Positions 1 through 64,000 of a stretch of 64,000 bases of DNA are shown here, one piece after another. The translations under genes were made by a program, and so were the position numbers. Location of the stretch: NCBI GenBank assembly GCA_002840535.1, contig PHBH01000026.1, positions 11,083-75,082 on the forward strand. The letters run 5' to 3'. Every line of letters starts with the position of its first letter. Within the stretch, counting starts at the first letter, position 1. The notes under the pieces were generated by a model, which did not search any database, was not told the origin of the DNA, and saw nothing but the letters and a program-made list of their open reading frames with translations. The DNA is from Deltaproteobacteria bacterium HGW-Deltaproteobacteria-15. GTDB lineage: Bacteria; Desulfobacterota; DSM-4660; Desulfatiglandales; HGW-15.

Positions 1-24
1 GGCCTTGCATGTCGCTGGAGTCGA

Positions 25-558
25 ATGGGTAATGCCCGAAGGAGGACAAAGGTGTACGCGATAAAAGAAAAAGTCCGATTTCTCCCTGCACTGGCCCTGT
101 TCTTCCTGTTCCCCGGCTGTGCAACCACCGTTCCGAAGGAAATCGTTTCCATGGTGACTTACTATGGCGAATTCCCTCAATTGCAGAAATCTCCCGAACA
201 ATTCAAGGGCGAATTCGTTATCCTTGGGGGCAGGATCATTGAAGTTACCAACGACCCTCTCTTCTCAAGCATGATCGTGCTGCAGTTCCCGCTTGACGCC
301 AATCACAAACCCCGAACGAACGATCCATCGGAAGGACGATTTCTGGTGAAATCCGAATCATTACTCGATCCTGCGGTATACGGTGTCGGAAGCTTCATCA
401 GTGTTGCCGGAAAAGTCCTCGGCAAGGAGATCCGTCCGATCGGCGGGCACTCCTATGTTTATCCGGTCATAAGCCCGGAGAAAATATGGAAATGGGATGT
501 TGAAAAGGAATCCTACCCCAGGTTTCACTTCGGGATAGGGGTGGGCACCGTGTTTTGA
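25..558 (+). CDS. Slp-family outer-membrane lipoprotein (putative)
   Basis: 177-aa ORF. Hydrophobic leader ends in a lipobox-like FPGC. Central GEFVILGGRII...VLQFPLD block resembles Slp/YeaY lipoproteins. Confidence 0.6.
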   Translation: MGNARRRTKVYAIKEKVRFLPALALFFLFPGCATTVPKEIVSMVTYYGEFPQLQKSPEQFKGEFVILGGRIIEVTNDPLFSSMIVLQFPLDANHKPRTNDPSEGRFLVKSESLLDPAVYGVGSFISVAGKVLGKEIRPIGGHSYVYPVISPEKIWKWDVEKESYPRFHFGIGVGTVF

Positions 559-809
559 GGGCAAGCCTTCTAAGACCACTCGCCGGGACAGCTTTTCCTG
601 AAAAAAAGCCCCCAACCTTGCGGAAGGGGGCGATTCTCATATCACTGCGATTACAGACCCGGTGTGGTATCGGATGAACTGCAGTCCTGTTCTGCCATTG
701 CGGGAAGGAAGAGTGAGCACAAAGACATCCTTCCCCCTGCGGCTGGAGTCCGCACTTTTACCTTTGAACCAGGGATAGTTATTTCACGTCGGTGGGATAG
801 ACTGCTCTC

Positions 810-1127
810 CTAATATCGTGACGATCTTCCCCCCGGACGCCTTCCGCCCCCTCCACCACCGCCGCCCCCCTGGCGCCGGTCGTCGGTTCGTGGACGGGCT
901 TCGTTCACGCTCAAATTGCGACCTTTCATTTCCTTTCCGTTCAACGCGGTGATCGCAGCAGTAGCCTCCTCTTTGGATGGCATTTCCACAAAACCGAACC
1001 CTTTGGACTGGCCGCTGAACTTGTCTTTGATGATCGAAGCGGACGTCACCTGCCCGAAGGCCTCAAAGGCCTGCCGCAGGTCGTCTTCCGTAATGGTGTA
1101 AGATAGATTGCCCACGTAAATGTTCAT
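810..1127 (-). CDS. RRM-type RNA-binding protein with Gly/Arg-rich tail
   Basis: RNP2 IYVGNL and RNP1 KGFGFVEM motifs. C-terminal GGGGGGGGRR tail. Confidence 0.85.
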   Translation of the reverse strand: MNIYVGNLSYTITEDDLRQAFEAFGQVTSASIIKDKFSGQSKGFGFVEMPSKEEATAAITALNGKEMKGRNLSVNEARPRTDDRRQGGGGGGGGGRRPGGRSSRY

Positions 1128-1193
1128 CTCATCCTCTCCTTAAGTCTGTTCAACGCATCTGACCGGGTTCACGGTGAACCCGGTTCTCTAACA

Positions 1194-2534
1194 TCAACCC
1201 ATGCTGAGCTTCCGGCGCGATTTCGGCCGGGGCGAGCTGAAGGGCAGGGTTCCCCTAAAGAAATCACTTGGTCCGCTCTTGCTTGAAACCGACACCTCTT
1301 CAACCGCCGAAACGCCGGAACGCCGGAACGCCGGTTGTCTGGAATTGAGGGGCGGTCTGCCCCCCGCACCATTTCGTGACCCGCCGGATCGCGGTTCTCG
1401 CTCAGGGGGGGGAGCGGAATAATCGAATTCTTTCAGAATCCGGTGTTCCAGATTCTGCCCCAGTACCTTTTCGATGTCCCACACCGTAGCCCGGTCATCG
1501 CGTGTCGCAAAGGAGAAGGCATCTCCCGTTTTGTCTGCGCGGCCTGTTCGTCCAATACGGTGTGTGTACGCGTCGACCGTGTCGGGCATGTCGTAATTGA
1601 TCACGTGCGAGATCCGGGAGACGTCTATTCCTCGAGCTGCAATGTCGGTGGCCACGAGAATCCGGTATCTGCCGCTCCGGAAACCGTTGATCGCCTTTTC
1701 ACGGTTTTGCTGAGACATGTCCCCCTGAAGCGAAGTCACGAGAAAACCGGCTTTCTTCATCTGGCTTGCCAGCCGTGTGGCGCGATGCTTCGTGCGCGTG
1801 AACACGAGAACGGATTCCGTTTCCGTGCGATTCAAAAGCTTCATCAAAAGAGCGGTTTTCAGGTGGTGCTCGACCGGGTAAATCGCATGAGAAACCGTCG
1901 AAACAGGACCGGTTTCACCGATCTTGACGGTGAGCGGATCGCGCAGGGTTTCCCGGGCCAGGTGCCGGACATCATCAGGCATGGTGGCTGAAAAGAGCAA
2001 GGTCTGCCGATCTCGGGGGATTCGTCTTAAGATCTTCCGAATGTCAGGCAGGAAGCCCATGTCGAACATGCGGTCCGCTTCGTCCAGGACGAGCACCTCC
2101 ACGCCGGACAAGTCTATCTCTCCCTGATCCATCAGATCGATCAACCGACCCGGGCAGGCGACGGCGATTTCCGGTCCCCTGTGAAGCTCTTTGACCTGGG
2201 AATATTTGCTTACTCCTCCATATATGGTGACGCTTCTGATTTTCGTGTACTGCGCGAGGTGAGCGATATCTTTGTTGATCTGTTCGGCCAGTTCCCTTGT
2301 CGGGGCTATGATCAGCGCGCGGATACGTTTGCGGACACCTGTCGTCAGTCTCTGCAGAATGGGAAGCACGAATGCGGCTGTTTTTCCGGTGCCGGTCTGC
2401 GCGAGGCCCATGACATCCTTTTGCTGGAGAATCTTTGGAATGGATTGAAGTTGAATCGAGGTGGGCACCGTGAAGCCGAGGGCCTTAATGCCGGATTCGA
2501 TGTGAGGGTGAAAGTGGAATGACTCGAAGTTCAT
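1194..2534 (-). CDS. DEAD-box ATP-dependent RNA helicase (RhlE-like)
   Basis: Motifs AQTGTGKT, VLDEADRM (DEAD), SAT and HRIGRTGR. Basic low-complexity C-terminal extension. Confidence 0.9.
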   Translation of the reverse strand: MNFESFHFHPHIESGIKALGFTVPTSIQLQSIPKILQQKDVMGLAQTGTGKTAAFVLPILQRLTTGVRKRIRALIIAPTRELAEQINKDIAHLAQYTKIRSVTIYGGVSKYSQVKELHRGPEIAVACPGRLIDLMDQGEIDLSGVEVLVLDEADRMFDMGFLPDIRKILRRIPRDRQTLLFSATMPDDVRHLARETLRDPLTVKIGETGPVSTVSHAIYPVEHHLKTALLMKLLNRTETESVLVFTRTKHRATRLASQMKKAGFLVTSLQGDMSQQNREKAINGFRSGRYRILVATDIAARGIDVSRISHVINYDMPDTVDAYTHRIGRTGRADKTGDAFSFATRDDRATVWDIEKVLGQNLEHRILKEFDYSAPPPEREPRSGGSRNGAGGRPPLNSRQPAFRRSGVSAVEEVSVSSKSGPSDFFRGTLPFSSPRPKSRRKLSMG

Positions 2535-2670
2535 ATGCTCCTGTTCTATGTGGACCTTGTTGCCTTCCGGTCCGGAAGTCCTTGGCCGGACGGAGGATGA
2601 TCATTTTGAATGGGTTTGAATAAAAATGACATGGTGAGGTTTTCTTCCTGGGGCAGCACCCTGAAGCCCG

Positions 2671-2871
2671 CTAGGGCTGATCGGGCGTCTTGATCGCGTC
2701 AGTCTGCTCGGGTGTCTCGTTTGTACCGGGCTGATCGGTCGGTTCGTTCATATCTGTTTGTTCCCTCTTCTGTTCCTTGCCCTGCCGCTTGGCCATCTTC
2801 TCTCTCGCCTTTCGCATGCGCTCCATTTCTTTTTGTCTTTTTTTCAGTTTGTTTTGATTTTGCCTTCCCAT
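2671..2871 (-). CDS. small Lys/Arg/Glu-rich hypothetical protein
   Basis: Start trimmed to the internal ATG preceded by AGGAGG. Highly charged 66-aa product. No recognised family. Confidence 0.4.
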   Translation of the reverse strand: MGRQNQNKLKKRQKEMERMRKAREKMAKRQGKEQKREQTDMNEPTDQPGTNETPEQTDAIKTPDQP

Positions 2872-3369
2872 AATCCTCCTGTACGATTCGGAAGGGCCAT
2901 GCTGCGGCAAGCAACTTCTTCCGAGAGATGATCATTCCCTTATAAAAAAAACCCAGCAGCCTTTGTCAACAGGCCCTGGGTAATCAGCCAAAACCAGTCT
3001 AAAGTGACTTAAGTATAAGATCATCCGCCGCTTATGTCAAGGCTTATCTCCCAGCCTGGGTGTATCGACCTCCGGCTGAGACAGGGGTGATAATCAGCGT
3101 TATACCTCACCAAGCCTCTCCTGGCGCTTATCGGGTGCTTTTATACCTCAGAGGGAGAGTTGGAAAAGTGTAGAGACATAACCATAGCAAAACCAAGGGC
3201 CGGCGTGAAGTGAAATGAAGAGGAGCCCCCAGTTATGCTGTGGAAGGCGGATGATTTCCTTGAGCGCCTCCTTCTTCATTTACACCATCCTTCAATAGCG
3301 GTATAAGTAGGGGAAATCCCAACTGCAGCTATCCATTCGATTCAACAACCAATTTGAGGATTTCCTGAG

Positions 3370-4953
3370 ATGAGCCCGACAAAGGAAACTCCCGGCACGG
3401 ACACTGGCCTGGATCCTCTCCTGTTCAGGTTGGGATTTGAACACAGTCGTGACATCATCATGTTCATACGTCGCGTGGATGGGCGAATCCTGGAAGCCAA
3501 CATCTCGGCGATGAGCGCATACGGATACACCCGCCAGGAGATGCTGGACCTCACGATAAACGACCTGCGCATTCCCGAGACACACGTGTTCACCGAAGAT
3601 ATGATGGCCAGAGCCGATGGGGAAGGGATCCTTTTCGAAACAGTTCACCGTCGAAAAGACGGCAGCACCTTTTCAGTGGAGGTGAACTCCCGCGGTGTAA
3701 CCATCGGTGGCGATCGTATTCTGATAAGCGTGGTGCGTGACATCACCGAGCGAAAAAGGGCGGAGCAAATCCTGCAGGACAACGAGGAAGCGGCCAGGCG
3801 TAGCCTTGCTCAGATGCTCAGTGTGCTGAACATCATGTCGGAAGGGGTTCTCATCCTGGACGGCGAAGGCAGGCTCCTCCTCGTAAATCCCGCCATGATC
3901 CAGTTGGCTGGATGGCAGGAAGCCCCCGGAGGGACCTGGAATGAATATATGGAACGCATTGAAATGCGCGAGCTCTCCGGGCGACTCCTTCCTCCGGAAC
4001 AGTGGCCTGTGTCAAGGGCACTACGGGGTGAGAGCATGCGGGATCTTGAATACAAGGTCCACCGTCATGACACCGGGAAGAACTACATAGCCCTTTACAG
4101 CGCCACTCCGGTATTGAATGCCGATGGAGCAGTCGACCTCGTGGTCGTCACAGTGCGCGACATCACCGCCCGCAAGCGTGATGAACAAGAGTTGCGCAAA
4201 TCGAAGGAAGAACTCGAACTTCGCGTGCGGGAACGGACGGCTGAACTGGAATTGATGAACAAGGAGCTGCAGGACTTTGCCTTCATTGCATCGCATGATC
4301 TGAAGGAGCCCCTTCGGAAGATTCAGGCATTCGGGGATCTGGTCGTCACAAAAGACGGAGGCTCCCTCAAAGGGGAAAGCCTCGATTATCTCTATCGTAT
4401 GCAGGATGCGGCGGCAAGAATGCAGGTACTTCTCCAATCCCTTTTGTCCTACTCTCGGCTAACCACGAAACTCAAAGTTTTCTCACGGATCGATTTGAAC
4501 GAGGTGGTCCGCAACGCAGTCTCGAACCTGGAAATCCGGATCAAAGAAACCGGGGCACTGGTGGAAATCGGCGACTTACCTTCCCTGGAGGGGGATGATA
4601 CCCAACTGGTGCAACTGTTCCAGAACCTCTTCTGGAACGCGCTCAAGTTTCACAGGGAGGACGAATCGCCCCGTGTGAAGGTCTACTCCAAGTACATGCA
4701 AAACAGTCGTTCGGGAGCTGGGGTATATGAGATCCTCATTGAGGATAATGGGATCGGGTTTGATGAGAAGTACCTCGATAAGGTCTTTTTGCCCTTTCAA
4801 CGTCTCCATGGGAGAGACGAGTACGAAGGTGTCGGGATGGGACTTGCCATATGCAAGAAGATAGTGGAGCGCCATGGCGGTGCCATCACAGCAAGGAGTT
4901 CTCCTGGAAAAGGAGCGACCTTCATCGTGACCCTGCCTGCAGAGCAGCCGTAG
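3370..4953 (+). CDS. PAS-domain sensor histidine kinase
   Basis: Two PAS-like blocks each followed by DITERKRAE / DITARKRDE. H-box FIASHDLKEPLRK. HATPase N and G boxes (DNGIGFD, GVGMGLAICKKIV). Confidence 0.85.
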   Translation: MSPTKETPGTDTGLDPLLFRLGFEHSRDIIMFIRRVDGRILEANISAMSAYGYTRQEMLDLTINDLRIPETHVFTEDMMARADGEGILFETVHRRKDGSTFSVEVNSRGVTIGGDRILISVVRDITERKRAEQILQDNEEAARRSLAQMLSVLNIMSEGVLILDGEGRLLLVNPAMIQLAGWQEAPGGTWNEYMERIEMRELSGRLLPPEQWPVSRALRGESMRDLEYKVHRHDTGKNYIALYSATPVLNADGAVDLVVVTVRDITARKRDEQELRKSKEELELRVRERTAELELMNKELQDFAFIASHDLKEPLRKIQAFGDLVVTKDGGSLKGESLDYLYRMQDAAARMQVLLQSLLSYSRLTTKLKVFSRIDLNEVVRNAVSNLEIRIKETGALVEIGDLPSLEGDDTQLVQLFQNLFWNALKFHREDESPRVKVYSKYMQNSRSGAGVYEILIEDNGIGFDEKYLDKVFLPFQRLHGRDEYEGVGMGLAICKKIVERHGGAITARSSPGKGATFIVTLPAEQP

Positions 4954-5009
4954 AAAATGCTCTCATGAAGGTAAAGTATGATCAATAATTTCGGGAAGGA
5001 GGAGACGGC

Positions 5010-5552
5010 GTGAGCGATCCTTTACCGGAATACCCGAAAGATCTGGAAGCGCGACAAACTACAAAAAGCGGTGTCGAGCTCTTCCTGAGACCTATCCGCT
5101 CCGGCGACGAGCCGAATTATAAGGATTTCCTGCAGTCGCTATCGGATCATAGTGTTTATCTCAAGTTTTTCAGAAGTATACAGCCTACCGACGATTTCGT
5201 GGAAAAGCAGGTTGATGTGGATTACGTCCATCGGATGACGATCCTTGCTTTTGAAGGAGGAGGGGCTGAAAAGAAGATACTCGGGATGGGCCGCTACATC
5301 CTCAGCGAGGAGGGGAGGGCAGAGGTGTACTTCGCTGTTCGGGATGATCACCAGAACCTCGGTATAGGGAGGGAACTCCTCTCCTATCTCATCAAGGTTG
5401 CCAGGAAGAAGGGTCTCAAAGGGTTCACCGCCCAGGTGATGGTGGACAACCGCCGCATGCTCCACTTGTTCCGTTCACTCGAGGGAACAGAGTTCAAAAT
5501 CAACCGGAGAATGGACGCCGGGGTTTTCTACCTCGACTTGAAATTCCTGTGA
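5010..5552 (+). CDS. GNAT-family N-acetyltransferase
   Basis: GTG start after GGAAGGAGG. Acetyl-CoA motif QNLGIGRELLSYLIKVARKKG. Confidence 0.7.
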   Translation: MSDPLPEYPKDLEARQTTKSGVELFLRPIRSGDEPNYKDFLQSLSDHSVYLKFFRSIQPTDDFVEKQVDVDYVHRMTILAFEGGGAEKKILGMGRYILSEEGRAEVYFAVRDDHQNLGIGRELLSYLIKVARKKGLKGFTAQVMVDNRRMLHLFRSLEGTEFKINRRMDAGVFYLDLKFL

Positions 5553-5591
5553 TGAGGCAGGGAAGCCAGGGCATCATGGTGACTACCCAAA

Positions 5592-5660
5592 GGAATAGGG
5601 TTTGACGAGAAGTGCCTGGCCCAGATCTTCAAGCCCTTTGAGAGACTTCATGGAAACGAC
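5592..5660 (+). pseudogene. orphan fragment of a histidine-kinase HATPase domain
   Basis: Translates to GIGFDEKCLAQIFKPFERLHGN. This parallels GIGFDEKYLDKVFLPFQRLHG of the kinase at 3370-4953. No surrounding ORF. Confidence 0.4.
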
Positions 5661-5878
5661 ACCACAAACGACCCCCCCATTTTTTGTTTGCATTCCTCTT
5701 GGCGCATGAGTTAGATAGCTACCAATCTTTTGGGGCTTACTCACTCACAATCCATAACATTTCTGGTAGAAAGACCCTGGTTCAGGCGCCCGGAGGGGCG
5801 AGCTATGGGTGCGCCCTGCCACAGGAAGAACACATTACTTTGCATCGGAATTCCCATCACCCTTAACCCATTCAGAAA

Positions 5879-8800
5879 ATGCCGATGAAGAATTTTAACC
5901 GCCGCGATTTCCTGAAAATTTCCGGCATGGCGACTATGGCAGGGGCGCTTGGCAGTATGGGATTCGATCTGAAACCGATCGAGTCCTATGCGAGCACCCT
6001 GAGCATCAAGACCGCCAGGCAAACCACCACCATCTGCCCCTACTGTGCGGTAGGCTGTGGTTTGATCGTCCACACGGAGAAGGCTACGGGCAAAGTCATC
6101 AACATAGAGGGTGACTCCGATCACCCCATCAACGAAGGGGCGCTGTGCGCAAAAGGGGCTGCGCTCTATCAGCTTGCCGTAAACCCCTCACGTGTTTCCC
6201 AGGTCCTTTACAGGGCACCTAACAGCGACCATTGGGAGACCAGGCCCTGGGATTGGGCTCTGGATCGCATCGCAGCCAACGTGAAGAAGACCAGAGACGG
6301 TTCCTTTGTCCGGAAGGACGGGAAAGGCCAGGTCGTGAACCGCACAGAGGGGATCGCCCATGTGGGTTCTGCCGCGCTGGACAATGAGGAGTGCTGGCTG
6401 CTCCAGGCTATGATGCGGGCCCTGGGCCTCGTCTACATCGAACACCAGGCCCGTATCTGACACAGCGCCACGGTTGCGGCTCTGGCAGAGTCGTTCGGTC
6501 GCGGCGCAATGACAAACCATTGGATCGATCTCAGGAATTCCGACTGTATCCTGATCATGGGGTCCAATGCGGCGGCAAACCACCCCATTGCCTTCAAGTG
6601 GGTCCGGCAAGCCATGGAAAACGGGGCCACCCTGATCAGTGTGGATCCCCGGTTCAACCGGACCGCTTCTCAGGCGGATATCTATGCAAGGATTCGCCCG
6701 GGTACCGACATCGCATTCCTGGGTGGAATGATCAACTATATCATCTCCAACAAGAAGTATTTCGAAGAATACCTGGCCCAATACACGAACGGTTCGTTCA
6801 TTGTAAACCACGAATTCGCTTTCGATGACGGGCTGTTTTCAGGCTTTGATCACGAAAAACACCAATATGACAAATCCACCTGGACCTTCGTAAAGGACGA
6901 GAAGGGATTGCCGAGGCGTGACGTGAGTCTGAAGGATCCTCAGTGCGTCTTCCAGCTCATGAAAGAGCATTACTCCCGCTACACGCCGGAGAAGGTTTCC
7001 ATGACCACGGGCACACCTATCGAGGATCTTCTGAAGGTGTGGGAGACCTACTCCTCCACCGGGAGGAAGGACAAGACCGGGACGATCATGTACGCCATGG
7101 GATGGACGCAGCACACCGTCGGTGTCCAGAACATCCGCACCATGTCCATCATCCAGCTCATGCTCGGGAACATGGGCATGCCCGGGGGGGGTGTGAACGC
7201 CCTTCGCGGGGAGTCCAATGTGCAGGGATCCACGGACCACGGTATCTTGTTTCATATCTGGCCCGGATACCTCGGGACGCCCTCCGCATCCCTGACCACC
7301 CTTGCCGCTTACAATGAAAAGAACACCCCCAAATCCGCAGATCCGCTCTCCGCCAACTGGTGGCAGAACAAGCCCAGGTACATGGCCAGCTTTCTGAAGG
7401 CCATGTTCGGCGATGCGGCCAAACCTGAAAATGATTTTGGTTATGGGTGGATGCCCAAGACGGAAGACGGCAAAGCCTATTCCTGGCTGGACCTTTTTGA
7501 CCGGATGTACAAGGGGGGCTTCAAAGGGTTTTTCTCCTGGGGGATGAACCCGGCCGTTTCAGGCGCCAATGCCAACAAGGTCCGCCAGGCCCTGACACAT
7601 CTCGAGTGGATGGTCGCAGTGAACCTCTTCGACAACGAGACCGCCTCCTTCTGGAAGGGGCCTGGCATGGACCCCAAGAAGATCAAGACCGAGGTATTCT
7701 TCCTGCCCTGCGCGGCCTCTTTGGAAAAAGAGGGTTCCGTCACAAATTCAGGCCGGTGGATGCAATGGCGTTACAAGGCCGCCGAGCCACCCGGCGAGGC
7801 CAGGGATGACGGCGATATCATGGTGGCCCTCTGGGAGCGCATTCGGAAGGTCTACAAGGAGAACGGCGTCGTTCCCGAGCCGATTCTCAATTTCCGGTGG
7901 GACTTTTTGAAGCACGGGCGTTATGACCCACATGCTATCGCCAGGCTGATCAACGGGTATTTCGAAAAGGATGTGACCGCCGGCGGCAAGACATATAAGA
8001 AGGGAACCCTGGTTCCCTCCTTCGCCCTTCTCCAGGCGGACGGCTCCACCTCCTCGGGCAACTGGCTCTACTGCAATTCCTACACGGAAGGCGGCAATAT
8101 GGCGGCCCGCCGGGAAAAGGCCGACCCGACGGCCATGGGCCTCTATTCCGGGTGGGCCTGGTCCTGGCCCGTAAACCGGCGAATCCTTTACAACCGCGCT
8201 TCGGTGGACTTGAACGGACAGCCCTGGTCTTCCGATAAAGATATCCTGAGATGGAGTTCCGGGAGTACTTGGGTCGGCGACGTACCGGACGGGGGCTGGC
8301 CTCCCCTGGTCGACCGGGCGAACTCAAAACGGCCGTTCATCATGAAACCCGACGGCTTTGCCTCCATCTTCGGACCCGGTCTTGCGGAAGGTCCCTTTCC
8401 GGAACACTACGAACCCCTGGAGAGTCCCATCCTCGGCAACCCGTTTTCTTCCCAGCGCATGAATCCGGTTGCCCCGGTTTACTCGACCGACGCCGATAAA
8501 TGGGCCGCCAACGACCCCAGGTACCCCATCGTGGCGACCACTCACCGCGTAACCGAGCACTGGCAGACGGGGGTAATGTCGAGATGGCTCCCATGGCTCC
8601 TGGAGGCCCAGCCGGAACTCTTCGTTGAGATCAGCCAGGAACTCGCTGAGTCGAAAGGCATCAAAAACGGGGAAAAAGTGGTCGTCTCTTCCGCCCGCGG
8701 CCAGGTGGAAGGGGTGGCTCTGGTGACCTTCCGGGTAGCCCCTATGAACATTCAGGGCAAGGTCGTCCATATGGTGAGCCTGCCATGGTGCTTCGGATGG

Positions 8801-8923
8801 GTGCACCCCAAGAACAGCGGGGACGCGGCCAATCTGCTCACGCCGCCCACGGGTGATCCAAACACTCGAATTCCCGAGACCAAGGCCTTTATGGTCAATG
8901 TGGCGAAAAAAGGAGATCCGTAA
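5879..8923 (+). CDS. fdhA: formate dehydrogenase alpha subunit, selenocysteine-containing, Tat-exported
   Basis: ORFs 5879-6460 and 6509-8923 are in the same frame, joined by TGA at 6458-6460. The context is IEHQARI-U-HSATV, the classic Sec site of FdnG/FdhF-type enzymes. N-terminal twin-arginine signal (NRRDFLK) and an N-terminal Fe-S Cys cluster (CPYCAVGCG). Confidence 0.9.
6461..6507 (+). promoter_or_regulatory. putative SECIS hairpin directing Sec insertion at UGA 6458
   Basis: Long imperfect hairpin folded by hand directly 3-prime of the UGA. Outer arms 6465-6476/6496-6507, inner stem 6477-6483/6487-6493. The sequence resembles the E. coli fdhF SECIS region (GGUUGC...). Confidence 0.5.
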
Positions 8924-8925
8924 AA

Positions 8926-9579
8926 ATGGCAGGGAATTATTTTCTCATTGACACCACCCGGTGTACCGCCTGTCGCGGATGCCAGGTCGCCTGCAAGCAA
9001 TGGCACAAACTTCCAGGGGTTGCAACACGGCAGTGGGGCTCCCCCCAGAACCCCCCTGATCTGGACGCAGCTACCTATCGCCTTGTGCGCTTTCGGGAAT
9101 ATGAACGCAAGGGGAAGGCCATACGCTACTATTACTCGGATGCCTGCCGACACTGCCTGGAACCCCCCTGCCGGGAAGAGGCAAGCCGCTTCGTGAAGGG
9201 GGCGGTCGTCGTTGACCGCACCGGCGCCGTCTTGTACACGGCAAAAACCAGGGAACTGGGCAGCAATGCCGGAAAGGTTATCGAGGCTTGTCCGTACAAC
9301 ATCCCTCGCCTCGATAAAAAGACGGGAATGCTCGTCAAGTGCGATATGTGTTACGACCGCATCGACGCCGGCCTGGAACCGATCTGCGCCAAGACCTGCC
9401 CCACCGGTGCGATCAACTTCGGCGACCGGTCAGCCATCATGAAGTTGGCAAAGGTGCGGCTGAACCAGGCAAAGAGCAAGTTCGGGGATCAGGCAAGGCT
9501 TATCTATCCGGACGAGGTCCGGTCCATTTACCTGTTGGCCGCGGATCCGGAAAAGTATCACGAATATGCGACGTACTAA
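8926..9579 (+). CDS. fdhB: formate dehydrogenase beta subunit (4Fe-4S ferredoxin-type)
   Basis: Multiple CxxCxxCxxxC-type clusters (CTACRGCQVAC, CRHCLEPPC, CDMCYDR...CAKTCP). Starts immediately downstream of the alpha subunit. Confidence 0.85.
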   Translation: MAGNYFLIDTTRCTACRGCQVACKQWHKLPGVATRQWGSPQNPPDLDAATYRLVRFREYERKGKAIRYYYSDACRHCLEPPCREEASRFVKGAVVVDRTGAVLYTAKTRELGSNAGKVIEACPYNIPRLDKKTGMLVKCDMCYDRIDAGLEPICAKTCPTGAINFGDRSAIMKLAKVRLNQAKSKFGDQARLIYPDEVRSIYLLAADPEKYHEYATY

Positions 9580-9665
9580 CCTAAGGACGGGGTATCTCAG
9601 AGATTTCCTTGGGGTCCTCGCTTTTCAGTGTCATGTGGGTCGGAAAACCATGAACCCGAGGCAAA

Positions 9666-10499
9666 ATGGCTGACGCCGATCTCAAGGCCCTCACGGCAAA
9701 GGCAACGTACCTGAAGAATCGCTGGCCCGTCTATGCGGATATCATCGACTGGCTGGTCGACCTGCTTTCCGAGGCCTACAGTGTGGAGGACCGGCTCTGT
9801 TTGCCTCAAACCCCCTGGGACCACAACCTGTTATCGCAGCGGCTCCGGGCAGGAGAACCGCTTTTCGATGCCGGGTCCATTCCAATCGATATGGAAAGCT
9901 CTCGGGATCTCTTCGCCATCCTGGTGACCACGACTGAGCATAGGTATGGCAAATTGGAACCTCTTGGAAGCATGCTCTCAGGTCCCTCTGATGAAGTGAG
10001 ATTCATTCTCAGCGCAGTGCTTGCCTGCGAATCGGAGAACCTTGAATCCGTCTGCAGCAGACACGGCGCCGATGCTTCTCTTTTCACTCTCCTGATGCGG
10101 CTCGCCCTGCGGCCTTTCCTGCGGCAGTTGTCCAAGCGCGCCGAAGCAGAACTCGACCTTGCCGGATGGTCTTCAGGGCGCTGTCCCGTTTGCGGGTCAT
10201 GGCCGAGTCTGGCAAAGCTGGGCGAAGGAAATAAGCCCCGCATCCTCTACTGCTCCCTTTGTGAGACTTCCTGGCCTTTTTCTCGCCTCGAATGCCCCTT
10301 CTGCAGGAACGATCAGGCAGACTCCCTTTCCTATGTCTATGCCGAAGAGGAGAAAGATCTGAGTGTGGATCTGTGCGAGCGCTGCGGACAGGGGATCAGG
10401 ACCCTGGGCATAAAGCATCACAGCGCGCCCGTTCTTCCCATCCTGGACGAACTGGTGATCTCTCACCTGGCGATTGCCGCCACCAAAGGGGAAAACTAG
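9666..10499 (+). CDS. fdhE: formate dehydrogenase accessory protein FdhE
   Basis: Four CxxC pairs in the FdhE arrangement (CPVCGSWP, CSLCETSW, CPFC, CERC). Follows the fdh structural genes. Confidence 0.8.
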   Translation: MADADLKALTAKATYLKNRWPVYADIIDWLVDLLSEAYSVEDRLCLPQTPWDHNLLSQRLRAGEPLFDAGSIPIDMESSRDLFAILVTTTEHRYGKLEPLGSMLSGPSDEVRFILSAVLACESENLESVCSRHGADASLFTLLMRLALRPFLRQLSKRAEAELDLAGWSSGRCPVCGSWPSLAKLGEGNKPRILYCSLCETSWPFSRLECPFCRNDQADSLSYVYAEEEKDLSVDLCERCGQGIRTLGIKHHSAPVLPILDELVISHLAIAATKGEN

Positions 10500-10502
10500 A
10501 TC

Positions 10503-10991
10503 ATGGAGAAAAATATTGAACGGGTGAGATGCCACGAGTGTGCGGTATTGGAAGGCCAGTATCACGCCCCGGGGTGTGACGCAGAGATATGCCCGTTTTG
10601 CGGCGAGCAATTGAACTTTGGGTGTCAATGCGATCCGAAACCTGGACCAGGACAACGGATACCCTTTATCGATTATCCTATCCCGTGTGTGAAGTGCGGC
10701 GGCCTTCCCTGGGAACGCATACCAGATGACGAGCTAAGAGAGATTAGCCACAGATCCAGATCGCGGGCTGAGTTTGAAGAGCAACTCATCAAGGCAACGA
10801 AAAAATCTACCTGGAGGATGGTGGCTGATAAGGAATGGCGGACTTATGTTGAACCGAATCGGAGGCGCAGTATCATATGCCCTTCCTGCTACAGGCAAAT
10901 CAAGGAATGGATCGAGCAGGAAGGGACCCGGATGGACCCGGAAATCCGCAGTTATCGGGATCCGGAGAAAGGCCCACTGATGAACGGCTAA
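10503..10991 (+). CDS. Cys-rich hypothetical protein
   Basis: 162-aa ORF starting 4 nt after fdhE. Several CxxC pairs. Family not recognised. Confidence 0.5.
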   Translation: MEKNIERVRCHECAVLEGQYHAPGCDAEICPFCGEQLNFGCQCDPKPGPGQRIPFIDYPIPCVKCGGLPWERIPDDELREISHRSRSRAEFEEQLIKATKKSTWRMVADKEWRTYVEPNRRRSIICPSCYRQIKEWIEQEGTRMDPEIRSYRDPEKGPLMNG

Positions 10992-11315
10992 TGTCCCAGG
11001 AGATGACTTATGCTGCGCCGTGAGCATAGTGTAACCGGTCAGGCTCCAGAAACATTAACGAAAGGTATAATGCATCCGAGCTATACTCCTTCGGAAGCCA
11101 TGAGCCTAGACAAGAGGTGATCACACCGGCATCATTCCCCTGCAAATATCCATCCTATTGCCTCCTGATACCCCTACCGCTTTTTCTTGACACCAAATGA
11201 AAAACCTCTATATTCCTCCCCCTCAGAAACTGAGTGCTTGTCAAACCAGGAAATTTCTTGGAATTGCTTTGCACTCTGTTATTGAAGGGATACGCTAAAT
11301 AGAAGGAGTACGGAA

Positions 11316-11840
11316 ATGAAATCGAAGAATCTTCTTCAAATTGTATCGTTTATGCTCATACTGGGGCTCGGCTTCTCAAACGCCCTGGCGGGAAGCGCCG
11401 TGACATACCTTGGAAAAACCACTTGGACGGCCAAGATCACCCAAGCCAGCGATTCAAAGAATATCGGCGGCACGTTCACCGTTGTCGGAGGGATTACCAA
11501 GGTAGGCGACGAATTTTACGCGTTCCAAGGCTATGTCACTCCCGATAACGATGGTCCTTTCGTAATGTCAGGTTCGGGTTTCCTGATGGGGACAACATTG
11601 CTTTTCACGCTGAGCGAGTCCCAGGAACACACCGACAACTCCTGGCGAGACAGCGGGGTCATGCGCGTCAGCCTGGATCAATCGACCCTGAATGGAACGT
11701 TCTACGACATAGGATTGGATTACAGAACTGACACGAAGGTGTTCGATCAGCGGTTTAGCGCCGGGACGCTTACCAGAACGGGTGGATATATATCGCTTAT
11801 TTCAAGCACAGCCGCTACAGATTTGCTGCTTCAAGATTAG
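11316..11840 (+). CDS. secreted hypothetical protein
   Basis: AGGAG before the ATG. Signal-peptide-like N-terminus (LLQIVSFMLILGLGFSNALA). Confidence 0.55.
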   Translation: MKSKNLLQIVSFMLILGLGFSNALAGSAVTYLGKTTWTAKITQASDSKNIGGTFTVVGGITKVGDEFYAFQGYVTPDNDGPFVMSGSGFLMGTTLLFTLSESQEHTDNSWRDSGVMRVSLDQSTLNGTFYDIGLDYRTDTKVFDQRFSAGTLTRTGGYISLISSTAATDLLLQD

Positions 11841-11882
11841 GTCAGTCCTCATGCAGTTGTGGTAACCCGGGGCAGAAAACAA

Positions 11883-11920
11883 GGGGGCTGCAGTTCATGC
11901 TGCAGCCTCCTTGACTCTTT
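11883..11920 (+). terminator. stem-loop terminator candidate after 11316-11840
   Basis: GGGGGCTGCAG / CTGCAGCCTCC stem with a TTCATG loop, followed by a T-rich stretch. Confidence 0.55.
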
Positions 11921-11928
11921 ACGGTTAT

Positions 11929-11952
11929 TGGCGGAAGTGCATGGGAATCGAA
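11929..11952. repeat. 24-bp exact copy of the tRNA-Sec 3-prime end (distal att repeat of island A)
   Basis: TGGCGGAAGTGCATGGGAATCGAA is identical to 51669-51692 and 22057-22080. Confidence 0.85.
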
Positions 11953-12107
11953 ATCTTACACTTCTTAGTAATATCCGCTAGTTAATACCCCATCTGGGGA
12001 ACATTCGGGGAACAATGGTTCCCCAAGCCTACCTTTTCAGCTTCTCTCAGATACCCCATTTATACGGTCAATCTTGCCATAAAAGGCACAAGGAAGAAGG
12101 TGAACGA

Positions 12108-12305
12108 ATGCTAGGAACAATGAAATTTTACAACGATTCGAAAGGCTATGGTTTTGCCATAGGTGAAAACGGGATTGACTTTTTTGTTCATATTACAAAC
12201 GTAGCAGATGAAGTTATTCTTCAAACGGGTGACAAGATTGAATTTACTACACAACCATCACAGAATGGTGGTAGGCCACTAGCAGTAAATGTTAGGAAAA
12301 TTTAA
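12108..12305 (+). CDS. cold-shock-domain (CspA-like) protein
   Basis: GTMKFYNDSKGYGFAI...DFFVH matches the CSD RNP motifs (KGYGFI, FVH). Start trimmed to the ATG after AAGGAAGAAGG. Confidence 0.75.
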   Translation: MLGTMKFYNDSKGYGFAIGENGIDFFVHITNVADEVILQTGDKIEFTTQPSQNGGRPLAVNVRKI

Positions 12306-12323
12306 AGGAGCGATACAACTACA

Positions 12324-13106
12324 ATGAATGAACAAATTGAAAATCTCCGGAAGGAGTATCAAGAACTAGGCGGAAGCTTAGAAGAAGTACAATCAATTGA
12401 TTCAGTCGAAGAAATGGCCTTTTTGGTCAATCTTCAGTCAAGCATAAAAGAGTTAGAAAGTGATTCTAGTAACAATGGTTCAGAATCACAAAGTGATTTA
12501 CAATTAATTGAATCCTTGAAACAAGAACTAGAATCACTTCCGTATAATAGTGAAGAATGGAGACAACGTCAGAATCAAATACTATTTTACGAGAATAAAA
12601 CTCGAAAGGAGTTAGGACTTCAGCCAAAACAATATGAGGTACTAGACAGTGACCTAGCCAAACTGCTTCAACTTGATGGTAATGAAATATCTTCAACATG
12701 TAGAGAGTATATCTCAAAGTTTGAAGATAATATACCACTACAAAAAAGCCTAGAATTTCGGCTTACCCAGATGAAAAATAGTTTTGATCTTATACAAAAA
12801 CAGGAATTGGAGAAAACACAATTTGATGTTTTTGTGTCTTCAGCTTGGGAATCAGTAAAGAATGTTCCTGTTCGATATACCGAAGATTCAAGGGGTAAAT
12901 TGATAAAAAACCCAGGGTTTACAAAATGGTATAATTCAGCAAAGACTCTACAAACAAAGCTGAATAGCAGGATTCACTATCTTCAAAAAATGGAGCAAGA
13001 AGGAGAAGAAAATGTTGACTTACGTGAACGGATTTTCAGAATTCACAAAGACCTTTCTGCCCTATTGGAACAGCAAGGAGTGAGTAACAATGTCAGAACT
13101 AGATAA
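12324..13106 (+). CDS. hypothetical coiled-coil protein
   Basis: 260-aa AT-rich ORF, Glu/Leu/Gln-rich. No recognised motif. Confidence 0.5.
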   Translation: MNEQIENLRKEYQELGGSLEEVQSIDSVEEMAFLVNLQSSIKELESDSSNNGSESQSDLQLIESLKQELESLPYNSEEWRQRQNQILFYENKTRKELGLQPKQYEVLDSDLAKLLQLDGNEISSTCREYISKFEDNIPLQKSLEFRLTQMKNSFDLIQKQELEKTQFDVFVSSAWESVKNVPVRYTEDSRGKLIKNPGFTKWYNSAKTLQTKLNSRIHYLQKMEQEGEENVDLRERIFRIHKDLSALLEQQGVSNNVRTR

Positions 13107-13773
13107 AAATGAGCTTTTAGCATTATTCAAAGCAACAGACTTTAACAATGAAAATTCCTACCGCTTATTCTGCGAACAGTTACTCGATATTTCTGGAGCA
13201 ACTTTTTGGCAGAATGAAAGCAAGAAACTGATAGGTGAAAGAGACTCCGCAAAAGGTCGTGTTCGTGAGTTGGCAAAACTGACAGAAAAGAAGTTGGAGC
13301 AGATAAAGAAGAACAAGAATAGATCTGCTACTGATTCAAAGTTACTTGAATATCAGATTGTCAGTGAAGCAAAGAAAAACAAAAGCTATAGCCCTACTCA
13401 GATATACAAGCTACTGCGTGAAGACTTCCAGCAAGCTGAAGATAATAGTTTTTATGTTCCGATATTGGATGAAAACAAAAATGAAATCTCAAGAAAGAGT
13501 GTTGGACAATATGTCAGTGAGTTTTTGAGTAATCCTGAAAATGATAACCTCGTTGAAGCAGATAATTCAAAAGGTGGAAGTGGGCATTTTACAACCTCGT
13601 ATCCCGGTAGTAAAAGACAAGGAAAAGATAGACGTGGTAAACCGAAGTCTAGAAGAAAATATCCTCCTGAAATCGTCAAAGCGGCAGATGAACGAGGTTT
13701 AAGCCCACAAGATTGGGCAGAAATCCTCGAACACAAAAAAGAAGTAACAGCAAAAAGGAAGGGTTCAAATTGA
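13090..13773 (+). CDS. hypothetical protein with basic C-terminus
   Basis: 227-aa ORF overlapping the upstream stop. Lys/Arg-rich tail. Confidence 0.5.
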   Translation: MSELDKNELLALFKATDFNNENSYRLFCEQLLDISGATFWQNESKKLIGERDSAKGRVRELAKLTEKKLEQIKKNKNRSATDSKLLEYQIVSEAKKNKSYSPTQIYKLLREDFQQAEDNSFYVPILDENKNEISRKSVGQYVSEFLSNPENDNLVEADNSKGGSGHFTTSYPGSKRQGKDRRGKPKSRRKYPPEIVKAADERGLSPQDWAEILEHKKEVTAKRKGSN

Positions 13774-13805
13774 AGTCAAGAAGGAGAAAAAGACGTATTT
13801 ATACT

Positions 13806-13949
13806 ATGTCGGAACAAGATCTTTTAAACCGCAGAATGTATGAGAAGTTTCATTCTGTTCATACTTCACAAGAATTAGACGGGTTATTACCAGACGATTT
13901 GACCATATATCGAGATAATTTAAAACCACTGAAAAGGAGAACTAAATGA
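13806..13949 (+). CDS. small hypothetical protein
   Basis: 47-aa product from an internal ATG of ORF 13713-13949. Weak support. Confidence 0.3.
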   Translation: MSEQDLLNRRMYEKFHSVHTSQELDGLLPDDLTIYRDNLKPLKRRTK

Positions 13950-14116
13950 AAGAAACAGTATTACCTCTGCGATTAGCAGAAGTTGAAGCATTATATCTGA
14001 GATTTGGACTTAACCAAAACCAGCTCGCTAGGATATTTAGGGTGAAACCAAAAAGTATTGAACGATATTTTTACAGAATCGCAGATCGAAAGGAGAATAT
14101 AAATAATGAGCGATAG
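13946..14116 (+). CDS. small HTH-like protein (below ORF-track cutoff)
   Basis: My own translation gives MKETVLPLRLAEVEALYLRFGLNQNQLARIFRVKPKSIERYF... GGAGA precedes the ATG. The start overlaps the upstream stop (ATGA). Confidence 0.4.
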   Translation: MKETVLPLRLAEVEALYLRFGLNQNQLARIFRVKPKSIERYFYRIADRKENINNER

Positions 14117-14291
14117 TAAATGCACACTAACCTTAAGGGAAATGGATGAAGACTTAGTAAAATCCTTGAAGAAAGAAAGTAAGGAACTGAGTATGTCCCC
14201 AACTAAGCTTGTATCCTGCTTGTTTGTTTTGTATGAATTGCAATGTCGTTACACCAGGGAACAGCTAAGACAGGCTGGCCTACATGTTTGA
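14106..14291 (+). CDS. small hypothetical protein
   Basis: 61-aa ORF overlapping the previous gene's end. Confidence 0.35.
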   Translation: MSDSKCTLTLREMDEDLVKSLKKESKELSMSPTKLVSCLFVLYELQCRYTREQLRQAGLHV

Positions 14292-14400
14292 TAGATAATA
14301 TCAATTCCTAAACTTGAATGATCGAATAATTGATATTGCGGTTGATAGAGCAGTAATAGAGTAGGCAGTAAAACGTCTTATCTGCTTGATACTACAGGAT

Positions 14401-14622
14401 TTATCCCTTTTGTGATATTGCAGATAAAATAAGGGAAGGATGATAAATCCCTGCCTTTCTGACTTCCTCTAATACATTAATATAATTGGCATCTTTTAAA
14501 ATCGCATTATATAGCAGTTCCTTTCCATAGCCGAAGGCACCTACCGGCGGGTGTTGCAGGGAATAGCAGAATTCTTGAAATTGGTCCTTCACCTCAGCCA
14601 ATAGATAGAATCGAGGTGACAT
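14401..14622 (-). CDS. small hypothetical protein
   Basis: 73-aa ORF. No motif recognised. Confidence 0.35.
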   Translation of the reverse strand: MSPRFYLLAEVKDQFQEFCYSLQHPPVGAFGYGKELLYNAILKDANYINVLEEVRKAGIYHPSLILSAISQKG

Positions 14623-14749
14623 CCTGCAACACCTATTTATACATTTATGAAGCTGAGAAAGTAAGAATTAGGCCGAAAAGTGGCAAAATGGGAAGTAAGA
14701 AGGTACTTTTGGAAGTTACAAAATGACCTTAATACAATCAATCCAACAA

Positions 14750-15229
14750 TCATTTCGTTGAAGTTTCGAATTCGTCCATCCATGGTTTCACCTTGTCGTA
14801 AGGTACCTTTGCGACCTTGCAAAGTGTCTCATCGTCGAGATTTAACTCATTCTGCCTTTTACGAATCTCGCTCAACCATTTGTGTAGAAGCCTAGCTTCA
14901 ACATCTTCAAGACCGGTCGAAATTGACCTTGATTTATGTACCCGGACAATAATATCTGCACTTATCCAAGCCCGAAAGTAAAGTCCAAGTAAAAAGGGCT
15001 CAGTATCCATACTCTTTTGTGCGTTTACATTTCGGATTTGGCTGACGCATTCTGCTACTCCAGAAACATTTCCGGCATTGCACGAAGTGGAAAAAGAGTC
15101 TGAGCCTCTTTCAATCTCAGATCTCACGGTCATCACCTTTTTTTCCACTGGAGCATCTAGGTCAGCAGTTGAACAGATTTGAGGAATGGACAAAACCAGC
15201 ACTACGATCGAGACAATTAGCTTTTTCAT
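14750..15229 (-). CDS. secreted hypothetical protein
   Basis: Start trimmed to the ATG after GGAGGAAGG. N-terminus MKKLIVSIVVLVLSIPQICSTA looks like a signal peptide. Confidence 0.5.
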   Translation of the reverse strand: MKKLIVSIVVLVLSIPQICSTADLDAPVEKKVMTVRSEIERGSDSFSTSCNAGNVSGVAECVSQIRNVNAQKSMDTEPFLLGLYFRAWISADIIVRVHKSRSISTGLEDVEARLLHKWLSEIRKRQNELNLDDETLCKVAKVPYDKVKPWMDEFETSTK

Positions 15230-15370
15230 TTCCCTTCCTCCTTTTGTGCATGTAGCCGCCGCAGGGACTAGATAGTTTTTGAAATTGGCTGTAGGAGATT
15301 CCACCGCCTTTGTGGTCACCGTGAATTCTCGTTGAATTCTTCTGAATCAACTTTCTTTACCATACTAGTC

Positions 15371-15727
15371 TCATTTCTTCTTTTGTATGCTGTCATCTTC
15401 AATGAGCCATATCTTATTTGAACCTTGGATCACTACATTTCCATATTTATCATGAAATCTCTGTTTCTCGAAAAGTTTAGCCTTCAGCTTGTCCTTTTTT
15501 ATAAAACGATAAATTGTGTGTGTGCTAATTCCCCACAATTGCGCCGCTTTCTGTACGGTTACGACTGGTTGTGTATACGTGAAGTATTCGCAATTCCAAC
15601 ACCCCTTGTACTCAAATGTTCTGACATCAACATCGCAGCCTTTGTAGTCAACATGTGTTGGATTGCTGCATTCTCCAATGATCTGTCCTTCTTCGAAGAT
15701 GGAAAAGGATTCTTCTTTTTCCTGCAT
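15371..15727 (-). CDS. HTH DNA-binding protein (excisionase/MerR-like HTH) with Cys-rich N-terminus
   Basis: VTVQKAAQLWGISTHTIYRFIKKDKL HTH segment. Lies immediately upstream of the small recombinase gene. Confidence 0.55.
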   Translation of the reverse strand: MQEKEESFSIFEEGQIIGECSNPTHVDYKGCDVDVRTFEYKGCWNCEYFTYTQPVVTVQKAAQLWGISTHTIYRFIKKDKLKAKLFEKQRFHDKYGNVVIQGSNKIWLIEDDSIQKKK

Positions 15728-15796
15728 CTTTCCTCCTTTCGTGTTCGGATAGGGTCTAGAATCCCTCAGAATCGACTTTTGAACCTGATCGAATAG

Positions 15797-16471
15797 CTAA
15801 CCCCATAAACCTTTAACCTGTTCCTGCAATTCCTCTTTGGTGACATCCGCATAGATCGTAGTCGATTGAATAGAGACATGCCGAAGTTGCTTTTGTACTG
15901 CCCGTAAATCTTTGTTTTGTTTGTATAAAGCTACAGCATAAGAATGCCTAAGAGAATGAGCAGACTTCCCTTTCTCGTATAATCCTAGTCTTTTCAGGCA
16001 CTTTTTTATAATCAACTGTAAGGCTTGACTTGTTACCTTTCCTCTCTGACCTTGGAACAATGGAGCATCAGAAGAAATATCTTCCCTATGCTGCTCCTTC
16101 CATAGCAAGAACGTCTTGAGATGACGCTTAAGCGAATCAGGAATGACAACCATACCGGAGACATTTCCTTTTCCATTTCGCACATGGATTTCTGCTTGTC
16201 CGTGTCCGATACGCAAATCTCCGCAACATAGGTTTGCTGCTTCACTGACTCGTAGGCCACTACTGGTAAGCAGATCGACAACCATCCAAGTCCTAATCCC
16301 TGTTACAGTCCCTCTTGAAGCTGATACCTCAGCCTGTTCTCTTGCCAGTCTCCGAAGTGCCTTGATTTCAGCTTCAGAGTAGTATCGAAGCTTGTCTAGG
16401 TTAACGTGTCTCCGCTCCTTCTTCTTCTCGTTAGCGGTACGGATAGGTAGCTGAATAAGGTTTGATACCAT
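15797..16471 (-). CDS. small tyrosine recombinase (XerC/D-like)
   Basis: Catalytic-domain motifs GLRVSEA, HSLRHSYA and LRHVSIQSTTIYADV (R...HxxR...Y). Confidence 0.85.
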   Translation of the reverse strand: MVSNLIQLPIRTANEKKKERRHVNLDKLRYYSEAEIKALRRLAREQAEVSASRGTVTGIRTWMVVDLLTSSGLRVSEAANLCCGDLRIGHGQAEIHVRNGKGNVSGMVVIPDSLKRHLKTFLLWKEQHREDISSDAPLFQGQRGKVTSQALQLIIKKCLKRLGLYEKGKSAHSLRHSYAVALYKQNKDLRAVQKQLRHVSIQSTTIYADVTKEELQEQVKGLWG

Positions 16472-17465
16472 ACATTCACCTCCATGAAAAGTTTTCTATA
16501 CAGTTTGGAAACCGTTTGAAGGGTGTAACTAGCTGATCGCTTGTTGTGCCAACACCCAAACTGAAAAGAAAATCTATAGACTGTTTTGAGTTTCTGTAGG
16601 GCAAAAAAGAAGGGCAGAGGAACAGCACTTGCTTGTGTGTGTCCCTCTGCCCTATGTCCTTCACCATACCGTTATAGCTGGTACTGGATCTTAACGAGCT
16701 ACTGCATAGCGCTATGCAGCTAAAGTACAACCGGGAGTCTCACGTCAATCTCGGTGTGACAGTTGCCCTTCAAACCGGCTTCCTTGATCCTGCTCAGATG
16801 CCTATCTCAAAGAGCGATTCGGCTGAAGTGTTCCTCATGCACTATCAGGTTAAACATGTTATAGGTTGATACAAACAATGCTCATACTTCCATCACATTG
16901 TAAAGTTTGGCAGGATTCACAGTGCTGGTAAGCTCTTGGAAGTGTTAATTAAAATGGCTGTATCAATACAAATTGATAATGCTTTTCCCTAACTTCCTGG
17001 TTGACTTAAAGTGATCTCAATTCAAGGACATGGACTGACTGTAGTAATTATAAGAAGTCAAGAAATATGTGCTTTTTCTGTATCATCTGTGATACGCCAA
17101 TCTATTGGCCTTGTGTCATAATTCTAACACATAGTGCTGCTATATTGACTGGCATGTGTCGAGTATTTGTTTACCGCTAGGTCAACTTATGTATGCGGAT
17201 AGGTTAACAAGCGAACACATAATGGCTTTAGATAACTTCGATGTTGCATCGGAAGGTATGCCACCCTATTCACCATATCGCATGAAAAAGTCGAAAATGT
17301 TGGAACATGTCCGGTATTACAGATGAATGCCTCTTCAGGTTTAAGCCTTCAGAACAGTTGAATATTAGCTATTAACATTTGAGCTTGCGAAAAACACAGC
17401 AATATACGAAGATAACGACCCACAACCATACAATTCCATCGACTCAGCAAACAAAGGGGGGGGGT

Positions 17466-18155
17466 ATGAGAGGATTATTGATGAGCATCTGCCTATCAGC
17501 GACCATTTGCACGTTTTCTTCATGTACCTTTCAATTAACTCATCATTTTATAGACAAACTAAAGCCAGAGGAACTATACCTAGAATATAATACTATTCCC
17601 AAGGATCTTAAAGCCATATCGAACTGTGAACAAACCCCCTCCATAAACATAATAAGTTCCGAGACTAGAGACAGTTACAATATTCCTTGGGGACCGTACA
17701 CATATCATGTGATACCAAGCCAACTTATGGAAAAGGTCGCTGATTACATGAGAACGGGGTTCGCGAAAACAGGTGTGAGGCCTGATAGCAGTTGCCCTAA
17801 AACTATTCGTATTTTCTTCGAAGAAATCAAGTTCTTGAAAGGCTTCTGGGTAATCGGTGGTTTTTTTCGCATGAAGGTAGCAGTCCCTGAAATTGGATAC
17901 ACGCAATACTATGAAGCTGAGGAGTGGTCAGGAAGTGGTGCCCTATACCAAACACTTAATTCCATACACATCTCTACGCAAAAAGTCATTGATGACCCTG
18001 TTATTCAGGGGTATATACTCTGCCGAGATGAAAACATCCGGAAGAAGCAGTCATTAGCTGATAGGCTACAAGAACTGAGGGAAGCTTTGGACAGAAAGCT
18101 AATTTCGTCAGACGAATACGAGTCTGCTCGGCAAAGGCTAATTGAATCTTATTGA
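17466..18155 (+). CDS. lipoprotein with C-terminal SHOCT-like motif
   Basis: MRGLLMSICLSATICTFSSC lipobox-like leader. C-terminal LISSDEYESARQRLI resembles the SHOCT domain. The ATG is preceded by a G9 run. Confidence 0.6.
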   Translation: MRGLLMSICLSATICTFSSCTFQLTHHFIDKLKPEELYLEYNTIPKDLKAISNCEQTPSINIISSETRDSYNIPWGPYTYHVIPSQLMEKVADYMRTGFAKTGVRPDSSCPKTIRIFFEEIKFLKGFWVIGGFFRMKVAVPEIGYTQYYEAEEWSGSGALYQTLNSIHISTQKVIDDPVIQGYILCRDENIRKKQSLADRLQELREALDRKLISSDEYESARQRLIESY

Positions 18156-18623
18156 CTGTACGAATGATGTCATTCCATGCTGATGACACATAAGGCACTG
18201 AAAACACTAGCGTCAGTTTTTTGTTGACAATCAGAAGTCATCATTATACAAAGCGACTTCCGGTGAGGCATCCCCAATCATGGGAGTCTCCAGCAGCGAC
18301 TAAAGCACCACACATTATCAACCTTCCAAAACACCCTGCCCCTTTTTTTCTGGAACACTCCAGAAATTTCTCCGGTTTTATAATTTGTCAACTTTTTTTG
18401 AATTAATATTTTTTTGCGACTACGTCCTTTTTCCACTATCCAAATCACGTTATTAGAAGCACACTTTTTTAGAGGCAGACGCGGTCTGAATCATATATCA
18501 AAATCGTCTGAAGTGAACCGTCATTAGTGTCTTAGCTGGACATGACCGAAAGTTCTCTCTACTAACTCTCTTGCTTTCTACGGTTTACTTCAGACTCCAT
18601 TTCTAGAGAGGAAGTGTTTAAAA

Positions 18624-20051
18624 TTGTTAGAGTATATACATTTAGATGATTCGATTTTATTCGATACCTATTGTGTATCTGAAATCAATGGGTTTATTGA
18701 TCTTACAGAATATATCCTAGATGAAATTGGACTGAGAAACGATAAAAGCAGAGATTATTACAAAAAAAGGGACTTTCTAAGAAACATGTTAGCGAATCTT
18801 TATATTTCTGAAAGGATAAATAGACCTGTTGCCATATCAAAGGATAGGAATAGCTGGAAATGTGTGGAGAGGTATCACAAACTTTTCATGACATACAGAA
18901 CCATGAAATTCGTCTTTGACAGGATGACTTCGGCAAAACTGATAGTTTCATATAAAGGTTTCAATATTCCTAAAACCTCTTTCAGTTATAACACTCGTTT
19001 TCATGCTACCAGTAAGCTGGAGAATTTAATTAATCGTTTTGTTCCAACTTTAGAGTTTATTCCGGCTGAACTTGATCAGGATTACATTTTACTAAAAGAT
19101 CAGAAGAAATTCCTATCCGGATATGAAGATGATGAAAATACTGTAGAAATGCGAAGGCAACTTACTGATTACAACGAATTCATGTCAGATCAGGAGATTT
19201 CAATCAGCCTAGATCATATATTAGAGCCTCTTAGCAAAACAATCAGGGAATACCAGCTAAAAGGATTTCTTACAATCCCTAATTCCAACTATAACACTAA
19301 TTCTCCTACTCCTTCCAATCTAACACCTTACCCCTTACACACCATTACTCAGAACGTTCATTACAATGAACAGGAAGCATGGTTATTGGGATTAAAGCAG
19401 GTTAGATCTTCTAGAATCTTTAACACAGATTTCAGCCATGGCGGTAGGTTCTACCACAGTATTCATCTGGTTTTCGGTAAAGAACAGAGGAAGGAAATAC
19501 GGATAAATGGGGAAAGAACATGCGAGTTAGATTATTCAAGTCTACATCCTCGGATGCTCTACAACATGTCAGGGATTGCCTTTGAAGGAGATTGCTATAG
19601 CGATATTTCTGACTCTCAGGAGGAAAGAGAGTTAGTCAAGGAAGTCATGCTAACAATGATCAACATTTCTAAAGAAAAAAAAGATAAGTTACCTGCTTCG
19701 GTGAACAAGGAGATTAAAAAACATAATTCCCGTCAAAAATTCCTACCGGTAGGACAGAGGATTTATAAAAAGGGGATTCCGTATAAGAAAGTATGGGAGT
19801 ATGCGGATAGAATTGAGAAATATCACTCCCCTATTGCTGAATATTTTAATAGCGGCATCGGTTTACGGTTACAGAATTTAGATAGCCACATAATGAGCAA
19901 TGTTTTGAACGATTGCTATAGGGAAAAAGTAGCTTCCTTACCTGTTCATGACAGTTGTATTGTTAAAGAACGGGATAAGGATTTTTTGTATTCATCAATG
20001 GTTAGAAATTACCAGAAAGTTATGAACGGATACACTCCGGTAATAAAATAA
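18624..20051 (+). CDS. hypothetical protein with polymerase-palm-like motifs (possible element replication protein)
   Basis: TTG start after GAGGAAG. GGRFY, ELDYSSLHPRMLY and LPVHDSCIV segments resemble motifs A and C of family-A/T7-like single-subunit polymerases. Confidence 0.5.
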   Translation: MLEYIHLDDSILFDTYCVSEINGFIDLTEYILDEIGLRNDKSRDYYKKRDFLRNMLANLYISERINRPVAISKDRNSWKCVERYHKLFMTYRTMKFVFDRMTSAKLIVSYKGFNIPKTSFSYNTRFHATSKLENLINRFVPTLEFIPAELDQDYILLKDQKKFLSGYEDDENTVEMRRQLTDYNEFMSDQEISISLDHILEPLSKTIREYQLKGFLTIPNSNYNTNSPTPSNLTPYPLHTITQNVHYNEQEAWLLGLKQVRSSRIFNTDFSHGGRFYHSIHLVFGKEQRKEIRINGERTCELDYSSLHPRMLYNMSGIAFEGDCYSDISDSQEERELVKEVMLTMINISKEKKDKLPASVNKEIKKHNSRQKFLPVGQRIYKKGIPYKKVWEYADRIEKYHSPIAEYFNSGIGLRLQNLDSHIMSNVLNDCYREKVASLPVHDSCIVKERDKDFLYSSMVRNYQKVMNGYTPVIK

Positions 20052-20119
20052 GGGTTGTACAGGACCATTCAATCTGTACGTAGCTTCAACAAATTAGAAC
20101 CTTTTTTATAGGAGAAATT

Positions 20120-20320
20120 ATGAGTAGAAAAGTAATGAAGCTGGTAAATCCTTATACCGGGGAAATGGTTTGCAAAGTATGTGGTTCACAACATTTTGCA
20201 AGTATTAAACCGAGCTGTAATGGACATTACTACCGGGGTTCATGGCAGTGTATTAACCATTGTAAACTGGAGGATTTACAAGAGCCTGAACAATCTGAGG
20301 AACAAGGGGAAAAAAGTTAG
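20120..20320 (+). CDS. small zinc-ribbon-like protein
   Basis: AGGAGA before the ATG. CKVCGS...C..H and CINHC pairs. Confidence 0.45.
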   Translation: MSRKVMKLVNPYTGEMVCKVCGSQHFASIKPSCNGHYYRGSWQCINHCKLEDLQEPEQSEEQGEKS

Positions 20321-20582
20321 TTAACCAGAATCCTGCCCTTTCCCTCAGAAGGGCAGGAAATACCCAAAATCAAGAGCTACAGGGACTTTCTACAGGAAAC
20401 AGGTATAGGGTGTTAGGGCATTTGGAACTTAATTCAAAACTATAAGAAAGGCAGCGATATGATTATTGATTTTCGACAAAGGACGCGTTGGAATGAAAAC
20501 CTCAAAACGAAACTCATTGACTTCAGGAAAAAAGTATGCTTCGGATTCTCTCAAATCCAGCAAGGATTCGGAGGGATTCTGC

Positions 20583-21710
20583 ATGAAAGGTTCAATCCAG
20601 TTCAGGAAAGATCGGGGATTGTACTATGTTAGCTGGTACGATCAGGCAAGCAAAAGACGATATAAGGTCTACAAATACAAAGGCGAGTTCCTCTATTCGG
20701 AAAAGGTTGCACAAAAGTTGCTTGCCTGTATGCAGAATGATTTCGAAAGAAAGATATTCAGGATTGAAAATTACCTAGATGATAGTGTCTCAGATGTATG
20801 TAAATATCTCGATGAATGGTTGACTACAATAAAGAGTTTTTTGAAACCCGGTACAAGTAAAGACTACGAGAATTCTGTTAGAAATTATCTAAAACCTTTC
20901 TTTGAACAAAAGAAGATAGGTTTAGCAGAAATACAATACGATACTTTGCTTGAACTAATGAATTTCATTGATAGGTCTGGTAAAGGTAGATTGAACGTTA
21001 TGTATTGTTTGCATTCCTGCTTAGACCACGCATGGAGAAGCAGAAGAATACCTAACATACCTCCATTTCCAAGAAAGAAGCAGTACAAAATCGAGAAAAA
21101 GCCGATTGTCTGGTTGCCGGAGGAAAGACAGATTGCTGTTATTAAATCCATTCCTGAAATTCATCAGCCTATTTTTTGGTGGTTGAAGTTTCATTTCAGA
21201 AGGGAAGGGGAAGCCTGTGCTCTCCGAAACGAAGATTTTGACGGAAAGATTTTCTATATTCACAGAACGGAATCAGCTAGGGTTTTCACCGATACCACCA
21301 AAACGGGAGAAATCCACAACATCGCTATGGTAGATTCTTTTAAACCTTTTCTAGAAATGGAAAAGGAGAAACAGAAGAAAATGAGCATAATTTCAAGGTA
21401 TTTTTTTGTAAATCCAGTGGGCAAGGAAGAAGGGAAACCATACCACGTTAAGACCCTAGGAGATATTTGGAACAAAGCATGTTCGGAACTAGGAGAACAT
21501 ATCAGATGCTATGCAGGGACAAAGCACTCTTCTTGCTCTCAGTTTATAAACGAAAAAGGCGGTACAGAATCAGAATTGCAGATGATAACAGATCATGCTC
21601 GATTAGAGTCTGTAAGAAACTATGCCCGAACTGAGGTAGCCAGAAGGAAAGAGCTAATGGAAAGGAAAGTTGTTTCTCTTCAACCTAAGACCATTGGAGG
21701 TAAGGCATGA
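20583..21710 (+). CDS. tyrosine integrase of island A
   Basis: Phage-integrase-type architecture. The N-terminal MKGSIQFRKDRGLYYVSWYD arm-binding-like start was chosen over the upstream TTG at 20466. C-terminal ...GTKHSSCSQF...HARLESVRNYAR. Adjacent to the 67-bp selC repeat. Confidence 0.8.
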   Translation: MKGSIQFRKDRGLYYVSWYDQASKRRYKVYKYKGEFLYSEKVAQKLLACMQNDFERKIFRIENYLDDSVSDVCKYLDEWLTTIKSFLKPGTSKDYENSVRNYLKPFFEQKKIGLAEIQYDTLLELMNFIDRSGKGRLNVMYCLHSCLDHAWRSRRIPNIPPFPRKKQYKIEKKPIVWLPEERQIAVIKSIPEIHQPIFWWLKFHFRREGEACALRNEDFDGKIFYIHRTESARVFTDTTKTGEIHNIAMVDSFKPFLEMEKEKQKKMSIISRYFFVNPVGKEEGKPYHVKTLGDIWNKACSELGEHIRCYAGTKHSSCSQFINEKGGTESELQMITDHARLESVRNYARTEVARRKELMERKVVSLQPKTIGGKA

Positions 21711-21985
21711 GTTTAATTGTTCAGGATTTAAAGGAAGGTTTCGCAGGATGTTTGGACATTCTCCAAACAATCGAGTCTCTTGATGTAATGTACGAGAGAA
21801 GAGGAGACCCTAAAATTGCTGGATTAGTGGATCTTTTGATTAGGACCTTAGCTCAGGATATTACCTCTCTTAGTCGTATCATTTCCAACAAGAGCAAAGG
21901 TGAAAAAGAAGAACCTGTATTTCCCTATTTACATGAAAAAAAGGTTCAAGCTGGTGACGCCTATCCAGACGTAAAATTTAGGTGA
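21707..21985 (+). CDS. hypothetical protein
   Basis: 92-aa ORF overlapping the integrase stop (ATGA). Confidence 0.4.
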   Translation: MSLIVQDLKEGFAGCLDILQTIESLDVMYERRGDPKIAGLVDLLIRTLAQDITSLSRIISNKSKGEKEEPVFPYLHEKKVQAGDAYPDVKFR

Positions 21986-22056
21986 AAATGAATCGGATTC
22001 GGGGAACAATCGGGGAACAAATCAGAAGTAAAAAGGTTAATGATGTTAATAGGATA

Positions 22057-22123
22057 TGGCGGAAGTGCATGGGAATCGAACCCACCTGCCAGGTTTTAGC
22101 CCGGCACACCGGATTTGAAGTCC
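22057..22123. repeat. 67-bp exact copy of the 3-prime two-thirds of tRNA-Sec (distal att repeat of island B; former selC end next to island A)
   Basis: Identical base for base to 51669-51735 (hand alignment). Includes the UCA anticodon loop region. Confidence 0.9.
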
Positions 22124-23208
22124 TATTCCCCGAATTCCCGAATACCCCTGGAAAACAAGGACCTTCCAAGAAACGCTACAGACAAGGCTTTTCGGCTTCG
22201 TTGCCGATTCCAGGGGGTTCCTGGGGGAAAGAAAAGGGGCAGTGTAACTCGGAGTGTAACCGCGAAACCGGACTGGATTTTCAATCCAGGCATCGGGTCT
22301 TGCGTGGAATGACTTAAATTTAAATACATGGGGCCTGAGTGCCAGGCTCGACTTGCCTTCTTAGGAGCAGAGTTTCCGAAAATGGGGATCACGACGGACA
22401 AGGAGTCAAACCATGCCCACCTTTCCTCGGATTCTTTCATTCCGCAAGGGGAGCGGATCGATCGTCGTCCTATATCTTTCTGGGCTAGTCGTGGTCGCCT
22501 CTCCATACCTCCATTCAGCTTCTCCTTCATTACCGGGGAGCACCAAAAAGGTTACCACTCGCCTCGCATCAAGATCAAGGACCGATAGAAGGGCTCCTCC
22601 CCCTTCTCTTTGCCCTTCCAAAACTTCCCGACACCCGAACCTCGCCGGCCGAAGGGTATCCTTCATCAGGTCGATAATGGTGTCAAACATGTTGGGCGGC
22701 CTGCATTCGGGTGATCCCAAGTTGGCCTGGAGGGAGAAGGGAATTTCCCTTGTAAGTTGTAAGTATGCTTTTTCGTGAAGGAGATGAGCGGGCGGAATCA
22801 TAGGAGGAGGATGTCAATGACTGGAAATGCACAGGGAGATACAAGCTAGACAAATGATCTATAAGCCTTTTAGGTGTATGCAGAGGATACGCACAGTGGC
22901 AAGTTGTCAAACCTCGAAGGGACATAGATTCTCTGATACAACCACTTATTATCCCAGGTCCGGAGAGGTTGCGACTCTAGAAAGGCTGTGAAGCCAAAGA
23001 TAGTGAACGTGACATTCCGATTTCCGTTGGAAGGACAGCTTATTGCGTTTCACTGTTCTTTCTGATAGGGTTCGTTTCCTATAAAATCTCAACTCTATCT
23101 CGGGCTGATCCGACAACCCGATCGCCAAAAAGGAGGACGCAGCTTCAATGCAGTTTCCGGACAATTTTCCATGACCGCTGGGCTGGGATAGGGTAAACGG
23201 GGGCTAGT

Positions 23209-24924
23209 ATGCACAAGGTCATAGCATCGTACCTTGAAACGTTTTCAGTTCATCATGGCATTGAATCATTGGTCGAATCCGAACGCTTCGAACGCTTCGT
23301 CAACTTCGCTGTCGTCTCCTCTTTCTTTCCAGACCAGTTCGATATCGACGACATCACTACCGGGACCGGGGATGATTCGATAGACGGTGTCGCCGTCATT
23401 ATTGGCGACGAACTTGTCGTTTCGGCGGACGACGCTAGCAGCGTCTTCGCTCGCCTTCGTCCACGGCAGCAGGTCCCAGCCCGCTACATCTTTGTCCAAG
23501 CTAAGCGTTCGGAATCCTTTGATGCGGGTGAAATGCTGAAACTCGGGTCCGGCGTCCAACGTATTTTGACAGACGCGGATGGAGGCCCAAGCGATGATGT
23601 GCTTAAAGACTTTTTGAAAATACACGAAGTCGTAGTCGCGAATCTCGCCAAAGTTGAGAATGGACGATCAGACGCTCTGCTATTTTATGTGACGACCGGA
23701 ACCTGGCATGAGGACAACGGCCTCCGGCCGCAACTCAGATATGTCGAAACTCAGCTAAAATCAACTGGACTACTTCATTCAATCACCTACGAACCGGTGG
23801 ATCGAGAGAAACTCATCCGCTTCTGGCTCATGTCTCAGGCTCCAGTCGAAGCGACATTTCCCGCCAAGAATTACATAGCCTTCCCTGCGATTGAAGGTGT
23901 AACTGAAGCCTATTTAGCCATAGTCCCAGCGCTCGAGTTTGTAAATAGAGTACTAGCAGACGACGAAGGTCGAATCAGAGCCTCAGTCTTTGATCAGAAT
24001 GTACGAGCGTATCTTGGCGATGACAATCGGGTCAACGTGAAGATTCGAGCGTCTCTTCAAGATAAAAGCGCTCACGACAGGTTCGCAGTCCTGAATAATG
24101 GAGTAACCGTAGTCTCTCCCGACGTCAGAGTCCAGTCCGATAGAATCTCTGTAAAAGACTATCAGATAGTCAACGGATGCCAGACCAGTCACGTCCTCTT
24201 TCGCAATCGAGAAGCACTTACCGATAAGGTGTTCGTGCCAGTTCGAGTAGTTGAAGCAGCCGACCCGGGCCTCATCGCCCGTATGGTCGAGGCTACCAAT
24301 AGCCAGAGCAACGTTGAGGAATCTCAGTTCCTGTCAACTCGTCCTTTTGTGCGCCAAGTAGAAGCTTATTTTGATGCTTTCGATAACGAGGAAGACCGCG
24401 ATCGACGATTGTACTTTGAGCGCCGTACTCGCCAGTTCTCAGGGCACAACATCGCCCGTGCAAGACTATTCGATATTCAGCGCCTCGCCAGGTGTTTCGC
24501 TTCGATGTTCTTGGAGGTGCCGCACCTCGCCGCCCGCTATCCAACCCAGACATTCCAAGAAAGAGCGGACCAACTCTTCCAGTCAGACCATCGAGAAGTC
24601 TCGTACTACGCGGCGGCACTCGCTCTCTACCGTCTGGAGTTGTCCCTTGGAAACCAGTATGTTCCGCGAAAATATCAGATATTCAAATGGCATCTCCTTC
24701 TTATCGTTCGGTATCAGTTAGCTGGGCGTGAGCTTCCGGGGCTCAATTCCGGCCGGCTTGAGAAGTACTGTGCCCGTATCATTGATGCCTTTTCGCCAGG
24801 AGGGAAGACCTCAGCCACTCCGTTCCTGGAAGCCACCAAAGTCATAGATGCACTCGGCAATGCAAATCGTGACCGTCTGCGTCAACAAAAGTACACAGAG
24901 GAAGTGAAGAAGGCACTCGCCTAG
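23209..24924 (+). CDS. AIPR-family (abortive-infection phage-resistance) protein
   Basis: N-terminal ERFERFVNF...GDDSIDGV block and central LNNGVTVV...YQIVNGCQTSHVLF motif characteristic of AIPR proteins. Confidence 0.8.
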   Translation: MHKVIASYLETFSVHHGIESLVESERFERFVNFAVVSSFFPDQFDIDDITTGTGDDSIDGVAVIIGDELVVSADDASSVFARLRPRQQVPARYIFVQAKRSESFDAGEMLKLGSGVQRILTDADGGPSDDVLKDFLKIHEVVVANLAKVENGRSDALLFYVTTGTWHEDNGLRPQLRYVETQLKSTGLLHSITYEPVDREKLIRFWLMSQAPVEATFPAKNYIAFPAIEGVTEAYLAIVPALEFVNRVLADDEGRIRASVFDQNVRAYLGDDNRVNVKIRASLQDKSAHDRFAVLNNGVTVVSPDVRVQSDRISVKDYQIVNGCQTSHVLFRNREALTDKVFVPVRVVEAADPGLIARMVEATNSQSNVEESQFLSTRPFVRQVEAYFDAFDNEEDRDRRLYFERRTRQFSGHNIARARLFDIQRLARCFASMFLEVPHLAARYPTQTFQERADQLFQSDHREVSYYAAALALYRLELSLGNQYVPRKYQIFKWHLLLIVRYQLAGRELPGLNSGRLEKYCARIIDAFSPGGKTSATPFLEATKVIDALGNANRDRLRQQKYTEEVKKALA

Positions 24925-25075
24925 ATGCGGCCCACCGGAAGGGCTTCGCTGGTGATGCCGAACAGTCCTGAGAACCGTTACGTAGGCCGGCGGTTTCGCG
25001 AACGCCATGGGCTAGCGCTGGTTAGACACGGAAACGTTGGATTGGACAACCCCTTTGACGGATGTCGATTGACAG

Positions 25076-25828
25076 GTGATGGCAGTGCATCATAAGAAAG
25101 ATGGGTCGTTCGATAAGCTTAGTGGTTTTCTGAGCAGTGTTCGTAAGGCATGCATTAAGAAATCATCCCTTTTGGCTTTTAACGATAAGGATTTCGCCAA
25201 TGGTTACACGATCTGTCTTTACTCAATTGTCATTGAACTGGCGGGCGACTGCTGTCATGCGGTTAAGGCCAGGAAAGAACGTGCATCATACGTACTGACA
25301 AGAGCCTTACTTGAGGCCGTCGTCGATCTATTCAACGTCATCAAGAACCCCAAATATGTTCATACCCGGTTTCAAAGGGCGCTGGTTGAAAGAAAGAAGA
25401 AGCTCACCTACCTCCAAGAAAAGGAACCAGGACTTATCTCGAGAGGCGGACGGGACGTCAACTATGTAGATGCCGCAATCCGTAAAATCGACAATCTTAG
25501 AGATACTCACATCGAGCAGCCAAATATCAGGAACCGGTTTCGTGATGCGGATATGGAAGGCTACTATGATACTGCATATTCTCTATTGTGTGATTTCTGC
25601 CACCTTGATGCCAGCACCTTATTGAGCAGGCCAGTCGGGCTAAAGGTTAGTCCACTTGATGACATAAGCCTCCTAATGTTAAGTGATCTTATTGCTGAAC
25701 TGCTGCTGGATTCAACAATTGCCATTCATGAGATGCTTGGCTCTAAGAAATCGAAAGAGATTGAAGAACTGAAGTCCAGATGGAAAGCTGTGTACAGCCA
25801 ACAAGCGGCTACGATAGGACCTCGCTAA
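25076..25828 (+). CDS. helical hypothetical protein downstream of AIPR
   Basis: 250-aa ORF (GTG, or ATG 3 nt later). Predicted helical. No confident family. Confidence 0.5.
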   Translation: MMAVHHKKDGSFDKLSGFLSSVRKACIKKSSLLAFNDKDFANGYTICLYSIVIELAGDCCHAVKARKERASYVLTRALLEAVVDLFNVIKNPKYVHTRFQRALVERKKKLTYLQEKEPGLISRGGRDVNYVDAAIRKIDNLRDTHIEQPNIRNRFRDADMEGYYDTAYSLLCDFCHLDASTLLSRPVGLKVSPLDDISLLMLSDLIAELLLDSTIAIHEMLGSKKSKEIEELKSRWKAVYSQQAATIGPR

Positions 25829-26254
25829 TGCTCGGCTGCTGAACCGTGGTATGCAATTAGCCCGATATCCCCTCCATGTCTGCATTCGTCCCTGTTTTTG
25901 GATTTCTGCTCTTCCCGGGTTAAACCCCACTTGCAATGGGGATACCCACTTGGTATTACAGGTTTTGTGGTGATCCGAAACCTGGTTTCGTGGCAAGCTG
26001 TCTCAGATTTTAAAGGAGCTTGATTCTTTGTCATATCAATTTTCCATCTCAGGTCCGGAAGGATTGTGATCAGTGAGTCGTGCCGAACACTCTGGTGCCA
26101 GAAGTCGTGACATATAAGTGTGCTATCAATGCAGAAACACCGTCTTCCTGATTTCATTGGTAAAACGGTCTCTTGTATTCTCACTTCTTTTTTGATAGGG
26201 TTCCTTTCCCATAGAACAGCACTCGGTTTTCGGCTTTCAAAATGCTTGGGAAGT

Positions 26255-26434
26255 AAGACATGTCGGGTGCATACCTTCCGCCACTCCTTTGCCACTCACC
26301 TGCTCACAGGCGGGTATGACATATGGATGATCCAGGAACTCCTGGGGCACAAAGACGTCAGCACCACGATGATCTACACCCATATTCTGAGCAAGCGAGG
26401 CCATGGAGCACGAAGCCTGGTCGATGAGTCTTGA
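26255..26434 (+). pseudogene. C-terminal remnant of a tyrosine recombinase (integron-integrase/XerD-like)
   Basis: Only [40 protein letters not shown]...GARSLVD is recognisable. The upstream part of ORF 26120-26434 has no recombinase features, and the N-terminal domains are absent. Confidence 0.7.
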
Positions 26435-26621
26435 TTCAGTTTATACGGTCTGTATATCCCGGAAGCCCTAAGATGAGTGATCCTTACAACCGTGCGAAAT
26501 AGGAGACGTTTCTGGATCCCAGGCGAGGTGCCGTGCCGTCTTATACAGAAAGGGATAGCGGCGCCCGCCGTCTTATACGGAATGTATATTTTTAGTTATA
26601 CCAAGGACCAGAAGGAAAGAG

Positions 26622-27221
26622 ATGTCGATCATGTGTGATCGGTTGGAATGTAGTTCAAGCAGAAGGCATGCCGCAATCGTGGCGTTAGCATTGCTCTGCT
26701 ACGTGGTCAATGCCCATTGTGCAATGGCGGCCGAGAGAAATTTTGATGCTCTGTCCTTTTTCGAATGGAACACGACCTTTTTCCAAGAGTTTAGCTCGTT
26801 TAGGAAGCAGTGGTTCAGTGTCGAAGATCGCATCTCGAGTATCAAAGGCGAATATGAACCATTCGACTGGAAGGCGGTCCGAAATAGCGCCAAGGACGTA
26901 GTTGCAAGGCATGAGCACTTAATGGTGAAGTTTGCTCGAGATTGTAGGGCAGCCAAAGCTAAGCTGTCCCCAGCTGAGAGCGGGCCGGCAGAACGCGCAA
27001 TCCAACTTATGCTCGAATACCTCGATAGCGTAGGTCTCGTGGTGCTAAAACTTTACGAGATTACCGAGAAACTCCATGGAAAAACTTTGGATCCCTATTC
27101 CTACACGATGGAGAACTACAACGCCGACTTCCGGGAGTTCAAAGATCTAAACGCTCGATTTGAAAGTAAGGGAAAGGATGTCAACCTGCTGCTATACGGC
27201 AAGGCATCACCGGGAAAGTAG
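26622..27221 (+). CDS. hypothetical protein with hydrophobic N-terminus
   Basis: 199-aa ORF after GGAAAGAG. AIVALALLCYVVNAHCAMA leader-like segment. Confidence 0.5.
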   Translation: MSIMCDRLECSSSRRHAAIVALALLCYVVNAHCAMAAERNFDALSFFEWNTTFFQEFSSFRKQWFSVEDRISSIKGEYEPFDWKAVRNSAKDVVARHEHLMVKFARDCRAAKAKLSPAESGPAERAIQLMLEYLDSVGLVVLKLYEITEKLHGKTLDPYSYTMENYNADFREFKDLNARFESKGKDVNLLLYGKASPGK

Positions 27222-27312
27222 GTAACCGAAAAAGGCATAACGAACGGCTGCACAAGGACCGCTCGTTATACTCGCGGCCTGTGAGCCGTGGTGTGGGCCA
27301 TAAGGAGATAAG

Positions 27313-28089
27313 ATGAAATTCAGCTATTACGATTTAGGAAATCGTTCGGGTGGCGAAATCGTCGAGGTGACTTTATCTGGCAATGCTGCGAACGTTTTCC
27401 TTGTTGATAGTTCGAATTTCAGTTCCTACAAGTCTGGACGTCGCTACACGTATTATGGCGGCAATGCAAGGCGCTCACCCGTGCGGCTCCCAATCCCTCG
27501 ATCCGGGCATTGGTATCTCGTGATCGATCTCGGAGGGTATTCCGGATCTGTTAGGCATTCAATGCGAATATTGCCTGGGCCTCTGCAACCGTTGCGGGAT
27601 ATACCTCTTTCCTCTGTTCCTTCACTGGTGCAACCCAGCCGCGACGATATGTCAGCACCTGGCCAAGATGACCGGGAGTTTGACGTTTTCATTTCGCATG
27701 CATCTGAAGACAAAGACGCTGTTGCAAGACCTCTGGCGGCGGCGCTTCAAGGCGGTGGCCTTCGAGTCTGGTATGACGAGTTTGAGTTAAGAATCGGCGA
27801 TAGTCTTCGTCGTAAGATAGACAAGGGCTTAGCCAGCAGCCGCTTTGGGGTAGTCATACTATCGAAATCCTTTTTTGATAAAGGTTGGCCGAACTATGAA
27901 CTGGACGGTCTGGTGACACGTGCAGTTGGTGGCGAACAGGTGATTCTGCCGATCTGGCATGACATTACAAAGCAAGAACTCATCAATTACAGTCCGTCAC
28001 TTGCTGACAAGGTAGCTCGCAGTACGGCGACGCATACAATAGAAGAGATAGCTGCAGAGATTATCGAGGTGATTAAAAATGTAGGATAG
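27313..28089 (+). CDS. DUF1883-like N-terminal domain fused to a TIR domain
   Basis: AAGGAG before the ATG. N-terminus FSYYDLGNRSGGEIVEVTLSGNAANVFLVDSSNF...YYGG...GHWYLVIDLGG. C-terminus FDVFISHASEDKD...RVWYDEFELRIGDSL...VVILSKSFFDKGWPNYELDGL, with the conserved TIR Glu present. Confidence 0.85.
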   Translation: MKFSYYDLGNRSGGEIVEVTLSGNAANVFLVDSSNFSSYKSGRRYTYYGGNARRSPVRLPIPRSGHWYLVIDLGGYSGSVRHSMRILPGPLQPLRDIPLSSVPSLVQPSRDDMSAPGQDDREFDVFISHASEDKDAVARPLAAALQGGGLRVWYDEFELRIGDSLRRKIDKGLASSRFGVVILSKSFFDKGWPNYELDGLVTRAVGGEQVILPIWHDITKQELINYSPSLADKVARSTATHTIEEIAAEIIEVIKNVG

Positions 28090-28111
28090 GCCCGACCTGA
28101 CGTTTCACCGG

Positions 28112-28798
28112 ATGGCTTCGCTACCGGTGAGCTTGGCGGTTATGCTTATGAATGAAAATCGCTTGCGCAGATACATAAGCTTACCGGTTCTCTTCGATAT
28201 GCTCGTCAACAAGAGGATCACTCTTCTGGATCCTGCATCATGGGAGGATCGTAATGATTCATTCTACGTGGAAAAATATCGTGAGATAAAGCAACTCCGA
28301 ACCCTACTGGCGCTGTGTTTCACTACGAAGCCTGAAACTTTTCATCACTGGAAAGTTTTTGCTGGGAACTCGGGTGGTGTGTGCGTTCGTTTCAACGCAG
28401 AGAACCTACTCTCATCGTTCAGCAATACACGGGGAATAAAGACTGGCACTGTAATTTATCGGCGCATGCGGGATCTCAAGAAAAATCCTCCTGCAGTGGA
28501 CGAGCTTCCGTTTCTTAAACGCAAGCAATATGAAGATGAAGCCGAATTCAGGATAATTTACGAGGACAAAGGAAAGACGTACCATGTGAGAAGCTTTGAA
28601 ATCGATCTTCGGTGCGTTGAGAAAATAACATTGAGCCCCTGGCTCCCTTCCTCAGTATCCAAAACGACCAAAGAAATCATTCAAAGGATTCCAGGTTGCG
28701 GATCAATAGCACTCATAAGAACTGGGGTGGTTGAAAGTTCGGAGTGGCAGAACATCATAAATAACTTGCAAAAAAGGCGCTTAAAAGGGACGCAGTAA
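28112..28798 (+). CDS. DUF2971-like protein
   Basis: N-terminal RRYISLPVLFDMLVNKRITLLDPASWEDRNDSF resembles the DUF2971 signature. Starts 22 nt after the TIR gene. The true start may be an internal Met. Confidence 0.6.
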   Translation: MASLPVSLAVMLMNENRLRRYISLPVLFDMLVNKRITLLDPASWEDRNDSFYVEKYREIKQLRTLLALCFTTKPETFHHWKVFAGNSGGVCVRFNAENLLSSFSNTRGIKTGTVIYRRMRDLKKNPPAVDELPFLKRKQYEDEAEFRIIYEDKGKTYHVRSFEIDLRCVEKITLSPWLPSSVSKTTKEIIQRIPGCGSIALIRTGVVESSEWQNIINNLQKRRLKGTQ

Positions 28799-28858
28799 AA
28801 AACCGCCGGCCGCGCCCCCTTTACTTTTTGTTGGGCTCCGCTAAGAAAGTAATGGTGT

Positions 28859-29851
28859 ATGAAGGCACAAGATTCGTTAGAGGAAATATTTGATCTAGAA
28901 GCAGCCGTCAAGGCATTGTGTGGAATTTTCCAAGAGGTTGACCGCGTATACATTTTTGGGTCAAGGCGCTTTGACACAAAGAGCTCCCGCTCCGACATAG
29001 ATATTTTGCTTGAGTGCAATAGCCGCATAAAGAAATCAAAGCTTCGTGACTTCATCATTAAGCATCGAGCAGCATTAGATCTTTTCGTCCTCGAAGAAGG
29101 TCGTGCCGAGAGTGTCGCAAACGAGAGTTTTATCACCGCCGCGAGTAATCATGATCTCATTGCTCAACTTAGTGCCGTCGAGCTTTATTCAAGAAGATCA
29201 GGCTCTAGTGAGTTCTTGCGCCAAAACAAACACCTCTCCATAGATCGACGAGTTGACTTTAAGATCACAGTTCTCCCTGGTAAGTCTTCTGAGTATTACG
29301 AAATAGCTGCTCTAAGAAAATTCTTCCATACTGCTCAAGAGCATGGGCTCCCTGCTCGCCCCTATATTGGCATATCCTCAGTTGAGGCAGGTGAGTTCAT
29401 AATTTCTATAATTCGTGCAATTCCATCAGCAAACAGGATGGTTACCAATTATGGTTTAGCCAAGTCAGGCTGGACTGTAAAGATTGCCAGCGAGTACGAC
29501 TTTCAGAATCTATTCTGGATCACGATCAAGCCGTGGCTTCCAGGCCTTTCGCGAGAAGAGGTCACGATCACCTATGATGGGAAAGAAAAGAGAGCGGACT
29601 TCAACCTCTTCGGAAATCAATTAATCATTGAATTGAAGCATATTAAGGACGATGGTGATGTACGGGAGACTGTAAAGACTTTGGCTGGCTTATCAGAGTT
29701 CTACTCGCGTCACCCGAATGTGCGATTTCTGATTTTTGCCCTCTTAGTTGATGCGCAAGTTCAACTGGACGATCGAAAATGGGAGCAAGACTACTCTTAC
29801 AGCGCACACCTACCAATCGTCCAAACTGTTATCGTGAGGAACAACGCCTGA
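28859..29851 (+). CDS. minimal nucleotidyltransferase fused to a PD-(D/E)xK-like nuclease domain
   Basis: N-terminal Pol-beta-type NTase motif IFGSRRF...SRSDIDILL. C-terminal EYDFQ...RADFNLFGNQLIIELKH fits a D...ExK nuclease core. Confidence 0.65.
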   Translation: MKAQDSLEEIFDLEAAVKALCGIFQEVDRVYIFGSRRFDTKSSRSDIDILLECNSRIKKSKLRDFIIKHRAALDLFVLEEGRAESVANESFITAASNHDLIAQLSAVELYSRRSGSSEFLRQNKHLSIDRRVDFKITVLPGKSSEYYEIAALRKFFHTAQEHGLPARPYIGISSVEAGEFIISIIRAIPSANRMVTNYGLAKSGWTVKIASEYDFQNLFWITIKPWLPGLSREEVTITYDGKEKRADFNLFGNQLIIELKHIKDDGDVRETVKTLAGLSEFYSRHPNVRFLIFALLVDAQVQLDDRKWEQDYSYSAHLPIVQTVIVRNNA

Positions 29852-30120
29852 ATTAATGGGCCAACAAGGGCATGCGCGAGGACACGAAACCACGCAGTGC
29901 ATATTGGTTGGCATTTCTTCAGCCTTTTTGGCCGCGTGGTTCTGTGTCTCTTTACACTTTTACCTCGTTGTGGCTTGTTCTGCCACACAAAGGTCTCGGA
30001 GACATGACAACCAATTCCTTTCGATGACCTCTTATAATTCCTCGGGCTAGGCGGACCAGCCGAAGAGAGGTGACCCTGCCACTGGAAGGCACCTCTCAGG
30101 GACCGCTGAGGGAGTGGATT

Positions 30121-31620
30121 ATGAAAGAGCAGAACCACCCGAATAAATCGATTTGCATTCCCAGACCAGGAGACACCATTACCGGGAGAAGGGCGCATGA
30201 AGATTACGACGTGAGCTACCCGCAGATACGGGAGGCTATACGTGACGGTAAATTGCACGCCACTAAGAATGGAATGGAGGTCATCGATATACTTGGGAAC
30301 CCTTCAACTCCGGAAGAGCGGCTTGAAGCCGAAAGAAAACACGCAATTTACCAGATTGCGAAAGCGCGCGGTCAAAGCGGGGACCCGAGAGTGCCTCATG
30401 GTAAGTATGGAATCAACCTGAGTACCCCCGTTGCTGAGCTTCTGCCGGATGAATGGAACGAAATTGAGAAGGAGATTGCCAGCGTTGATCTCTCAATGGA
30501 AGAAGTGAGAAAGTGGGTTGCGAGAGATCGGCCGATTTCGAAATCTACAGGAGCTTCCAACTTGGGGTGGGGTTCGGGACCAGAGACGTCTTACCCGAGT
30601 TTCGAAGAAAGGCTAGAGAAGGCCTTTCACTGGTATGAAGGGGAACTAAACGCACAGCCCGACCAAGAGGAAGAGAGAAAGCTGCGGTACGAGAACAGCA
30701 ATCGAGTCAGGTTGGCACTCAAAAACGAATACCTCTCCCTGGGGGACCTCGCGTACATACTCGCCGAGGAAATATCCGAAGAACTTCTCAGTCGGCGGTG
30801 GAAAGAAATCCGTTTTCTCGGTGGGGACCTGTTTGCCAAACTCCCTCTCCCGTTAGGCATTGCCCACAACAGGTTCCTCATATGGGGCTGCATCCTAGAA
30901 AAGGCGTGCCAAGGAATTGTTCAGGATGGCAGCCGCTTACCTTTGTACAAGAAGGCCAATGGCTCTGATGAGCTCGTGAAATGCGTGTATGAGGAAATGC
31001 GAGATACATCTCTTGTCAAACTGGCCGACGTCGAGGAGTACTTCACTTCCCATAACCTGCCTCGGCCGGAAAGCTTGTTCCCGGACGAAAATCGGAAAGA
31101 ACTGGAGGAGACCAGGAAACACCATCCGTCTGCGTTGCCTGCCGGCGAGATTCCGAAAAAAGAGATCCTCGCTTGTGCCGCTGGAACACTCTGGAGTAGC
31201 GTCAAGATCACGGCCACGAGTAATGGGGCGGTGAAGATAGAGACTTTAAAGGGAAGGGCGCGGTTCACGTATGGTGAATTAGGATTTGCAGACGGAAAGA
31301 ATCCGGACAAGCCTACAAGGCCGTGGTTCGTTCTCTTGGATTTCTGCAGGAACGGCGGGACTGTCACTCTCAAGGGAAAGGACGGTGCTTATTACAAACA
31401 GGTAAGCGACCTAAACAAAAAACTTCAGAGCCTATTTGGCCTCAACTCATCTTTCCTCAAGGGCGGGAAATACAAGAGCCGCAAGGGATATATATCGGAG
31501 ATCCTCTTCTCAGACCTGAGGGACTCAGACGCATTAAAGAGATCGGCTACGCCAGATGATGACCTCATTGAGTACATGGTCGATGAAATGAGCAGGGGGG
31601 AACGCAAAGGCCCCTGCTGA
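30121..31620 (+). CDS. large hypothetical protein
   Basis: 500 aa from the ATG after GGGAG (the ORF track starts at GTG 30070). No motif recognised. Confidence 0.55.
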   Translation: MKEQNHPNKSICIPRPGDTITGRRAHEDYDVSYPQIREAIRDGKLHATKNGMEVIDILGNPSTPEERLEAERKHAIYQIAKARGQSGDPRVPHGKYGINLSTPVAELLPDEWNEIEKEIASVDLSMEEVRKWVARDRPISKSTGASNLGWGSGPETSYPSFEERLEKAFHWYEGELNAQPDQEEERKLRYENSNRVRLALKNEYLSLGDLAYILAEEISEELLSRRWKEIRFLGGDLFAKLPLPLGIAHNRFLIWGCILEKACQGIVQDGSRLPLYKKANGSDELVKCVYEEMRDTSLVKLADVEEYFTSHNLPRPESLFPDENRKELEETRKHHPSALPAGEIPKKEILACAAGTLWSSVKITATSNGAVKIETLKGRARFTYGELGFADGKNPDKPTRPWFVLLDFCRNGGTVTLKGKDGAYYKQVSDLNKKLQSLFGLNSSFLKGGKYKSRKGYISEILFSDLRDSDALKRSATPDDDLIEYMVDEMSRGERKGPC

Positions 31621-31761
31621 AACTTCATCATTTCAAGAAGTACTCCCTGCATTTTTTCTCTTCCTGATTCCAACACCATACTTTCATTCACTCCTGAAAA
31701 ATTGCGATCATCCTGAAATTTCACCAATGAAGGGTAAAAACCCAAAGGAGGGAAATTCAGG

Positions 31762-31983
31762 ATGAGCGAAGTTGAAAAGGGGCGAGCCATTAAGGACAGT
31801 GCTCCACTTTTAACCGTGGGACAGATGGCTGCAGTACTTCAAGTGCCGCGTTCATGGCTTTACGGCAAGACAAGATTTCGGGGGCCTGGGAGCATTCCGA
31901 GGGTTCAGGTTGGAAAGTACGTTCGATTCAACCCTCATGCTGTGATGCAGTGGTTGAAGGGTCAGCAGGAGTGCGCGGAATGA
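31762..31983 (+). CDS. AlpA/excisionase-family HTH protein
   Basis: LLTVGQMAAVLQVPRSWLYGKT...IPRVQVGKYVRFNPHAVMQWL matches the HTH_17/AlpA pattern. AAGGAGG before the ATG. Confidence 0.7.
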   Translation: MSEVEKGRAIKDSAPLLTVGQMAAVLQVPRSWLYGKTRFRGPGSIPRVQVGKYVRFNPHAVMQWLKGQQECAE

Positions 31984-32297
31984 TCAGGACCGACCAGAAC
32001 AGACTGAAAGCAACCCTGACCTTCACCCCTGGTGGTGAGTTCGATGACGCCTTCCTCATTGCCGGGAACGAGCGGGAGGATGCGATACTCTGGGAAGCCA
32101 TAGGTCCAGCATTAAGAGCTCTCGAGCGGCGCCGTTTACTCCAGGATCAGGCGCGCCACCGCCTGCGCGAATTGAAAGCACGAATTTCAGCGGATTGCTC
32201 GCGCCCTTCTGCCATGGGCTGGGCTCCTTACCTTTCCCGTACTCTAAACGCCTTTCCAGGTTTCTCGATCGACATAACGGAGGCAGAGCAGGAATGA
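31980..32297 (+). CDS. hypothetical protein
   Basis: The ATG overlaps the previous stop (ATGA). 105 aa. Confidence 0.4.
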   Translation: MIRTDQNRLKATLTFTPGGEFDDAFLIAGNEREDAILWEAIGPALRALERRRLLQDQARHRLRELKARISADCSRPSAMGWAPYLSRTLNAFPGFSIDITEAEQE

Positions 32298-32491
32298 GCA
32301 AGACCTTCACTCTAAACCGGAGATTCAGAAGAAAGTATGACCGGATCTTCCGGGAGAGTCCGGAGGCGGCCAACCTATTCTTGCTCTTGGCCGAACTCGC
32401 CGACGAAAGGGGCCAAGTCAAAACCGATCCGACCGAACTCGCTGAACTCATGGCGCAACGGTTCGAAGACCCGCGGAGGTATGCTCTATGA
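32294..32491 (+). CDS. small hypothetical protein
   Basis: The ATG overlaps the previous stop. 65 aa. Confidence 0.4.
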   Translation: MSKTFTLNRRFRRKYDRIFRESPEAANLFLLLAELADERGQVKTDPTELAELMAQRFEDPRRYAL

Positions 32492-33261
32492 ATCGCGGGT
32501 ACATCCGGCTTTGGCGAAAGACCCTGGACAGCGGATTATTGCAGCAGCATAAAGTTTGGGTTCTCTTCTGTTACTGCCTTCTGAAAGCCACATACAAAAG
32601 CCGGAAGGTGATCCACGGGGGCCGGGAGATCCTTCTGGAGCCCGGGCAATTCATCTTTGGAAGGCGCATAGCTTCTGAAGAAACGGGGCTTACAGAGCGC
32701 GAGATCCGCACTGCTCTTGCTTCTCTGATAAAGCTCGGAATTCTGACCAACAAATCGACCAACAAATTTTCGATAATTACCATTGTAAATTGGAGCATTT
32801 ACCAAGCACCGGAAGACGACAACGACCAGCAAATCGACCAGCAAGCGACCAGCAAGCGACCACAGACAAGAAGTAAAGAAGGTAAGAATAAAGGAACCCC
32901 CGAAGAATTTTCGGGACTCTTTGCTTCTCTTCTCTCCCGATTTTCTGATCAGGAAATCATTCAACAAGCCTTTGAATCCATAGCATCGACCAGAAAGGGA
33001 AACCGAATCGCCGACACCGTAAAGCTATCAATCCTTCAGGCATGGGAACGATACACGGTTGAACAGGTACAGGGCGGGATCCGCGTTTACCTGGACAAGG
33101 GGTATGCAGAGCAGGGGAAAGCTGAAAAGTACCTCTTGGGAATCATCCGAAATCAGAACGGCCAGGAACCGAAGGGCCTGGGGGAAGGATTCAAGTCAAC
33201 AGGAAGTGCCCTTCTGGACGACGCCATGAGAAACCCGGAGAAATACAGGCCAGAAATATGA
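32488..33261 (+). CDS. replisome-organizer / replication-initiator-like winged-helix protein
   Basis: N-terminal GYIRLWRKTLDS...LLEPGQFIFGRRIASEETGLTEREIRTALASLIKLGIL is typical of phage/plasmid replication wHTH proteins. Translationally coupled to the primase-helicase. Confidence 0.55.
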   Translation: MNRGYIRLWRKTLDSGLLQQHKVWVLFCYCLLKATYKSRKVIHGGREILLEPGQFIFGRRIASEETGLTEREIRTALASLIKLGILTNKSTNKFSIITIVNWSIYQAPEDDNDQQIDQQATSKRPQTRSKEGKNKGTPEEFSGLFASLLSRFSDQEIIQQAFESIASTRKGNRIADTVKLSILQAWERYTVEQVQGGIRVYLDKGYAEQGKAEKYLLGIIRNQNGQEPKGLGEGFKSTGSALLDDAMRNPEKYRPEI

Positions 33262-35015
33262 TGAGCGCAGCGGAATACATCCGAGACACAGGCTTTGAGC
33301 ACAAGGAACAAGGCGGCCAAATTGTCTTAAAGACCTGTCCATATTGCGGGGACCAGAAATCACATTTTTACATGGACCCCGAGGAAGGGGCTTTCTTCTG
33401 CCACAAGTGCAACGAGAGGGGAAACCTGATCACCCTTAAGAAGCACCTCGGGGACTTCGAATATTCCAGGCCAGAGAGCAGGACACGGAAGCCGGCAGGA
33501 AAACTCCAAGGACAGGTTTCAGCGGCATTTCCGGAGAACGAGAAGGCTTTCACCCTGCCCGATGAGAAAAAGGCCCTGCAGGCCCATGAGCGGCTGCTCA
33601 AGGACCCTGAAGCGCTGTCCTACGTGACAGAGGCGCGGGCGATCACTAGGGAAACCGCGATTCAATTCAAGCTGGGGCTCCAAGTCGACGGCACCGGCAG
33701 CCGATGGTTGACCATTCCCCATTATGAGAAGGGCAATCTGATAAACATCAAGAGCCGGTCCCTGCCACCCGCGGAGAAGGCCTTCAGGCGTGTAACCGGA
33801 GCCCGGTCCATTCTGTTCAATTCGGACTGCCTGCAGGAGAACACGGAAGAGGTATATATCGCCGAGGGCGAGCTTGACGCGATCACCCTCCATGATCGGG
33901 GAATCACGAACGTGGTTTCGGGAACGACAGGGGCCGGGGCTTTTGATCCTGCCTGGATCGATCAGCTTGCCAAGCTCAAGAGAATCATTCTCTGCTATGA
34001 CCCGGATGAGGCCGGCCAGAAGGGAGCACGCGAACTTGCAAGGCGTATCGGCTATGACCGATGCGTGAATGTGGTCCTTTCGGACAGCCAGGATGTGAAT
34101 GACTTCTTTGCATCGGGAAAGGATATTTTCGATTTTCAGGTAGTGGTGAACGAGGGGAAGAAGTTTGACGTTGCCGGAATCGTCTCGTTCAAGGAGGCCC
34201 TTCTGAATTACTGCAAGGAACTGGAGAGGGCCTACGAAGCAGAGGCAGGCATAAGAACCGGCTGGCCGTCCATTGACCGGATCATTAAGACTGGCTTCAT
34301 GCCGGGGGAATTGGTTGTCCTGTCCGCTCCTCCCAAGATCGGTAAGTCAACTTTTGCCCTTCAGGTGATCACGCATAATGCCCTTCAAGGTCTCCCTTCC
34401 CTGTTCTTCTGTCTCGAAATGAGGCCGCGGAAGGTTACGGAGAAAATCATTCAGTGTCAGACCCGAAAGCCGGGGGCCGGTGAAGAGATTGACAGAGCCT
34501 GGGAGATCCTGAAGGGAATGCCCCTGTACCTCGGGTTCTCTTTCCAGAAGCCCACCCTCGAGGGAATTATGGAGACACTGAAAGCGGCCGTGAGGAGGTA
34601 TGGGCTGAAACTGGTGTGCTTCGATCACCTTCATTTCCTCTGCCGATCGATCAACAACCAGGTTCAGGAAGTGGGGCTTGCGGTCCAAAGTTTCAAGTTT
34701 TTGGCGGAGGAGATGGAAGTCCCGATCATCCTGATTGCCCAACCTCGAAAGATTCAAGCCAATGAGATCATGACGGCGATGGACTTGAAGGATTCCTCTT
34801 CCATTTTCAGCGACTGTGATCATCTGATCATTCTCCATCGACAGAGGAAGGCCAGCAGGAGCCATGAAGTTGCAGGAGGCGCGCCTTTGCAGGACCAGGC
34901 GTTTGAACCTCAGACACTCGTGAGGGTCGAGGCCAGCAGGTACAATCCCGGGGGAGAAGCTCTGTTGTACTTCCATGGAGAGTACTCGAGGTTTGATGAG
35001 ATAGCGCGGAATTGA
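33258..35015 (+). CDS. bifunctional primase-helicase (T7 gp4/Twinkle-like)
   Basis: Zinc finger CPYCGD...FFCHKCNERGN. TOPRIM AEGELDAITL and CYDPDEAGQKGA. DnaB/RecA-type Walker A SAPPKIGKST and Walker B LVCFDHLH. Confidence 0.85.
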   Translation: MMSAAEYIRDTGFEHKEQGGQIVLKTCPYCGDQKSHFYMDPEEGAFFCHKCNERGNLITLKKHLGDFEYSRPESRTRKPAGKLQGQVSAAFPENEKAFTLPDEKKALQAHERLLKDPEALSYVTEARAITRETAIQFKLGLQVDGTGSRWLTIPHYEKGNLINIKSRSLPPAEKAFRRVTGARSILFNSDCLQENTEEVYIAEGELDAITLHDRGITNVVSGTTGAGAFDPAWIDQLAKLKRIILCYDPDEAGQKGARELARRIGYDRCVNVVLSDSQDVNDFFASGKDIFDFQVVVNEGKKFDVAGIVSFKEALLNYCKELERAYEAEAGIRTGWPSIDRIIKTGFMPGELVVLSAPPKIGKSTFALQVITHNALQGLPSLFFCLEMRPRKVTEKIIQCQTRKPGAGEEIDRAWEILKGMPLYLGFSFQKPTLEGIMETLKAAVRRYGLKLVCFDHLHFLCRSINNQVQEVGLAVQSFKFLAEEMEVPIILIAQPRKIQANEIMTAMDLKDSSSIFSDCDHLIILHRQRKASRSHEVAGGAPLQDQAFEPQTLVRVEASRYNPGGEALLYFHGEYSRFDEIARN

Positions 35016-35314
35016 AGGCGGATAATGTAACTGGAAATCGAGTTACACCATTTAAAATGAGGCAAGAAACCGACAACTTGAGCAGGGAGGACCGGATTGC
35101 ATATCCGGTACGTCTCCTGTCCCTGGAGGGGGCTTGTAAGTATCTCTCCTGCAGCGGGGACCTCCTGGAAGAGCTGATTGCACTCGGGGCATTCCCAGTG
35201 GTGCGCTTGGGGGCCGAACCAGGGAAGGGTGGGCGGGATCGGCGGAAACGATGGGTTGACCGGTTTGACTTGGACAGATTTATCGAAGGGAGAAAGGCAA
35301 GCATCGGAGGATGA
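35012..35314 (+). CDS. HTH (excisionase-like) DNA-binding protein
   Basis: LLSLEGACKYLSCSGDLLEELIALGAFPVVRLG...RFDLDRFI pattern. Overlaps the helicase stop. Confidence 0.5.
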   Translation: MKADNVTGNRVTPFKMRQETDNLSREDRIAYPVRLLSLEGACKYLSCSGDLLEELIALGAFPVVRLGAEPGKGGRDRRKRWVDRFDLDRFIEGRKASIGG

Positions 35315-35665
35315 GGGCAGAAGGCAGCAGATGGCAGGACACGGGGGAAGACTGAGCAGAGACAGCATTTGCCAGGGTGCCGTGAAGGCAGAGTACTGGC
35401 TGGCTTCACTGGTTTTCGCTGTTGCGGCTGGTCGGCGAGAAATGAAAAAATTCGAAATCCCGCAAAAACCACTTACCTTCGGAGCTCGTTTGTTGAGGCG
35501 TGTCCTAAGTATTTCGGGGGTTTATGGAGGCAGAAAAGGCACGAAGGAAAATTTCGCGGAACTATATGCGAATCTACACCTTGGAAGGGGTTCGATCAAG
35601 GGAAAATTCTCAAAGGATGTCACCTTGTCACTACGGCAGCCACCATCATTGAGGAGGTGTGTGAA

Positions 35666-36031
35666 GTGAAGCGCAATCGATTCAAGACACCGAAATCCGG
35701 CCTCAAGGAGGAGAATGATATCCTCAATAGGATAGAGCTCAAGACAGAGTGTAAACGTGAGTTGAAGCAATTGACCGCTCTTATGCGACTGACAGACTTC
35801 CCTACCAATGTCAAGATACAGAATAAGGCCTCGCTTATCGCCCGGGGAATCGTGATCAAGATGCGGGTACTAAAGACAGAGACGGGCGACGATAAGGTAC
35901 TTTTTGAGATGGCGACGGCAATCGTACGAGACTTTGGAACCATGTTTAACAGGAAGACCGTCAACCTACAGCCACCACAAAAACCAGAAGAAATTCTTCT
36001 GAATATGGTGGAGTCGGAGGGGCGAAGATGA
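35666..36031 (+). CDS. hypothetical protein
   Basis: GTG start 8 nt after GAGGAGG. 121 aa. Its stop overlaps the next start (ATGA). Confidence 0.4.
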   Translation: MKRNRFKTPKSGLKEENDILNRIELKTECKRELKQLTALMRLTDFPTNVKIQNKASLIARGIVIKMRVLKTETGDDKVLFEMATAIVRDFGTMFNRKTVNLQPPQKPEEILLNMVESEGRR

Positions 36032-36720
36032 ACTTTCTCCAATTGGTTCAAAGACTCCATTCGGAAGCGTGCTTACAGGGGACCAACGCTCCCACTAGCG
36101 TCGTAGATCAGTCAGGCATGAATGCCCGGCTTGTGAACTGGATCGGGACGGCTTACGAGGACGTCCAGCGTCTTCATGAAAGTTGGCTTTTCAGGGTTGG
36201 GGAGTTCAGTTTCTCCACTATTAACGGCACGCAGAACTACGAACCCACGGCAGTCAGCATTAATGATCTCGCCAACTGGAAGTATGACCCTGACCCGAAC
36301 AACCTCTCCGGCATTCGCCTCTACTCTTCTGAGACCGATGAAGAAGACCTGATCTATCTGCCCTGGGATGATTTCAGGGCAACGTACAAGTTCGGCTCCT
36401 TCCGATTTCAAACCACCAGACCCACCATTTTCAGCATCAAGCCCGACATGTCCATGGATCTCTGGGCTATCCCGGATGCCGTCTATACCGTCAACGGAGA
36501 GTACATCAAGACGGTCGACAGTCTGAGCGGCAATACCGACACTCCTATCATTCCAGCGGATCACCACATGGTCATCGTGTGGAAAGCCCTGATGTTCTAT
36601 GGCGCGTTCGAGGGAGCTCCTGAAGCGTATGCCCATGGGGAAAAAGAGTACCGGGATGCGGTGGCGAAACTCAAACTGAATCAACTCCCGCGCACGGTTT
36701 ATGGTTCACCATTGGTGTAG
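36028..36720 (+). CDS. phage-related hypothetical protein (possibly virion-associated)
   Basis: 230 aa. N-terminal RLVNWIGTAYEDVQRLHESWLF pattern is reminiscent of phage structural/adaptor proteins. Assignment is weak. Confidence 0.45.
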   Translation: MNFLQLVQRLHSEACLQGTNAPTSVVDQSGMNARLVNWIGTAYEDVQRLHESWLFRVGEFSFSTINGTQNYEPTAVSINDLANWKYDPDPNNLSGIRLYSSETDEEDLIYLPWDDFRATYKFGSFRFQTTRPTIFSIKPDMSMDLWAIPDAVYTVNGEYIKTVDSLSGNTDTPIIPADHHMVIVWKALMFYGAFEGAPEAYAHGEKEYRDAVAKLKLNQLPRTVYGSPLV

Positions 36721-36763
36721 GGATGGGGCCAAACGCGACCTCTCAGAGGTTCGCGAAAAAATA

Positions 36764-36835
36764 GTCCGCAGTGAAGTCCGCACCCCCAACGCGAGCGAAG
36801 TACGCAGTGAAGTACGCACCTCCAACGCGAGGCCA
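36764..36835. repeat. two tandem 36-bp iteron-like units
   Basis: GTCCGCAGTGAAGTCCGCACCCCCAACGCGAGCGAA followed by GTACGCAGTGAAGTACGCACCTCCAACGCGAGGCCA. Confidence 0.8.
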
Positions 36836-36915
36836 GGGTCGGGATGGCCGGGGGTATGCGTGAAAAGTCGAATCCTGGGCCGGTGCGAAAGTCCCTTCGG
36901 CATCGGCGGCCCGGG

Positions 36916-37167
36916 ATGGACCCAAAGCAGGCAATCACGATGCAGGTTGAAAAGTCACCAGTGAAAGCGCACAGGCTGAGATGCTACGAATGTCACGGAT
37001 GGTCCCCCGAGAGTAGGACGAACAAGCCTTGTCAGGCGATCCGCAACTGTCCCCGGACCCAGTGTGCGTCTTATCCCTTCCGGTTTGGAACGAACCCTTT
37101 CACTAAGCGCGGTCCAGGCGCTCGCGCAGATTACCGGAGAGAACTGGTTGAGAGCATCCTTTTTTGA
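36916..37167 (+). CDS. small Cys-rich protein (phage/plasmid-type)
   Basis: RLRCYECHGW...RNCPRTQCASYPFRFGTNPF resembles small Cys-rich proteins seen in prophages and ICEs. Start uncertain (36916 or 36940). No clear RBS. Confidence 0.35.
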   Translation: MDPKQAITMQVEKSPVKAHRLRCYECHGWSPESRTNKPCQAIRNCPRTQCASYPFRFGTNPFTKRGPGARADYRRELVESILF

Positions 37168-37447
37168 GGTGAAAAACCGCCCAAGAGAAGGGGTTCTTAT
37201 ATCCGATTTCTTGCGATCTCATGCAAACGCATACCGGACTATGGACCTTGCAAAAAACTCTCTTCTACGTCCCTGTTTTTGCGTTCTGCCACTTTTGATG
37301 ATGGACAATGCGATCGGCAAGGCACAGCCAATAGGGGAAAAGTGATCAAGGTGACTGATGAAGCATTTCCCCTGCTCGATGACGAGAGAGCTTTACATGC
37401 TGATCATCGCAGCCAAGGAGCAGGCTCAAAAGAGTGTGCTAAAAGAT

Positions 37448-37483
37448 AGTGCGCAGTGAGGTGCGCACCCCCAACGCGAGCGA
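37448..37483. repeat. third copy of the 36-bp iteron-like unit
   Basis: GTGCGCAGTGAGGTGCGCACCCCCAACGCGAGCGAA. Same AAAA(A/G)ATA left flank as unit 1. Confidence 0.8.
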
Positions 37484-37784
37484 AGAAGCTCTTTGACAAC
37501 TGAATCCGCGGTGAGCTAACGGCCGACCCGAACAGGCCGTAAGTATGGGCAGGCGGCATCATGAGGCGCCGAGACATCCCTGGGAGAACCAGGTAGGGAG
37601 CCCGTCCGGAAGTGGAGCAAATGGGCTTTAGCGTTCGGCAAGATTTTCCTAATTGGATGGTGTGTTGGGGGCATCTATCAGAAGTTTAGGGCTATTTCTT
37701 TCATAAGAAAACGGCATCGTTTTTGCTAATGGATTACTTCAAAAAGGTCGATTACAAATCAGACGCATATCTCAGGAGTGACAA

Positions 37785-37964
37785 ATGGAACCCATAAATG
37801 AATTGTACACCTACTATATTGACGACACGCAGAGTTTTTGTTCATCCGTGGAACTCTGCGATCCTATTCCTGAAATTCAGAGAATTACCACTGATGATCT
37901 TGGAAAGAGTTACTGCAAAACGGTTTTTGTCAACAATCGAAAAAATCACCTTGAGACTGCCTAG
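37785..37964 (+). CDS. small hypothetical protein (59 aa, below ORF-track cutoff)
   Basis: AGGAG 7 nt before the ATG. Its stop overlaps the protease gene's stop in a CTAG palindrome. Confidence 0.25.
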   Translation: MEPINELYTYYIDDTQSFCSSVELCDPIPEIQRITTDDLGKSYCKTVFVNNRKNHLETA

Positions 37965-38842
37965 GAATCAGGCGATACTTTGAAACGGATATTGTGTTGC
38001 GTCAGAAAACTGACAATCTCCTCAACGTGAGTTCCGAGGCCTACGTTTATAAATTGATGCTCCTCAACTTCTTTATCCCCGCGTTTCACTTTCGGACTGA
38101 ATCCAAGCGGTAAGTGCTTTGTTCTACTCTGAAGCGCCCAAATATTGCCTTCAGCATCAAAAATGGGTCCGCCACTTTGTCCTCGCAAGCCAGGGCTTGA
38201 TGTCTCCAGAAATTTGGCCTCTTTTCCCGATTTCTCGTCTCTGAGAACAGCGTTCCTTGTGTAGATGCCATCGATAGGAAATCTGGGGAAGGGAAGTGAG
38301 CCTGGAGCCAACTGAAAACGATCAGTCGCTCCATCATAAGACGCTTCAATCTTGTGAAAAGGGAAGCCTAACCTACAGAGAGAAGTCCCCGTTAGAAGTT
38401 CATTCTTTGGGTTCATAAATACGGGGTAGGCAGTAACTGATTTGCTGTCAAAAGGCTCAAGCCTTCCAGCTGCAAGATCCTTAAAGTTATCATGGACAAA
38501 AACCCTGATCGTAGCCCTATCAGTAGCCCACCAATACGAACAATTGGTGATCCACTTTTCGTTGAAGGTAAGCTTTCGCAAAAGTCTCTTTCTCTCTTTA
38601 CTATTCAGATTAGCCTGTTGTTCGATTTCAGTTTTTCTATTTTCATAATCTGAAACTGCCTTTTGATGCGCATTGGCAGCTGTTAAGACTCCAAGGATGT
38701 GCGCAGAAGTCAAGATCCAACCCTCTTCGTTAAGGATAATAAAGGTCCCTACGGAACATTCGACATTCCCATTAAAAGACCTACAAGAAACCACCACTGG
38801 ATGTGTGTACCTAGATACTTTTTCCAATGCCGCTGAAAACAT
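37961..38842 (-). CDS. trypsin-like serine protease, no signal peptide
   Basis: Triad context TSAHIL (His), DLAAGRL (Asp) and GQSGGPIF (Ser). Start trimmed to the ATG 8 nt after GGAGG. Confidence 0.75.
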   Translation of the reverse strand: MFSAALEKVSRYTHPVVVSCRSFNGNVECSVGTFIILNEEGWILTSAHILGVLTAANAHQKAVSDYENRKTEIEQQANLNSKERKRLLRKLTFNEKWITNCSYWWATDRATIRVFVHDNFKDLAAGRLEPFDSKSVTAYPVFMNPKNELLTGTSLCRLGFPFHKIEASYDGATDRFQLAPGSLPFPRFPIDGIYTRNAVLRDEKSGKEAKFLETSSPGLRGQSGGPIFDAEGNIWALQSRTKHLPLGFSPKVKRGDKEVEEHQFINVGLGTHVEEIVSFLTQHNIRFKVSPDS

Positions 38843-38889
38843 TGTCCCTACCTCCAAGCTAAGGATTTGGTCTTTTGTCTAATAAGGGA

Positions 38890-39129
38890 TACTTCTTCAC
38901 TCCCTCGGACTCACATACCTGCTTCCCACTTTTCCCCCGTTTTGATTGCCTCCTCCGGGCTCTTGAATTTGACCAGGTTGTCCGGGTTGATTTCCTGAGC
39001 CCATCTGCAGGAAGGGGGTATGAAACTTATCCGACTTCTTGGAAGCCCAGAATTCAGCACTCAGGGCAAAGGCTGTGAAGAGAGAAGGATGGTCAAGGCG
39101 GACACGAGTATCTGAAAGCGTCTTTTCAT
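38890..39129 (-). pseudogene. frameshifted small secreted protein gene ending in a thermonuclease-tail-like segment
   Basis: GGAGG plus ATG at 39129 opens MKRRFQILVSALTILL... but stops after 22 codons. Other frames continue with SKKSDKFHTPSCRWAQEINPDNLVKFKSPEEAIKTG and GSRYVSPRE. At least one frameshift relative to the start. Confidence 0.35.
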
Positions 39130-39197
39130 GGGGACCTCCGGGGGAAGGAGTTGCTCAAAGCGTCTTTGCTGTCTAACAGGGAGGATCCTGATGTGAC

Positions 39198-39515
39198 TCA
39201 GTCATCCAGCAGGAAGCTTCTGTAAGAAGATCCCCTCCTTCGTTCATATGGGCTCGGATTCGTCGGGTACAGTTCTCTCGGGCTGTTGCTGTATGGTGTG
39301 AAACTGCCCCTGTTTGGATTGTAGTTGCCGGGGTAACTGTAATTGTCGGTCCTGGAGCTGTTGGGGGAAGTCCGTTGGTACGGCTGAACGTAGGTGTCCT
39401 TTACTCCATCCCCGTCAGTGTCCCGATAGTGGCCTCTTACGTTGACTTGGGCCAAGGTTGTGAGGGGGATTAGGAGCAGGATTGTAAGGATGGCGGCGAG
39501 AATGATCTTCTTCAT
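39198..39515 (-). CDS. small secreted Pro/Asn/Tyr-rich protein
   Basis: AAGGAG before the ATG. MKKIILAAILTILLLIPLTTLA signal peptide. Confidence 0.5.
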   Translation of the reverse strand: MKKIILAAILTILLLIPLTTLAQVNVRGHYRDTDGDGVKDTYVQPYQRTSPNSSRTDNYSYPGNYNPNRGSFTPYSNSPRELYPTNPSPYERRRGSSYRSFLLDD

Positions 39516-39822
39516 GGCAGGCTCCTTGGGTGAGGGTTTAGAGGCGAGATTCCGAACCATATAGAGGCCCCGAGGGTAGTGGCCTCAGGGTTACAGGCAG
39601 ATTCTAAGTGGCTTCTCCATGAGCGGCTCCAGGTGTAGCCAAAGGGTAGGACGCAGATGAAGGTACAGGAAAACCCGAATGGAGTCAAGTTATTGCCGCC
39701 TGTGAACCTCGAGAACTTGACTCCACTCCTATTAAACCTTAGGGTTTCCATTGAAAATTCTTTGCAAATAAGGACCATTGATGTAAATAGAGGCAGGCTG
39801 AGCTTGCGGAACGGAGAGTCAA

Positions 39823-40500
39823 ATGAAAATTACATATAATTTTACCTCCTTAGTTGCAATAGGCAATTTTAATCCCGCGATTGTATCGGTTGATTTCCTA
39901 AAGAGAGTTTGCAAGTTGGATTTCGGTGAATTTGTAGGTGAAAGCCCTAAAGGATTTCCGGTGGTGAAGAGCATTAATTATTCAAAGGTTGAAGTATATG
40001 TCGATTTGAATAGATTTAGCTTACGAAGTCCCAATTTTGATGAAAAGACATTAATTGAGTTGACGGGAGCTTTTGAGGTTTACTACGAAAAACTGCCTTA
40101 TACCCCTATTCAAGCTGTTGGAATCAACGTAAACTGCAATCTCTCGTTTGAAGATACGACCGAACAGGCTAAAATAAAAAGTATGGTAACGGAACCACAA
40201 ACGTACAGGGACTTTTTGCATTCAAACCAAGTCATTGTTATTGAAAACTTCCTGTCAATGCCTACCGAAGAGGAGTGGATAAAGTCAAGCTACCGTATCA
40301 ATAAAGAGGATGATTTGAGCCGCTCGATAGAATGCCAACGCAAAGACAACATCATCACTCTTAACTATAATTGGGAAGCGGGAGATCTATCCTCTAGCGA
40401 AAGCGCTCGAGCAAAGCTTCTCAAGATGCTTTCTGACAGCTCCGAACTTCATGCTGAATTTAGAGGTTTCATCAAACATGTTGAAGGAGATTCCAAATGA
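39823..40500 (+). CDS. hypothetical protein, gene 1 of a coupled three-gene operon
   Basis: 225 aa. GGAGAG before the ATG. AT-rich relative to its surroundings. No family recognised. Confidence 0.55.
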   Translation: MKITYNFTSLVAIGNFNPAIVSVDFLKRVCKLDFGEFVGESPKGFPVVKSINYSKVEVYVDLNRFSLRSPNFDEKTLIELTGAFEVYYEKLPYTPIQAVGINVNCNLSFEDTTEQAKIKSMVTEPQTYRDFLHSNQVIVIENFLSMPTEEEWIKSSYRINKEDDLSRSIECQRKDNIITLNYNWEAGDLSSSESARAKLLKMLSDSSELHAEFRGFIKHVEGDSK

Positions 40501-41027
40501 CTGAGTCCCCCATAATACCGAAAGAAAAGCTGTCGAATGAGGACTACATAGCACTTTACTTGTCGCCAATATCTGGGGATGCTATTTCACAGACGAACCC
40601 AACAGTGAGAATTGAAAACACTCAACCTACTACTACAGCCTTCTATGGACTTATGTTCAGGGAAGATATTGCTAGTTCCTTTGTATCCCTCGATGAAATC
40701 TATAGAGAATGTTCTGAAGAGGGATGGGACGGATATAATTCAAAACCCTTAATGAAAGAAGCTTATCTCTTGGCGAATAAGTTACTTCACAACCTACCTC
40801 CATTCTTCCCAGCGCCGGAAATAATTGCTGAACCGGAAGGCGGAATCGGATTTGAATGGTACAAAGAAAAAGGGTACTCGCTTATACTGAGCATCAGGAA
40901 TGAGCAGAACTTAATCTATGCGGGTACTTTCGGAGATGCCAGTGAGGTTTCTGGAACTGAGCGCTATGGTGAGTCTTTACCAGAATTGATCCTATTTCTC
41001 CTGAAACGGTTATACCCGTCCAAATGA
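40497..41027 (+). CDS. hypothetical protein, gene 2 of the coupled operon
   Basis: The start overlaps gene 1's stop (TCCAAATGA). 176 aa. Confidence 0.55.
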   Translation: MTESPIIPKEKLSNEDYIALYLSPISGDAISQTNPTVRIENTQPTTTAFYGLMFREDIASSFVSLDEIYRECSEEGWDGYNSKPLMKEAYLLANKLLHNLPPFFPAPEIIAEPEGGIGFEWYKEKGYSLILSIRNEQNLIYAGTFGDASEVSGTERYGESLPELILFLLKRLYPSK

Positions 41028-41413
41028 TTATCTTGAAGGCGAATATCCCCTCGCATGATGAGAACATCTCTCGCTTTATTTTCAGCAAGAGCCATTACGT
41101 CAAGACGACTGGAAGAGTGAAGTATGCTGCTTTTCTTCCATTGGAAGGTAAAACCTCAGTGTTCAGAACCTCATGTTTGACAGAATCAGAGATTTGGACG
41201 ATCGGTAAGCAAGTAGGGATTGAAAGCGGGAGAGGATTGAAAGCAAGAGGAGATTTATCTGTTAAGGAGGTTACGGAAGAGAGTCTTTTAGTGGTATCTG
41301 AAACCTCCCAACATCCCCTTCATGCGGACATCGTAAATTGGCCTATGGAGGAAGCAAGAAACATTTTATTGGCAAAGAAGCTGGCTGACAAAGCAAAGGG
41401 TGTCTGCCTTTAG
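41024..41413 (+). CDS. hypothetical protein, gene 3 of the coupled operon
   Basis: The start overlaps gene 2's stop (again TCCAAATGA). 129 aa. Confidence 0.55.
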   Translation: MIILKANIPSHDENISRFIFSKSHYVKTTGRVKYAAFLPLEGKTSVFRTSCLTESEIWTIGKQVGIESGRGLKARGDLSVKEVTEESLLVVSETSQHPLHADIVNWPMEEARNILLAKKLADKAKGVCL

Positions 41414-41515
41414 TAATCGTCTTCTGTTCATAGTCCAATTATTCCAGTTGTTCTTATAGTGTTCGTCAATATGACATCTAAAGGAATTTCCATTTCAGTC
41501 GTTCAATTCTTCCTC

Positions 41516-41574
41516 CACTCCCTCGGACTCTCATACTTACTTCCTTGGTTCCACATCCCCCGCCTTGCCTGCCG
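41516..41574 (-). repeat. remnant of a thermonuclease gene 3-prime end
   Basis: 49 of 59 positions identical to 46949-47007 (hand alignment). The minus strand reads RQARRGMWNQGSKYESPREW versus RQAKRGMWVQGSRYVSPREW in the intact gene. Confidence 0.75.
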
Positions 41575-41621
41575 TTAAGGCTCCCGGCCGGATCCAGGCA
41601 GGCTAATTTGAAATTCCTGGG

Positions 41622-41933
41622 CTAGAACTCCAGGTACGTTGCCAGTATCTCTTCCCACAGGCTCCGGAGACTCGCCTCGAACTCCTTCACCTGCTCGAGT
41701 GGGTTCTCCTTCGCGTTCTTCTCCTCTATGTGATGATATAACGCCTTGTTCCACCCCTCGCTGTACGCCAGCATCATCTCTTTTTCCCGGTCCCTGACGA
41801 ACTCCTCCAGCCGGGCGCTCTTTCTCAGTTGCCGGAACAGTTGGGGATTCTTCTCCTGCAGCGCGTCCTTGATCATCTGCCGGCGCTGTTTCGCTCGGTT
41901 CTCGCCTTCCAGTGTCAGCGGGTTCATGGCCAT
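41622..41933 (-). CDS. small helical hypothetical protein downstream of the restriction helicase
   Basis: ATG 6 nt after GAGGAG. 103 aa, charged and helical. Confidence 0.5.
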   Translation of the reverse strand: MAMNPLTLEGENRAKQRRQMIKDALQEKNPQLFRQLRKSARLEEFVRDREKEMMLAYSEGWNKALYHHIEEKNAKENPLEQVKEFEASLRSLWEEILATYLEF

Positions 41934-42085
41934 TTCAAACTCCTCGCTATCTGAAGTTCGCCGGCAAGTCCCTCGGCCTCGGATACTCCAGCAGTCCCGC
42001 GCCCAGTCGGCTGTGCAACTGCTCCAGGACCACCTCGCCATTATCAGCGGGTCGTTCCTTTCCTTTATGCCGAGAGAGAACCTGA

Positions 42086-44629
42086 TCAGTTCGGCTGTGC
42101 CTTCTCGGTCTTGGCCGTGCTGACGTTCTCAAACACCTTCAGCGCATCCTTCCGGGTAATCACTGTGTCGTAAAGGCCGATGTCCTCGCCTTCGTGCTTG
42201 TTGATTCCGGTATAGCTCAGGCTGCAATCTTCATAGCGCTTGAACTTGTACACAGCATCGTTCATAAGGGCGCTGTTGAAGACTCCCATGCTGACCAGCA
42301 ACTCAAAATCCTTCACTATCAGGCCCGTAACCTTCTTGAACAGCCCTGGTTCAAGTTGGGTAATCACATCCTTCAGGGTCCGCTCGCGGTAGTCGGTCAG
42401 GTACATGAAGATCGGGATCCGCGTGGCGAATTTGATGAGTTTCTCCTGGATCTTCTTTCGCAGGCTCGTGTATTCCTTTTCCTCCTTGGAAAGCTCCTTC
42501 TTCTCCTTTGCGGACAGTTCCTTGTCGTTGGCCTCCTTGCGGGCCTTCTTCACGGCTTCCGACTTGTTGATGATCGTCTCGATGTCCTGATTAAGATTGC
42601 GGAAACCTTCGATGCTCATGAGGGCTTCCATCGCCTTTTTGTTGTTCATCAGGCGACGCAAGGTGTCGGTGTCCACATTCACCAGCAAGGCGCTTTCCCA
42701 GCGCCTTGCGAGTAGGGTTGCCGTCGTGCCGCTCATCGCTATGTCGAGGATCCCGGCGGCATCAATCTGCTTCATGGAACTGCCGTCGTAAGCCAAAACC
42801 GGCAGGAAGCTGATGAACTCCTCCACCTTCTTTTCCGCATTCGCCTCGTTTGTGTTCAACCGGCAACTGTAGTCGACAATCTGCCGCAAGGCTCGGTCCG
42901 GGGCGAAGTCGAACACGTAGCACTCCTCTTTGATAATCTGCTCGTAGTTCGGAGACGCGCCGTCCGGGTTGCGAACCGTCCAGGGCGATTGAACTCGGAA
43001 AGCCGCCTGAAAGTACGTTTCGGGGCTGGACGAGTTGCGCAACATGAGAATCCCCGTCCACGGCTTCACCGTCACGCCAGTAGTTAGCTTCCCACAAGAG
43101 AGAGTGATGGTCTTTGATGTGAGGGGATCGTCCATCGCCTCCTGCACCGGCGTCAAAGCCGCTACACCAATTCCGGCGGCGCTCCCAGCCGCCACGATGA
43201 TTTTGTAATCGTGGTAGAACCGGTTCTGCTTCTTCGACAGTAGATTGCGCATGGCGTGACAGGCCGCCACGCTCGGCAGGAACCAGAAGGAATGCGAAAG
43301 CACGCCTAGGAGCCGCGCATCCGAGAAAGGCATCGGCGGCTTCTTCGCCCCGAGTTTCAGGTTGTCAACGCTGGTCGGCATGAACGCGCCCCGAATCAGG
43401 TCCAGCCACTTCTGGACTTCTTCCTCGTACTTGAACTTTGCCTGCTTGCCGAGTCCTTCGGCGGAAAAGAAAACATTCAAGTCGAACTCGTTGAACTCGC
43501 CCTGCATGGCAATTTCCCGGATTGCATCCGGCAGTTGGTACGTCAGGAGCACCATCCGGGGCAAAGCGGCATAGGGGTTGTTTGTGCCTTTCCAATTCCT
43601 TTTTGCCCGCTGTTCGTCTGAATAGGTCCAGTTGTAGATTTGTTCCTCGATGAACTCGCCGGAAGCGATAGCTCGAAACGGTGTGCCGGACAGGTAAAGA
43701 TAACCTTCCGTAGTGATCGGCATGATGTCTTCGTCAAAATCCTCAATGCCTTCGCCCTCAGCGAACTCGCGCTCCTTCTTGTCTTCCGACTCAAAAAGTT
43801 CCTTCGCATTCTCCCGCCATGCGCCATAGTGGTACTCATCCAGTATGACGCAATCCCAATGCGTCGAGTGGACCCATTCGTTTTTCGTCTTGATGCCGCC
43901 CGTGCTGAGGTTCCGGCCCAGATAGTCCTGAAACGATCCGAAACAGACGAACGGCCGTTTTCTGTCCGCCTGTTCGTAAGTCAGTCCGCCGGGTTTTATG
44001 AATTGCCAACCCTTGAAATCAACGTGACACTTCAAGTCCTCTTCCCAGGCGCTTTGCACCGCCGGTTTGAAGGTCAAGACCAGCACCTTCCGCCAGCCCA
44101 TCATCTTCGCCAACTGATAGACAGCAAATGTCTTCCCAAAACGCATCTTGGCGTTCCAAAGGAAATGCGGCGGCTTGTTCCTGTTGTTCTTGTCCCTGCG
44201 CCAATTGACGAAGTAGGCCGACGTCCTCTCGACCGCCGCTTGCTGCTCGGGGCGCATCTTGAAATCTAACGACCGGTTCTCTTCGTTAAGTTGGCCGGTC
44301 CGAACGGCGATGATCGCCCCCTTGGCTTGGGCAACCGTGCAACGGAACCACTCGCCTTCCGGGTTCTTGACGCCGTTGAGCCGCAGCATCCGATGTACAT
44401 CGTGATCGGTAAATACAGTTCCGTCTCTGCGCATGGCTGATTCTTCCAGAACGATCCGGTACGGCGGTTTGCCGGGTCTCTTTGTGGGATACTGCTGGGC
44501 GACGCGGCTCTGTGCATCCACCGTTGTATAGCCAACCTTGAGAAGGCCTGCATATTGCAGGTTCGTATCCTCGTAAGCGTAGATCGTAGGCCGCGATGCC
44601 GGGCGAGGCGGAAAGAGATCGTTATTCAT
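42086..44629 (-). CDS. restriction-type SF2 helicase with N-terminal GIY-YIG-like (T5orf172) domain
   Basis: N-terminus LLKVGYTT...DVHRML...GEWFRC (T5orf172/GIY-YIG-like). Helicase motif I FGKTF and motif II ILDEYH. Start trimmed to MNNDLF, overlapping the methylase stop. Confidence 0.8.
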
Positions 44630-46175
44630 CGGTCGGCTCCATCGGGCGGACAACCTTTTCGATGAACGCGATCTCACCAGCGGAGATGCCATATTTCGCG
44701 TAGAGGTTTTCGTCCGTCCACCGCTTCGTCCACTTCTGGGTTGGCACGAAGGAGTAAACCTTGCGAGTCGTGTCTTGGGATGGCTTATGCAGAAGAATCA
44801 GGAGGCGAGTTAACCGACAAGAAAGGTAGGACAACACGCTTTCAGCCTGATTCTTGGAGTCGAACGGGCCAATGCAGAGATAGGTCTCCGAAGAGATGGT
44901 GCCCGGCGCTCCGAGGAACGGTGTGCTTATGATCTTGTGCGGGTAGGTGTCTCTGTTCCCAGTCCCTGGAGCAGCCCGGCCAGTGAACACCTTCCATTTA
45001 TTGATGAGGGGGATGCCAGTTGAAATCGACCTTCTGGAGACGTATGCAGTGCCGCCATTCTGATAGACGAGGACATCACCGGTGCTCTTGGCAATTTTGC
45101 CCTTGAAAGTCGTCTCTAGCCCGAACGGCTTTCGAGAGCTGACCAATCGGTCGAAACGTTTGCTTTCAGGGAGCGAAAGCGAGCCGGGTTTTCCGTTCTC
45201 AGCGGCGACGACCTTCTTGAGGATCGACAGGCCCTCATTGAAGCGGATGAATACGTCAACGCCCCTTTCAAGAAGCGGACGGCTGGCGGTCGAGATAGGC
45301 CAATCCTTGTAATGAGTGGTGACTCGGCAGGGTCCGGGATTGTCGCGGTCCCAGAGGAAGTAGCAAACGCCACCCTTGAGACCCACGCCAGGAAAGACAT
45401 CCGATGCGCTCAGATAATCGTCAATGGAGCGCAACCGGTCATCAGCGAGCATCGACTCCCGGAACTCATCTAAGCCCTTTCCTCCCGCAAACCAACGGGA
45501 GGGAATAATCATGGCCAGGAATCGCGGCTTCAGTTTTTTCGCCTGTTCAACGAACAGATGGTAGATCGGACGGGCGCTCTCTCCAAAACCAGCATCGCTC
45601 AACTGGTAAGGGGGATTGCCAATGATGACATCAAATTTCATGCTGAATATCTCCTCCGGCTTGTCGGTATGAATGAACGCGTAGGCGTGACTTTCGAGTT
45701 CGCCACCCCTTTCGTAGTTCTCCTTGCTGGCCCCGCACAAAACGCAACGGCCGTCCTCCCAAGAATGCTCAACGCGCCCAAAACGGATGTTCCCCTCAGG
45801 GTTGTCGAAGGCTTCGCATACCGAATACTTGCCGTTGGCCGTCTTGGAGCAATACACGGACCGGCGCGAAAGCAGCGAGGTCAATTCCGTGATGCCGAGT
45901 CCGAAAAGCTGGTTCTTGAAGATGTAGTTCATCCGCTTCTGGCGGTCGGGGATTTGCCGCTCCAGTCCTTTATCCAGCCGCTTCGCGATCTCACGGAGAA
46001 ACACGCCCGACTTACTGCCAGGATCGAGGAAGGTCGCCTTCTTGTCGCTCCACAGGTCCGCCGGCAGCAGGTCAAGAATCCGGTTTACCGGTTGCGGCGG
46101 CGTGAAGACCTCATCACTGCTCAGGTTGGCGATACAGGAAAGCACATCCGGGTTGTATCCGCTACTGTTGAACAT
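44622..46175 (-). CDS. N6-adenine DNA methyltransferase (Eco57I-like, NPPY)
   Basis: [21 protein letters not shown]-terminus. Motif [13 protein letters not shown]. Motif [10 protein letters not shown]. Start trimmed to [11 protein letters not shown]. Confidence 0.8.
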
Positions 46176-46860
46176 GGGCGATCTCCATAAAGTGAACCGC
46201 GGGATATTCCTTCTTCGGCCTCGGGATGAATACCTTTTCACCAAGATCGGAGAAGAGGGGGAGTCGTCCGGCTCTTTCCTTTTCCAAATCAGGGAAGAGA
46301 AAGGTTTGTCTTGTTTCCTTATGCCGTAGCAATTCGCTAAAAGTGAAGTCCCTCCGCTTGAGCATGCTCCCGTTAACCGGCGACCACTCGGAAAAGACGA
46401 TGTAGTCGGGGGGGTCGCAAACCATTTTAAGTGTGAGTGCGTCGCCCCAGATAATGTTTCGGTCGAGAATGAACCGGACCGTTTCGCGGCATTTGTTCTT
46501 GGCGCGGTTCTTGAACAGCCGGGAATAAAAATCGCAGTCGAAGAGGCCGTAAAGCCGATGACGACATTGCCGGACGTTGTCCTCTAGGATGTCAATGCCA
46601 TAGATCGAAGTGATGGCCAGAATGGAGTAGCGCTCAAAGTCCAGTTGCGACTTACCGTAGCGCTTTTCCACAACCGCCAACTTCCGTTCCAGAATTACAG
46701 ATAGGAAGTTGCCGTTGCCGCAAGCAGGCTCTAGGAAACGGGAGTCGATCCGCAGTGTCTCCTGCTTCACCAGATCGAGCATGGCGTTGACCTCGTGTTT
46801 CCCGGTCAACACCTCGCCATGATCAGCGACTCGCTTTTTCGATATGATTTGCGATTTCAT
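46162..46860 (-). CDS. short methyltransferase-like protein with apparently degenerate catalytic motifs
   Basis: Motif [13 protein letters not shown] is present. GEVLTG replaces the usual GEVFTP, and no canonical (D/N)PP(Y/F) is seen (only CDPPDY). Confidence 0.6.
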
Positions 46861-46902
46861 TGCTTATTTCCTCTAGTCGAGAGGACTCAATTGGCATCCG
46901 TA

Positions 46903-47433
46903 TTAGCCGAGCGGGAAGGTCTTCAATTTACGCTTCTGAAACTCACGCCACTCCCTCGGACTCACATACCTGCTCCCCTGAACCCACATCCCCCGCTTCG
47001 CCTGCCGGGCTTCCTCTTCAGCCTGCCGGGAAGGATCCCGGTCAAACCCATGCGGTGGATCCCCGCGGTAGACCTCCGCAAAACCGACTTTCACCATCTC
47101 CAGGTTTATGTTCTTGCCATCAAGCGAGATCACCCCGAGAACGCGGCCATACCGATCGGTGCCATACCCTTTGACGTCCACGGTCTTGTTCAGGACCATT
47201 GCGGCAAGGTACTTGGTAGCCTGTCTACTGAAGGGCTGACCCTCTTCTCTCTTCTTGCTGGAAGCTTCAGGTGCATCGATTCCAACCAGGCGGACCTTGA
47301 TTTCGATGTCATGCCCTTCGGCTTTGATCGTGTCTCCGTCGTAAACGCGGGTGACTTTGAACTGGCCGGCATAGCCAACCAGCGGAATGAGTAAGACGGT
47401 TAAGAAAACGGCCCATCTTGCGAAAGCCTTCAT
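46903..47433 (-). CDS. secreted thermonuclease (staphylococcal nuclease homologue)
   Basis: Signal peptide MKAFARWAVFLTVLLIPLVGYA. SNase motifs DGDTIK, VRLVGIDAPE and TDRYGRVLG. Start trimmed to the internal ATG. Confidence 0.85.
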   Translation of the reverse strand: MKAFARWAVFLTVLLIPLVGYAGQFKVTRVYDGDTIKAEGHDIEIKVRLVGIDAPEASSKKREEGQPFSRQATKYLAAMVLNKTVDVKGYGTDRYGRVLGVISLDGKNINLEMVKVGFAEVYRGDPPHGFDRDPSRQAEEEARQAKRGMWVQGSRYVSPREWREFQKRKLKTFPLG

Positions 47434-47687
47434 GATCTCCCTAGGAAAACCAGCTTGATTATCTACATCAGCACGATTGCCGACATGATGAGCATCCAGA
47501 TCCACTTTTGCTTCTTTGAATCCTTGTCGTTGCCCATGTTTTAAGGCCACACAGAGAGGCTTGCCCTCATTAGACGGCTGCAATTACCATCAGTCCACAA
47601 ACCACCATGCAACCTAGCAGGACCAATGCTCTTTTCCTTCCAAGTCTGTTAAGATCCTCGACCATCATATCAATCATGACAAGCACC

Positions 47688-48233
47688 TCATTTCAGTATG
47701 GCTGAGACGATATCCCTGTAGATGTTGAAGGTGATTCTATCCTCTTTGCCCCGCTCTATATGGCCTATTGAATTTCGATGATGACCCACCAGTTCTGCAA
47801 ATTGCACCTGGGTCAATCCCTGCCTTCTTCTGTATTCACGAACAAGTCTCCCGAGATCCTCAGGAGCCAAGGTCAGAATTGATAAGTTATGCCATGCCTC
47901 ACGCGGCATCTCAACCAGAACATTTCCAGAAGGGGCATCTTGGATCTTTCGGAGGGCCTTACCGAAACCGACTTTGCTTTTCTTAGAGAGCCATTCGTGA
48001 AGAGGCAATTCATCTATTCTCTTTCCAGCACAGAGGGGGCATCCGCTTCCACGGGTTCTGGTGTAGGCTCTCGTTCTCCATTCATGGCCCTTCTCACATA
48101 CCCACCAAATCATTTTCTGAGACATAGGGGTAATGTCTCGAGGTTTCAATTCCCCGTTCTTCTCGGGATGCCATTCCTCCAGGAGATGAGGATTTGCAGT
48201 CAGGAAATTGTAGGTCTCTGTGGCTCTTCCCAT
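47688..48233 (-). CDS. zinc-ribbon (DUF4379-like) plus XRE-family HTH protein
   Basis: N-terminus NPHLLEEWHPEKN...IWWVCEKGHEW...GSGCPLC. C-terminus RRRQGLTQVQFAELVGHHRNSIGHIERG. Confidence 0.7.
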   Translation of the reverse strand: MGRATETYNFLTANPHLLEEWHPEKNGELKPRDITPMSQKMIWWVCEKGHEWRTRAYTRTRGSGCPLCAGKRIDELPLHEWLSKKSKVGFGKALRKIQDAPSGNVLVEMPREAWHNLSILTLAPEDLGRLVREYRRRQGLTQVQFAELVGHHRNSIGHIERGKEDRITFNIYRDIVSAILK

Positions 48234-48235
48234 CG

Positions 48236-49036
48236 TTACTCAACCACCCGAAGTGAATAATTCGGTTTCAGCTTCTCCCATAGTTTCTTAATGATCAGGA
48301 AGGAAGCACTGTCTGCATCCAAATCCTTTTTCCCAGCTGCAAGACGGCAGGAATTCATCAAGGCAACGTTCCCAAGAGAAAGCTCGAACTTGTCCCGTAT
48401 CCATGCACCGAGTTCAGGATGCAGGTAAATCAGTTCCCCCTCAGCCATCCTTGCAAGCTTGGTCTTCGCTTTCATGTCCATCTTTCCAAGGAGGGTCTCC
48501 AGGGCTTCCTCGATGGTCCTTGGCAAAATGGGGGATTCTCGCTGAGGGTCTGGCATCTCCTCGTCCACAGTGGCCATGTGGTAGAAGGCTTTCAGGACTT
48601 TGAGGGTCTCTTGGTAGATCTTCGGATCCCTGCTTGCCCGGGGACCGACGACGTTCAACACTTCGATTCCGTAAGCAGAGATCCAGTTGATAATCTTGCC
48701 CGCAGCAAGAAAGGCATTCGTCTTGGCCAGATCGATATGGAGGCAAGGTCGTTTTTGTTCTTCGGCCATCTTCTTGGTCCTGAGAGAACCGCCTGCAAGC
48801 TTCCCGTGTGAAATGATCAGAGTTCCATGAGATTCGAGGATGTTCTTTTCCGTTCGGGCGGGATAACTGGAGGTTGGCATCTCCTGGACGTTGTACTTCT
48901 CGGGGATGATCCCGTCTTCGGCCTTCCTCCCCTTGGGGACCCATCCGCCATGAGGGATGCTTACTTCAATGGCGAAGTCGAGAGCTGCACGGTCGGCACC
49001 GGTTTGGGCGCCTGAGATGATCTTTGTGATTCTCAT
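48236..49036 (-). CDS. cpYpsA-type SLOG-domain protein (formerly 'putative molybdenum carrier') with C-terminal DUF6794-like domain
   Basis: ISGAQTGADRAALDFA...GGWVPKGR...NVVGPRAS is the circularly permuted YpsA/SLOG signature. C-terminal LHPELGAWIRDKFEL...DADSASFLIIKKLWEKL. Confidence 0.7.
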   Translation of the reverse strand: MRITKIISGAQTGADRAALDFAIEVSIPHGGWVPKGRKAEDGIIPEKYNVQEMPTSSYPARTEKNILESHGTLIISHGKLAGGSLRTKKMAEEQKRPCLHIDLAKTNAFLAAGKIINWISAYGIEVLNVVGPRASRDPKIYQETLKVLKAFYHMATVDEEMPDPQRESPILPRTIEEALETLLGKMDMKAKTKLARMAEGELIYLHPELGAWIRDKFELSLGNVALMNSCRLAAGKKDLDADSASFLIIKKLWEKLKPNYSLRVVE

Positions 49037-49293
49037 GAGCGCTTCTTAGTCTGGTACTCCGTTTGGTCCTGCTTCTAATGCCTTTCTCGATGAGTAGTTG
49101 CGAGAGGGCATCGACATGGATCATTCTTGCCATGAGAAGTTCCTCGAAGGGAATCTCTTCTCTCTATTCGGGTGGTTATTTCAGATCCATGGCCGACGGC
49201 TTCAGATCATACAGGGTTTCGAGGCTGTTCACCATGTCCGAGTCCAGACTGTGGCCACTGCTCGCCCCCACGAACCGATTGAGAACCTCACAA

Positions 49294-50145
49294 TCATGAA
49301 CTCATACCCGGAAAGGCTCCTATGGGTTCGATTGACTTAAGAATCTCAAACAGACTGGCAGAGTTGACTACTAGGATCGTTCTTTCTTTAGCTTGTGCAA
49401 GCCCGCGAAGGCTGCTTTTCTTGATATTTCTTCTATCAGCCATACTAATGGTGGATGTTGTAATACTCTTTCTAAATCTAATGAACGGCACGGTTTCAAA
49501 GTTTGCTTCTGAAAGGTTGCCGTCGAGTAACGAAATATTATCTGTAGCAAATCTACAAACCCTAATTTGCGCGGAAGTTATAATCATGGGTACATAAATC
49601 CGGTTCTGCGGTCTTTCTCTCAAACAAAGTTCCTCCACGGCAACAGCATATGTCGAGTCCAGGAGCCTCGCTGAAATCCGTTCCAGCATGGGTTTATCCC
49701 TGTCACCTTCGCCTCGAATTATACACATATCACTTTCGGGGGAACTAGGAGTGAGTGAAAAATCTGAGTAGCCGATTAGCATAAGGCGCTGTTTGTCTGG
49801 AGTGGCAGTTGGAACGTGCCCTTTAACATAGAAGCAGGAAGCAAGCATGGTTTGTTGTCTTTGAGAGTCACTAGTCTGTACAAGGAATACCCATTGACCC
49901 TGATCAACACGCTTACACTCCACTATTAAGACAAATGCCGTGTGACGGCAATGTTCCAGAATAAGATCAATGTACCCGTCAGTGCCCTCTTTGGAATTTA
50001 CCCAATGATGTTCCCAAGAGGCCACTTCCCATGGTAATGCTCCACGTTCCTCGACTTCTGTTTTCACACGCCATTGGAACAAATACCCATGTTTGTTAAC
50101 CAGCTTGAGTAAGTCTCTATTGTGATTATCAATTTCCTTCTGCAT
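49294..50145 (-). CDS. hypothetical protein with PD-(D/E)xK-like core
   Basis: GYIDLILE...FVLIVECKR fits a D...ExK nuclease motif. AT-rich gene. Confidence 0.5.
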   Translation of the reverse strand: MQKEIDNHNRDLLKLVNKHGYLFQWRVKTEVEERGALPWEVASWEHHWVNSKEGTDGYIDLILEHCRHTAFVLIVECKRVDQGQWVFLVQTSDSQRQQTMLASCFYVKGHVPTATPDKQRLMLIGYSDFSLTPSSPESDMCIIRGEGDRDKPMLERISARLLDSTYAVAVEELCLRERPQNRIYVPMIITSAQIRVCRFATDNISLLDGNLSEANFETVPFIRFRKSITTSTISMADRRNIKKSSLRGLAQAKERTILVVNSASLFEILKSIEPIGAFPGMSS

Positions 50146-50358
50146 TAGCCATTCCTACTAGCCTTATGGAAAATTGATAACGATTTTTATAGGGTTCCTA
50201 CCTTACCGTCAACAACTTTGTATCTGAGGCACTCGGAGCAACTCATGGCAATCTGGGGCTATAAGGCGCAGTGAAAATTTAGTACGGATTGAATTATCTT
50301 GACAACAAGGTATTCTTAAATACAATAGATACAAATAATACAGAAAGGGGTTGATCAA

Positions 50359-50517
50359 ATGGCAACGGTAAACCTGAGAGACTTTCCGGACCAGCTCCAT
50401 AGAGAAGCGAAGGCGAAGGCTGCATTGATGGGTATTTCCCTGAGGGATTTTGTTGTCAGGGCTGTAGAGCTCTTCTTGGAAGAGGAGAAGAAGCGGGAAA
50501 AGAAAGGAGCGAAGTAA
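50359..50517 (+). CDS. ribbon-helix-helix (Arc/CopG-like) small protein (below ORF-track cutoff)
   Basis: My own translation gives MATVNLRDFPDQLHREAKAKAALMGISLRDFVVRAVELFLEEEKKREKKGAK. Ends 1 nt before the integrase ATG. Confidence 0.5.
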   Translation: MATVNLRDFPDQLHREAKAKAALMGISLRDFVVRAVELFLEEEKKREKKGAK

Positions 50518-50518
50518 G

Positions 50519-51649
50519 ATGGAATATCCTATCGGGTGCATTTACAAACGGGCAAAGTCTCCCTTCTGGTGGGCGAAGATCGTTCCTTACAAGGGAGGGA
50601 AGCCAGTCTTTGAAAGCACAAAGCGCACACGGCAGGACCACGCGGAGACATGGCTCAAAGACCGGATGAAGGATTTCAGGGTTGACCTTGGGCATGTCCG
50701 ACCGGAGCAGGTAACCTTTGACGAACTGGCTAAGGACCTCAAAACGGAATACGGGATCGAGGGCAGGAAGAGCCTTGACCGGTTGGAGAACAGTATCGGT
50801 CACCTTGAGAAGGTCTTCACCGGCATGCGCGCTATGGAGATCAACACGGCCAGGGTGAAGCGATATATTGAACTGAGGCAGTCCGAAGGCGCGCAAAACG
50901 GAACGATCAACCGGGAGCTGGCCGCACTGTCCAAGATGTTCAGCCTTGGGGCTCAGAACACTCCCCGGAAGGTTCTTACTATTCCCCACATTCCGAAGCT
51001 GAAAGAGGCGAACCCCCGGAAGGGTTTCTTTGAGCCTGCCGAGTATCAGGCTGTCCTGTCCCAACTGCCCGGGTTCTACCGGGGGCCGGTTACCTTCGCC
51101 TATTACACCGGATGGCGGCAAGGGGAAGTCCTGGACCTGAAGTGGTCGAATGTGGATAGGGAAGGGGGCATGGTTACTTTGGACGTGGGGACCACAAAGA
51201 ACGATGAGGGCCGAACGGTCTACATGACAGAGGAACTAAGGACCCTCCTAGAAGCCCAATGGGAAGAGCGGAAGGCTTCCGGCAAACTATCCCCCTACGT
51301 GTTCCCGAATGAGAGCAGAACGAACCGGATACTAAAGACCCGATTCAACCGGGCATGGCGGAAGGCATGTGAGAAGGCGGGCCACACGGAGAAACTGTTT
51401 CACGACCTTCGAAGGACGGCCGTCAGGAACATGGTCCGGGCAGGGATCCCGGAACGGGTTGCAATGATGATCAGCGGCCACAAAACCCGGAGCATCTTTG
51501 ATCGATACAACATCGTTGATGACAAGGACCTGAGGCAGGCGGCACAGAAAATTGAAGCTTATCATGGCGCACAGGTTACACCAGCGGTTACACCGAAGGT
51601 TAGAAGCCTGTCCGAAGGCAATAGAAAAGGGATTAACCATGCCAGCTAA
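50519..51649 (+). CDS. tyrosine integrase of island B
   Basis: Phage-integrase architecture. GWRQGEVLDL, HDLRRTAVRNM and GHKTRSIFDRYNIV (R...HxxR...Y). Ends 19 nt before the tRNA-Sec 3-prime end. Confidence 0.9.
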   Translation: MEYPIGCIYKRAKSPFWWAKIVPYKGGKPVFESTKRTRQDHAETWLKDRMKDFRVDLGHVRPEQVTFDELAKDLKTEYGIEGRKSLDRLENSIGHLEKVFTGMRAMEINTARVKRYIELRQSEGAQNGTINRELAALSKMFSLGAQNTPRKVLTIPHIPKLKEANPRKGFFEPAEYQAVLSQLPGFYRGPVTFAYYTGWRQGEVLDLKWSNVDREGGMVTLDVGTTKNDEGRTVYMTEELRTLLEAQWEERKASGKLSPYVFPNESRTNRILKTRFNRAWRKACEKAGHTEKLFHDLRRTAVRNMVRAGIPERVAMMISGHKTRSIFDRYNIVDDKDLRQAAQKIEAYHGAQVTPAVTPKVRSLSEGNRKGINHAS

Positions 51650-51668
51650 CCCCTTGAATTTCCGCCTT

Positions 51669-51765
51669 TGGCGGAAGTGCATGGGAATCGAACCCACCTG
51701 CCAGGTTTTAGCCCGGCACACCGGATTTGAAGTCCGGGAGCCCCACCAGTGAGCTTTCCACTTCC
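51669..51765 (-). tRNA. selC: tRNA-Sec (anticodon UCA)
   Basis: 97 nt: GGAAGTGG...GGACTTCAAATCC...GGTTCGATTCC...CACTTCCGCCA. Anticodon loop CU-UCA-AA, 7-bp variable arm, encoded CCA. Close resemblance to E. coli selC. ORF 51332-51721 merely translates it. Confidence 0.9.
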
Positions 51766-51836
51766 GTCGGGAAGTATAACAAATTGTAATCAGAAGTCAA
51801 AACAGAACTCTCTCACAGAGGCCGCAGAGAGATGTT

Positions 51837-51865
51837 CCGTTCCCTCCCGATGTGGGAGGGAACGG
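51837..51865. terminator. GC-rich hairpin between selC and asd
   Basis: CCGTTCCCTCCC / GGGAGGGAACGG 12-bp stem with a 5-nt loop. No strong T tract on either side. Confidence 0.5.
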
Positions 51866-51874
51866 AGAAATCAC

Positions 51875-52990
51875 TTATCCGAGGTGCTCAATCAATATGC
51901 GGAGCATCCTTCGTAGAGGTTCGGCGGCGCCCCAGAGGAGCTGATCGCCGCAGGAGAACGCGGTCAGATATTGCGGTCCGAGCAGCATCTTCCTGATCCT
52001 TCCGATCGGCACCGTCAGGGTGCCGCTGATCGCAGCGGGGGTGAGCTCATGGATGGTCGACTCCTTGTCATTGGGAACGACCTTGACCCATTCGTTTGCG
52101 CTGCGGATCATGTCCGTGACCTCGTCCAGCGGAACATCCTTTTTGAGCTTGATGGTGAAGGCCTGGCTGTGGCAACGCATGGAGCTGACACGCACGCAGA
52201 TGCCGTCCACCGGTATGGGATCCCTGGTGTCGAGGATCTTGTTGGTCTCGGCATAGCCCTTCCACTCCTCCCTTGTTTGACCCATCTCGACCGCCCTGTC
52301 GATCCAGGGAATCAGGCTCGCGGCCAGCGGTACGCCGAAATACTCTGTCGGCAGTTTCCCGCCCCGAAGCTCTCCAGTGATAAGCCGGTCGATCTCGAGT
52401 GCTGTAGAAGAGGGGTTCTCCAGCAGCTTCCCGGATGCCTTTCCAAGGGCCGCCATCTGGGCCACCAGTTCTCTCATGTTGTTGGCACCGGCACCGGACG
52501 CTGCCTGGTAAGTCATGGAAGAGAGCCACTCAACGAGGTTGTTGGCAAACAACCCGGCAAGGGCCATCAGCATGAGGCTGACCGTGCAGTTGCCCCCGAC
52601 ATAGTTCCGAATACCGGATTTCAGTCCGGCATCGATCACATACCGGTTTACCGGATCCAGGATGATGATGCTCTCCTTTTCCATGCGGAGGGTGGATGCC
52701 GCGTCGATCCAATAGCCTTTCCATCCCTGCTTGCGCAAGTCGAGGAAGACCCGCTGGGTGTAGTCGCCCCCCTGGCAGGTGACAATGACGTCAAGCTTCG
52801 ACAGGGAGCCAATGTCATGAGCGTCCTTTAAAGGCGCGGAGCCCTGACCTACATCCGGGCCGCTGGCGCCCACACTCGAAGTTGTAAAGAAGAGGGGTTC
52901 AAAGCCATGGAAATCCCTCTCCTGCCTCATTCTCTCCATGAGCACGGAACCAACCATGCCCCTCCAGCCAATGAACCCGATTTTCAGCAT
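51875..52990 (-). CDS. asd: aspartate-semialdehyde dehydrogenase
   Basis: N-terminal [17 protein letters not shown] and [13 protein letters not shown] active-site Cys block typical of Asd. Confidence 0.9.
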
Positions 52991-53092
52991 GTCTGACCTC
53001 TCGTCATGAGTTGCTTGTTCAAAGCCAAATATTTTAACGAAAGAAATGAAAGAAATCTATTATCAAAGGCTGACCGAACAACAGAGCGTTCA

Positions 53093-53884
53093 TCATTGGG
53101 GACCTGAGGAAATTCTTCTAAGCTGTTCCATCAAAGCGGTCAAGGTTTTTCCAAGTGCCCCATGGATCACCACGTCCGCGACACTGTCCATGGGGGTCGG
53201 TTCTCTGTTGACGATAATCAGCCTTGCACCGTTTTCGACTGCCTGCATCGGGATCGAAGCAGCCGGGTAGACCACAAGCGATGAACCGAGAACGATGCAG
53301 AGGTCGCACTCGCGAGAGTACCTGAACGACGACTCCATTTTGGACTCGGGCATGGACTGTCCGAATGAAATCGTGTCAGGCTTCAGGATGCCCTTGCATG
53401 CGTCACAGGACGGGACCTTTTCCCCGGCAAGCAAGCGGCTCTGGATCTCTTCCCGCTCATACTTTTTGCCGCAGCTCAGGCAGGATACCGAAAAGGCGGT
53501 GCCGTGGATCTCGATGATCTTTTCCGGAGAACTCCCAGCCTTCTGATGCAGAGAATCGATGTTCTGCGTCACAATGGCCAGGATCTTCCCCATCTCCTCC
53601 ATCTCTTTCAATGCGATATGGGCTCTATTGGGGGTTGCATCCTTCATGGCATCGTAAAACTCGGTGCTCATGACCCAATACTTCTCCCGTGATTTGTCGC
53701 TGGAGATAATCCTCTGGAAGTAGAAATCCTGGGGATTATACCTGCTCCATAACCCGCCGGGGCTTCGAAAATCAGGTATTCCCGATTCCGTGCTCAAGCC
53801 GGCGCCGGTGAAAACAAGGATTTTCCTCGCATTCGCCACCAGCCGGGCGGCTTTCTCCACAAGTTCTTCCATAGCAATTTCCAT
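53093..53884 (-). CDS. NAD-dependent protein deacetylase (Sir2/CobB family)
   Basis: GAGLSTESGIPDFRSPGGLW, TQNIDSLH, and Zn-binding CxxC...CxxC. Confidence 0.85.
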   Translation of the reverse strand: MEIAMEELVEKAARLVANARKILVFTGAGLSTESGIPDFRSPGGLWSRYNPQDFYFQRIISSDKSREKYWVMSTEFYDAMKDATPNRAHIALKEMEEMGKILAIVTQNIDSLHQKAGSSPEKIIEIHGTAFSVSCLSCGKKYEREEIQSRLLAGEKVPSCDACKGILKPDTISFGQSMPESKMESSFRYSRECDLCIVLGSSLVVYPAASIPMQAVENGARLIIVNREPTPMDSVADVVIHGALGKTLTALMEQLRRISSGPQ

Positions 53885-53976
53885 AATCGCCCGATATAGT
53901 TCACCCCATGAGGAGCGTCAAGAGCGTTTTCAATAGTGGGCGGCAAAGAGCGGGCTTTAGAATACCACGAGGTTGG

Positions 53977-54546
53977 TCAATTGAAAAAGGGATTGCGAGT
54001 TCGCTCGGTTCCAATCGAACTGGCTGGCCCGTGGCCGGGGTAGACTCGCAGGTCGTCCCCGAGAGGGAAGATCTTCTTTCTCACCCCTTCTATGAGGAGC
54101 CTGTGGTCCCCACCAGGAAAATCCGTTCGTCCGATCGAGCCGGCAAACAGGGTGTCGCCGGTGAAAACCGCACCGGGTGCATGAAGACATATTCCTCCAG
54201 GCGAATGGCCGGGGGTGTGGATAACGGAGATGTTGTAATCACCGAGTGTGATCTTCATTCCTTCCTCGAGATAGCCGTCCGGCGCGAACCCGAGACCGGA
54301 TGCATCGAGAGAATGGATCAGAACAGACGCATGCGTGATCCTCTTCAACTCGGCAGCGCCGCCGGTATGATCGAAATGCCCGTGCGTGAAGACGATAAAG
54401 CGAATGAAGAGCTTTTGGCTGGAGATCTCCTGGACGATTCGAAAAACCTCGTCTCCGGGATCGATAACCATGCCGTCGTTTGTCCCCTTGGACCCTAGGA
54501 TGTAGCAATTAGCCTGATAGGGGCCTACCACAACCTTCCTGAGCAT
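53977..54546 (-). CDS. MBL-fold metallo-hydrolase
   Basis: THGHFDHTGG motif plus downstream HTPGHSPG. Confidence 0.8.
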   Translation of the reverse strand: MLRKVVVGPYQANCYILGSKGTNDGMVIDPGDEVFRIVQEISSQKLFIRFIVFTHGHFDHTGGAAELKRITHASVLIHSLDASGLGFAPDGYLEEGMKITLGDYNISVIHTPGHSPGGICLHAPGAVFTGDTLFAGSIGRTDFPGGDHRLLIEGVRKKIFPLGDDLRVYPGHGPASSIGTERTRNPFFN

Positions 54547-54759
54547 GCCGCGGTTCTTCCTTTCAATTTTTGCCCTCAGGGCGCGTAGTGGAGAAGATAA
54601 GAAAGGTCAGAGCTTTTTCAAGACCCTTTCGCGGGAGTTTCTGTTCCGAAGAATTATCGTTCTTGAAAAACCTGGATACCCCTGCACCGGCGTATGGTAT
54701 AGTTTATTGAAGAAGTTTCATGACACGGAGGATGATTTTCGTAGAGAAGGAGAAGGCCC

Positions 54760-55236
54760 ATGTTTTCCATTCGTGAGATCCTGGCGCTGGCCATCAAACT
54801 GGAGAAGAACGGAGAGCACTTCTACAGAGGGGCCGAGTCCCGATTTGCGGATCCGTCCCTTGCCTCGCTGCTTCGCTGGCTGGCAAATGAGGAGCTGCGG
54901 CACATGGAATGGTTCGTGAGCAAGAGGTCTGAAATGAAGCCGGAGGGCAAGGAAAGAGACCTTGAAGAAATCGGAGACGAACTCCTTCGCGACATTCTTG
55001 GAAATCAGACCTTTTCCCTCCAGGAGGTGGACCTCTCCAAGATCCACGACCAGGTGAGCCTGGTAGATGTTGCCATAGAATTTGAAAGCGACACAATTCT
55101 GTTTTACGAAATGCTCCTTACAATGGTTGAGGATAAAGAGACAACAGACAAGCTCTCTGAGATCATTGCAGAGGAAAACAACCATATCCAGAGTCTTCGG
55201 GCATTTCGCACAAACCCTTCAGGGAGGAGTTCATGA
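54760..55236 (+). CDS. ferritin-like/rubrerythrin-family protein
   Basis: Repeated ExxH pattern (EELRHM, EENNHI) in a four-helix-like 158-aa protein. Confidence 0.6.
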   Translation: MFSIREILALAIKLEKNGEHFYRGAESRFADPSLASLLRWLANEELRHMEWFVSKRSEMKPEGKERDLEEIGDELLRDILGNQTFSLQEVDLSKIHDQVSLVDVAIEFESDTILFYEMLLTMVEDKETTDKLSEIIAEENNHIQSLRAFRTNPSGRSS

Positions 55237-56435
55237 AATTCACCCAAGATATTTTGGACAAGTACGGGGATGTTCTCTTGTGGGCGCTGCGGAAAGCGCG
55301 CAAGGGCCCGTTTGGAAAAAGGGATGTGGTCCTGGTGAACTACCATCTGGATGCACTTCCCCTGGCCGAGACCCTTCAGTACAAACTGCTTCATAGAGGG
55401 TTTCATCCGGTCCTTCGGCTGCGTTCGACTTCTCGAATGGAGCGCACGTTCTTTGATGTGGCAAACCCACGACAACTTGAGTTCCGGACCCCTGGCGACG
55501 CGGAGCTCAACCAGGCCTTGAACGGCGCAATCTATCTCTTTGCTCCGGACTCTTTGACCCATCTGAGCGCGGTCGACCCGACCAAGGTCGGGAAAGCGGC
55601 CGTTGCGGCAAAGCCCTTTCGGGACATACTGGACAGGAGGGATGAAAAGGGACTCTTCGGATGGACCCTGTGCATGGTCCCCACTCCAGCGCTCGCAGAA
55701 CACGCGTCCATTTCTATGGGCAGGTATTCCCAGGAGGTGATCCGTGCCTGCTTTCTTGATGATGACGATCCGGTGAACCGCTGGGAGCAAACCTACAAGG
55801 ACATTGGCGAGATCAAGAAGTGGTTGAACAGTCTGCAGATCAAGTTGCTGCACCTGGAGTCGGAGACAATCGACCTCAGGATCAGGCCCGGGATAAAGAG
55901 AAAATGGGTCGGCCTTTCGGGTCACAATATTCCGAGCTTCGAAATCTTTGTCTCACCCGATTGGCGTGGAACCGAAGGCGTTTATTTCTCGAATCAGCCT
56001 TCTTTCAGAAGCGGCAATCGGGTGGAAAACATCAAGTTGGTTTTTCAAAAGGGGAGGGCGATTCGAATCGAAGCTGAAAAAGGAGAGGAATTCGCCGTCA
56101 AGCAAGCCTCCATGGACAAAGGCGCCGCAAGGGTAGGAGAGTTCTCGCTGACCGACAAACGCTTTTCGAGGATCAACCGTTTTATGGCGAATACCCTCTA
56201 TGACGAAAACTATGGGGGCCGATACGGCAACTCCCATGTCGCACTCGGCTCCTCCTACTCGGACACCTTCGATGGAGATCGTTCGAAACTCACTGGACAG
56301 ATGAAAAAGGAACTCGGATTCAATGAATCCGCCCTTCATTGGGACATGGTGAATACAGGAAAGAAGACGGTAACCGCTCACCTGGTATCAGGAAAGAAAA
56401 AGATTATCTACGAGAACGGAATGTTTACCATTTAG
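55233..56435 (+). CDS. M29-family aminopeptidase (AmpS/PepS-like)
   Basis: 400 aa. C-terminal NSHVALGSSY...ALHWDMV pattern typical of aminopeptidase S-type enzymes. Confidence 0.7.
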   Translation: MKFTQDILDKYGDVLLWALRKARKGPFGKRDVVLVNYHLDALPLAETLQYKLLHRGFHPVLRLRSTSRMERTFFDVANPRQLEFRTPGDAELNQALNGAIYLFAPDSLTHLSAVDPTKVGKAAVAAKPFRDILDRRDEKGLFGWTLCMVPTPALAEHASISMGRYSQEVIRACFLDDDDPVNRWEQTYKDIGEIKKWLNSLQIKLLHLESETIDLRIRPGIKRKWVGLSGHNIPSFEIFVSPDWRGTEGVYFSNQPSFRSGNRVENIKLVFQKGRAIRIEAEKGEEFAVKQASMDKGAARVGEFSLTDKRFSRINRFMANTLYDENYGGRYGNSHVALGSSYSDTFDGDRSKLTGQMKKELGFNESALHWDMVNTGKKTVTAHLVSGKKKIIYENGMFTI

Positions 56436-56564
56436 CATTGACGATGTCGTAAAAAGTCGTCACCCCGGTGAAAACCGGGTCCAGAAGGCTCGCAAGTGGG
56501 GTGACTGAAACATTCATCTGAGACCGCCCAAAGGGGTTCTCTTCTTCAAAAAGTAGATTAGCGT

Positions 56565-56936
56565 GTGAGTTACCCGTTTATCGCGAACCTCGTCATCGTT
56601 CTTCATTTTCTCTGGATTCTTTTCCTGATCTTCGGATTTTATTTTGTCCTGAGAGGCTCCAGAATCGCCTACGTCCACGCTTCAGGCCTTCTGTTTTCCC
56701 TTGTTCTGAACCTGATGGGCTGGTACTGTCCGCTTACTTACCTCGAGAACCATCTCAACTCCGTTGACCGCGCAGTCGTATCCGGCGGCCAGTCGTTTAT
56801 GGAGAGAACCCTTGAGAAGGTAATCTATCCGGACGTGGATGAAACCTTGATCCGGAAAGGCGAAATCATATTCGTCCTGATGAACGGGATCGCCTATGGG
56901 TGGGCGTTCCGAAGAAGACGGTTCTCTGGTTTCTGA
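56565..56936 (+). CDS. DUF2784-like membrane protein
   Basis: Hydrophobic N-terminal helices and GWYCPLTYLEN motif. Confidence 0.6.
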   Translation: MSYPFIANLVIVLHFLWILFLIFGFYFVLRGSRIAYVHASGLLFSLVLNLMGWYCPLTYLENHLNSVDRAVVSGGQSFMERTLEKVIYPDVDETLIRKGEIIFVLMNGIAYGWAFRRRRFSGF

Positions 56937-57741
56937 TAAACCAAAGAAACCAGATAAACCAGACAAACCAGATAATCGTTTGAGGAGCCGCGAATTGCTC
57001 GATAATAGCTTTATTCATATTCAGGGAATCGGAGAGAAATCGGAGAGGAGCATCTGGTCGCGGGGGATACGCACGTGGACGGATTTTCTGGAGTGTCCCG
57101 AATGCGTGTTGTCCGAGGTGAAGGATTGTGTCATCAGAGAGGAGCTGAGGAACTCCATGGCTCATCGGCACGAAATCGGTTTTTTCGCCGAACGGCTCCC
57201 TTCGTGCGAGGCCTGGCGTCTCTACGAATCCTTCAGGCAAAGGGTGGTCTATCTGGATATTGAGACCAGCGGCGGCTATATGGGGGCGGATGAGATTACG
57301 GTCATCGGCACGTTTGACGGGAACAGTGTCTGTTCATTCGTGAGCGGATCCAACCTGGAGGATTTTGAGTGTTCCATAGCGGACTATGACCTGGTCGTCA
57401 CTTTCAACGGTACCTGCTTTGATCTTCCCTTCATTAAACGTTCCTTTCCAAACATCACCCTGCCTCCGGCACATATCGATCTTCGATTTCCCCTGAAGAG
57501 GCTGGGATATCGTGGGGGTCTGAAGAGGATTGAAAGGGAGACCGGAATTGAGCGGGATGAGGGAATCAGGGGAATGGACGGTTTCGATGCGGTCCGGCTA
57601 TGGAAAGCCTATCAGTGGGGAGACAATCGCGCCCTTCAGGTCTTACTTGAATACAATGCGGCGGATGTGGTGAACCTGGAACCGCTGATGGAACTCGTGA
57701 ACAGGGAATTGAAGGCCAGAATATTCCCGTTCGGCGCATGA
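56896..57741 (+). CDS. RNase H-like exonuclease-fold protein (YprB-like)
   Basis: VVYLDIETSG and VTFNGTCFDLPF motifs. The true start may lie downstream of 56896, which overlaps the previous gene by 41 nt. Confidence 0.6.
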   Translation: MGGRSEEDGSLVSDKPKKPDKPDKPDNRLRSRELLDNSFIHIQGIGEKSERSIWSRGIRTWTDFLECPECVLSEVKDCVIREELRNSMAHRHEIGFFAERLPSCEAWRLYESFRQRVVYLDIETSGGYMGADEITVIGTFDGNSVCSFVSGSNLEDFECSIADYDLVVTFNGTCFDLPFIKRSFPNITLPPAHIDLRFPLKRLGYRGGLKRIERETGIERDEGIRGMDGFDAVRLWKAYQWGDNRALQVLLEYNAADVVNLEPLMELVNRELKARIFPFGA

Positions 57742-58035
57742 CTGCGCCCGCGAAAATCAGAAAATCGAAATAAAAGAAAACGGCCTCCCGAGCGGCGTTG
57801 TTTTCCCCAGGTATCTCGTTTCCCTTCGTTGGGAGAAGCCTGGCAGAGAAGATGCACGCACACTCGAGAAGCCCGCTCAGTCGCCTCCGACCTTCCTCTC
57901 TTACGATAACCTTGGGAGTTCGGCTACGATAACCTTGGGAGTTCGGCCATCCCGTGGTTTCTTCTCGATATGGAAGATGGGCGGCTTTGAGCGTGACTAT
58001 CTCATCGGATTATTTCGAGCGATACTTTAACAATC

Positions 58036-58953
58036 CTATTCCTGATCCTTGATAAAACTCCAGACTTTTTCCAGCCGCGGGATCCCGTCTCGTGCGCCGA
58101 TGCGGCGGCATTTCATTGCGGCTACAGCAGAGGCGAAACGCATGCAGGCGGCCATGTCCCAATGCTGAAGCACTCCATAGATGTAGGCGCCATGATAAAC
58201 ATCGCCGGCGCCGGTCGTATCAACGGCCATCACCGGATAACTTCGTTGAAAAATGATTTTCCCGTTTTCGCAGCCTACGCTCCCTTGGGAGCCAAGGGTT
58301 ATTACCGCCTTGCCTGCACCCATCTGCATAAGGGCCTCTAGCGCCTTCTCCATCGGCGCACCAGGCCCGACCAGGGCACGCGCAAAACCCTCAGAGGCCA
58401 CTACAATGTCTACGAACCGAATCAGATCGGGAGAACCTTGTCGCAGGGTTCCGGCGTCCATGACGATCTCCCATCCCATTTTCCGAGCCTGGCGGGCGGC
58501 TTCGATTGCGGCTTCTATCATGAGGCCATCCACGTGGAGAATCCTGGCGTTAGGGAAATGGCCAAGTGCGACTTCCTCCCTCTTCATGGGCGTCACGCTC
58601 CCCCTATGCCAGAAAATGGTCCTGTTGCCGTTTTGAGGGGATATGGCAATGAAGGCAAATTGTGAGGTATGCCCCGGGCGGATTGTCAAAAGGGAGAAAT
58701 CCACCCCTTCCTTTTGCAGCCCTTTGACAATCTCCCGTCCGAAAAAGTCATCGGATATGGATCCAAGAAAAGAGGTTCGGATGCCCAGCCTCGCCAGCGT
58801 CACCATGGCAGTAGAGGCAGGACCTCCGCATTGAATTTCCACGTTTTGGAGTTCCGATTTCTCGTTTTCCCGAGGAAAAGAAGACGTTATCCCCAGAAAA
58901 TCCAGGCTTGCCTGGCCCAGACCGACCACATCGATGTCCTGAAGGAGCTTCAT
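58036..58953 (-). CDS. PfkB-family carbohydrate kinase
   Basis: C-terminal DTTGAGDVYHGA motif. Start trimmed to MKLLQDIDVVGLG. Confidence 0.8.
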   Translation of the reverse strand: MKLLQDIDVVGLGQASLDFLGITSSFPRENEKSELQNVEIQCGGPASTAMVTLARLGIRTSFLGSISDDFFGREIVKGLQKEGVDFSLLTIRPGHTSQFAFIAISPQNGNRTIFWHRGSVTPMKREEVALGHFPNARILHVDGLMIEAAIEAARQARKMGWEIVMDAGTLRQGSPDLIRFVDIVVASEGFARALVGPGAPMEKALEALMQMGAGKAVITLGSQGSVGCENGKIIFQRSYPVMAVDTTGAGDVYHGAYIYGVLQHWDMAACMRFASAVAAMKCRRIGARDGIPRLEKVWSFIKDQE

Positions 58954-59053
58954 TCCATAAAGAAATTGGGAAGTGGGAATTCGGAAGTGCGAAGTCGGAA
59001 GTTGGAACTGAGATCTTTGCTTTCCGCCTTCCGACTCCCGCCTTAAGATTTTC

Positions 59054-60493
59054 TTACTGCGCCCTTTTTTTGAGTCTCCCCATCTCGTCTTTGATGGTAG
59101 CCATATTATCGTTGACCTTTTTCTGCAAAGGGGAAGAGGGGTACTTGTCAAGAAGCGCCTTGAGAATGTTGTAGGAAGAGACCAGGAGTTCCTCCTTTTT
59201 GGAAAGATCCGTCTCGGCCCTGGCCATCAGGTAGAGTTTCGCAGCCCTGTTCCTCTCTTTATTGATCAGTTTCTCCGTGGCCATTTCTTTCAGAGAAGCG
59301 ACTTCAGCCGAAGCGCTCCCTTCCCGCTGGAGTTCATCAAGCCTTGCCACGGCCTCTGTGAAATTCTCTTGCTCGACCAATTTCTTAGCAAGAATCAGTC
59401 GTTCGCTTTCGAGCATTGCTTTCTCTGTTCTCAGCTCATCTTCCGATTTCTCCGGTAAAAGCTCTCCCCTGTCTCGCGCGAGTTCTCTCTTTTCCTGTGC
59501 AAGCTCCACCTCACGCATGGCTGCATCGATAGCTTCTGTCTGCGGGCCCTGAGGGAACCGGATTCTTTGTTGCAGGAGGAGAAACTTGGCTTTTGTGAAT
59601 TCTCCTCTCAGGACAAGGTCCCGCACCTCTGCCAGGGCGGTCTCTATGGATTCGGGACTCCCTGGAGTGGAACTATCCTCGTAGGCGAGGGGAGGCGCGA
59701 TAGACGGTGGAGCGGTTTCGGTTGGACTTTCTGCCTTTTCCTGAAAGCCCATCCTCTCTCGGGCTTCTTTCAGCAGCGCTTCCTTTTCAGCAACACGCTG
59801 GGTCAATTCCTTCAGGCCTTCTTCAGCGCTCTTGCCCTGGCCCATTGCAATCTGCCACTCGAGGATATATGCGCGCAGATTCACCAGGTCGGGTCTCTTT
59901 TCGAGATCCCTGACAATGGACTCTCCCGAGGAAACGGCCTCTGCCAGTCTTCCCTGTTTTGCCAGAGAGATGGAGTAGAGGAGACCTATTTCGGGGGTAA
60001 GGGCCTCTTCCCCGAACAAATCACGCAACGCAATCGACTTCTCCACCACCATTCCGTGGTTGGCGTCGAGGTAATCCTGAATGATCTCTTTTCTCCTGGA
60101 GGTGTACTGATCGATTATCCTGGAAAATTCATCTCCTTCCTTGCTCTCTCTCAGAAAATATGCCTCGTCGATCTTGCTGAGGGATTCGAAGAGGAGGCGA
60201 ATAATCCTCTGCCTGTCTCCTTCGGCCATGGGGGGTTGGAGGGTGGCCCCGATCATCTGATAGGAATTCAGAAGATCCATGGCGACTTTCCTTTCGCTCT
60301 CCCCCATCCTGGTCTGCTCCAGTCTTCCTGCAAGACGAGCGGTCCTCGCTTCGACCTCTGCAGAGGAAATCGGCAGGGGCAAGGTGATATCTCTTCCAGG
60401 GGCGACGGCCTCTCTCGTTACCGGGGACGCACATCCCCCTATGAGAGCCGAAGCGAGCACCGCTGCGATCAGGCTAATTCTGCTCTTTACCAT
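59054..60493 (-). CDS. lipoprotein with helical-repeat body
   Basis: ATG 8 nt after GGAGG. LIAAVLASALIGGC lipobox. Confidence 0.6.
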   Translation of the reverse strand: MVKSRISLIAAVLASALIGGCASPVTREAVAPGRDITLPLPISSAEVEARTARLAGRLEQTRMGESERKVAMDLLNSYQMIGATLQPPMAEGDRQRIIRLLFESLSKIDEAYFLRESKEGDEFSRIIDQYTSRRKEIIQDYLDANHGMVVEKSIALRDLFGEEALTPEIGLLYSISLAKQGRLAEAVSSGESIVRDLEKRPDLVNLRAYILEWQIAMGQGKSAEEGLKELTQRVAEKEALLKEARERMGFQEKAESPTETAPPSIAPPLAYEDSSTPGSPESIETALAEVRDLVLRGEFTKAKFLLLQQRIRFPQGPQTEAIDAAMREVELAQEKRELARDRGELLPEKSEDELRTEKAMLESERLILAKKLVEQENFTEAVARLDELQREGSASAEVASLKEMATEKLINKERNRAAKLYLMARAETDLSKKEELLVSSYNILKALLDKYPSSPLQKKVNDNMATIKDEMGRLKKRAQ

Positions 60494-63400
60494 GTTGAGC
60501 TCCTCCCATGGGCTCAAATACCCTCTTCAGTATGAGCCGACTGCCTCCGGATTCCACATCTCCAAGGACCCGGAGATGACCTGCCGGCGATTCATGTACT
60601 TGAACATTCAGGGGCAGACCGCTCCCGGAAGATATGGTCACCTCCCGGAATTCGTTGTAACCATATCTGGGAAAGGATTGAAGGTCAAAGGCCAAATCCG
60701 CGGCCTGAACGGCTTTTTTATAGATGCTCCCGTTGACGATGGCATTCCCGGTATCGACCCAGAGAGGCAGGGCGCCGGAAGATCCATAGATCACGATATG
60801 CTTTCCCTTCATAGGCCGGTTGTCGTCATACCCGACGTAACTGGCTATCACGTATCCTTCCTTGATGTCCAGGGTACCACTCTGCTCGTTCGGACCCGGA
60901 AGAAATCCCACGAAGCTTGAATTCGTATACTTGTTGGAAGTACCGGTTTTCCCGAAAACGGGGAGAGGGATATTCACCTTCCGTCCTTCAAGATCCATGG
61001 CGAGTTGAACAGAATCTTTTGCGGCCCTCCCGGTTCCCCGAATCATGACCATACGAAGGATATCCGAAATCATTCCGCAAACCCTTTCGGAAAAGATCCT
61101 TTCCGCTTTAGGCTTGTATTCCCAGATAACGCTTCCCTGCCGGTCTTCGATTCTGGTGATGATGGGCAGCATGGCGGCTGATTCTATCCCCTCGAGAGAA
61201 TACCGATGTCCGGTCATCATGGACTGATACGCCAGTGCGGCTTCGACAATGCTGATGGAATTGGCGCCCAAAGGAAAGGAGAGCACAGGATCGAGCTTGG
61301 TGGTGATGCCGATCCTTTCGGAAAGGCGCGTCACGTAGATGAGGTTCACGAGTCTCTTGAAATCGCTCAGCCGGTAAAGGAGTTCCGAATCATACTTCCT
61401 GTAGCCTTTCAATCTCGCATAGATATTTTCGGAATGAGCCTGAAGGGAGTCGAGGACCCTGGATGGCATCAAGCCATCGATCCATATGGTCTCGGGATCG
61501 ACCACTCTCTCTCCCGTCTGCAGCTCCTCGGTCAGGGTGGTGAGAGAAGCGTTTTCAATCAGATTTCTGGATTCGGAATAGATAATCCTTCCACGTGAGG
61601 AATCCACATAGAAATTGGACAGGTCTCCTGCAGCGAGGCTTGCTCTGTCGGCACTCGCAGGAGAGAGAAGAGACCCGCCGATTTCCTTCAGGCGGCGCTT
61701 CATGGACTGGTTCAGCGCCTGGAGCCTGAGAAAACTCCAGCGATAGATCTGTGCATCCAGTTCGCCCTCCACCAGAAAGTCGCCGGGATCTATCTTATAG
61801 TGGAGGCGGGAGATATCGGACATGAGTCCCTCGTGACCCCCGAATATCAGGTCGGCTTCAATCTCCTTTTTGGATTCCTCGAACGCGGCTTCCCGCACAT
61901 CCTCATCGGTCGCCATGATACCGAAACGGTCTCGAACCCTGGCGGTGTATTCCTCGTAAGTCTCTGTGGTCTTACGGCTGAGTCCAAGCGATTCGACGAG
62001 CTCTCGGAATTCATTCATGCTGAGCCGGTCGGTCAGGTGATAAAGGAGCCACACAGTTGCCAGGTTCTCGGATTTGACCCCGGCCCACAAGATGGAGACC
62101 CTGTCGGATTCCGGATCGTGGTCAGGGTTTGGAACATAGAAGGTCGATTCAAAGGGGTAGATGTCCTTGATGTTCTGCAGTGGATCGAGGGTATTCCATT
62201 TCAGTTCGAGGGCCGCCGCATACACTATGGTCTTGAAGATCGAGCCCAATTGTCGCTTCGCATCCACGGCGCGGTTGAAGAAACGGTCGAAGAAGCCGCC
62301 CACCATCGCCTTGATCAATCCTTTCCTCAGGACGACTATTCCCCCTTCCAGGGAAGGCACCTTGGTGAGCATCATCCTTATCATTCCGGAATCGTCGACC
62401 GTTGCGGTTGCTTCGAGCGCCACCACGTCGCCTACCTGAAAGGAGGCCAGGAATTCCGGCACATGCTTCTTCGTGAAATCCGCCCACGGACCGTGTTTTC
62501 CCTTGCGCAATGCTTCCCCCAGCGACCGCAACCCTTCGTAATCGATTACTCCCTCGCCCCCGTCCCACGAAACGAAAATGCCGGGGTTCTCCTTGTCATT
62601 TCTGATTTCGGTGATGCGACCGAAGAAGGGGATCTCTTCGCCTTTCTGTCGTCTGAAAGGATCTCCCACCAGTTCTCTGTATTTTTCAAGGTAACTCTCT
62701 CCGCCAAGGCCGGTGAGCTTGACATCCAGGGCAGGCAGGTGTTTTCTCAGGCTCTTCAGCGCGCCCTCCTGGATTTCCTTGTTGATCGAGGTGTAAATCC
62801 TGATGCCGGAGGTGGCGATATTGTCCACCCCCTGCTCGTCAAGAATTGCCTTGAAGTAATCGGAGTCGAGCTGGTCTTTGATATAGTCCAGGACTACGTT
62901 CAACCTGTAAGTCACCCTTCCTTCCTTGAAGGGTACCTCCTTTTCGAGCGCCTCCTGGTATTCCGAATTGGTGATAAAATTGAGTTCCAGCATGTTGCCG
63001 AGCACATAGTCCTTCCGGAGCTTGGCCTGCTTCATGGCCTCCCTTTTCTCGGCTTTGATCTTTTTGATAAAGGGGTTGTATTTGTTCGGGCTCTTCACAG
63101 ACCCTGCAATAAAGGCCGATTCCACCAGATCCAGGTCTTCCGCATCCTTGTCAAAGAAGTACCTCCCGGCTATCCGAAGCCCGCTTCCGAAGCCGGTGAC
63201 AAAGAACTGGTTGGCGTACATCTCCAGGATTTCCTCTTTGGAGTATTCCTTTTCGAGCAGGAGCGACTGCATGAGCTCCTTCATTTTGGCTACATAGGAC
63301 CTCTTCTCCCTCTTGAAGATGTTCTTGGCGGTCTGCTGAGTGAGTGTGCTTCCTCCCTGCGCGATGCGGCCCGCCTTGAAATTTGCGATAAATGCGCGCA

Positions 63401-63746
63401 CAACGGCGCTCGGATCCACGCCGTAATGGCTGAAGAACGTCTTGTCTTCCGCTGCGACGAGCGCCTTGACGAAATACGGGGGTATGTCCTTGTACCGGAT
63501 GTATTTCCTGTGCATCTTCTCAAAGAAGACGCCGATTACGGATTTTCCATCATCGTAGTACACAGGGCTTTCGGAAAAGATAAGGCTGTCTATGATTCCT
63601 CTCTCCATCCTGGTTGCCGCCTCCTCTGAGACAGCCTTATAGAAGAGGAGCAGGAAAGCGGCCGATCCGAGCACCACCACGAGCAATGAAATAATGACGC
63701 CTCTCAGAATCCATCGTTTCATGACTGGCTCAACCGACCTCCACAA
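60474..63746 (-). CDS. class A penicillin-binding protein (PBP1A-like, enlarged)
   Basis: N-terminal TM segment. GT51 motifs EDKTFFSHYG and GGSTLTQQTAKN. Transpeptidase SIFKT and KTGTS. Confidence 0.85.
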   Translation of the reverse strand: MWRSVEPVMKRWILRGVIISLLVVVLGSAAFLLLFYKAVSEEAATRMERGIIDSLIFSESPVYYDDGKSVIGVFFEKMHRKYIRYKDIPPYFVKALVAAEDKTFFSHYGVDPSAVVRAFIANFKAGRIAQGGSTLTQQTAKNIFKREKRSYVAKMKELMQSLLLEKEYSKEEILEMYANQFFVTGFGSGLRIAGRYFFDKDAEDLDLVESAFIAGSVKSPNKYNPFIKKIKAEKREAMKQAKLRKDYVLGNMLELNFITNSEYQEALEKEVPFKEGRVTYRLNVVLDYIKDQLDSDYFKAILDEQGVDNIATSGIRIYTSINKEIQEGALKSLRKHLPALDVKLTGLGGESYLEKYRELVGDPFRRQKGEEIPFFGRITEIRNDKENPGIFVSWDGGEGVIDYEGLRSLGEALRKGKHGPWADFTKKHVPEFLASFQVGDVVALEATATVDDSGMIRMMLTKVPSLEGGIVVLRKGLIKAMVGGFFDRFFNRAVDAKRQLGSIFKTIVYAAALELKWNTLDPLQNIKDIYPFESTFYVPNPDHDPESDRVSILWAGVKSENLATVWLLYHLTDRLSMNEFRELVESLGLSRKTTETYEEYTARVRDRFGIMATDEDVREAAFEESKKEIEADLIFGGHEGLMSDISRLHYKIDPGDFLVEGELDAQIYRWSFLRLQALNQSMKRRLKEIGGSLLSPASADRASLAAGDLSNFYVDSSRGRIIYSESRNLIENASLTTLTEELQTGERVVDPETIWIDGLMPSRVLDSLQAHSENIYARLKGYRKYDSELLYRLSDFKRLVNLIYVTRLSERIGITTKLDPVLSFPLGANSISIVEAALAYQSMMTGHRYSLEGIESAAMLPIITRIEDRQGSVIWEYKPKAERIFSERVCGMISDILRMVMIRGTGRAAKDSVQLAMDLEGRKVNIPLPVFGKTGTSNKYTNSSFVGFLPGPNEQSGTLDIKEGYVIASYVGYDDNRPMKGKHIVIYGSSGALPLWVDTGNAIVNGSIYKKAVQAADLAFDLQSFPRYGYNEFREVTISSGSGLPLNVQVHESPAGHLRVLGDVESGGSRLILKRVFEPMGGAQHGKEQN

Positions 63747-64000
63747 GGGGCTTTTCCTCGCTTTCGCATGTGAGCGCCCCCGACAACAGCATTCCCCTGA
63801 GGATCCGCTTCAGATCCAACCCCTTGCACTTCAACCCTTCCCGTCCGTAATTCATGTTCGCCTCAATGACATACCATTTTCCACCGGAGTGGATGAGATC
63901 CAGCCCTGCATCGTTGAACCTGCACTTCCGGGCAACCGTGCGGGCTGTCTCCAACCCCTCGTGCGGAATCCCTTTGAAGTCGATCGTACCGCCCTGAAAT
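63730..64000 (-). CDS. ATP-grasp-fold protein, C-terminal part (5-prime end outside window)
   Basis: The frame is open to the window edge. GGKWYVIEANMNYG is typical of the ATP-grasp C-terminal lobe. Confidence 0.5.
   Translation of the reverse strand, partial: FQGGTIDFKGIPHEGLETARTVARKCRFNDAGLDLIHSGGKWYVIEANMNYGREGLKCKGLDLKRILRGMLLSGALTCESEEKPLVEVG

Follow-up and report, generated by a model that had tools for sequence, protein, structure and literature searches.

What placed one intact selenocysteine tRNA gene (tRNA-Sec, selC) and two exact truncated copies of it within the same stretch of a bacterial chromosome? We analyzed the window, a 64,000-nucleotide stretch of DNA in which ARAGORN finds a single tRNA, a minus-strand tRNA-SeC (anticodon tca) at 51669-51765, where the Rfam tRNA-Sec model RF01852 gives 73.6 bits (gathering score, 47), in agreement with the 97-nt gene described in an earlier note on this DNA. 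A k-mer scan and direct alignment recovered to the base the repeats reported there: 22057-22123 is an exact copy of the 3' 67 nt of the gene, and 11929-11952 is one of its 3' 24 nt (25 nt counting one flanking T). The 24-mer has three matches in the window at ≤3 mismatches, where 100 shuffles gave an expectation of 0.00. Both displaced fragments are direct repeats and share the orientation of tRNA-Sec; the longer begins with the final 3 nt of the 5' strand of the anticodon stem, ends in CCA and includes the whole T arm and the 24-nt core, and the shorter begins with the first nucleotide of the T loop and likewise ends in CCA. The two integrase genes of the earlier note are likewise present as open reading frames that read toward the adjacent tRNA sequence (Pfam Phage_integrase PF00589 at 93.7 bits for one, PHROG phrog_1 at 2e-30 for the other). 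The elements of this layout are:

51669-51765, minus strand: intact tRNA-Sec, anticodon TCA (ARAGORN, Rfam RF01852, identity to empty sites)
50519-51649, plus strand: IntB, a canonical tyrosine integrase directed toward the tRNA, its stop 19 bp short of it (Pfam PF00589)
22124-51668, no strand: island B, 29,545 bp, 50.7% GC (bounds given by the exact 67-nt direct repeat, absence from empty-site genomes, gene content)
22057-22123, minus strand: displaced 67-nt 3' tRNA-Sec fragment, 100% identical to 51669-51735
20583-21710, plus strand: IntA, a divergent three-domain tyrosine integrase reading toward the 67-nt copy (PHROG phrog_1, structure model)
11953-22056, no strand: island A, 10,104 bp, 38.9% GC (bounds given by the exact 24-nt repeat, composition, absence from empty-site genomes)
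11929-11952, minus strand: displaced 24-nt 3' tRNA-Sec fragment, an exact copy at which the left-flank alignments of 5/5 empty-site contigs end

Very probably, the layout arose by site-specific tandem insertion at tRNA-Sec of two integrative elements that are unrelated and encode one tyrosine integrase each. The attP of each element would duplicate the 3' part of tRNA-Sec, so that recombination would restore an intact tRNA at the end with the integrase and move the old 3' part to the opposite end of the element. A crossover in the anticodon loop would give the 67-nt identity block of island B (29.5 kb) and one in the T loop the 24-nt block of island A (10.1 kb), and the resulting order would be tRNA, B, 67-nt fragment, A, 24-nt fragment and original downstream flank. 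The crossover positions are predicted from where identity begins, at the first T-loop nucleotide for island A and in the anticodon stem for island B, and these starts match the two main crossover classes of tDNA islands, T loop and anticodon (PMC4383910). The 67-nt fragment would close island B at its far end and serve island A as att site on the int-proximal side, the 24-nt fragment would be the far end of island A, and the 3' 67 nt of the present tRNA-Sec (51669-51735) appear to be the copy supplied by island B.

Unoccupied sites in near relatives delimit the insertion. A search with the 174-aa left-flank protein returned five contigs (L230-L234; L230 is GCA_002840495.1, the MAG HGW-Deltaproteobacteria-21), in which this protein is 96% or 89% identical to that of the window and the gene order is fdhA-fdhB-fdhE-162aa-174aa-tRNA-Sec-asd. 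No integrase is present in these contigs, which have a single tRNA and a single core copy; their alignments to the window end at 11952 and resume at 51668/51693, so the 39.7 kb flanked by the outer repeats is an insertion. The junction of 11.9 kb with 51.7 kb that the earlier note had put forward as a check is therefore found in relatives (11952 to 51668), which supports its reading of successive site-specific insertions at selC with the repeats as ends. The tRNA-Sec of the window is identical at 97/97 positions to the tRNA at these empty sites and at that of L223. The flanking genes are:

11316-11840, plus strand: 174-aa gene after the Sec-dependent fdh operon, adjoining tRNA-Sec in empty-site genomes
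51875-52990, minus strand: asd (aspartate-semialdehyde dehydrogenase), the upstream neighbour of tRNA-Sec (Pfam families on the called gene)

The synteny of asd with tRNA-Sec is preserved in every relative examined. The tRNA-Sec sites of L222, L223 and L226 (asd identity 85-88%) are also unoccupied; these relatives are unable to confirm the left boundary, since the genes downstream of their tRNA-Sec differ from those of the window. A search of genome contigs with asd gave no close relative, with a best identity of 67-68%. The flanks and nearest relatives of the window are Thermodesulfobacteriota/'Deltaproteobacteria' MAGs, and the host belongs to this Desulfobacterota-type group, known only from metagenomes, and is not an enterobacterium. 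Its tRNA-Sec sequence is presumably unlike that of E. coli selC. The distance of about 90 bp that had been proposed between the original selC and the gene following the fdh operon is borne out by L230, where 89 bp separate them (88 bp lie between the stop of the 174-aa gene at 11840 and the 24-nt copy at 11929 in the window), but the position of fdh beside tRNA-Sec is limited to this species group. The fdhA gene occupies 5879-8923, with an in-frame TGA at 6458-6460. Because L226 fuses the tRNA directly to an acetyltransferase, the fdh block (5553-11928) was itself considered as an older island, an idea rejected as unsupported: no tRNA remnant occurs near 5553-5878, the composition of the block is host-like (r = 0.80), and a histidine-kinase relic at ~5600-5670 is explained by the full kinase gene that L234 holds at that place.

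The window and the junction-spanning contigs derive from metagenome assemblies, and contigs of different organisms might have been joined through the 67-nt or 24-nt tRNA sequence, with AT-rich island A as the main suspect. Breaks at the 67-nt repeat do occur in short-k Logan contigs (L005 at 51706, L216 at 22094, L221 at ~22086), and L012 breaks at 11952. Such an artefact is nonetheless extremely improbable given that five contigs (L007-L011), two Logan assemblies among them, span the left junction, whose 24 nt are below every k used, and that MEGAHIT (k141) and JGI contigs from several samples span the middle junction (L213-L215, L219, L220) and the right junction (L001-L004). The junction-spanning contigs are independent assemblies from different samples, with 99.8-100% identity to the window, and matching candidate arm-type motifs at both ends of island A also speak against a misjoin. 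The end of the Logan contig L012 at 11952, which was considered and rejected as a sign of excision, is accounted for by a co-occurring empty-site strain that is identical to the window over 11909-11952 (the last 44 nt) and diverges after.

Base composition distinguishes the two islands from one another. The GC content of the left and right flanks is 54.8% and 53.3%. As had been claimed from the sequence, the profile has two sharp changes, a fall from 0.52 to 0.40-0.35 at 11.95 kb and a rise from 0.41 to 0.51 at 22.1 kb; at 51.7 kb, the tRNA end of island B, there is no sharp step. The tetranucleotide correlation of island A with the flanks is 0.03-0.21. Islands A and B could have come jointly as one 39.7-kb composite, either built in another host and acquired by homologous recombination in the flanks or moved by co-excision and integration via the outer core copies, and a joint arrival would suit the observation that only two states, both islands or neither, are seen, with no A-only or B-only contig among 8 contigs with IntA and 8 with the AbiU gene. 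We consider this improbable. The islands differ in GC (38.9% vs 50.7%) and correlate in tetranucleotides at r = 0.41, each has a separate integrase and a tRNA fragment of a different length, and relatives of each integrase hold tRNA-Sec alone in other organisms (L126, L104, L105). Collectively, these data indicate that the tandem was assembled from two separate events at some point; as no genome with A alone or B alone was found, two separate arrivals in this lineage are what we infer rather than observe.

The earlier note had island A inserting first and island B following, an order that is probably correct but cannot be asserted as it was there, since the reverse order yields an identical structure. 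Island B may have entered tRNA-Sec first and island A later the T arm of the displaced 67-nt fragment of B, which offers a complete T arm and the 24-nt core as a target; the end product would equal that of the opposite order base for base, and the two are indistinguishable because all three copies are 100% identical. A weak prior of about two to one for A first comes from the targets: A arriving second would have two, one of which yields the observed layout, and B arriving second would have a single one, as the 24-nt fragment is without an anticodon loop. On this prior, arrival of A before B is the more probable order and the reverse the rather unlikely one.

Island A is a small AT-rich element. 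Its IntA scores 26.2 bits against Pfam PF00589, slightly under the 27.1 cut-off, and its AlphaFold2 model (pLDDT 90.5), with an N-terminal beta arm-binding, a core-binding and a catalytic domain, has Tn1549 Int (3e-10) and lambda Int (1e-9) as top Foldseek matches. Searches of PDB sequences with a 5-sequence IntA profile and with the 475-aa protein of island A gave no match. Residues R207, K240, H338 and Y347 are conserved across 40 homologues, and the family has an invariant K314 where Arg II is expected and A311 where His II is expected, in a fold that matches tyrosine recombinases. Lysine at Arg II occurs in merely ~0.5% of tyrosine recombinases (PMC2943603). The conservation of the family and the clean att structure suggest that IntA is active. 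Its homologues number >400, mostly in Desulfobacterota, and IntA-like genes of 48-51% identity abut tRNA-Sec in L126, L042 and L113 (among the matches listed). Other features of island A are:

15371-16471, minus strand: second module, a 224-aa short tyrosine recombinase and an HTH_17 excisionase-like protein (Pfam)
11993-12015, plus strand: candidate IntA arm-type site at the far end, TCGGGGAACAA with a degenerate copy TCTGGGGAACA ahead
21999-22020, plus strand: candidate arm-type sites at the int-proximal end, two tandem exact TCGGGGAACAA

The short recombinase scores 87.4 bits against PF00589 and the HTH_17 protein 26.6 bits, slightly under its cut-off. The exact 11-mer TCGGGGAACAA occurs three times in the window, each time ≤60 nt from an end of island A and in a single orientation. 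Scans of IMG/VR for the int-proximal junction of island A and for the far-end junction of island B gave no match.

Island B is of phage derivation, possibly a satellite, and its cargo is mainly anti-phage defence genes. The catalytic set R-K-HxxR-H-Y of IntB is complete in translation (GWRQGE, TTKND, HDLRR, GHKTRSIFDRY), and among the matches listed its homologues adjoin tRNA-Sec in L104 (54% identity), L043 (43%) and L063 (42%), with another IntB-like gene, within this 42-54% range, abutting it in L105. The features of this island are:

22242-22261, plus strand: GTGTAACY motif pair at the far end, candidate IntB arm-type sites
23209-29851, plus strand: defence block of AbiU/AIPR, DUF5677, DUF1883-TIR, DUF2971/PDC-S31 and nuclease-like genes (PADLOC, Pfam)
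32488-35015, plus strand: replication module, DnaD-like loader (32488-33261) and primase-helicase (33258-35015) (PHROG, Pfam)
42086-46860, minus strand: restriction-modification-like operon of three genes
51574-51593, minus strand: GTGTAACC motif pair at the int-proximal end, within the 3' end of the int gene

GTGTAACY has 11 matches in the window vs 1.5 expected, four of them paired at the two ends of island B; the GTGTAACC pair is the weaker evidence, since the same bases encode a VTP repeat. In the defence block, AbiU/AIPR lies at 23209-24924, DUF1883-TIR at 27313-28089, DUF2971/PDC-S31 at 28112-28798 and the nuclease-like gene at 28859-29851, and PADLOC identifies AbiU (3e-104), a PDC-S66/ThsB-like TIR (5e-70) and PDC-S31 (3e-15). 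The loader and primase-helicase match phrog_2514 (8e-27) and phrog_239 (1e-73), with Pfam Toprim_2 and DnaB_C. The operon at 42086-46860 encodes a 232-aa MmeI_Mtase-like protein, an Eco57I-type methyltransferase and a T5orf172 plus ResIII helicase/nuclease; a suspected frameshift in the methyltransferase genes was rejected, as these are two genes with a 14-nt overlap. A Pfam and PHROG survey of the proteins of both islands for capsid, terminase, tail and lysis genes found only the replication module and one virion adaptor/tail-like gene in island B, and the islands do not qualify as complete prophages. Relaxase, type IV coupling protein and T4SS were absent from the Pfam matches to the ORFs of both islands, several of which have no match at all, and neither island qualifies as an integrative conjugative or mobilizable element. 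Both islands may still be mobile. A broader reading, in which IntA represents a large clade that targets the tRNA-Sec T loop and naturally uses Lys for Arg II without His II, both islands are still active, and B is a satellite-like carrier of anti-phage defence, is possible, though we hold it to be somewhat short of likely.

The locus is an ordinary and well-known kind of event, precisely delimited. Islander lists 125 tandems among 3,919 islands (Hudson, Lau & Williams 2015, PMC4383910), and the array falls within its definition of a tandem tDNA genomic-island array: as in Islander/TIGER tandems, there is an intact tDNA and, for each island, one displaced 3' fragment in tRNA orientation and one integrase (IntA below the Pfam cut-off), with a clean empty-site break at the repeats. 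Island B falls in the anticodon-loop class of crossovers and island A in the T-loop/T-stem class. The difference lies in the uncultured Desulfobacterota-type host and the tRNA-Sec target, and in nothing of principle. Islands at tRNA-Sec are described in the literature from Enterobacteriaceae selC (LEE, SHI-2 and others), with further elements in Pseudomonas, Proteus and Paracoccus. Many such cases are listed there. The enterobacterial hot spot invoked in the earlier note serves here as an analogy only: the attachment site and the integrase beside the tRNA are shared, whereas the host is of another phylum and the cargo is defence or unknown instead of virulence. A metagenome search with the 24-nt core returned at least 120 contigs, none from this population among the matches listed; within these matches an integrase adjoins tRNA-Sec in ~5/56 loci with the same 24-nt 3' end, so tRNA-Sec is an occasional, not a dominant, target in these lineages.

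Likeness to heterobivalent integrases (lambda Int, Tn1549/Tn916 Int) is seen in the lambda/Tn1549-type N-terminal arm-binding domain of the IntA model and in the repeated 11-mers in both arms of island A; IntB has the full catalytic set, whereas IntA differs by K314 at Arg II and Ala at His II. The arm-type sites of both islands remain candidates, proposed from motif position. With its integrase, DnaD-like loader and primase-helicase, adaptor-like gene and defence genes (AbiU, TIR, restriction-modification-like), island B resembles defence islands and PICI-like satellites, but at 29.5 kb it is above the size typical of phage satellites, no genes for capsid, terminase or packaging redirection were recognised, and its likeness to a satellite is limited to the combination of integrase, primase-helicase and adaptor-like genes. 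The current understanding of how genomic islands work is unaltered; what the locus adds is a base-exact case of islands accumulating in tandem at the tRNA-Sec of an uncultured subsurface lineage of Desulfobacterota, with a matching empty site, and two attP/attB/integrase sets available for testing or reuse, one with the rare Lys-for-Arg active site.

The insertions also bear on the tRNA gene itself. The sole tRNA-Sec of the cell, required for the neighbouring Sec-dependent formate dehydrogenase, would now be two-thirds island-derived, and three pattern-level features surround its present and original places:

51773-51800, minus strand: promoter-like site TTGACT-16-TATACT, TG-extended, just upstream of tRNA-Sec (consensus scan, pattern match only)
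51627-51655, minus strand: terminator-like hairpin and T run from island B, 14 nt past the regenerated tRNA (consensus scan)
11886-11907, minus strand: native terminator-like hairpin downstream of the original place of the tRNA, kept in empty-site genomes

By this pattern match, tRNA-Sec would now end at the hairpin contributed by island B, and the native hairpin lies 39.7 kb away from the tRNA.

Tandem tDNA island arrays are a known kind of structure, and the tRNA-Sec locus adds a textbook example; the Islander survey counts 125 tandems among 3,919 islands (PMC4383910). Its parts are as follows.

Left flank: GC 54.8%
11929-11952: copy of the tRNA-Sec 3' 24 nt (the core)
11953-22056: island A, GC 38.9%
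20583-21710: IntA, integrase of island A; PHROG phrog_1 'integrase' (2e-30), Pfam 26.2 bits, just below cut-off
22057-22123: copy of the tRNA-Sec 3' 67 nt
22124-51668: island B, GC 50.7%
50519-51649: IntB, integrase of island B; canonical Pfam Phage_integrase, 93.7 bits
51669-51765, minus strand: tRNA-SeC (anticodon TCA)
Right flank: GC 53.3%

The tRNA-SeC gene is the single tRNA detected in the window by ARAGORN and scores 73.6 bits on the Rfam tRNA-Sec model, which agrees with the intact gene read by the earlier note. The 67-nt and 24-nt repeats claimed there both proved exact in a k-mer scan and direct alignment (25 nt for the shorter, counting one flanking base), and the 24-mer occurs 3 times in the window allowing at most 3 mismatches, against 0.00 expected. 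Read in the sense of the tRNA, the 24-nt block (TTCGATTCCCATGCACTTCCGCCA) begins with the first T-loop nucleotide, as in the T-loop/T-stem crossover class of tDNA islands, while the 67-nt block of island B starts at the last three nucleotides of the anticodon-stem 5' strand, as in the anticodon-loop class (PMC4383910). Pfam and PHROG matches place an integrase ORF at each position previously proposed, reading toward the adjoining tRNA sequence. Island B contributes a terminator-like hairpin 14 nt past the rebuilt tRNA-Sec, and the native hairpin is still present at 11886-11907.

The GC profile of the window changes abruptly at 11.95 and 22.1 kb, where composition breaks had been claimed, and has no sharp step at 51.7 kb. 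Assemblies independent of one another cross the left junction (L007-L011, two of them k=31 Logan assemblies), the middle junction (L213-L215, L219 and L220) and the right junction (L001-L004), all at 99.8-100% identity. Short-k Logan contigs break at 51706 (L005), 22094 (L216) and near 22086 (L221), where a 67-nt repeat would be expected to break short-k assembly. Two independent assemblies also stop inside island A, L010 at 14551 and L011 at 14502, and this spot (~14500-14550) lies downstream of a small HTH_Tnp_4 ORF; their ends suggest a repeat or strain variation within the island.

Relatives found through asd (contigs L222, L223/L224 and L226/L227; 85-88% identity) carry asd and then tRNA-Sec with one core copy, and no integrase. 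The genes downstream of tRNA-Sec in L222, L223 and L226 are unlike the window and unlike one another, so these contigs do not bear on the left boundary. A search with the 174-aa left-flank protein does: it matched homologues P0121 (96% identical) and P0124 (89%), and the five contigs encoding them carry the empty site:

L230: NCBI GCA_002840495.1, Deltaproteobacteria bacterium HGW-Deltaproteobacteria-21
L231: ERZ27239243
L232: JGI 3300029821
L233: ERZ27239239
L234: ERZ795126

All five have the order fdhA-fdhB-fdhE-162aa-174aa-tRNA-Sec-asd-Sir2 without an island. In blastn, their left parts match the window to exactly 11952 at 90-96% identity (L234 90%), the match restarts at 51668 at 91-98% identity, and the two overlap by 25 nt, the core; a multiple alignment gives the same break, base by base. 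The outer repeats therefore enclose 39.7 kb of inserted DNA, and the junction of 11.9 kb to 51.7 kb that the earlier note had proposed to look for exists, with its break exactly at the repeats. Before the islands, the window's only tRNA-Sec gene lay about 90 bp past the gene following the fdh operon, as had been surmised: at the empty sites it is ~89 bp from the 174-aa gene. A Logan contig ending exactly at 11952 (L012) was rejected as evidence of excision, since a co-occurring empty-site strain, identical to the window over 11909-11952 and diverging after, explains its end. The window's own strain has a SNP just before that shared stretch, T at 11908.

Across the group, the 6-7 kb directly downstream of tRNA-Sec varies in every lineage, with an integrase in none: the fdh operon stands there in the window and HGW-21, a GT20 gene in L223, YdjM and DnaJ in L222, and an acetyltransferase 22 nt from tRNA-Sec in L226. 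The 29 nt after the unoccupied L222 tRNA-Sec (L222 9851-9879) match the int-proximal end of island B (window 51640-51668) at 27/29 positions, the second hairpin arm of the island end being absent. The match may be a scar left by the loss of a B-like element, or a native tRNA trailer that was kept in the island B attP.

The two stacked islands at tRNA-Sec are confirmed in full as observed, and their reading as tandem insertions is supported apart from the asserted insertion order and the enterobacterial setting. The claim that island A went in first does not follow from the structure: A-then-B and B-then-A (A entering the displaced 67-nt fragment of B) yield identical sequences, and the tRNA fragment copies are all 100% identical. 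Recombinant junctions were constructed for attP_A, attP_B, A-only (attB: int-A end, 67 nt and GGGAGCCCC) and B-only (left flank, core and CCCACC...TCCTATTCCCCG). Among the contigs carrying island A or B genes, none has A or B alone. By inference from the count of available targets, island A first is favoured ~2:1.

An exact 11-mer, TCGGGGAACAA, occurs at 12005 (far end of island A) and at 21999 and 22010 (int-proximal end), in one shared orientation; the window has no further copy. An AlphaFold2 model of IntA (pLDDT 90.5) shows a beta domain at its N terminus and best matches Tn1549 Int and lambda Int; given this model, the 11-mers are likely candidates for arm-type sites. Island B has a pair of GTGTAACY motifs at each end, weaker evidence than that for island A, since the int coding region contains one of the pairs.

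IntA belongs to a family of >400 homologues, mainly from Desulfobacterota. An alignment of 40 members shows no change at R207, K240 or Y347, and at least 90% of them keep H338. K314, invariant in the family, aligns with Arg II and A311 with His II in hhalign against IntB, and the hmmsearch alignment to archaeal XerA 4a8e gives the same placement; the two independent alignments concur on the Lys and the Ala (region A311, K314, H315). A Lys at Arg II is rare yet documented: it is present in ~0.5% of tyrosine recombinases, and Cre remains moderately active with R292K (PMC2943603).

Relatives of both integrases occupy tRNA-Sec elsewhere: IntA-like genes (48-51% identity) adjoin it in contigs L126, L042 and L113, IntB-like genes (42-54%) in L104, L043 and L063, and a B-like int end follows it in L105; one IntB relative (43%) lies at tRNA-Lys instead (L235). 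Among the matches listed, ~5 of 56 metagenome loci with the same tRNA 3' end and enough downstream sequence have an integrase beside the tRNA. A predicted viral IMG/VR contig of 49.7 kb (L237, 10001-11867) encodes an IntA-like integrase (45% identity) with a 27-nt tRNA-Sec 3' fragment 725 bp past the gene, in a relative orientation opposite to that of the window; this is likely to be a phage attP belonging to the same T-loop class. Metagenome contig L016 has two exact core copies (39-62 and 7798-7821) 7.76 kb apart, which enclose two large ORFs of 743 and 1171 aa; within 600 bp of the tRNA end no ORF reaches 150 aa. This may represent a tRNA-Sec island lacking an integrase.

Cargo features with coordinates are these:

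18624-20051: 475-aa protein of island A, PHROG 4756 (3e-55)
26120-26434: dead integrase fragment in island B, Pfam PF00589 56 bits, last 45 domain residues only
36753-36836 and 37438-37485: 48-nt repeat, three copies
38898-38957, 41515-41574 and 46948-47007: ~55-60-nt element, bracketing two island B cargo modules

Island B encodes replication genes (a DnaD-like loader and a primase-helicase), an SU10-adaptor-like protein, AbiU/AIPR, a DUF1883-TIR protein, DUF2971/PDC-S31, a nuclease-like protein, a three-gene restriction-modification-like operon, SNase and cpYpsA; capsid, terminase, relaxase and T4SS genes were not recognised. This gene content marks it as an integrative element of phage origin or a defence island, and perhaps a satellite. 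Its blocks range from 45% to 54% GC, and the dead fragment, the C-terminal piece of a third tyrosine recombinase, suggests that the island is itself mosaic. The ~55-60-nt element (CACTCCCTCGGACTCACATACCTGC...CCACATCCCCCGC..GCCTGCC; copies 83-97% identical) lies in two cases 40-90 nt upstream of minus-strand operons, those of a protease gene and of the restriction-modification-like genes, and may serve as a common regulatory region or mark a cassette boundary. The 48-nt repeats, each with an internal direct repeat (AGTCCGCA..AGTCCGCA), flank a small ORF (36844-37167) beside the replication and adaptor genes; they are possible iterons, or a possible origin or packaging signal.

Island A carries a cold-shock-domain protein, a short second tyrosine recombinase with an HTH_17 protein, and unknowns. 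Its 475-aa protein has no match in Pfam or PDB sequences, and 243 phage records (Rheinheimera, Vibrio, Aeromonas) list homologues as 'hypothetical protein'; by eye, the protein's DYSS..H and VHDS motifs are reminiscent of polymerase palm motifs.

Outside the islands, the flanks encode FdhA, FdhB, FdhE, asd, Sir2 and PBP1A.

5879-8923: FdhA gene, product Tat-exported; in-frame TGA at 6458-6460, then a U-H-S motif

FdhA is a selenoprotein, and a hairpin (-23.9 kcal/mol, z = -2.0) lies downstream of this TGA. Contigs with identical flank proteins are all metagenomic (JGI 3300038336 and 3300038334, ENA ERZ27239240-44, Logan SRR3546450-55). The closest named relatives of the host are Thermodesulfobacteriota/'Deltaproteobacteria' MAGs, which excludes an enterobacterial host and leaves the enterobacterial selC literature as an analogy only. 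Remnants of a histidine-kinase ATPase domain (GIGFDEKCLAQIFKPFERLHGND) lie in the intergenic region before fdhA (~5600-5670), where L234 encodes a complete 816-aa PAS kinase; the window therefore has a deletion there.

Follow-up and report, generated by a model that had tools for sequence, protein, structure and literature searches.

A minimal family-A-like polymerase of the predicted TV-Pol type in the integrase module of a tRNA-Sec island

Polymerases of mobile elements and the gene on island A

Transposon-Virus polymerases (TV-Pols) were predicted by Iyer, Abhiman and Aravind (2008, Biol Direct 3:39, PMC2579912) as primase-polymerases of replicative mobile elements. They were proposed as a minimal, possibly ancestral form of the lineage from which DNA Pol I and the T7/mitochondrial RNA polymerases arose, and also as a class of primases that are neither DnaG nor AEP (PMC2579912). 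The sole relative that has been assayed, the CCPol of the SCCmec CCPol-MP pair, is both a DNA polymerase and a primase (Bebel et al. 2020, PMC7581432; Rice 2023, PMC10061031); it carries out primer extension and de novo DNA priming (PMC7581432). CCPol is an atypical relative and a true PolA (CDD PolA), with the CHEAP subfamily as a close neighbour (PMC10201439).

The kind of protein described here has thus been known since 2008, and we add a new member, found in a window of 64,000 nucleotides (the whole stretch of DNA that was analysed) on contig PHBH01000026.1 of Deltaproteobacteria bacterium HGW-Deltaproteobacteria-15. The gene (18624..20051, + strand) is an open reading frame whose translation, P0001, has 475 aa and is identical to a 475-aa database protein (P0002). 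It starts with TTG, with an AG-rich, Shine-Dalgarno-like stretch about 10 nt upstream. Just 5' of the start, a repeat search found an inverted repeat (18506..18595; 16 nt, 94% complementary, 58-nt spacer), which is a candidate operator, terminator or origin; beyond it, the search around P0001 gave chance-level short repeats only and no iteron-like origin.

The initial annotation had described this ORF as AT-rich and otherwise unassignable. The GC content around P0001 is indeed 0.37, compared to 0.52-0.60 in the flanks. The second description holds for Pfam (no domain match, PF00940 included, and none to PF00476, DNA_pol_A, at E ≤ 1), for NCBIfam, for the PADLOC-DB defence models (no match at E ≤ 0.01) and for PDB sequences, whether the single P0001 sequence or the family profile was the query, but not for PHROGs, where P0001 matches phrog_4756 (function unknown) with an E-value of 2.7e-55. 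Among 65 homologues, PF00476 and PF00940 likewise gave no match at E ≤ 0.01.

Predicted fold and active site

The AF2 model of P0001 (pLDDT 89.8, pTM 0.88) has the palm, fingers and thumb of a family-A polymerase, as the polymerase-like motifs had led the initial annotation to suppose. A Foldseek search against the PDB gave 23 matches at E ≤ 1e-3, and each of the 50 matches listed is either a PolA enzyme or the mitochondrial RNA polymerase (mtRNAP) of yeast, with probabilities of 0.99-1.00. The top 20 VIA matches all belong to the superfamily of PolA and T7-like RNA polymerases. The best of them is apPOL, with a Z-score of 13.7 for 249 aligned aa at 4.0 Å, and other Z-scores are 13.6 for Aquifex Pol I, 13.0 for yeast mtRNAP, 12.5 for Pol nu, 11.9 for Klenow, 11.2 for T7 DNAP, 11.0 for T7 RNAP and 7.5 for N4 RNAPII. 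These scores do not tell DNA polymerases apart from RNA polymerases. Yeast mtRNAP has the most residues aligned by VIA (356), in an alignment of the whole model that starts at aa 15 and may there reflect helices only; PolA and single-subunit RNA polymerase (ssRNAP) structural alignments begin at aa ~150.

The model consists only of a winged helix, thumb, palm and fingers, with no nuclease domain. The thumb (19071..19298, + strand) is formed by two antiparallel helices, assigned by DSSP to aa 171-188 and 201-212, and is followed by a low-confidence variable linker (aa ~226-250), where the large insertions of homologues sit. The fingers correspond to helices 332-433, inserted in the palm. The N-terminal, winged-helix-like domain (aa ~19-145; 18678..19058, + strand) appears both in the full model and in a separate model of the domain, with a pLDDT of 87.6 when folded alone. 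Its top 50 VIA matches are nearly all winged-helix proteins (Z 5.2-7.0), including S19e, MarR, PadR, TubR and STIV F93, and its Foldseek matches, which are weak (E 0.05-0.4), are again of the winged-helix class. We regard this modelled domain as a putative DNA-binding or targeting module. Its assignment as an ssRNAP promoter-binding domain was considered and rejected, since the domain folded alone matches winged-helix proteins only, with modest scores.

Three segments had been singled out at the outset, namely GGRFY, ELDYSSLHPRMLY and LPVHDSCIV, and all are present in the translation: GGRFY spans aa 273-277, LPVHDSCIV spans aa 439-447, and the central segment, in its longer form ERTCELDYSSLHPRMLY, spans aa 297-313. 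Conservation was counted over 174 homologues, each of which represents one cluster at 50% identity. R275, R289, D303 and K339 are kept in all 174, and D443 in 172 of the 172 that cover the position, so that the two Asp residues on which the polymerase reading had been staked are both conserved. Near-invariant residues are N347 (173/174), D420 (170/174), H308 (169/174) and S444 (in 169), and high counts are also found for H442 (166 homologues), R335 (166/174), Q417 (159/174) and L343 (144/174). Judged from these alignments, the polymerase motifs of P0001 are far beyond chance.

Residue register was taken from hhalign comparisons of the family profile with single T7 RNAP or Klenow sequences, which are short, motif-level alignments (E 0.04-0.08) that serve for register and not as evidence of homology. 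In this register, GGRFY (19440..19454, + strand) is equivalent to the T/DxxGR motif, its GGR falling on Klenow T666-G667-R668, so that R275 corresponds to R668; strands 263-267 and 274-277 of the model make up the hairpin that carries this Arg. Motif A, ELDYSSLHPRMLY (19524..19562, + strand), whose strand covers aa 297-304, places the predicted catalytic D303 at D705, H308 at the steric-gate residue E710, and R310 at R712. The motif B or O-helix-like pattern RxxxKxxxLxxxN (19626..19664, + strand) lies on helix 332-347, and by inspection its residues R335, K339, L343 and N347 would be equivalent to Klenow R754, K758, F762 and Y766. Helix 413-433 contains LQNLDS (19869..19886, + strand) with Q417 and D420, the latter being the conserved fingers Asp of TV-Pols. 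Motif C, LPVHDS (19938..19955, + strand), lies in a beta hairpin (aa 439-448) and holds the predicted catalytic D443; the HDS aligns with T7 RNAP H811-D812-S813, with D443 at D812, in an alignment limited to motif C (E 0.043). The likeness to motifs A and C proposed earlier is confirmed, and the reading of P0001 as a minimal single-subunit polymerase is supported by the fold and by active-site conservation.

The same conservation bears on the idea that P0001 has lost catalysis and that its polymerase fold now serves for DNA-binding regulation or for partition. The presence of a winged-helix domain would suit such a role, but the metal-binding Asp pair, together with the Lys and Arg of the O-helix and the Arg of the hairpin, shows little or no variation in the 174 divergent homologues, which is unexpected for a dead enzyme, and we consider this explanation extremely improbable.

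The active site nevertheless departs from that of DNA Pol I as aligned, with His at the steric gate, Asn in place of Tyr766 and HDS in motif C, and with these differences P0001 might use either dNTPs or rNTPs. They are also among the grounds for considering that P0001 might be a single-subunit RNA polymerase with promoter specificity, comparable to T7 RNAP or N4 RNAPII but very small, which would transcribe element or phage genes instead of priming DNA and whose winged helix would recognise a promoter. Consistent with this, the HDS and GRxY motifs are T7 RNAP-like, where Pol I has HDE and GRLS, and the equivalents of the Pol I Glu steric gate, Phe762 and Tyr766 are absent. Moreover, ssRNAPs are among the best structural matches, yeast mtRNAP aligning most (356 residues, Z 13.0), an Atlas cluster of look-alikes has been automatically named 'DNA-directed RNA polymerase family protein', and phage copies of the family coexist with a full phage replisome. 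However, PF00940 gives no match, Asn stands at the position of Tyr639, neither a specificity loop nor an N-terminal domain of T7 type is recognised, the N-domain being winged-helix-like, and the structural Z-scores favour neither kind of polymerase. Host RNAP normally serves small integrative islands, and we find a transcriptional role for P0001 unlikely. One phage relative carries the annotation 'DNA polymerase'.

Island A, related loci and the proposed role

P0001 is carried by island A (11953-22056), an AT-rich element of 10.1 kb. Its left att (11929..11952) is a perfect 24-nt direct repeat that copies the 3' end of tRNA-Sec, and its right att (22057..22122, - strand) is a ~65-nt 3' fragment of tRNA-Sec, from the anticodon arm to CCA as aligned to the intact gene, whose last 24 nt are the att repeat. 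The repeat has three perfect copies in the window, where none is expected by chance, the remaining copy (51669-51692) lying in the intact tRNA-Sec gene detected by ARAGORN (51669..51765, - strand), into which the islands integrate. Off the 3' end of this gene, island B (22081-51668) and island A stand in tandem. Island B carries AbiU.

Downstream of P0001 lies the tyrosine integrase of island A (20466..21710, + strand), which matches the phrog_1 integrase family (E 5.4e-31) and, weakly, PF00589 and Phage_int_SAM_3. P0001 is the penultimate gene of the island, at the att end in the integrase module, with a 66-aa ORF (20120-20320) that has no family match between the two genes. A second recombination module (15371..16471, - strand), recognised with Pfam, NCBIfam and PHROGs, comprises a small Xer-like tyrosine recombinase (15797-16471, - strand; PF00589 with E 1.3e-24, XerA/C/D-like NCBIfam matches below cut-off) and an HTH_17 or excisionase-like protein (15371-15727, - strand; HTH_17 match, weak match to the phrog_2655 excisionase). 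The other island A ORFs have no match in Pfam, PHROGs or PADLOC; searches of the island A ORFs in these collections turned up no recognisable SSB or helicase partner, nor could any of these ORFs be recognised as a nuclease. Four groundwater-metagenome DNA runs, probably the source samples, contain island A, and no RNA run is among the runs listed as containing it. One contig joint that skips 11953-22056 was not accepted as evidence of excision, since it has only 25 nt on its short side and falls on the 24-nt repeat, where contigs break.

The family is very large, with 5,724 homologous clusters at 50% identity at E ≤ 1e-3 and 3,110 at E ≤ 1e-10, and it is present in 248 phage records, but Pfam has no model for it. 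It occurs in Rhodobacterales including Loktanella, Desulfobacterota, Bacteroidota, Planctomycetota, Verrucomicrobiota and phages. The host bacterial genome holds three copies, P0001 and two divergent ones, which lie near an integrase and a resolvase, and phage genomes hold up to three divergent copies. Large Vibrio phages have one or two copies beside their own PolA and Toprim primase-helicase, which indicates that the family copy is not the main primase or polymerase there.

A survey of homologues and their neighbourhoods, which had been put forward as a check, covered 80 related genome loci found with a 12-sequence alignment. A recombinase lies within 3 kb in 30 of the 80 (a tyrosine integrase in 25, a serine recombinase in 8), and in 21 of the 53 loci with full flanks; an integrase is found within 8 kb in 44/80. 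Three relatives were looked at more closely, the loci ranked second, third and sixteenth, and all of them have the order polymerase-integrase-tRNA. Type I R-M genes recur near the related loci.

This last feature, together with the AbiU of neighbouring island B, could point to a defence or counter-defence enzyme, which would make signalling or decoy nucleic acid or cause abortive infection as cargo of a defence island. Polymerase-like defence enzymes do exist, the Abi/DRT reverse transcriptases, and they provide precedents. Nevertheless, PADLOC has no match to P0001, the conserved neighbours are recombinases and not a fixed effector partner, the P0001 gene is part of the integrase module, at the att end, and not of the cargo, and the co-occurrence with R-M genes has been described for TV-Pols as shared integration hot spots (Iyer et al., PMC2579912). 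The defence-type polymerase offered as an alternative in the initial annotation, which shows no linkage to a recognised defence system, is in our view quite improbable.

The distribution of the family might also be explained if P0001 were a selfish, self-propagating gene, or a repair or bypass polymerase with no dedicated role in island replication. Such a protein could fill gaps at integration or excision joints, or spread in phages in a homing-like manner. Phage genomes with as many as three divergent copies, and the three copies of the host bacterium, are in keeping with this, as are the ~60% of related loci that have no recombinase within 3 kb. On the other hand, tyrosine recombination does not need DNA synthesis, P0001 has no nuclease domain to drive homing, and in thousands of clusters all polymerase residues are under strong purifying selection, as would suit an enzyme with a dedicated role; we give this possibility only a very small chance of being correct.

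We conclude that P0001 is probably a catalytically competent, minimal polymerase of the superfamily-A/T7-RNAP lineage, of TV-Pol type, which primes replication of the excised element. We infer primase activity for P0001, together with its template, its nucleotide substrate and its role in element replication, and its most likely function would be that of a primase-polymerase that starts this replication. The replicating or mobilising role suggested earlier for the protein is the published TV-Pol prediction (PMC2579912), and it fits the context observed here. In the mechanism that we propose, the integrase would excise island A, and the N-terminal domain would guide P0001 to a site on the element in its circular form. 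There the polymerase core, whose D303 and D443 would serve a two-metal chemistry, would start a chain de novo and extend it over a short distance, the resulting primer would be handed to the host replisome, and the element would be copied before its loss or re-integration.

More tentatively, and with considerable doubt, we hypothesize that the family might be a sequence-targeted primase or mini-RNA polymerase that works as one self-contained chain and starts de novo with rNTPs. The winged helix would then take the place both of the separate SSB and helicase partners that CCPol has and of the T7 RNAP promoter domain, and the changes associated with sugar selection, H308, N347 and HDS, would permit initiation with rNTPs. 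If this were true, the family would be the smallest T7-RNAP-like RNA-synthesising enzyme known, and it would form a third lineage of primases, found widely among integrative elements and in large marine phages. P0001 offers a suitable test case, with a short gene, a precisely delimited 10.1-kb tRNA-Sec island and a confident model, and with mutational targets for catalysis (D303 and D443), sugar choice (H308 and N347) and targeting (the winged helix). De novo synthesis, if shown together with the nucleotides used, would settle a 17-year-old prediction, and a very compact polymerase or primase may be of use in biotechnology.

Comparison with known systems

Pol I enzymes (Klenow, KlenTaq) are the best overall structural matches to P0001 (Z 11.9-13.7, ~245 residues). 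The motif A pattern DYSxhxxR is nearly identical, and the catalytic Asp pair and the O-helix Arg and Lys are shared. P0001 differs in lacking the 3'-5' and 5'-3' exonuclease domains and a PF00476 match, in its much shorter fingers, and in the replacement of E710 by His, F762 by Leu, Y766 by Asn and HDE by HDS.

With T7-like ssRNAPs, including N4 RNAPII and mitochondrial RNAP, P0001 has in common the thumb/palm/fingers fold, the GRxY hairpin, the HDS of motif C, the lack of a Glu steric gate and an extra N-terminal module on the core, which in these RNAPs binds nucleic acid; de novo chain start is a feature of these enzymes. P0001 is roughly half their size or less and has no PF00940 match. Compared to T7 RNAP, the motif A Asp and RxxxK are present, whereas a near-invariant Asn replaces Tyr639, and no specificity loop, intercalating hairpin or T7-type promoter-binding N-domain is recognised in P0001.

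CCPol resembles P0001 as an exonuclease-less family-A core encoded in the recombinase-proximal module of a recombinase-mobilised island. Nevertheless, CCPol keeps the equivalents of E710 and F762, where the P0001 family has His and Leu, which makes it a weak functional proxy. It also has no N-terminal domain, needs the OB-fold partner MP and is followed by the D5-type helicase Cch2, whereas P0001 has its own winged-helix domain and island A has no recognisable MP or helicase. Pipolins (piPolB, PMC11551731) are analogous integrative elements, often at tRNA genes, with a primer-independent polymerase beside recombinases; as theirs is a family B polymerase, unrelated to P0001 at the level of sequence families, the likeness is one of analogy only.

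The closest correspondence is with the TV-Pols, and we assign P0001 to this type, and within it to the 'TV-PolN' subset, by the match of its predicted features to the described architecture and linkage. The TV-Pol of phage Ma-LMM01 was matched neither by the P0001 family profile (with HMMER filters off) nor by a motif scan, and the N-terminal domain of TV-PolN was predicted in 2008 to be all-helical, whereas that of P0001 models as an alpha/beta winged helix. Like the TV-Pols, P0001 is a stand-alone protein within 400-600 aa, with an extra N-terminal domain and without a nuclease domain. In both, two antiparallel helices build the thumb, a beta-hairpin carries an invariant Arg, the RRM palm holds a pair of invariant Asp residues, and the fingers have RxxxK and a conserved Asp. 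Both are found together with integrases of lambda type or resolvases of gamma-delta type, within regions that also bear R-M genes. Finally, the scattered taxonomic range published for TV-Pols overlaps that of the P0001 family, which has relatives in Loktanella, Paracoccus and Rhodobacteraceae, all of them listed in the TV-Pol paper.

Predicted fold and active site of P0001

The gene at 18624-20051 (+) encodes P0001, a protein of 475 aa. Its start codon is TTG, preceded at about 10 nt by an AG-rich, Shine-Dalgarno-like stretch. The ORF is genuine. An identical protein (P0002) is recorded in the protein collection. GC content is 36-44% around the gene versus 52-60% in the flanks. The three segments in which the initial annotation saw signs of a family-A or T7-like polymerase palm all occur in the translation: GGRFY (aa 273-277), ERTCELDYSSLHPRMLY (aa 297-313), and LPVHDSCIV (aa 439-447). 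Searches of P0001 against Pfam, NCBIfam, PADLOC, and PDB sequences were all blank, and the protein matches phrog_4756, a PHROGs family of unknown function (E 2.7e-55).

AlphaFold2, given an alignment of 65 sequences, yields a confident model of P0001 (mean pLDDT 89.8, pTM 0.88), with low scores only at aa 1-4 and 230-246. Its Foldseek matches in the PDB are exclusively family-A DNA polymerases (apicoplast Pol, Klenow, Taq, Bst, and M. smegmatis Pol1) and the yeast mitochondrial RNA polymerase, with probabilities of 0.99-1.00 and E <= 1e-3 for 23 matches. The best 20 matches of a second search, run independently of Foldseek over 48,161 chains, all belong to the polymerase superfamily and span aa ~150-475; this search gave Z scores of 13.7 for apPOL (249 aa, 4.0 Å), 13.6 for Aquifex Pol I, 13.0 for yeast mtRNAP (356 aa), 12.5 for Pol nu, 11.9 for Klenow, 11.2 for T7 DNAP, 11.1 for Pol theta, 11.0 for T7 RNAP, 8.0 for N4 mini-vRNAP, and 7.5 for N4 RNAPII. 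A comparison with predicted viral structures ranks family members from Aeromonas and Rheinheimera phages first, one bearing the annotation "DNA polymerase", with Pol I and T7-like RNA polymerases next. Residues ~19-145, both in the full model and folded alone (pLDDT 87.6), match winged-helix proteins almost exclusively (S19e, MarR, PadR, ArsR, TubR, and STIV F93; Z 5.2-7.0, with weak Foldseek E-values), and we assign a winged-helix-like N-terminal domain with moderate confidence.

Alignment to the Klenow sequence with hhalign has a weak overall score and an unambiguous register, in which GGR275 corresponds to TGR668, D303, Y304, and S305 to D705, Y706, and S707, H308 to the steric gate E710, and R310 to R712; likewise, H442-D443-S444 corresponds to H811-D812-S813 of T7 RNAP. 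On inspection, helix 332-347 bears R335-x3-K339-x3-L343-x3-N347, a period that would be that of the Klenow O-helix (R754/K758/F762/Y766). The register and this O-helix-like helix thus indicate that catalytic and DNA/NTP-contacting residues are retained. In place of the three Pol I residues enforcing dNTP selection and base stacking, P0001 appears to have conserved His, Leu, and Asn; its motif C is of the RNA-polymerase type (HDS). It is here, and with the mitochondrial and T7 RNA polymerase matches, that a small promoter-specific RNA polymerase has to be weighed, an alternative that we consider unlikely.

Conservation and distribution of the family

A word-indexed search returned 27 homologues of P0001, and HMMER, run exhaustively over 1.84 billion cluster representatives (50% identity), found 5,724 clusters at E <= 1e-3, including 3,110 at E <= 1e-10. 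This family has no Pfam or NCBIfam model and is covered by PHROGs only. Among 174 representatives aligned to the family HMM, R275, R289, D303, and K339 are invariant (174/174 each), as is D443 (172/172), followed by N347 (173/174), D420 (170/174), H308 (169/174), S444 (169), and H442 (166). Because D303 and D443 are kept throughout, non-conservation of the palm Asp pair fails as an objection to the polymerase interpretation, which is supported by these residues and by the superfamily-A fold of the model. A dead enzyme redeployed for DNA binding, on which both this conservation and the winged-helix-like domain bear, is scarcely credible.

A pattern scan covering a single genome for each prokaryotic species identified 80 loci in Desulfobacterota, Ignavibacteria, Bacteroidota, Lentisphaerota, Planctomycetota, Verrucomicrobiota, and Alpha-, Beta-, and Gammaproteobacteria (including Loktanella, Rhodobacteraceae, and Nitrosomonas), nearly all relatives being stand-alone proteins of 400-590 aa. 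Neighbors were counted by unsupervised clustering and then HMM searches: a tyrosine integrase lies within 3 kb at 25 and within 8 kb at 44 of the 80 loci, a serine recombinase within 3 kb at 8/80, and either recombinase within 3 kb at 30/80 (21/53 where flanks are full), mostly on the same strand. Three loci, L023, L024, and L037 (ranks second, third, and sixteenth), repeat the layout of the window, with polymerase gene, integrase, and opposite-strand tRNA gene in that order, the target being tRNA-Asp, tRNA-Leu, and tRNA-Asp, respectively. Type I R-M genes are also recurrent near related loci, and beside both kinds of neighbor a defence or counter-defence enzyme seems to us distinctly unlikely.

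The host assembly (7 Mb, 106 contigs) contains two more divergent copies (582 and 559 aa, 31-39% identical) on another contig (G000 contig C67:128301-135842; 10301-17842 of locus L012), which flank a tRNA-Leu, a 592-aa DUF6538-integrase, and a resolvase; the three TV-Pol (Transposon-Virus polymerase) copies are independent acquisitions. A copy is present in only 2 of 60 related genomes, a sporadic distribution typical of mobile DNA.

Relatives occur in 248 phage records, often at two or three places per genome, mostly in phages of 110-140 kb infecting Rheinheimera, Vibrio, Aeromonas, and Pseudoalteromonas. The large Vibrio phages KT932418.1 (L001, L017-L019) and MG592537.1 (L002) have one or two TV-Pol genes each. 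In Vibrio phage qdvp001, one copy lies immediately upstream of a UvrD-type helicase. Both qdvp001 and phage 1.170.O have, in addition, a PolA (~785 aa) and a Toprim primase-helicase (~670 aa) of their own. The phage protein is therefore not the sole primase or polymerase, which weakens a universal "replicative primase" reading. The phage copies fit either an accessory initiation role or the carriage of selfish TV-Pol elements, as proposed by Iyer et al. for phage Ma-LMM01 (PMC2579912). For P0001 itself, a selfish or repair polymerase is very unlikely.

Island A and the tRNA-Sec site

A perfect 24-nt direct repeat, of which no copies are expected by chance, occurs three times in the window: at 11929-11952, at 22057-22080, where it runs on into a ~65-nt 3' tRNA-Sec fragment, and at 51669-51692, the 3' end of the intact tRNA-Sec gene (51669-51765, -). 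Islands A (11953-22056; 10.1 kb, AT-rich) and B (22081-51668) therefore lie in tandem off the tRNA-Sec 3' end, spanning 11929-51765 with the fragment between them. Next after the polymerase gene in island A come a 66-aa ORF and then, at the tRNA-proximal end, a tyrosine integrase (20466-21710; phrog_1, E 5e-31). The first gene, directly after the left att repeat, encodes a cold-shock-domain protein (12015-12305; PF00313, E 9e-12), and a 224-aa Xer-like tyrosine recombinase with an HTH_17/excisionase-like partner (15371-16471, -) could be a resolution/inversion module or the remnant of a nested element. Several further ORFs have no family, and no helicase, SSB, or nuclease is recognizable among the island A ORFs. 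A repeat search found no iterons near the polymerase gene, the sole repeat being a 16-nt inverted repeat (18506-18595).

Island B looks like a defence island: its first gene encodes an abortive-infection protein of the AbiU/AIPR type (PADLOC AbiU, E 3e-104), and a gene for a DUF5677 protein comes next (23209-25828).

In metagenomes of the probable source samples, contigs end at the 24-nt repeat. A lone apparent contig joint skipping island A was rejected as evidence of excision, because one side has only 25 nt and contigs break at this repeat; among the sequencing runs listed as containing the sequence, none is an RNA run. A 17.9-kb contig (metagenome run X2), at ~8-fold host depth, carries tRNA-Sec-end sequence at both ends, touching the window at 11926-11957 and 22056-22085 around 17.8 kb of unrelated sequence, and may be a different element that uses this att site in an organism of higher abundance.

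Proposed role and comparison with known polymerases

Beyond fold, active-site conservation, and context, we infer the function of P0001, and consider it fairly probable that it is an active minimal polymerase serving island A. Its task would probably be to start DNA synthesis on the circle formed by excision, and the winged-helix domain would provide DNA targeting.

TV-Pol was defined by Iyer, Abhiman and Aravind (2008; PMC2579912) as a minimal superfamily-A core lacking nuclease domains, in which the thumb is bi-helical, the hairpin carries an Arg, the palm two Asp, and the fingers RxxxK plus an Asp. A subset has an uncharacterised N-terminal domain, and its genes lie beside integrases of the lambda type, gamma-delta resolvases, or transposases, where mobile elements and R-M operons are abundant. 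The activity predicted for TV-Pols is that of a primase-polymerase in replicative mobile elements (PMC2579912). P0001 shows every one of these structural and contextual features and does not belong to Pfam DNA_pol_A or RNA_pol. We file it in the N-domain subset on these defining features, since no named TV-Pol could be linked to it directly by sequence (the family profile finds no match in phage Ma-LMM01). TV-Pol is a loose, PSI-BLAST-level grouping. P0001 thus adds a new member to an already-predicted kind and is of moderate interest, this kind being very large and its activity so far predicted only; it stands out by its unusual sugar-selection residues and clean genetic context. Apart from CCPol, the SCCmec polymerase, other TV-Pols were stated to be uncharacterised by Bebel et al. 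(PMC7581432), and Czernecki et al. (2023; PMC10201439) group CCPol beside genuine PolAs (CHEAP subfamily), a coverage that does not extend to the P0001 family. Compared to CCPol, P0001 differs in its sugar-selection residues, its partners, and its domain make-up.

Follow-up and report, generated by a model that had tools for sequence, protein, structure and literature searches.

AbTIR, a bacterial TIR-domain protein, makes 2'cADPR, and its E208A variant is catalytically inactive (PMC10641520). The combination of a DUF1883 domain with a TIR domain has been listed as a predominant bacterial TIR architecture (PMC9153377), and a literature search found no functional study of it. SpbK, the single-protein TIR abortive-infection system of ICEBs1, provides a working model in which the N-terminal part of the protein controls TIR activation (PMC12847820). 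DUF2971 proteins have been classed as ART-like (PMC12522546), and Aristaios is a validated single-gene DUF2971 antiphage system that acts by abortive infection (PMC11381338). The restriction-endonuclease (REase) family PF18742 is a listed effector variant of Detocs, next to the usual PNP effector of that system (10.1101/2023.01.24.525353). Finally, the fused MNT-HEPN toxin-antitoxin FhepTA is regulated by self-oligoAMPylation and blocked dimerisation (PMC13000451).

The window (the whole 64,000-nt stretch of DNA analysed) carries a row of genes for a DUF1883-TIR protein, a DUF2971 protein and a nucleotidyltransferase (NTase)-REase fusion, for which the first-pass annotation had proposed a new three-gene signalling-plus-effector system, with three independent single-gene systems as the fallback reading. 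As described there, the three open reading frames are co-directional (+ strand; 27313-28089, 28112-28798, and 28859-29851) and all were found intact. The first gene (27313..28089) encodes 258 aa, with DUF1883 at aa 1-88 (nt 27313-27576) and TIR at approximately aa 118-256 (nt 27664-28080); the third (28859..29851) encodes 330 aa. For the DUF2971 gene, the pick of one gene caller and the nearby starts of most aligned homologues indicated that translation probably begins at ATG 28148 (28148..28798, 216 aa) rather than at the alternative upstream ATG 28112 (228 aa). With this start, the gap between the first two genes is 58 nt instead of the 22 nt given earlier, while the reported 60-nt gap between the second and third genes was confirmed. 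Conserved homologue families for each of the genes (at least 8000, more than 620, and approximately 116 clusters at 90% identity for DUF1883-TIR, DUF2971, and NTase-REase, respectively) indicated that all three are real. A consensus scan located a weak terminator-like hairpin and T-run at 29906..29924 (+ strand), 55 nt past the stop codon of the third gene. Since promoter and terminator scans of the region yielded site counts at or below shuffled expectation, this site is at most suggestive of a common transcript end. Based on orientation, the gaps of 58 and 60 nt, and this possible common terminator, the three genes may be co-transcribed in the present island.

In the first protein, Pfam matched both DUF1883 (1.1e-30) and TIR_2 (1.1e-19), in agreement with the earlier description of a TIR domain with the motif GWPNYELDG (aa 191-199, nt 27883-27909) behind a DUF1883 domain. 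The WxxxE catalytic motif spans W192 to E196 (nt 27886-27900), and both of these residues were invariant in 15 homologues. Searches against PDB sequences returned AbTIR (8g83, 4.3e-51), as well as TcpB and PdTIR, and matched the N-domain to Atu1913 (2b1y, 2.4e-15); 140 ungapped residues of the TIR domain showed 58% identity with AbTIR. PADLOC models matched were PDC-S66 (4.7e-70, the best) and ThsB (4.7e-42). By homology, the protein is almost certainly an AbTIR-type NAD+ glycohydrolase/cyclase, with a TIR domain predicted to be a 2'cADPR-forming NADase. The DUF1883-TIR architecture is very widespread and retains 70-89% identity across phyla.

The protein resembles the AbTIR/TcpB (BtpA)/PdTIR family (PDC-S66) in its homologous TIR domain, its conserved WxxxE motif, and its occurrence as a stand-alone single gene, but differs from it in the N-domain: the TIR domain matched positions 140-281 of the PDC-S66 profile, while positions 1-139 were unmatched and their place is taken by DUF1883. 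With Thoeris it shares a TIR domain with a catalytic Glu, the ThsB match, and a related enzyme that makes a cADPR isomer. However, no ThsA-type effector (SIR2-SLOG, Macro/TM) was found beside the gene or in the 10 other DUF1883-TIR contexts. A cpYpsA-SLOG protein encoded at 48236-49036, conceivably a remote sensor for what the TIR enzyme makes, was set aside: its gene is on the opposite strand at a distance of 20 kb, and no SLOG protein was found near other DUF1883-TIR genes. Like the present protein, a predicted NADase, SpbK is a stand-alone TIR NADase on an integrative element (PMC12847820). In the proposed mechanism, the DUF1883 N-domain would keep the protein inactive, or act as the sensor for a phage cue, pending self-association of the TIR domains; the active TIR would then consume NAD+ to yield 2'cADPR/ADPR, and infection would be aborted.

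The designation of the second protein as DUF2971-like held, with a Pfam match to PF11185 just above threshold (5.9e-5; score 24.8 bits, cut-off 22) and a PADLOC match to PDC-S31 over residues 15-193 (2.6e-15). In a Foldseek search of the PDB with its AF2 model (pLDDT 90, pTM 0.82), DarT structures occupied the first six places (E values from 1e-5 to 5e-4; probability 1.00; TM 0.44-0.49). An ExE motif, DEAEFR, is encoded at nt 28535-28552, with E131, E133, and R135 (216-aa numbering) invariant in 20 homologues; in the 228-aa form the two glutamates are E143 and E145. On its modelled fold, the protein is a predicted DarT-like ADP-ribosyltransferase. It would ADP-ribosylate DNA, or possibly a protein, and thereby stop replication, as proposed for Aristaios.

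It has the Pfam family PF11185 in common with Aristaios, and the two proteins differ in length (216 versus 316 aa). An ART fold, the invariant ExE motif, and a stand-alone distribution are further features in common with Aristaios/PDC-S31; no conserved neighbour was detected in 80 metagenome loci, where the largest common neighbour family occurred in 4/80, although these loci were often short (at least 1 kb upstream in 47/80 and at least 1.2 kb downstream in 38/80). DarT toxin is the closest structural match of the model. In contrast to DarTG systems, Pfam and PADLOC searches of neighbouring proteins found no DarG macrodomain antitoxin near the gene, nor was there a conserved neighbour elsewhere. 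At 216 aa, the second gene product is a short, DarT-like protein related to the Aristaios family, and it lacks an antitoxin.

The third protein was confirmed as a fusion of a Pol-beta-type NTase, with GSRRF at aa 34-38 and SDIDILL at aa 45-51, to a nuclease domain with ELK at aa 258-260 (nt 29630-29638). Pfam matches were to NTP_transf_2 (9.4e-5), Polbeta, and REase_DpnII-MboI (PF18742, 4e-26). The NTase module (approximately aa 1-140) contains G34-S35, D46xD48 (nt 28994-29002), and D74, and the REase core (aa 202-326, nt 29462-29836) contains E212, D247, and E258-x-K260; all of these residues were invariant in 20 homologues with identities down to 33%. Y213, part of an EYD motif, is invariant as well. 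In the AF2 model (pLDDT 80), inter-domain geometry was uncertain (pTM 0.51). Foldseek matched the N-domain to the MNT structures 2rff and 8xeh (TMt 0.58-0.61), while structure matches of the C-domain were BbvCI, OkrAI, and McrC. PDB sequence matches were to MNT/MntA (5e-7 to 1e-5) and EcbAgaN, and PADLOC returned Aga_Helical-REase (6.1e-12) and, weakly for the N-module, PDC-S09.

Like HepT/MntA type VII toxin-antitoxin systems and FhepTA, this protein has a minimal NTase (GS...DxD...D), here in one chain with a toxin-type domain that cleaves nucleic acids. It differs from them in its effector, a PD-(D/E)xK DNase-type PF18742 domain with no HEPN match in Pfam, and in its longer NTase module of approximately 140 aa with extra strands. 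The nuclease belongs to the same family as the PF18742 effectors of Detocs and of short Argonautes (Aga), but neither Detocs kinase/phosphotransfer genes nor an Argonaute were found nearby, and the nuclease is fused to the NTase and travels alone. Unlike type II restriction-modification systems of the DpnII/MboI kind, the gene is not flanked by a methyltransferase (N6_Mtase was found in 2/109 neighbour proteins from 17 genome loci). Unlike CBASS and Pycsar, its NTase matched only MNT/PDC-S09-type models, with no PADLOC match to a CD-NTase or Pyc cyclase. The first-pass annotation did not recognise the three-gene combination as a named system. Two of the genes match named or validated single-gene kinds (AbTIR-type, PDC-S66 for the TIR protein; PDC-S31 and the Pfam family of Aristaios for the DUF2971 protein). 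Of the three, the NTase-REase fusion alone is uncharacterised.

Co-occurrence of the three families was analysed by tblastn and profile-HMM searches in 144 independent loci (37 NTase-REase or NTase-REase-like, 20 DUF1883-TIR, and 87 DUF2971). At either sensitivity, a second family of the trio was found beside a first in none of them. The sole apparent exception, a possible second DUF2971 + NTase-REase pair (L084), was rejected because the upstream neighbour proved to be a Zn-ribbon-REase protein without an NTase and with only the REase domain in common. Conservation of the trio, a check proposed together with the three-gene hypothesis, was limited to near-identical copies of the present island (six contigs, 99.2-100% identical), and one variant of the island carried a frameshift in its DUF2971 gene, with the adjacent genes intact. 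Homologues of the three genes were thus not co-localised in other genomes, which speaks against a new three-gene system by the first-pass annotation's own standard.

Comparison of locus contexts identified no conserved neighbour for any of the three genes. Homologues of the TIR gene with 85-88% identity had wholly different neighbours (AbiEii/FRG/GmrSD/type I restriction-modification; BREX; type I restriction-modification with Dev_Cell_Death), and a homologue with 71% identity was placed between HsdR and HsdS. In the small sample of distinct DUF1883-TIR contexts (n = 11), most genes were located among restriction-modification or other defence genes. NTase-REase homologues with 68-69% identity were found between YobI-ATPase and AAA_15/21 genes, or amid small unrelated genes. 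Among the viral contigs of IMG/VR there was no member of the NTase-REase family and few of the TIR and DUF2971 families, which provided no information on linkage. Two candidate partners were discarded. A 199-aa ORF upstream of the TIR gene (orf199) is unrelated to the 201-aa gene upstream of a Lysobacter TIR homologue and occurs solely in copies of the present island. Genes of 228-242 aa upstream of four NTase-REase homologues (L002, L003, L009, and L011) were considered as hidden DUF2971 genes, but had no Pfam DUF2971 match and were mutually unrelated, one of them being DUF5131.

These results bear on the possibility of one integrated system with Thoeris-like logic and new effectors, in which the TIR protein would make a cADPR-type signal on infection that activates the DUF2971 protein, the NTase-REase, or both. 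Location on the same strand, tight spacing, a terminator-like site after the third gene only, the match of the TIR domain to ThsB models, and production of 2'cADPR by its closest characterised relative are in line with such a system. Against this stand the lack of co-occurrence in 144 loci, the unrelated neighbours of close TIR and NTase-REase homologues, the frameshifted DUF2971 gene between intact neighbours, and the absence of a ligand sensor (SLOG, Macro, SAVED) recognisable by Pfam or PADLOC in the DUF2971 or NTase-REase protein, and an integrated system is considered very improbable. Instead, the row is most probably a stack of three independently acquired and independently acting single-gene modules in the cargo of a mobile island, so that co-occurrence and neighbourhood evidence favoured the fallback reading of the first-pass annotation. 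Domain identities, intact catalytic residues, absence of co-occurrence, changing surroundings with many defence and mobile-element genes, and island boundaries are shown by the analysis, whereas all activities, triggers, and phenotypes are inferred.

The selC setting proposed for the row was verified by the identification of tRNA-SeC and of a duplication of its 3' end. The intact tRNA-SeC gene (51669..51765, - strand; ARAGORN; Rfam RF01852, 73.6 bits) is the integration site of a 29.6-kb integrative island and is adjoined by the island integrase (50519-51649, + strand; Pfam PF00589, 1.5e-26). The distal attachment-site copy (22056..22123), in which 22057-22123 form a 67-nt, 100% direct repeat of 51669-51735, bounds the island; a further, 25-nt repeat of the tRNA-SeC 3' end is located at 11928-11952. 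The three-gene row is cargo at the cargo end of the island. An AIPR gene reported to adjoin the row is indeed present (23209..24924, + strand; PADLOC AbiU, 3.4e-104; Pfam AIPR, 1.1e-40), but lies 2.4 kb upstream, separated by a DUF5677 gene, a tyrosine-recombinase remnant, and orf199. This AbiU/AIPR gene is another single-gene defence module of the same cargo stretch, outside the row. The island also carries a split type IIG-like restriction-modification pair and is, overall, an ordinary defence island. An IntI-like remnant at 26252-26434, together with the cassette-array appearance of one locus (L137), raised the possibility of an integron-cassette origin of the row. This origin found no support, as no attC-like RYYYAAC...GTTRRRY with paired flanks was found in L137 or in 26400-30100, and the orientation of the remnant does not fit.

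Possible co-transcription makes local functional interplay conceivable, for example between two NAD+-consuming enzymes encoded side by side. Genes of separate origin could then show synergy or interference, with the two enzymes, TIR NADase and NAD+-dependent ART, competing for, or jointly draining, NAD+, and with one promoter generating an island-specific combined phenotype. NAD+ is the predicted substrate of both enzymes, the short gaps fit a single transcript, and additive or synergistic protection by defence genes in islands is common. No sequence feature demands such interplay, however, the gene combination is not evolutionarily conserved, and promoter and terminator counts were not above those in shuffled sequence; its probability is therefore rated as low.

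A role other than phage defence appeared similarly unlikely. In this case the genes would be addiction or toxin modules that stabilise the island, or the TIR and ART proteins would be host-directed, virulence-type effectors, the initial interpretation of the Tcp/AbTIR family and of some DUF2971 proteins. Early work presented AbTIR, TcpB, and their TIR relatives as proteins that modulate eukaryotic immunity (PMC10641520), approximately 18% of DUF2971 proteins are predicted secreted effectors (PMC12522546), the third protein, with MNT and nuclease in one chain, looks like a fused toxin-antitoxin, and the PADLOC candidate PDC-S09, to which the N-module weakly matched, did not protect against T4, T5, or T7 in one test. 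However, homologues are found in bacteria that live free in the environment, among them Chloroflexi, Acidobacteriota, Binatia, and Lysobacter, and neither a secretion system nor signal peptides on the three proteins were evident. The defence-gene surroundings of most of the 11 TIR contexts, as well as the antiphage phenotype demonstrated for the DUF2971 protein Aristaios, also argue against such a role.

Within the favoured stack of single-gene modules, the NTase-REase protein probably combines regulator and effector in a single chain, with the C-terminal PD-(D/E)xK nuclease as the toxic effector. By analogy with MntA/HepT and FhepTA, the MNT-like N-module would silence the nuclease, perhaps through self-nucleotidylylation that depends on ATP or through blocked oligomerisation. 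The N-module was found with at least eight other C-terminal types, including PNP_UDP_1 (P0502), a TIR domain matching PDC-S35 and CBASS TIR effector models (P0475), Sel1-repeat, and at least four types without assignment. With C-terminal partners as varied as PNP-nucleosidase and TIR, these proteins look like a regulator with a swappable effector. It is possible, but somewhat doubtful, that they form a family of modular single-chain immune or toxin proteins, undescribed relative to the PADLOC 2.0 catalogue, in which an MNT-like N-module of approximately 140 residues controls interchangeable effectors in cis by self-nucleotidylylation. If so, they would be DNase, NADase, or ATP-nucleosidase counterparts of the fused MNT-HEPN toxin-antitoxin.

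Had the row formed one three-gene system, it would have amounted to a new pathway of the Thoeris type; the data speak against this and spare wet-lab pursuit of a false operon. The widespread occurrence of DUF1883-TIR proteins, their predicted NADase activity, and their repeated location inside type I restriction-modification operons make them good candidates for a native, non-virulence role of the AbTIR/Tcp family. A modest lead comes from the NTase-effector family. Should its N-module be confirmed as self-regulating, the MNT principle of "antitoxin by nucleotidylylation" would reach past HEPN RNases.

Three forward-strand genes, encoding a DUF1883-TIR protein (27313-28089; 258 aa; Pfam DUF1883, 1.1e-30, and TIR_2, 1.1e-19), a DUF2971 protein (28112-28798 as first read; 228 aa; Pfam DUF2971, 24.8 bits with a cut-off of 22) and an NTase-REase fusion (28859-29851; 330 aa; Pfam NTP_transf_2/Polbeta and REase_DpnII-MboI, 4e-26), were present as described in the first-pass annotation. 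The domain assignments of all three proteins were upheld by Pfam, and the quoted motifs were found in place. The spacing of the genes required one correction. An ATG at 28148 (216 aa) was favored as the start of the DUF2971 gene by one gene caller and by the starts of most aligned homologues, so that the first intergenic gap would be 58 nt instead of 22. At 90% identity, homologues formed at least 8000 clusters for DUF1883-TIR, more than 620 for DUF2971 and approximately 116 for NTase-REase. Since each ORF thus has a large conserved family, sequence conservation identified them as genuine genes rather than chance ORFs. Their GC content (44.5-49.7%) was lower than that of the replication genes of the island (~54%).

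The three genes had been proposed to form a single, undescribed defence system, but their homologues were not co-localized in other genomes. For NTase-REase, 33 loci on one-genome-per-species contigs were sampled, 17 of them with a full-length homologue and as much as 10 kb of flanking sequence per side; no TIR or DUF2971 relatives occurred near the gene at the recovered loci. An all-against-all BLAST of the neighbors showed no common family, and the commonest Pfam/PADLOC family among 109 neighbor proteins occurred three times. Genes directly upstream were mutually unrelated (DUF6602, DUF1905, DUF5131, IstB, SLFN-AlbA_2, an Ig-like protein and others), while the neighbors as a whole were a mixture of defence (type I MTase, Mads, PD-T4-6, MkoA), mobile-element and housekeeping genes. 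In Pseudomonas fragi, a closer homologue (68-69% identity) was flanked by YobI-ATPase and AAA_15/21 genes. On a metagenome contig (L137, 1-10993), a 69%-identical homologue belonged to a long series of small genes on one strand, unrelated to one another and including acetyltransferases, methyltransferases and DUFs; this series resembled an integron cassette array, but a simple attC pattern scan gave zero sites.

The other two families gave the same picture. None of 80 metagenome loci with DUF2971, many of them short (at least 1 kb upstream in 47 and at least 1.2 kb downstream in 38), carried a TIR relative, and the largest common neighbor family was found at four of the 80. In a small sample of 11 distinct DUF1883-TIR contexts, the sole recurrent neighbors were type I R-M subunits: 85-88%-identical homologues adjoined AbiEii/FRG/GmrSD/type I R-M or BREX genes, or followed type I R-M and a Dev_Cell_Death gene, and at one locus (L048) the gene was placed between HsdR and HsdS. 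Profile HMMs built from the homologue alignments of NTase-REase (A1), DUF2971 (A2) and DUF1883-TIR (A3) and run against ORFs from six-frame translation of the full set of 150 loci yielded 37 loci with NTase-REase alone, 20 with DUF1883-TIR alone, 86 with DUF2971 alone and one exception, in agreement with the other searches. This exception, L084, was rejected as a second pairing, as its upstream protein was a Zn-ribbon-REase without an NTase. The trio was seen again only in six contigs that were 99.2-100% identical to the window. Because no co-occurrence was found outside these near-identical copies, it was concluded that the row consists of independent cassettes gathered in this island. Absence of co-localization left the reading as a new three-gene system without support and backed the alternative offered in the first-pass annotation, three independent single-gene systems, which was considered probable. 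Local co-transcription and synergy inside this island could still occur; promoter and terminator scans were uninformative on the transcription unit.

The TIR domain of the DUF1883-TIR protein matched solved structures of AbTIR (8g83, 4.3e-51), BtTIR-type proteins, TcpB and PdTIR, and the N-domain matched the Atu1913 structure 2b1y. Identity to AbTIR was 58% over 140 ungapped residues, and the WxxxE residues W192 and E196 were invariant among homologues. AbTIR, which produces 2'cADPR, requires the motif residues W204 and E208, and its E208A mutant is catalytically inactive (PMC10641520). The top PADLOC match, restricted to the TIR half, was the single-gene candidate PDC-S66. DUF1883-TIR has been described as a predominant bacterial TIR architecture (PMC9153377), but no functional studies of it were found in the literature. 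By analogy with single-protein TIR systems such as SpbK, a trigger would lead to NAD+ consumption by the TIR domain and to abortive infection, and the DUF1883 domain would most likely gate TIR self-association. Identities of 70-89% were observed across Chloroflexi, Acidobacteriota, Binatia, Dehalococcoidia and Lysobacter, and the gene lay repeatedly within or beside type I R-M operons (L048, L131, L134, L140, and A3 homologues generally). This combination suggests a strongly constrained protein that has been transferred horizontally very recently and often.

The predicted structure of the DUF2971 protein was confident (pLDDT 90, pTM 0.82), and its six best PDB matches were all DarT (E 1e-5 to 5e-4, probability 1.00). 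Its ExE motif (E131/E133) was invariant in the family, as were other residues. DUF2971 has independently been classed as a DarT/AbiGi-like ART (PMC12522546), and abortive infection by a single gene has been validated for the DUF2971 protein Aristaios (PMC11381338). In PADLOC, the family is entered as PDC-S31, a single-gene candidate. No macrodomain antitoxin was found near the gene.

In NTase-REase, the NTase residues G34-S35, D46xD48 and D74 and the nuclease residues E212, Y213, D214, D247 and E258-x-K260 were kept in the same 20 homologues, down to 33% identity. In the predicted structure (pLDDT 80), the N-domain matched MNT antitoxins and the C-domain matched BbvCI, OkrAI, McrC and Bax1-type nucleases; sequence matches were to MNT/MntA and EcbAgaN. 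An exhaustive profile search returned 120 clusters (50% identity) at E ≤1e-30. The N-terminal module (~140 residues) was the only part matched in at least 22 listed proteins (P0424-P0502), among which at least eight different C-terminal types occurred. These partners included a PNP_UDP_1 nucleosidase (P0502), a TIR domain matching PDC-S35 and CBASS TIR effector models (P0475), a Sel1-repeat region (P0424) and several domains without family assignment. The PF18742 REase has been listed as a Detocs effector variant, beside the usual PNP effector (10.1101/2023.01.24.525353). A constant NTase module with varying C-terminal types argues that the C-terminal domain acts as effector and the NTase module as common regulator; the module appears to represent a modular regulator-plus-effector family. 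The closest mechanistic precedent is FhepTA, a fused MNT-HEPN protein silenced by self-oligoAMPylation and blocked dimerization (PMC13000451). By analogy, the nuclease would be regulated by nucleotidylylation, with the invariant Y213 of the EYD motif as candidate site.

The 3' end of tRNA-SeC (51669-51765, reverse strand) occurred three times as a direct repeat, at 51668-51735, 22057-22123 (67 nt, 100%) and 11928-11952 (25 nt), and therefore delimited two tandem integrated elements. Island B (~11.95-22.06 kb; ~10 kb; low GC, 36-44%) has its own integrase (20466-21710). Island A (22.12-51.67 kb; 29.6 kb) bears the row, an integrase adjoining tRNA-SeC (50519-51649), a primase-helicase (33258-35015), an HTH_17 gene and a trypsin-like gene. 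It also carries a split type IIG-like R-M pair (42086-46244, reverse strand), in which an 868-aa protein with an N-terminal T5orf172/MUG113 (GIY-YIG-like) domain and a ResIII helicase precedes a 540-aa Eco57I-type methyltransferase. At 46903-49036 (reverse strand), a 226-aa SNase-domain protein matching the PADLOC 'SNc+LTD' model is adjoined by an HTH control-protein-like gene and a 266-aa cpYpsA-SLOG plus DUF6794 protein. SLOG domains of other defence systems bind nucleotide-derived ligands, and this stretch could be a further module. A 48-nt repeat is present in three copies (36753-36836 and 37438-37485), downstream of genes for a primase-helicase and an SU10-adaptor-like protein; the copies, each with a short palindrome-like core, GCGCAGTGAAGTCCGCAC, could be iterons or an origin of the element. 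Three copies of a 30-60-nt sequence (38898-38927, 41515-41574, 46948-47007; 83-97% identity) fall at gene boundaries in the second half of island A and may be a common regulatory or recombination site.

The distal cargo stretch of island A was ordered AbiU/AIPR, DUF5677, an IntI-like recombinase remnant, a 199-aa ORF (orf199), the row and a 516-aa ORF. The AbiU/AIPR gene (PADLOC AbiU, 3.4e-104) and the DUF5677 gene occupy 23209-25828 (forward strand). Between the latter and orf199, a tyrosine recombinase C-terminal remnant of ~58 aa (26252-26434, within ORF 26120-26434, forward strand) was most similar to the integron integrase model TIGR02249 (4.3e-23), aligning with its positions 256-313 of 315. 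The presence of this remnant points to a mosaic cargo region; a pattern scan showed no attC-like sites nearby. Both orf199 (26622-27221, forward strand; hydrophobic N-terminus) and the 516-aa ORF (30070-31620, forward strand), which flank the row, matched no Pfam, NCBIfam or PADLOC family, had zero relatives in the 144 other loci by tblastn, and recurred only in copies of this island. One island variant, L037, showed a 17-nt indel that frameshifts DUF2971 (1748-2417; window 28112-28798) and leaves the TIR and NTase-REase genes intact, the loss of 243 nt (at 3679; window 30068-30310) from the 516-aa ORF, and 11 substitutions. These differences could be true strain variation or an assembly artefact.

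The row differs from Thoeris in lacking ThsA, from DarTG in lacking DarG, from type VII TA in lacking a HEPN domain, from R-M systems in lacking a cognate MTase and from CBASS in lacking a CD-NTase. Overall, the row is a commonplace stack of defence-island genes carried by an integrative element. The DUF1883-TIR and DUF2971 genes belong to known or candidate single-gene kinds, and NTase-REase is uncharacterized, with no model in PADLOC 2.0 for the fusion as such. The main value of the row lies in its NTase-plus-swappable-effector family and in the very widespread, unstudied DUF1883-TIR architecture.
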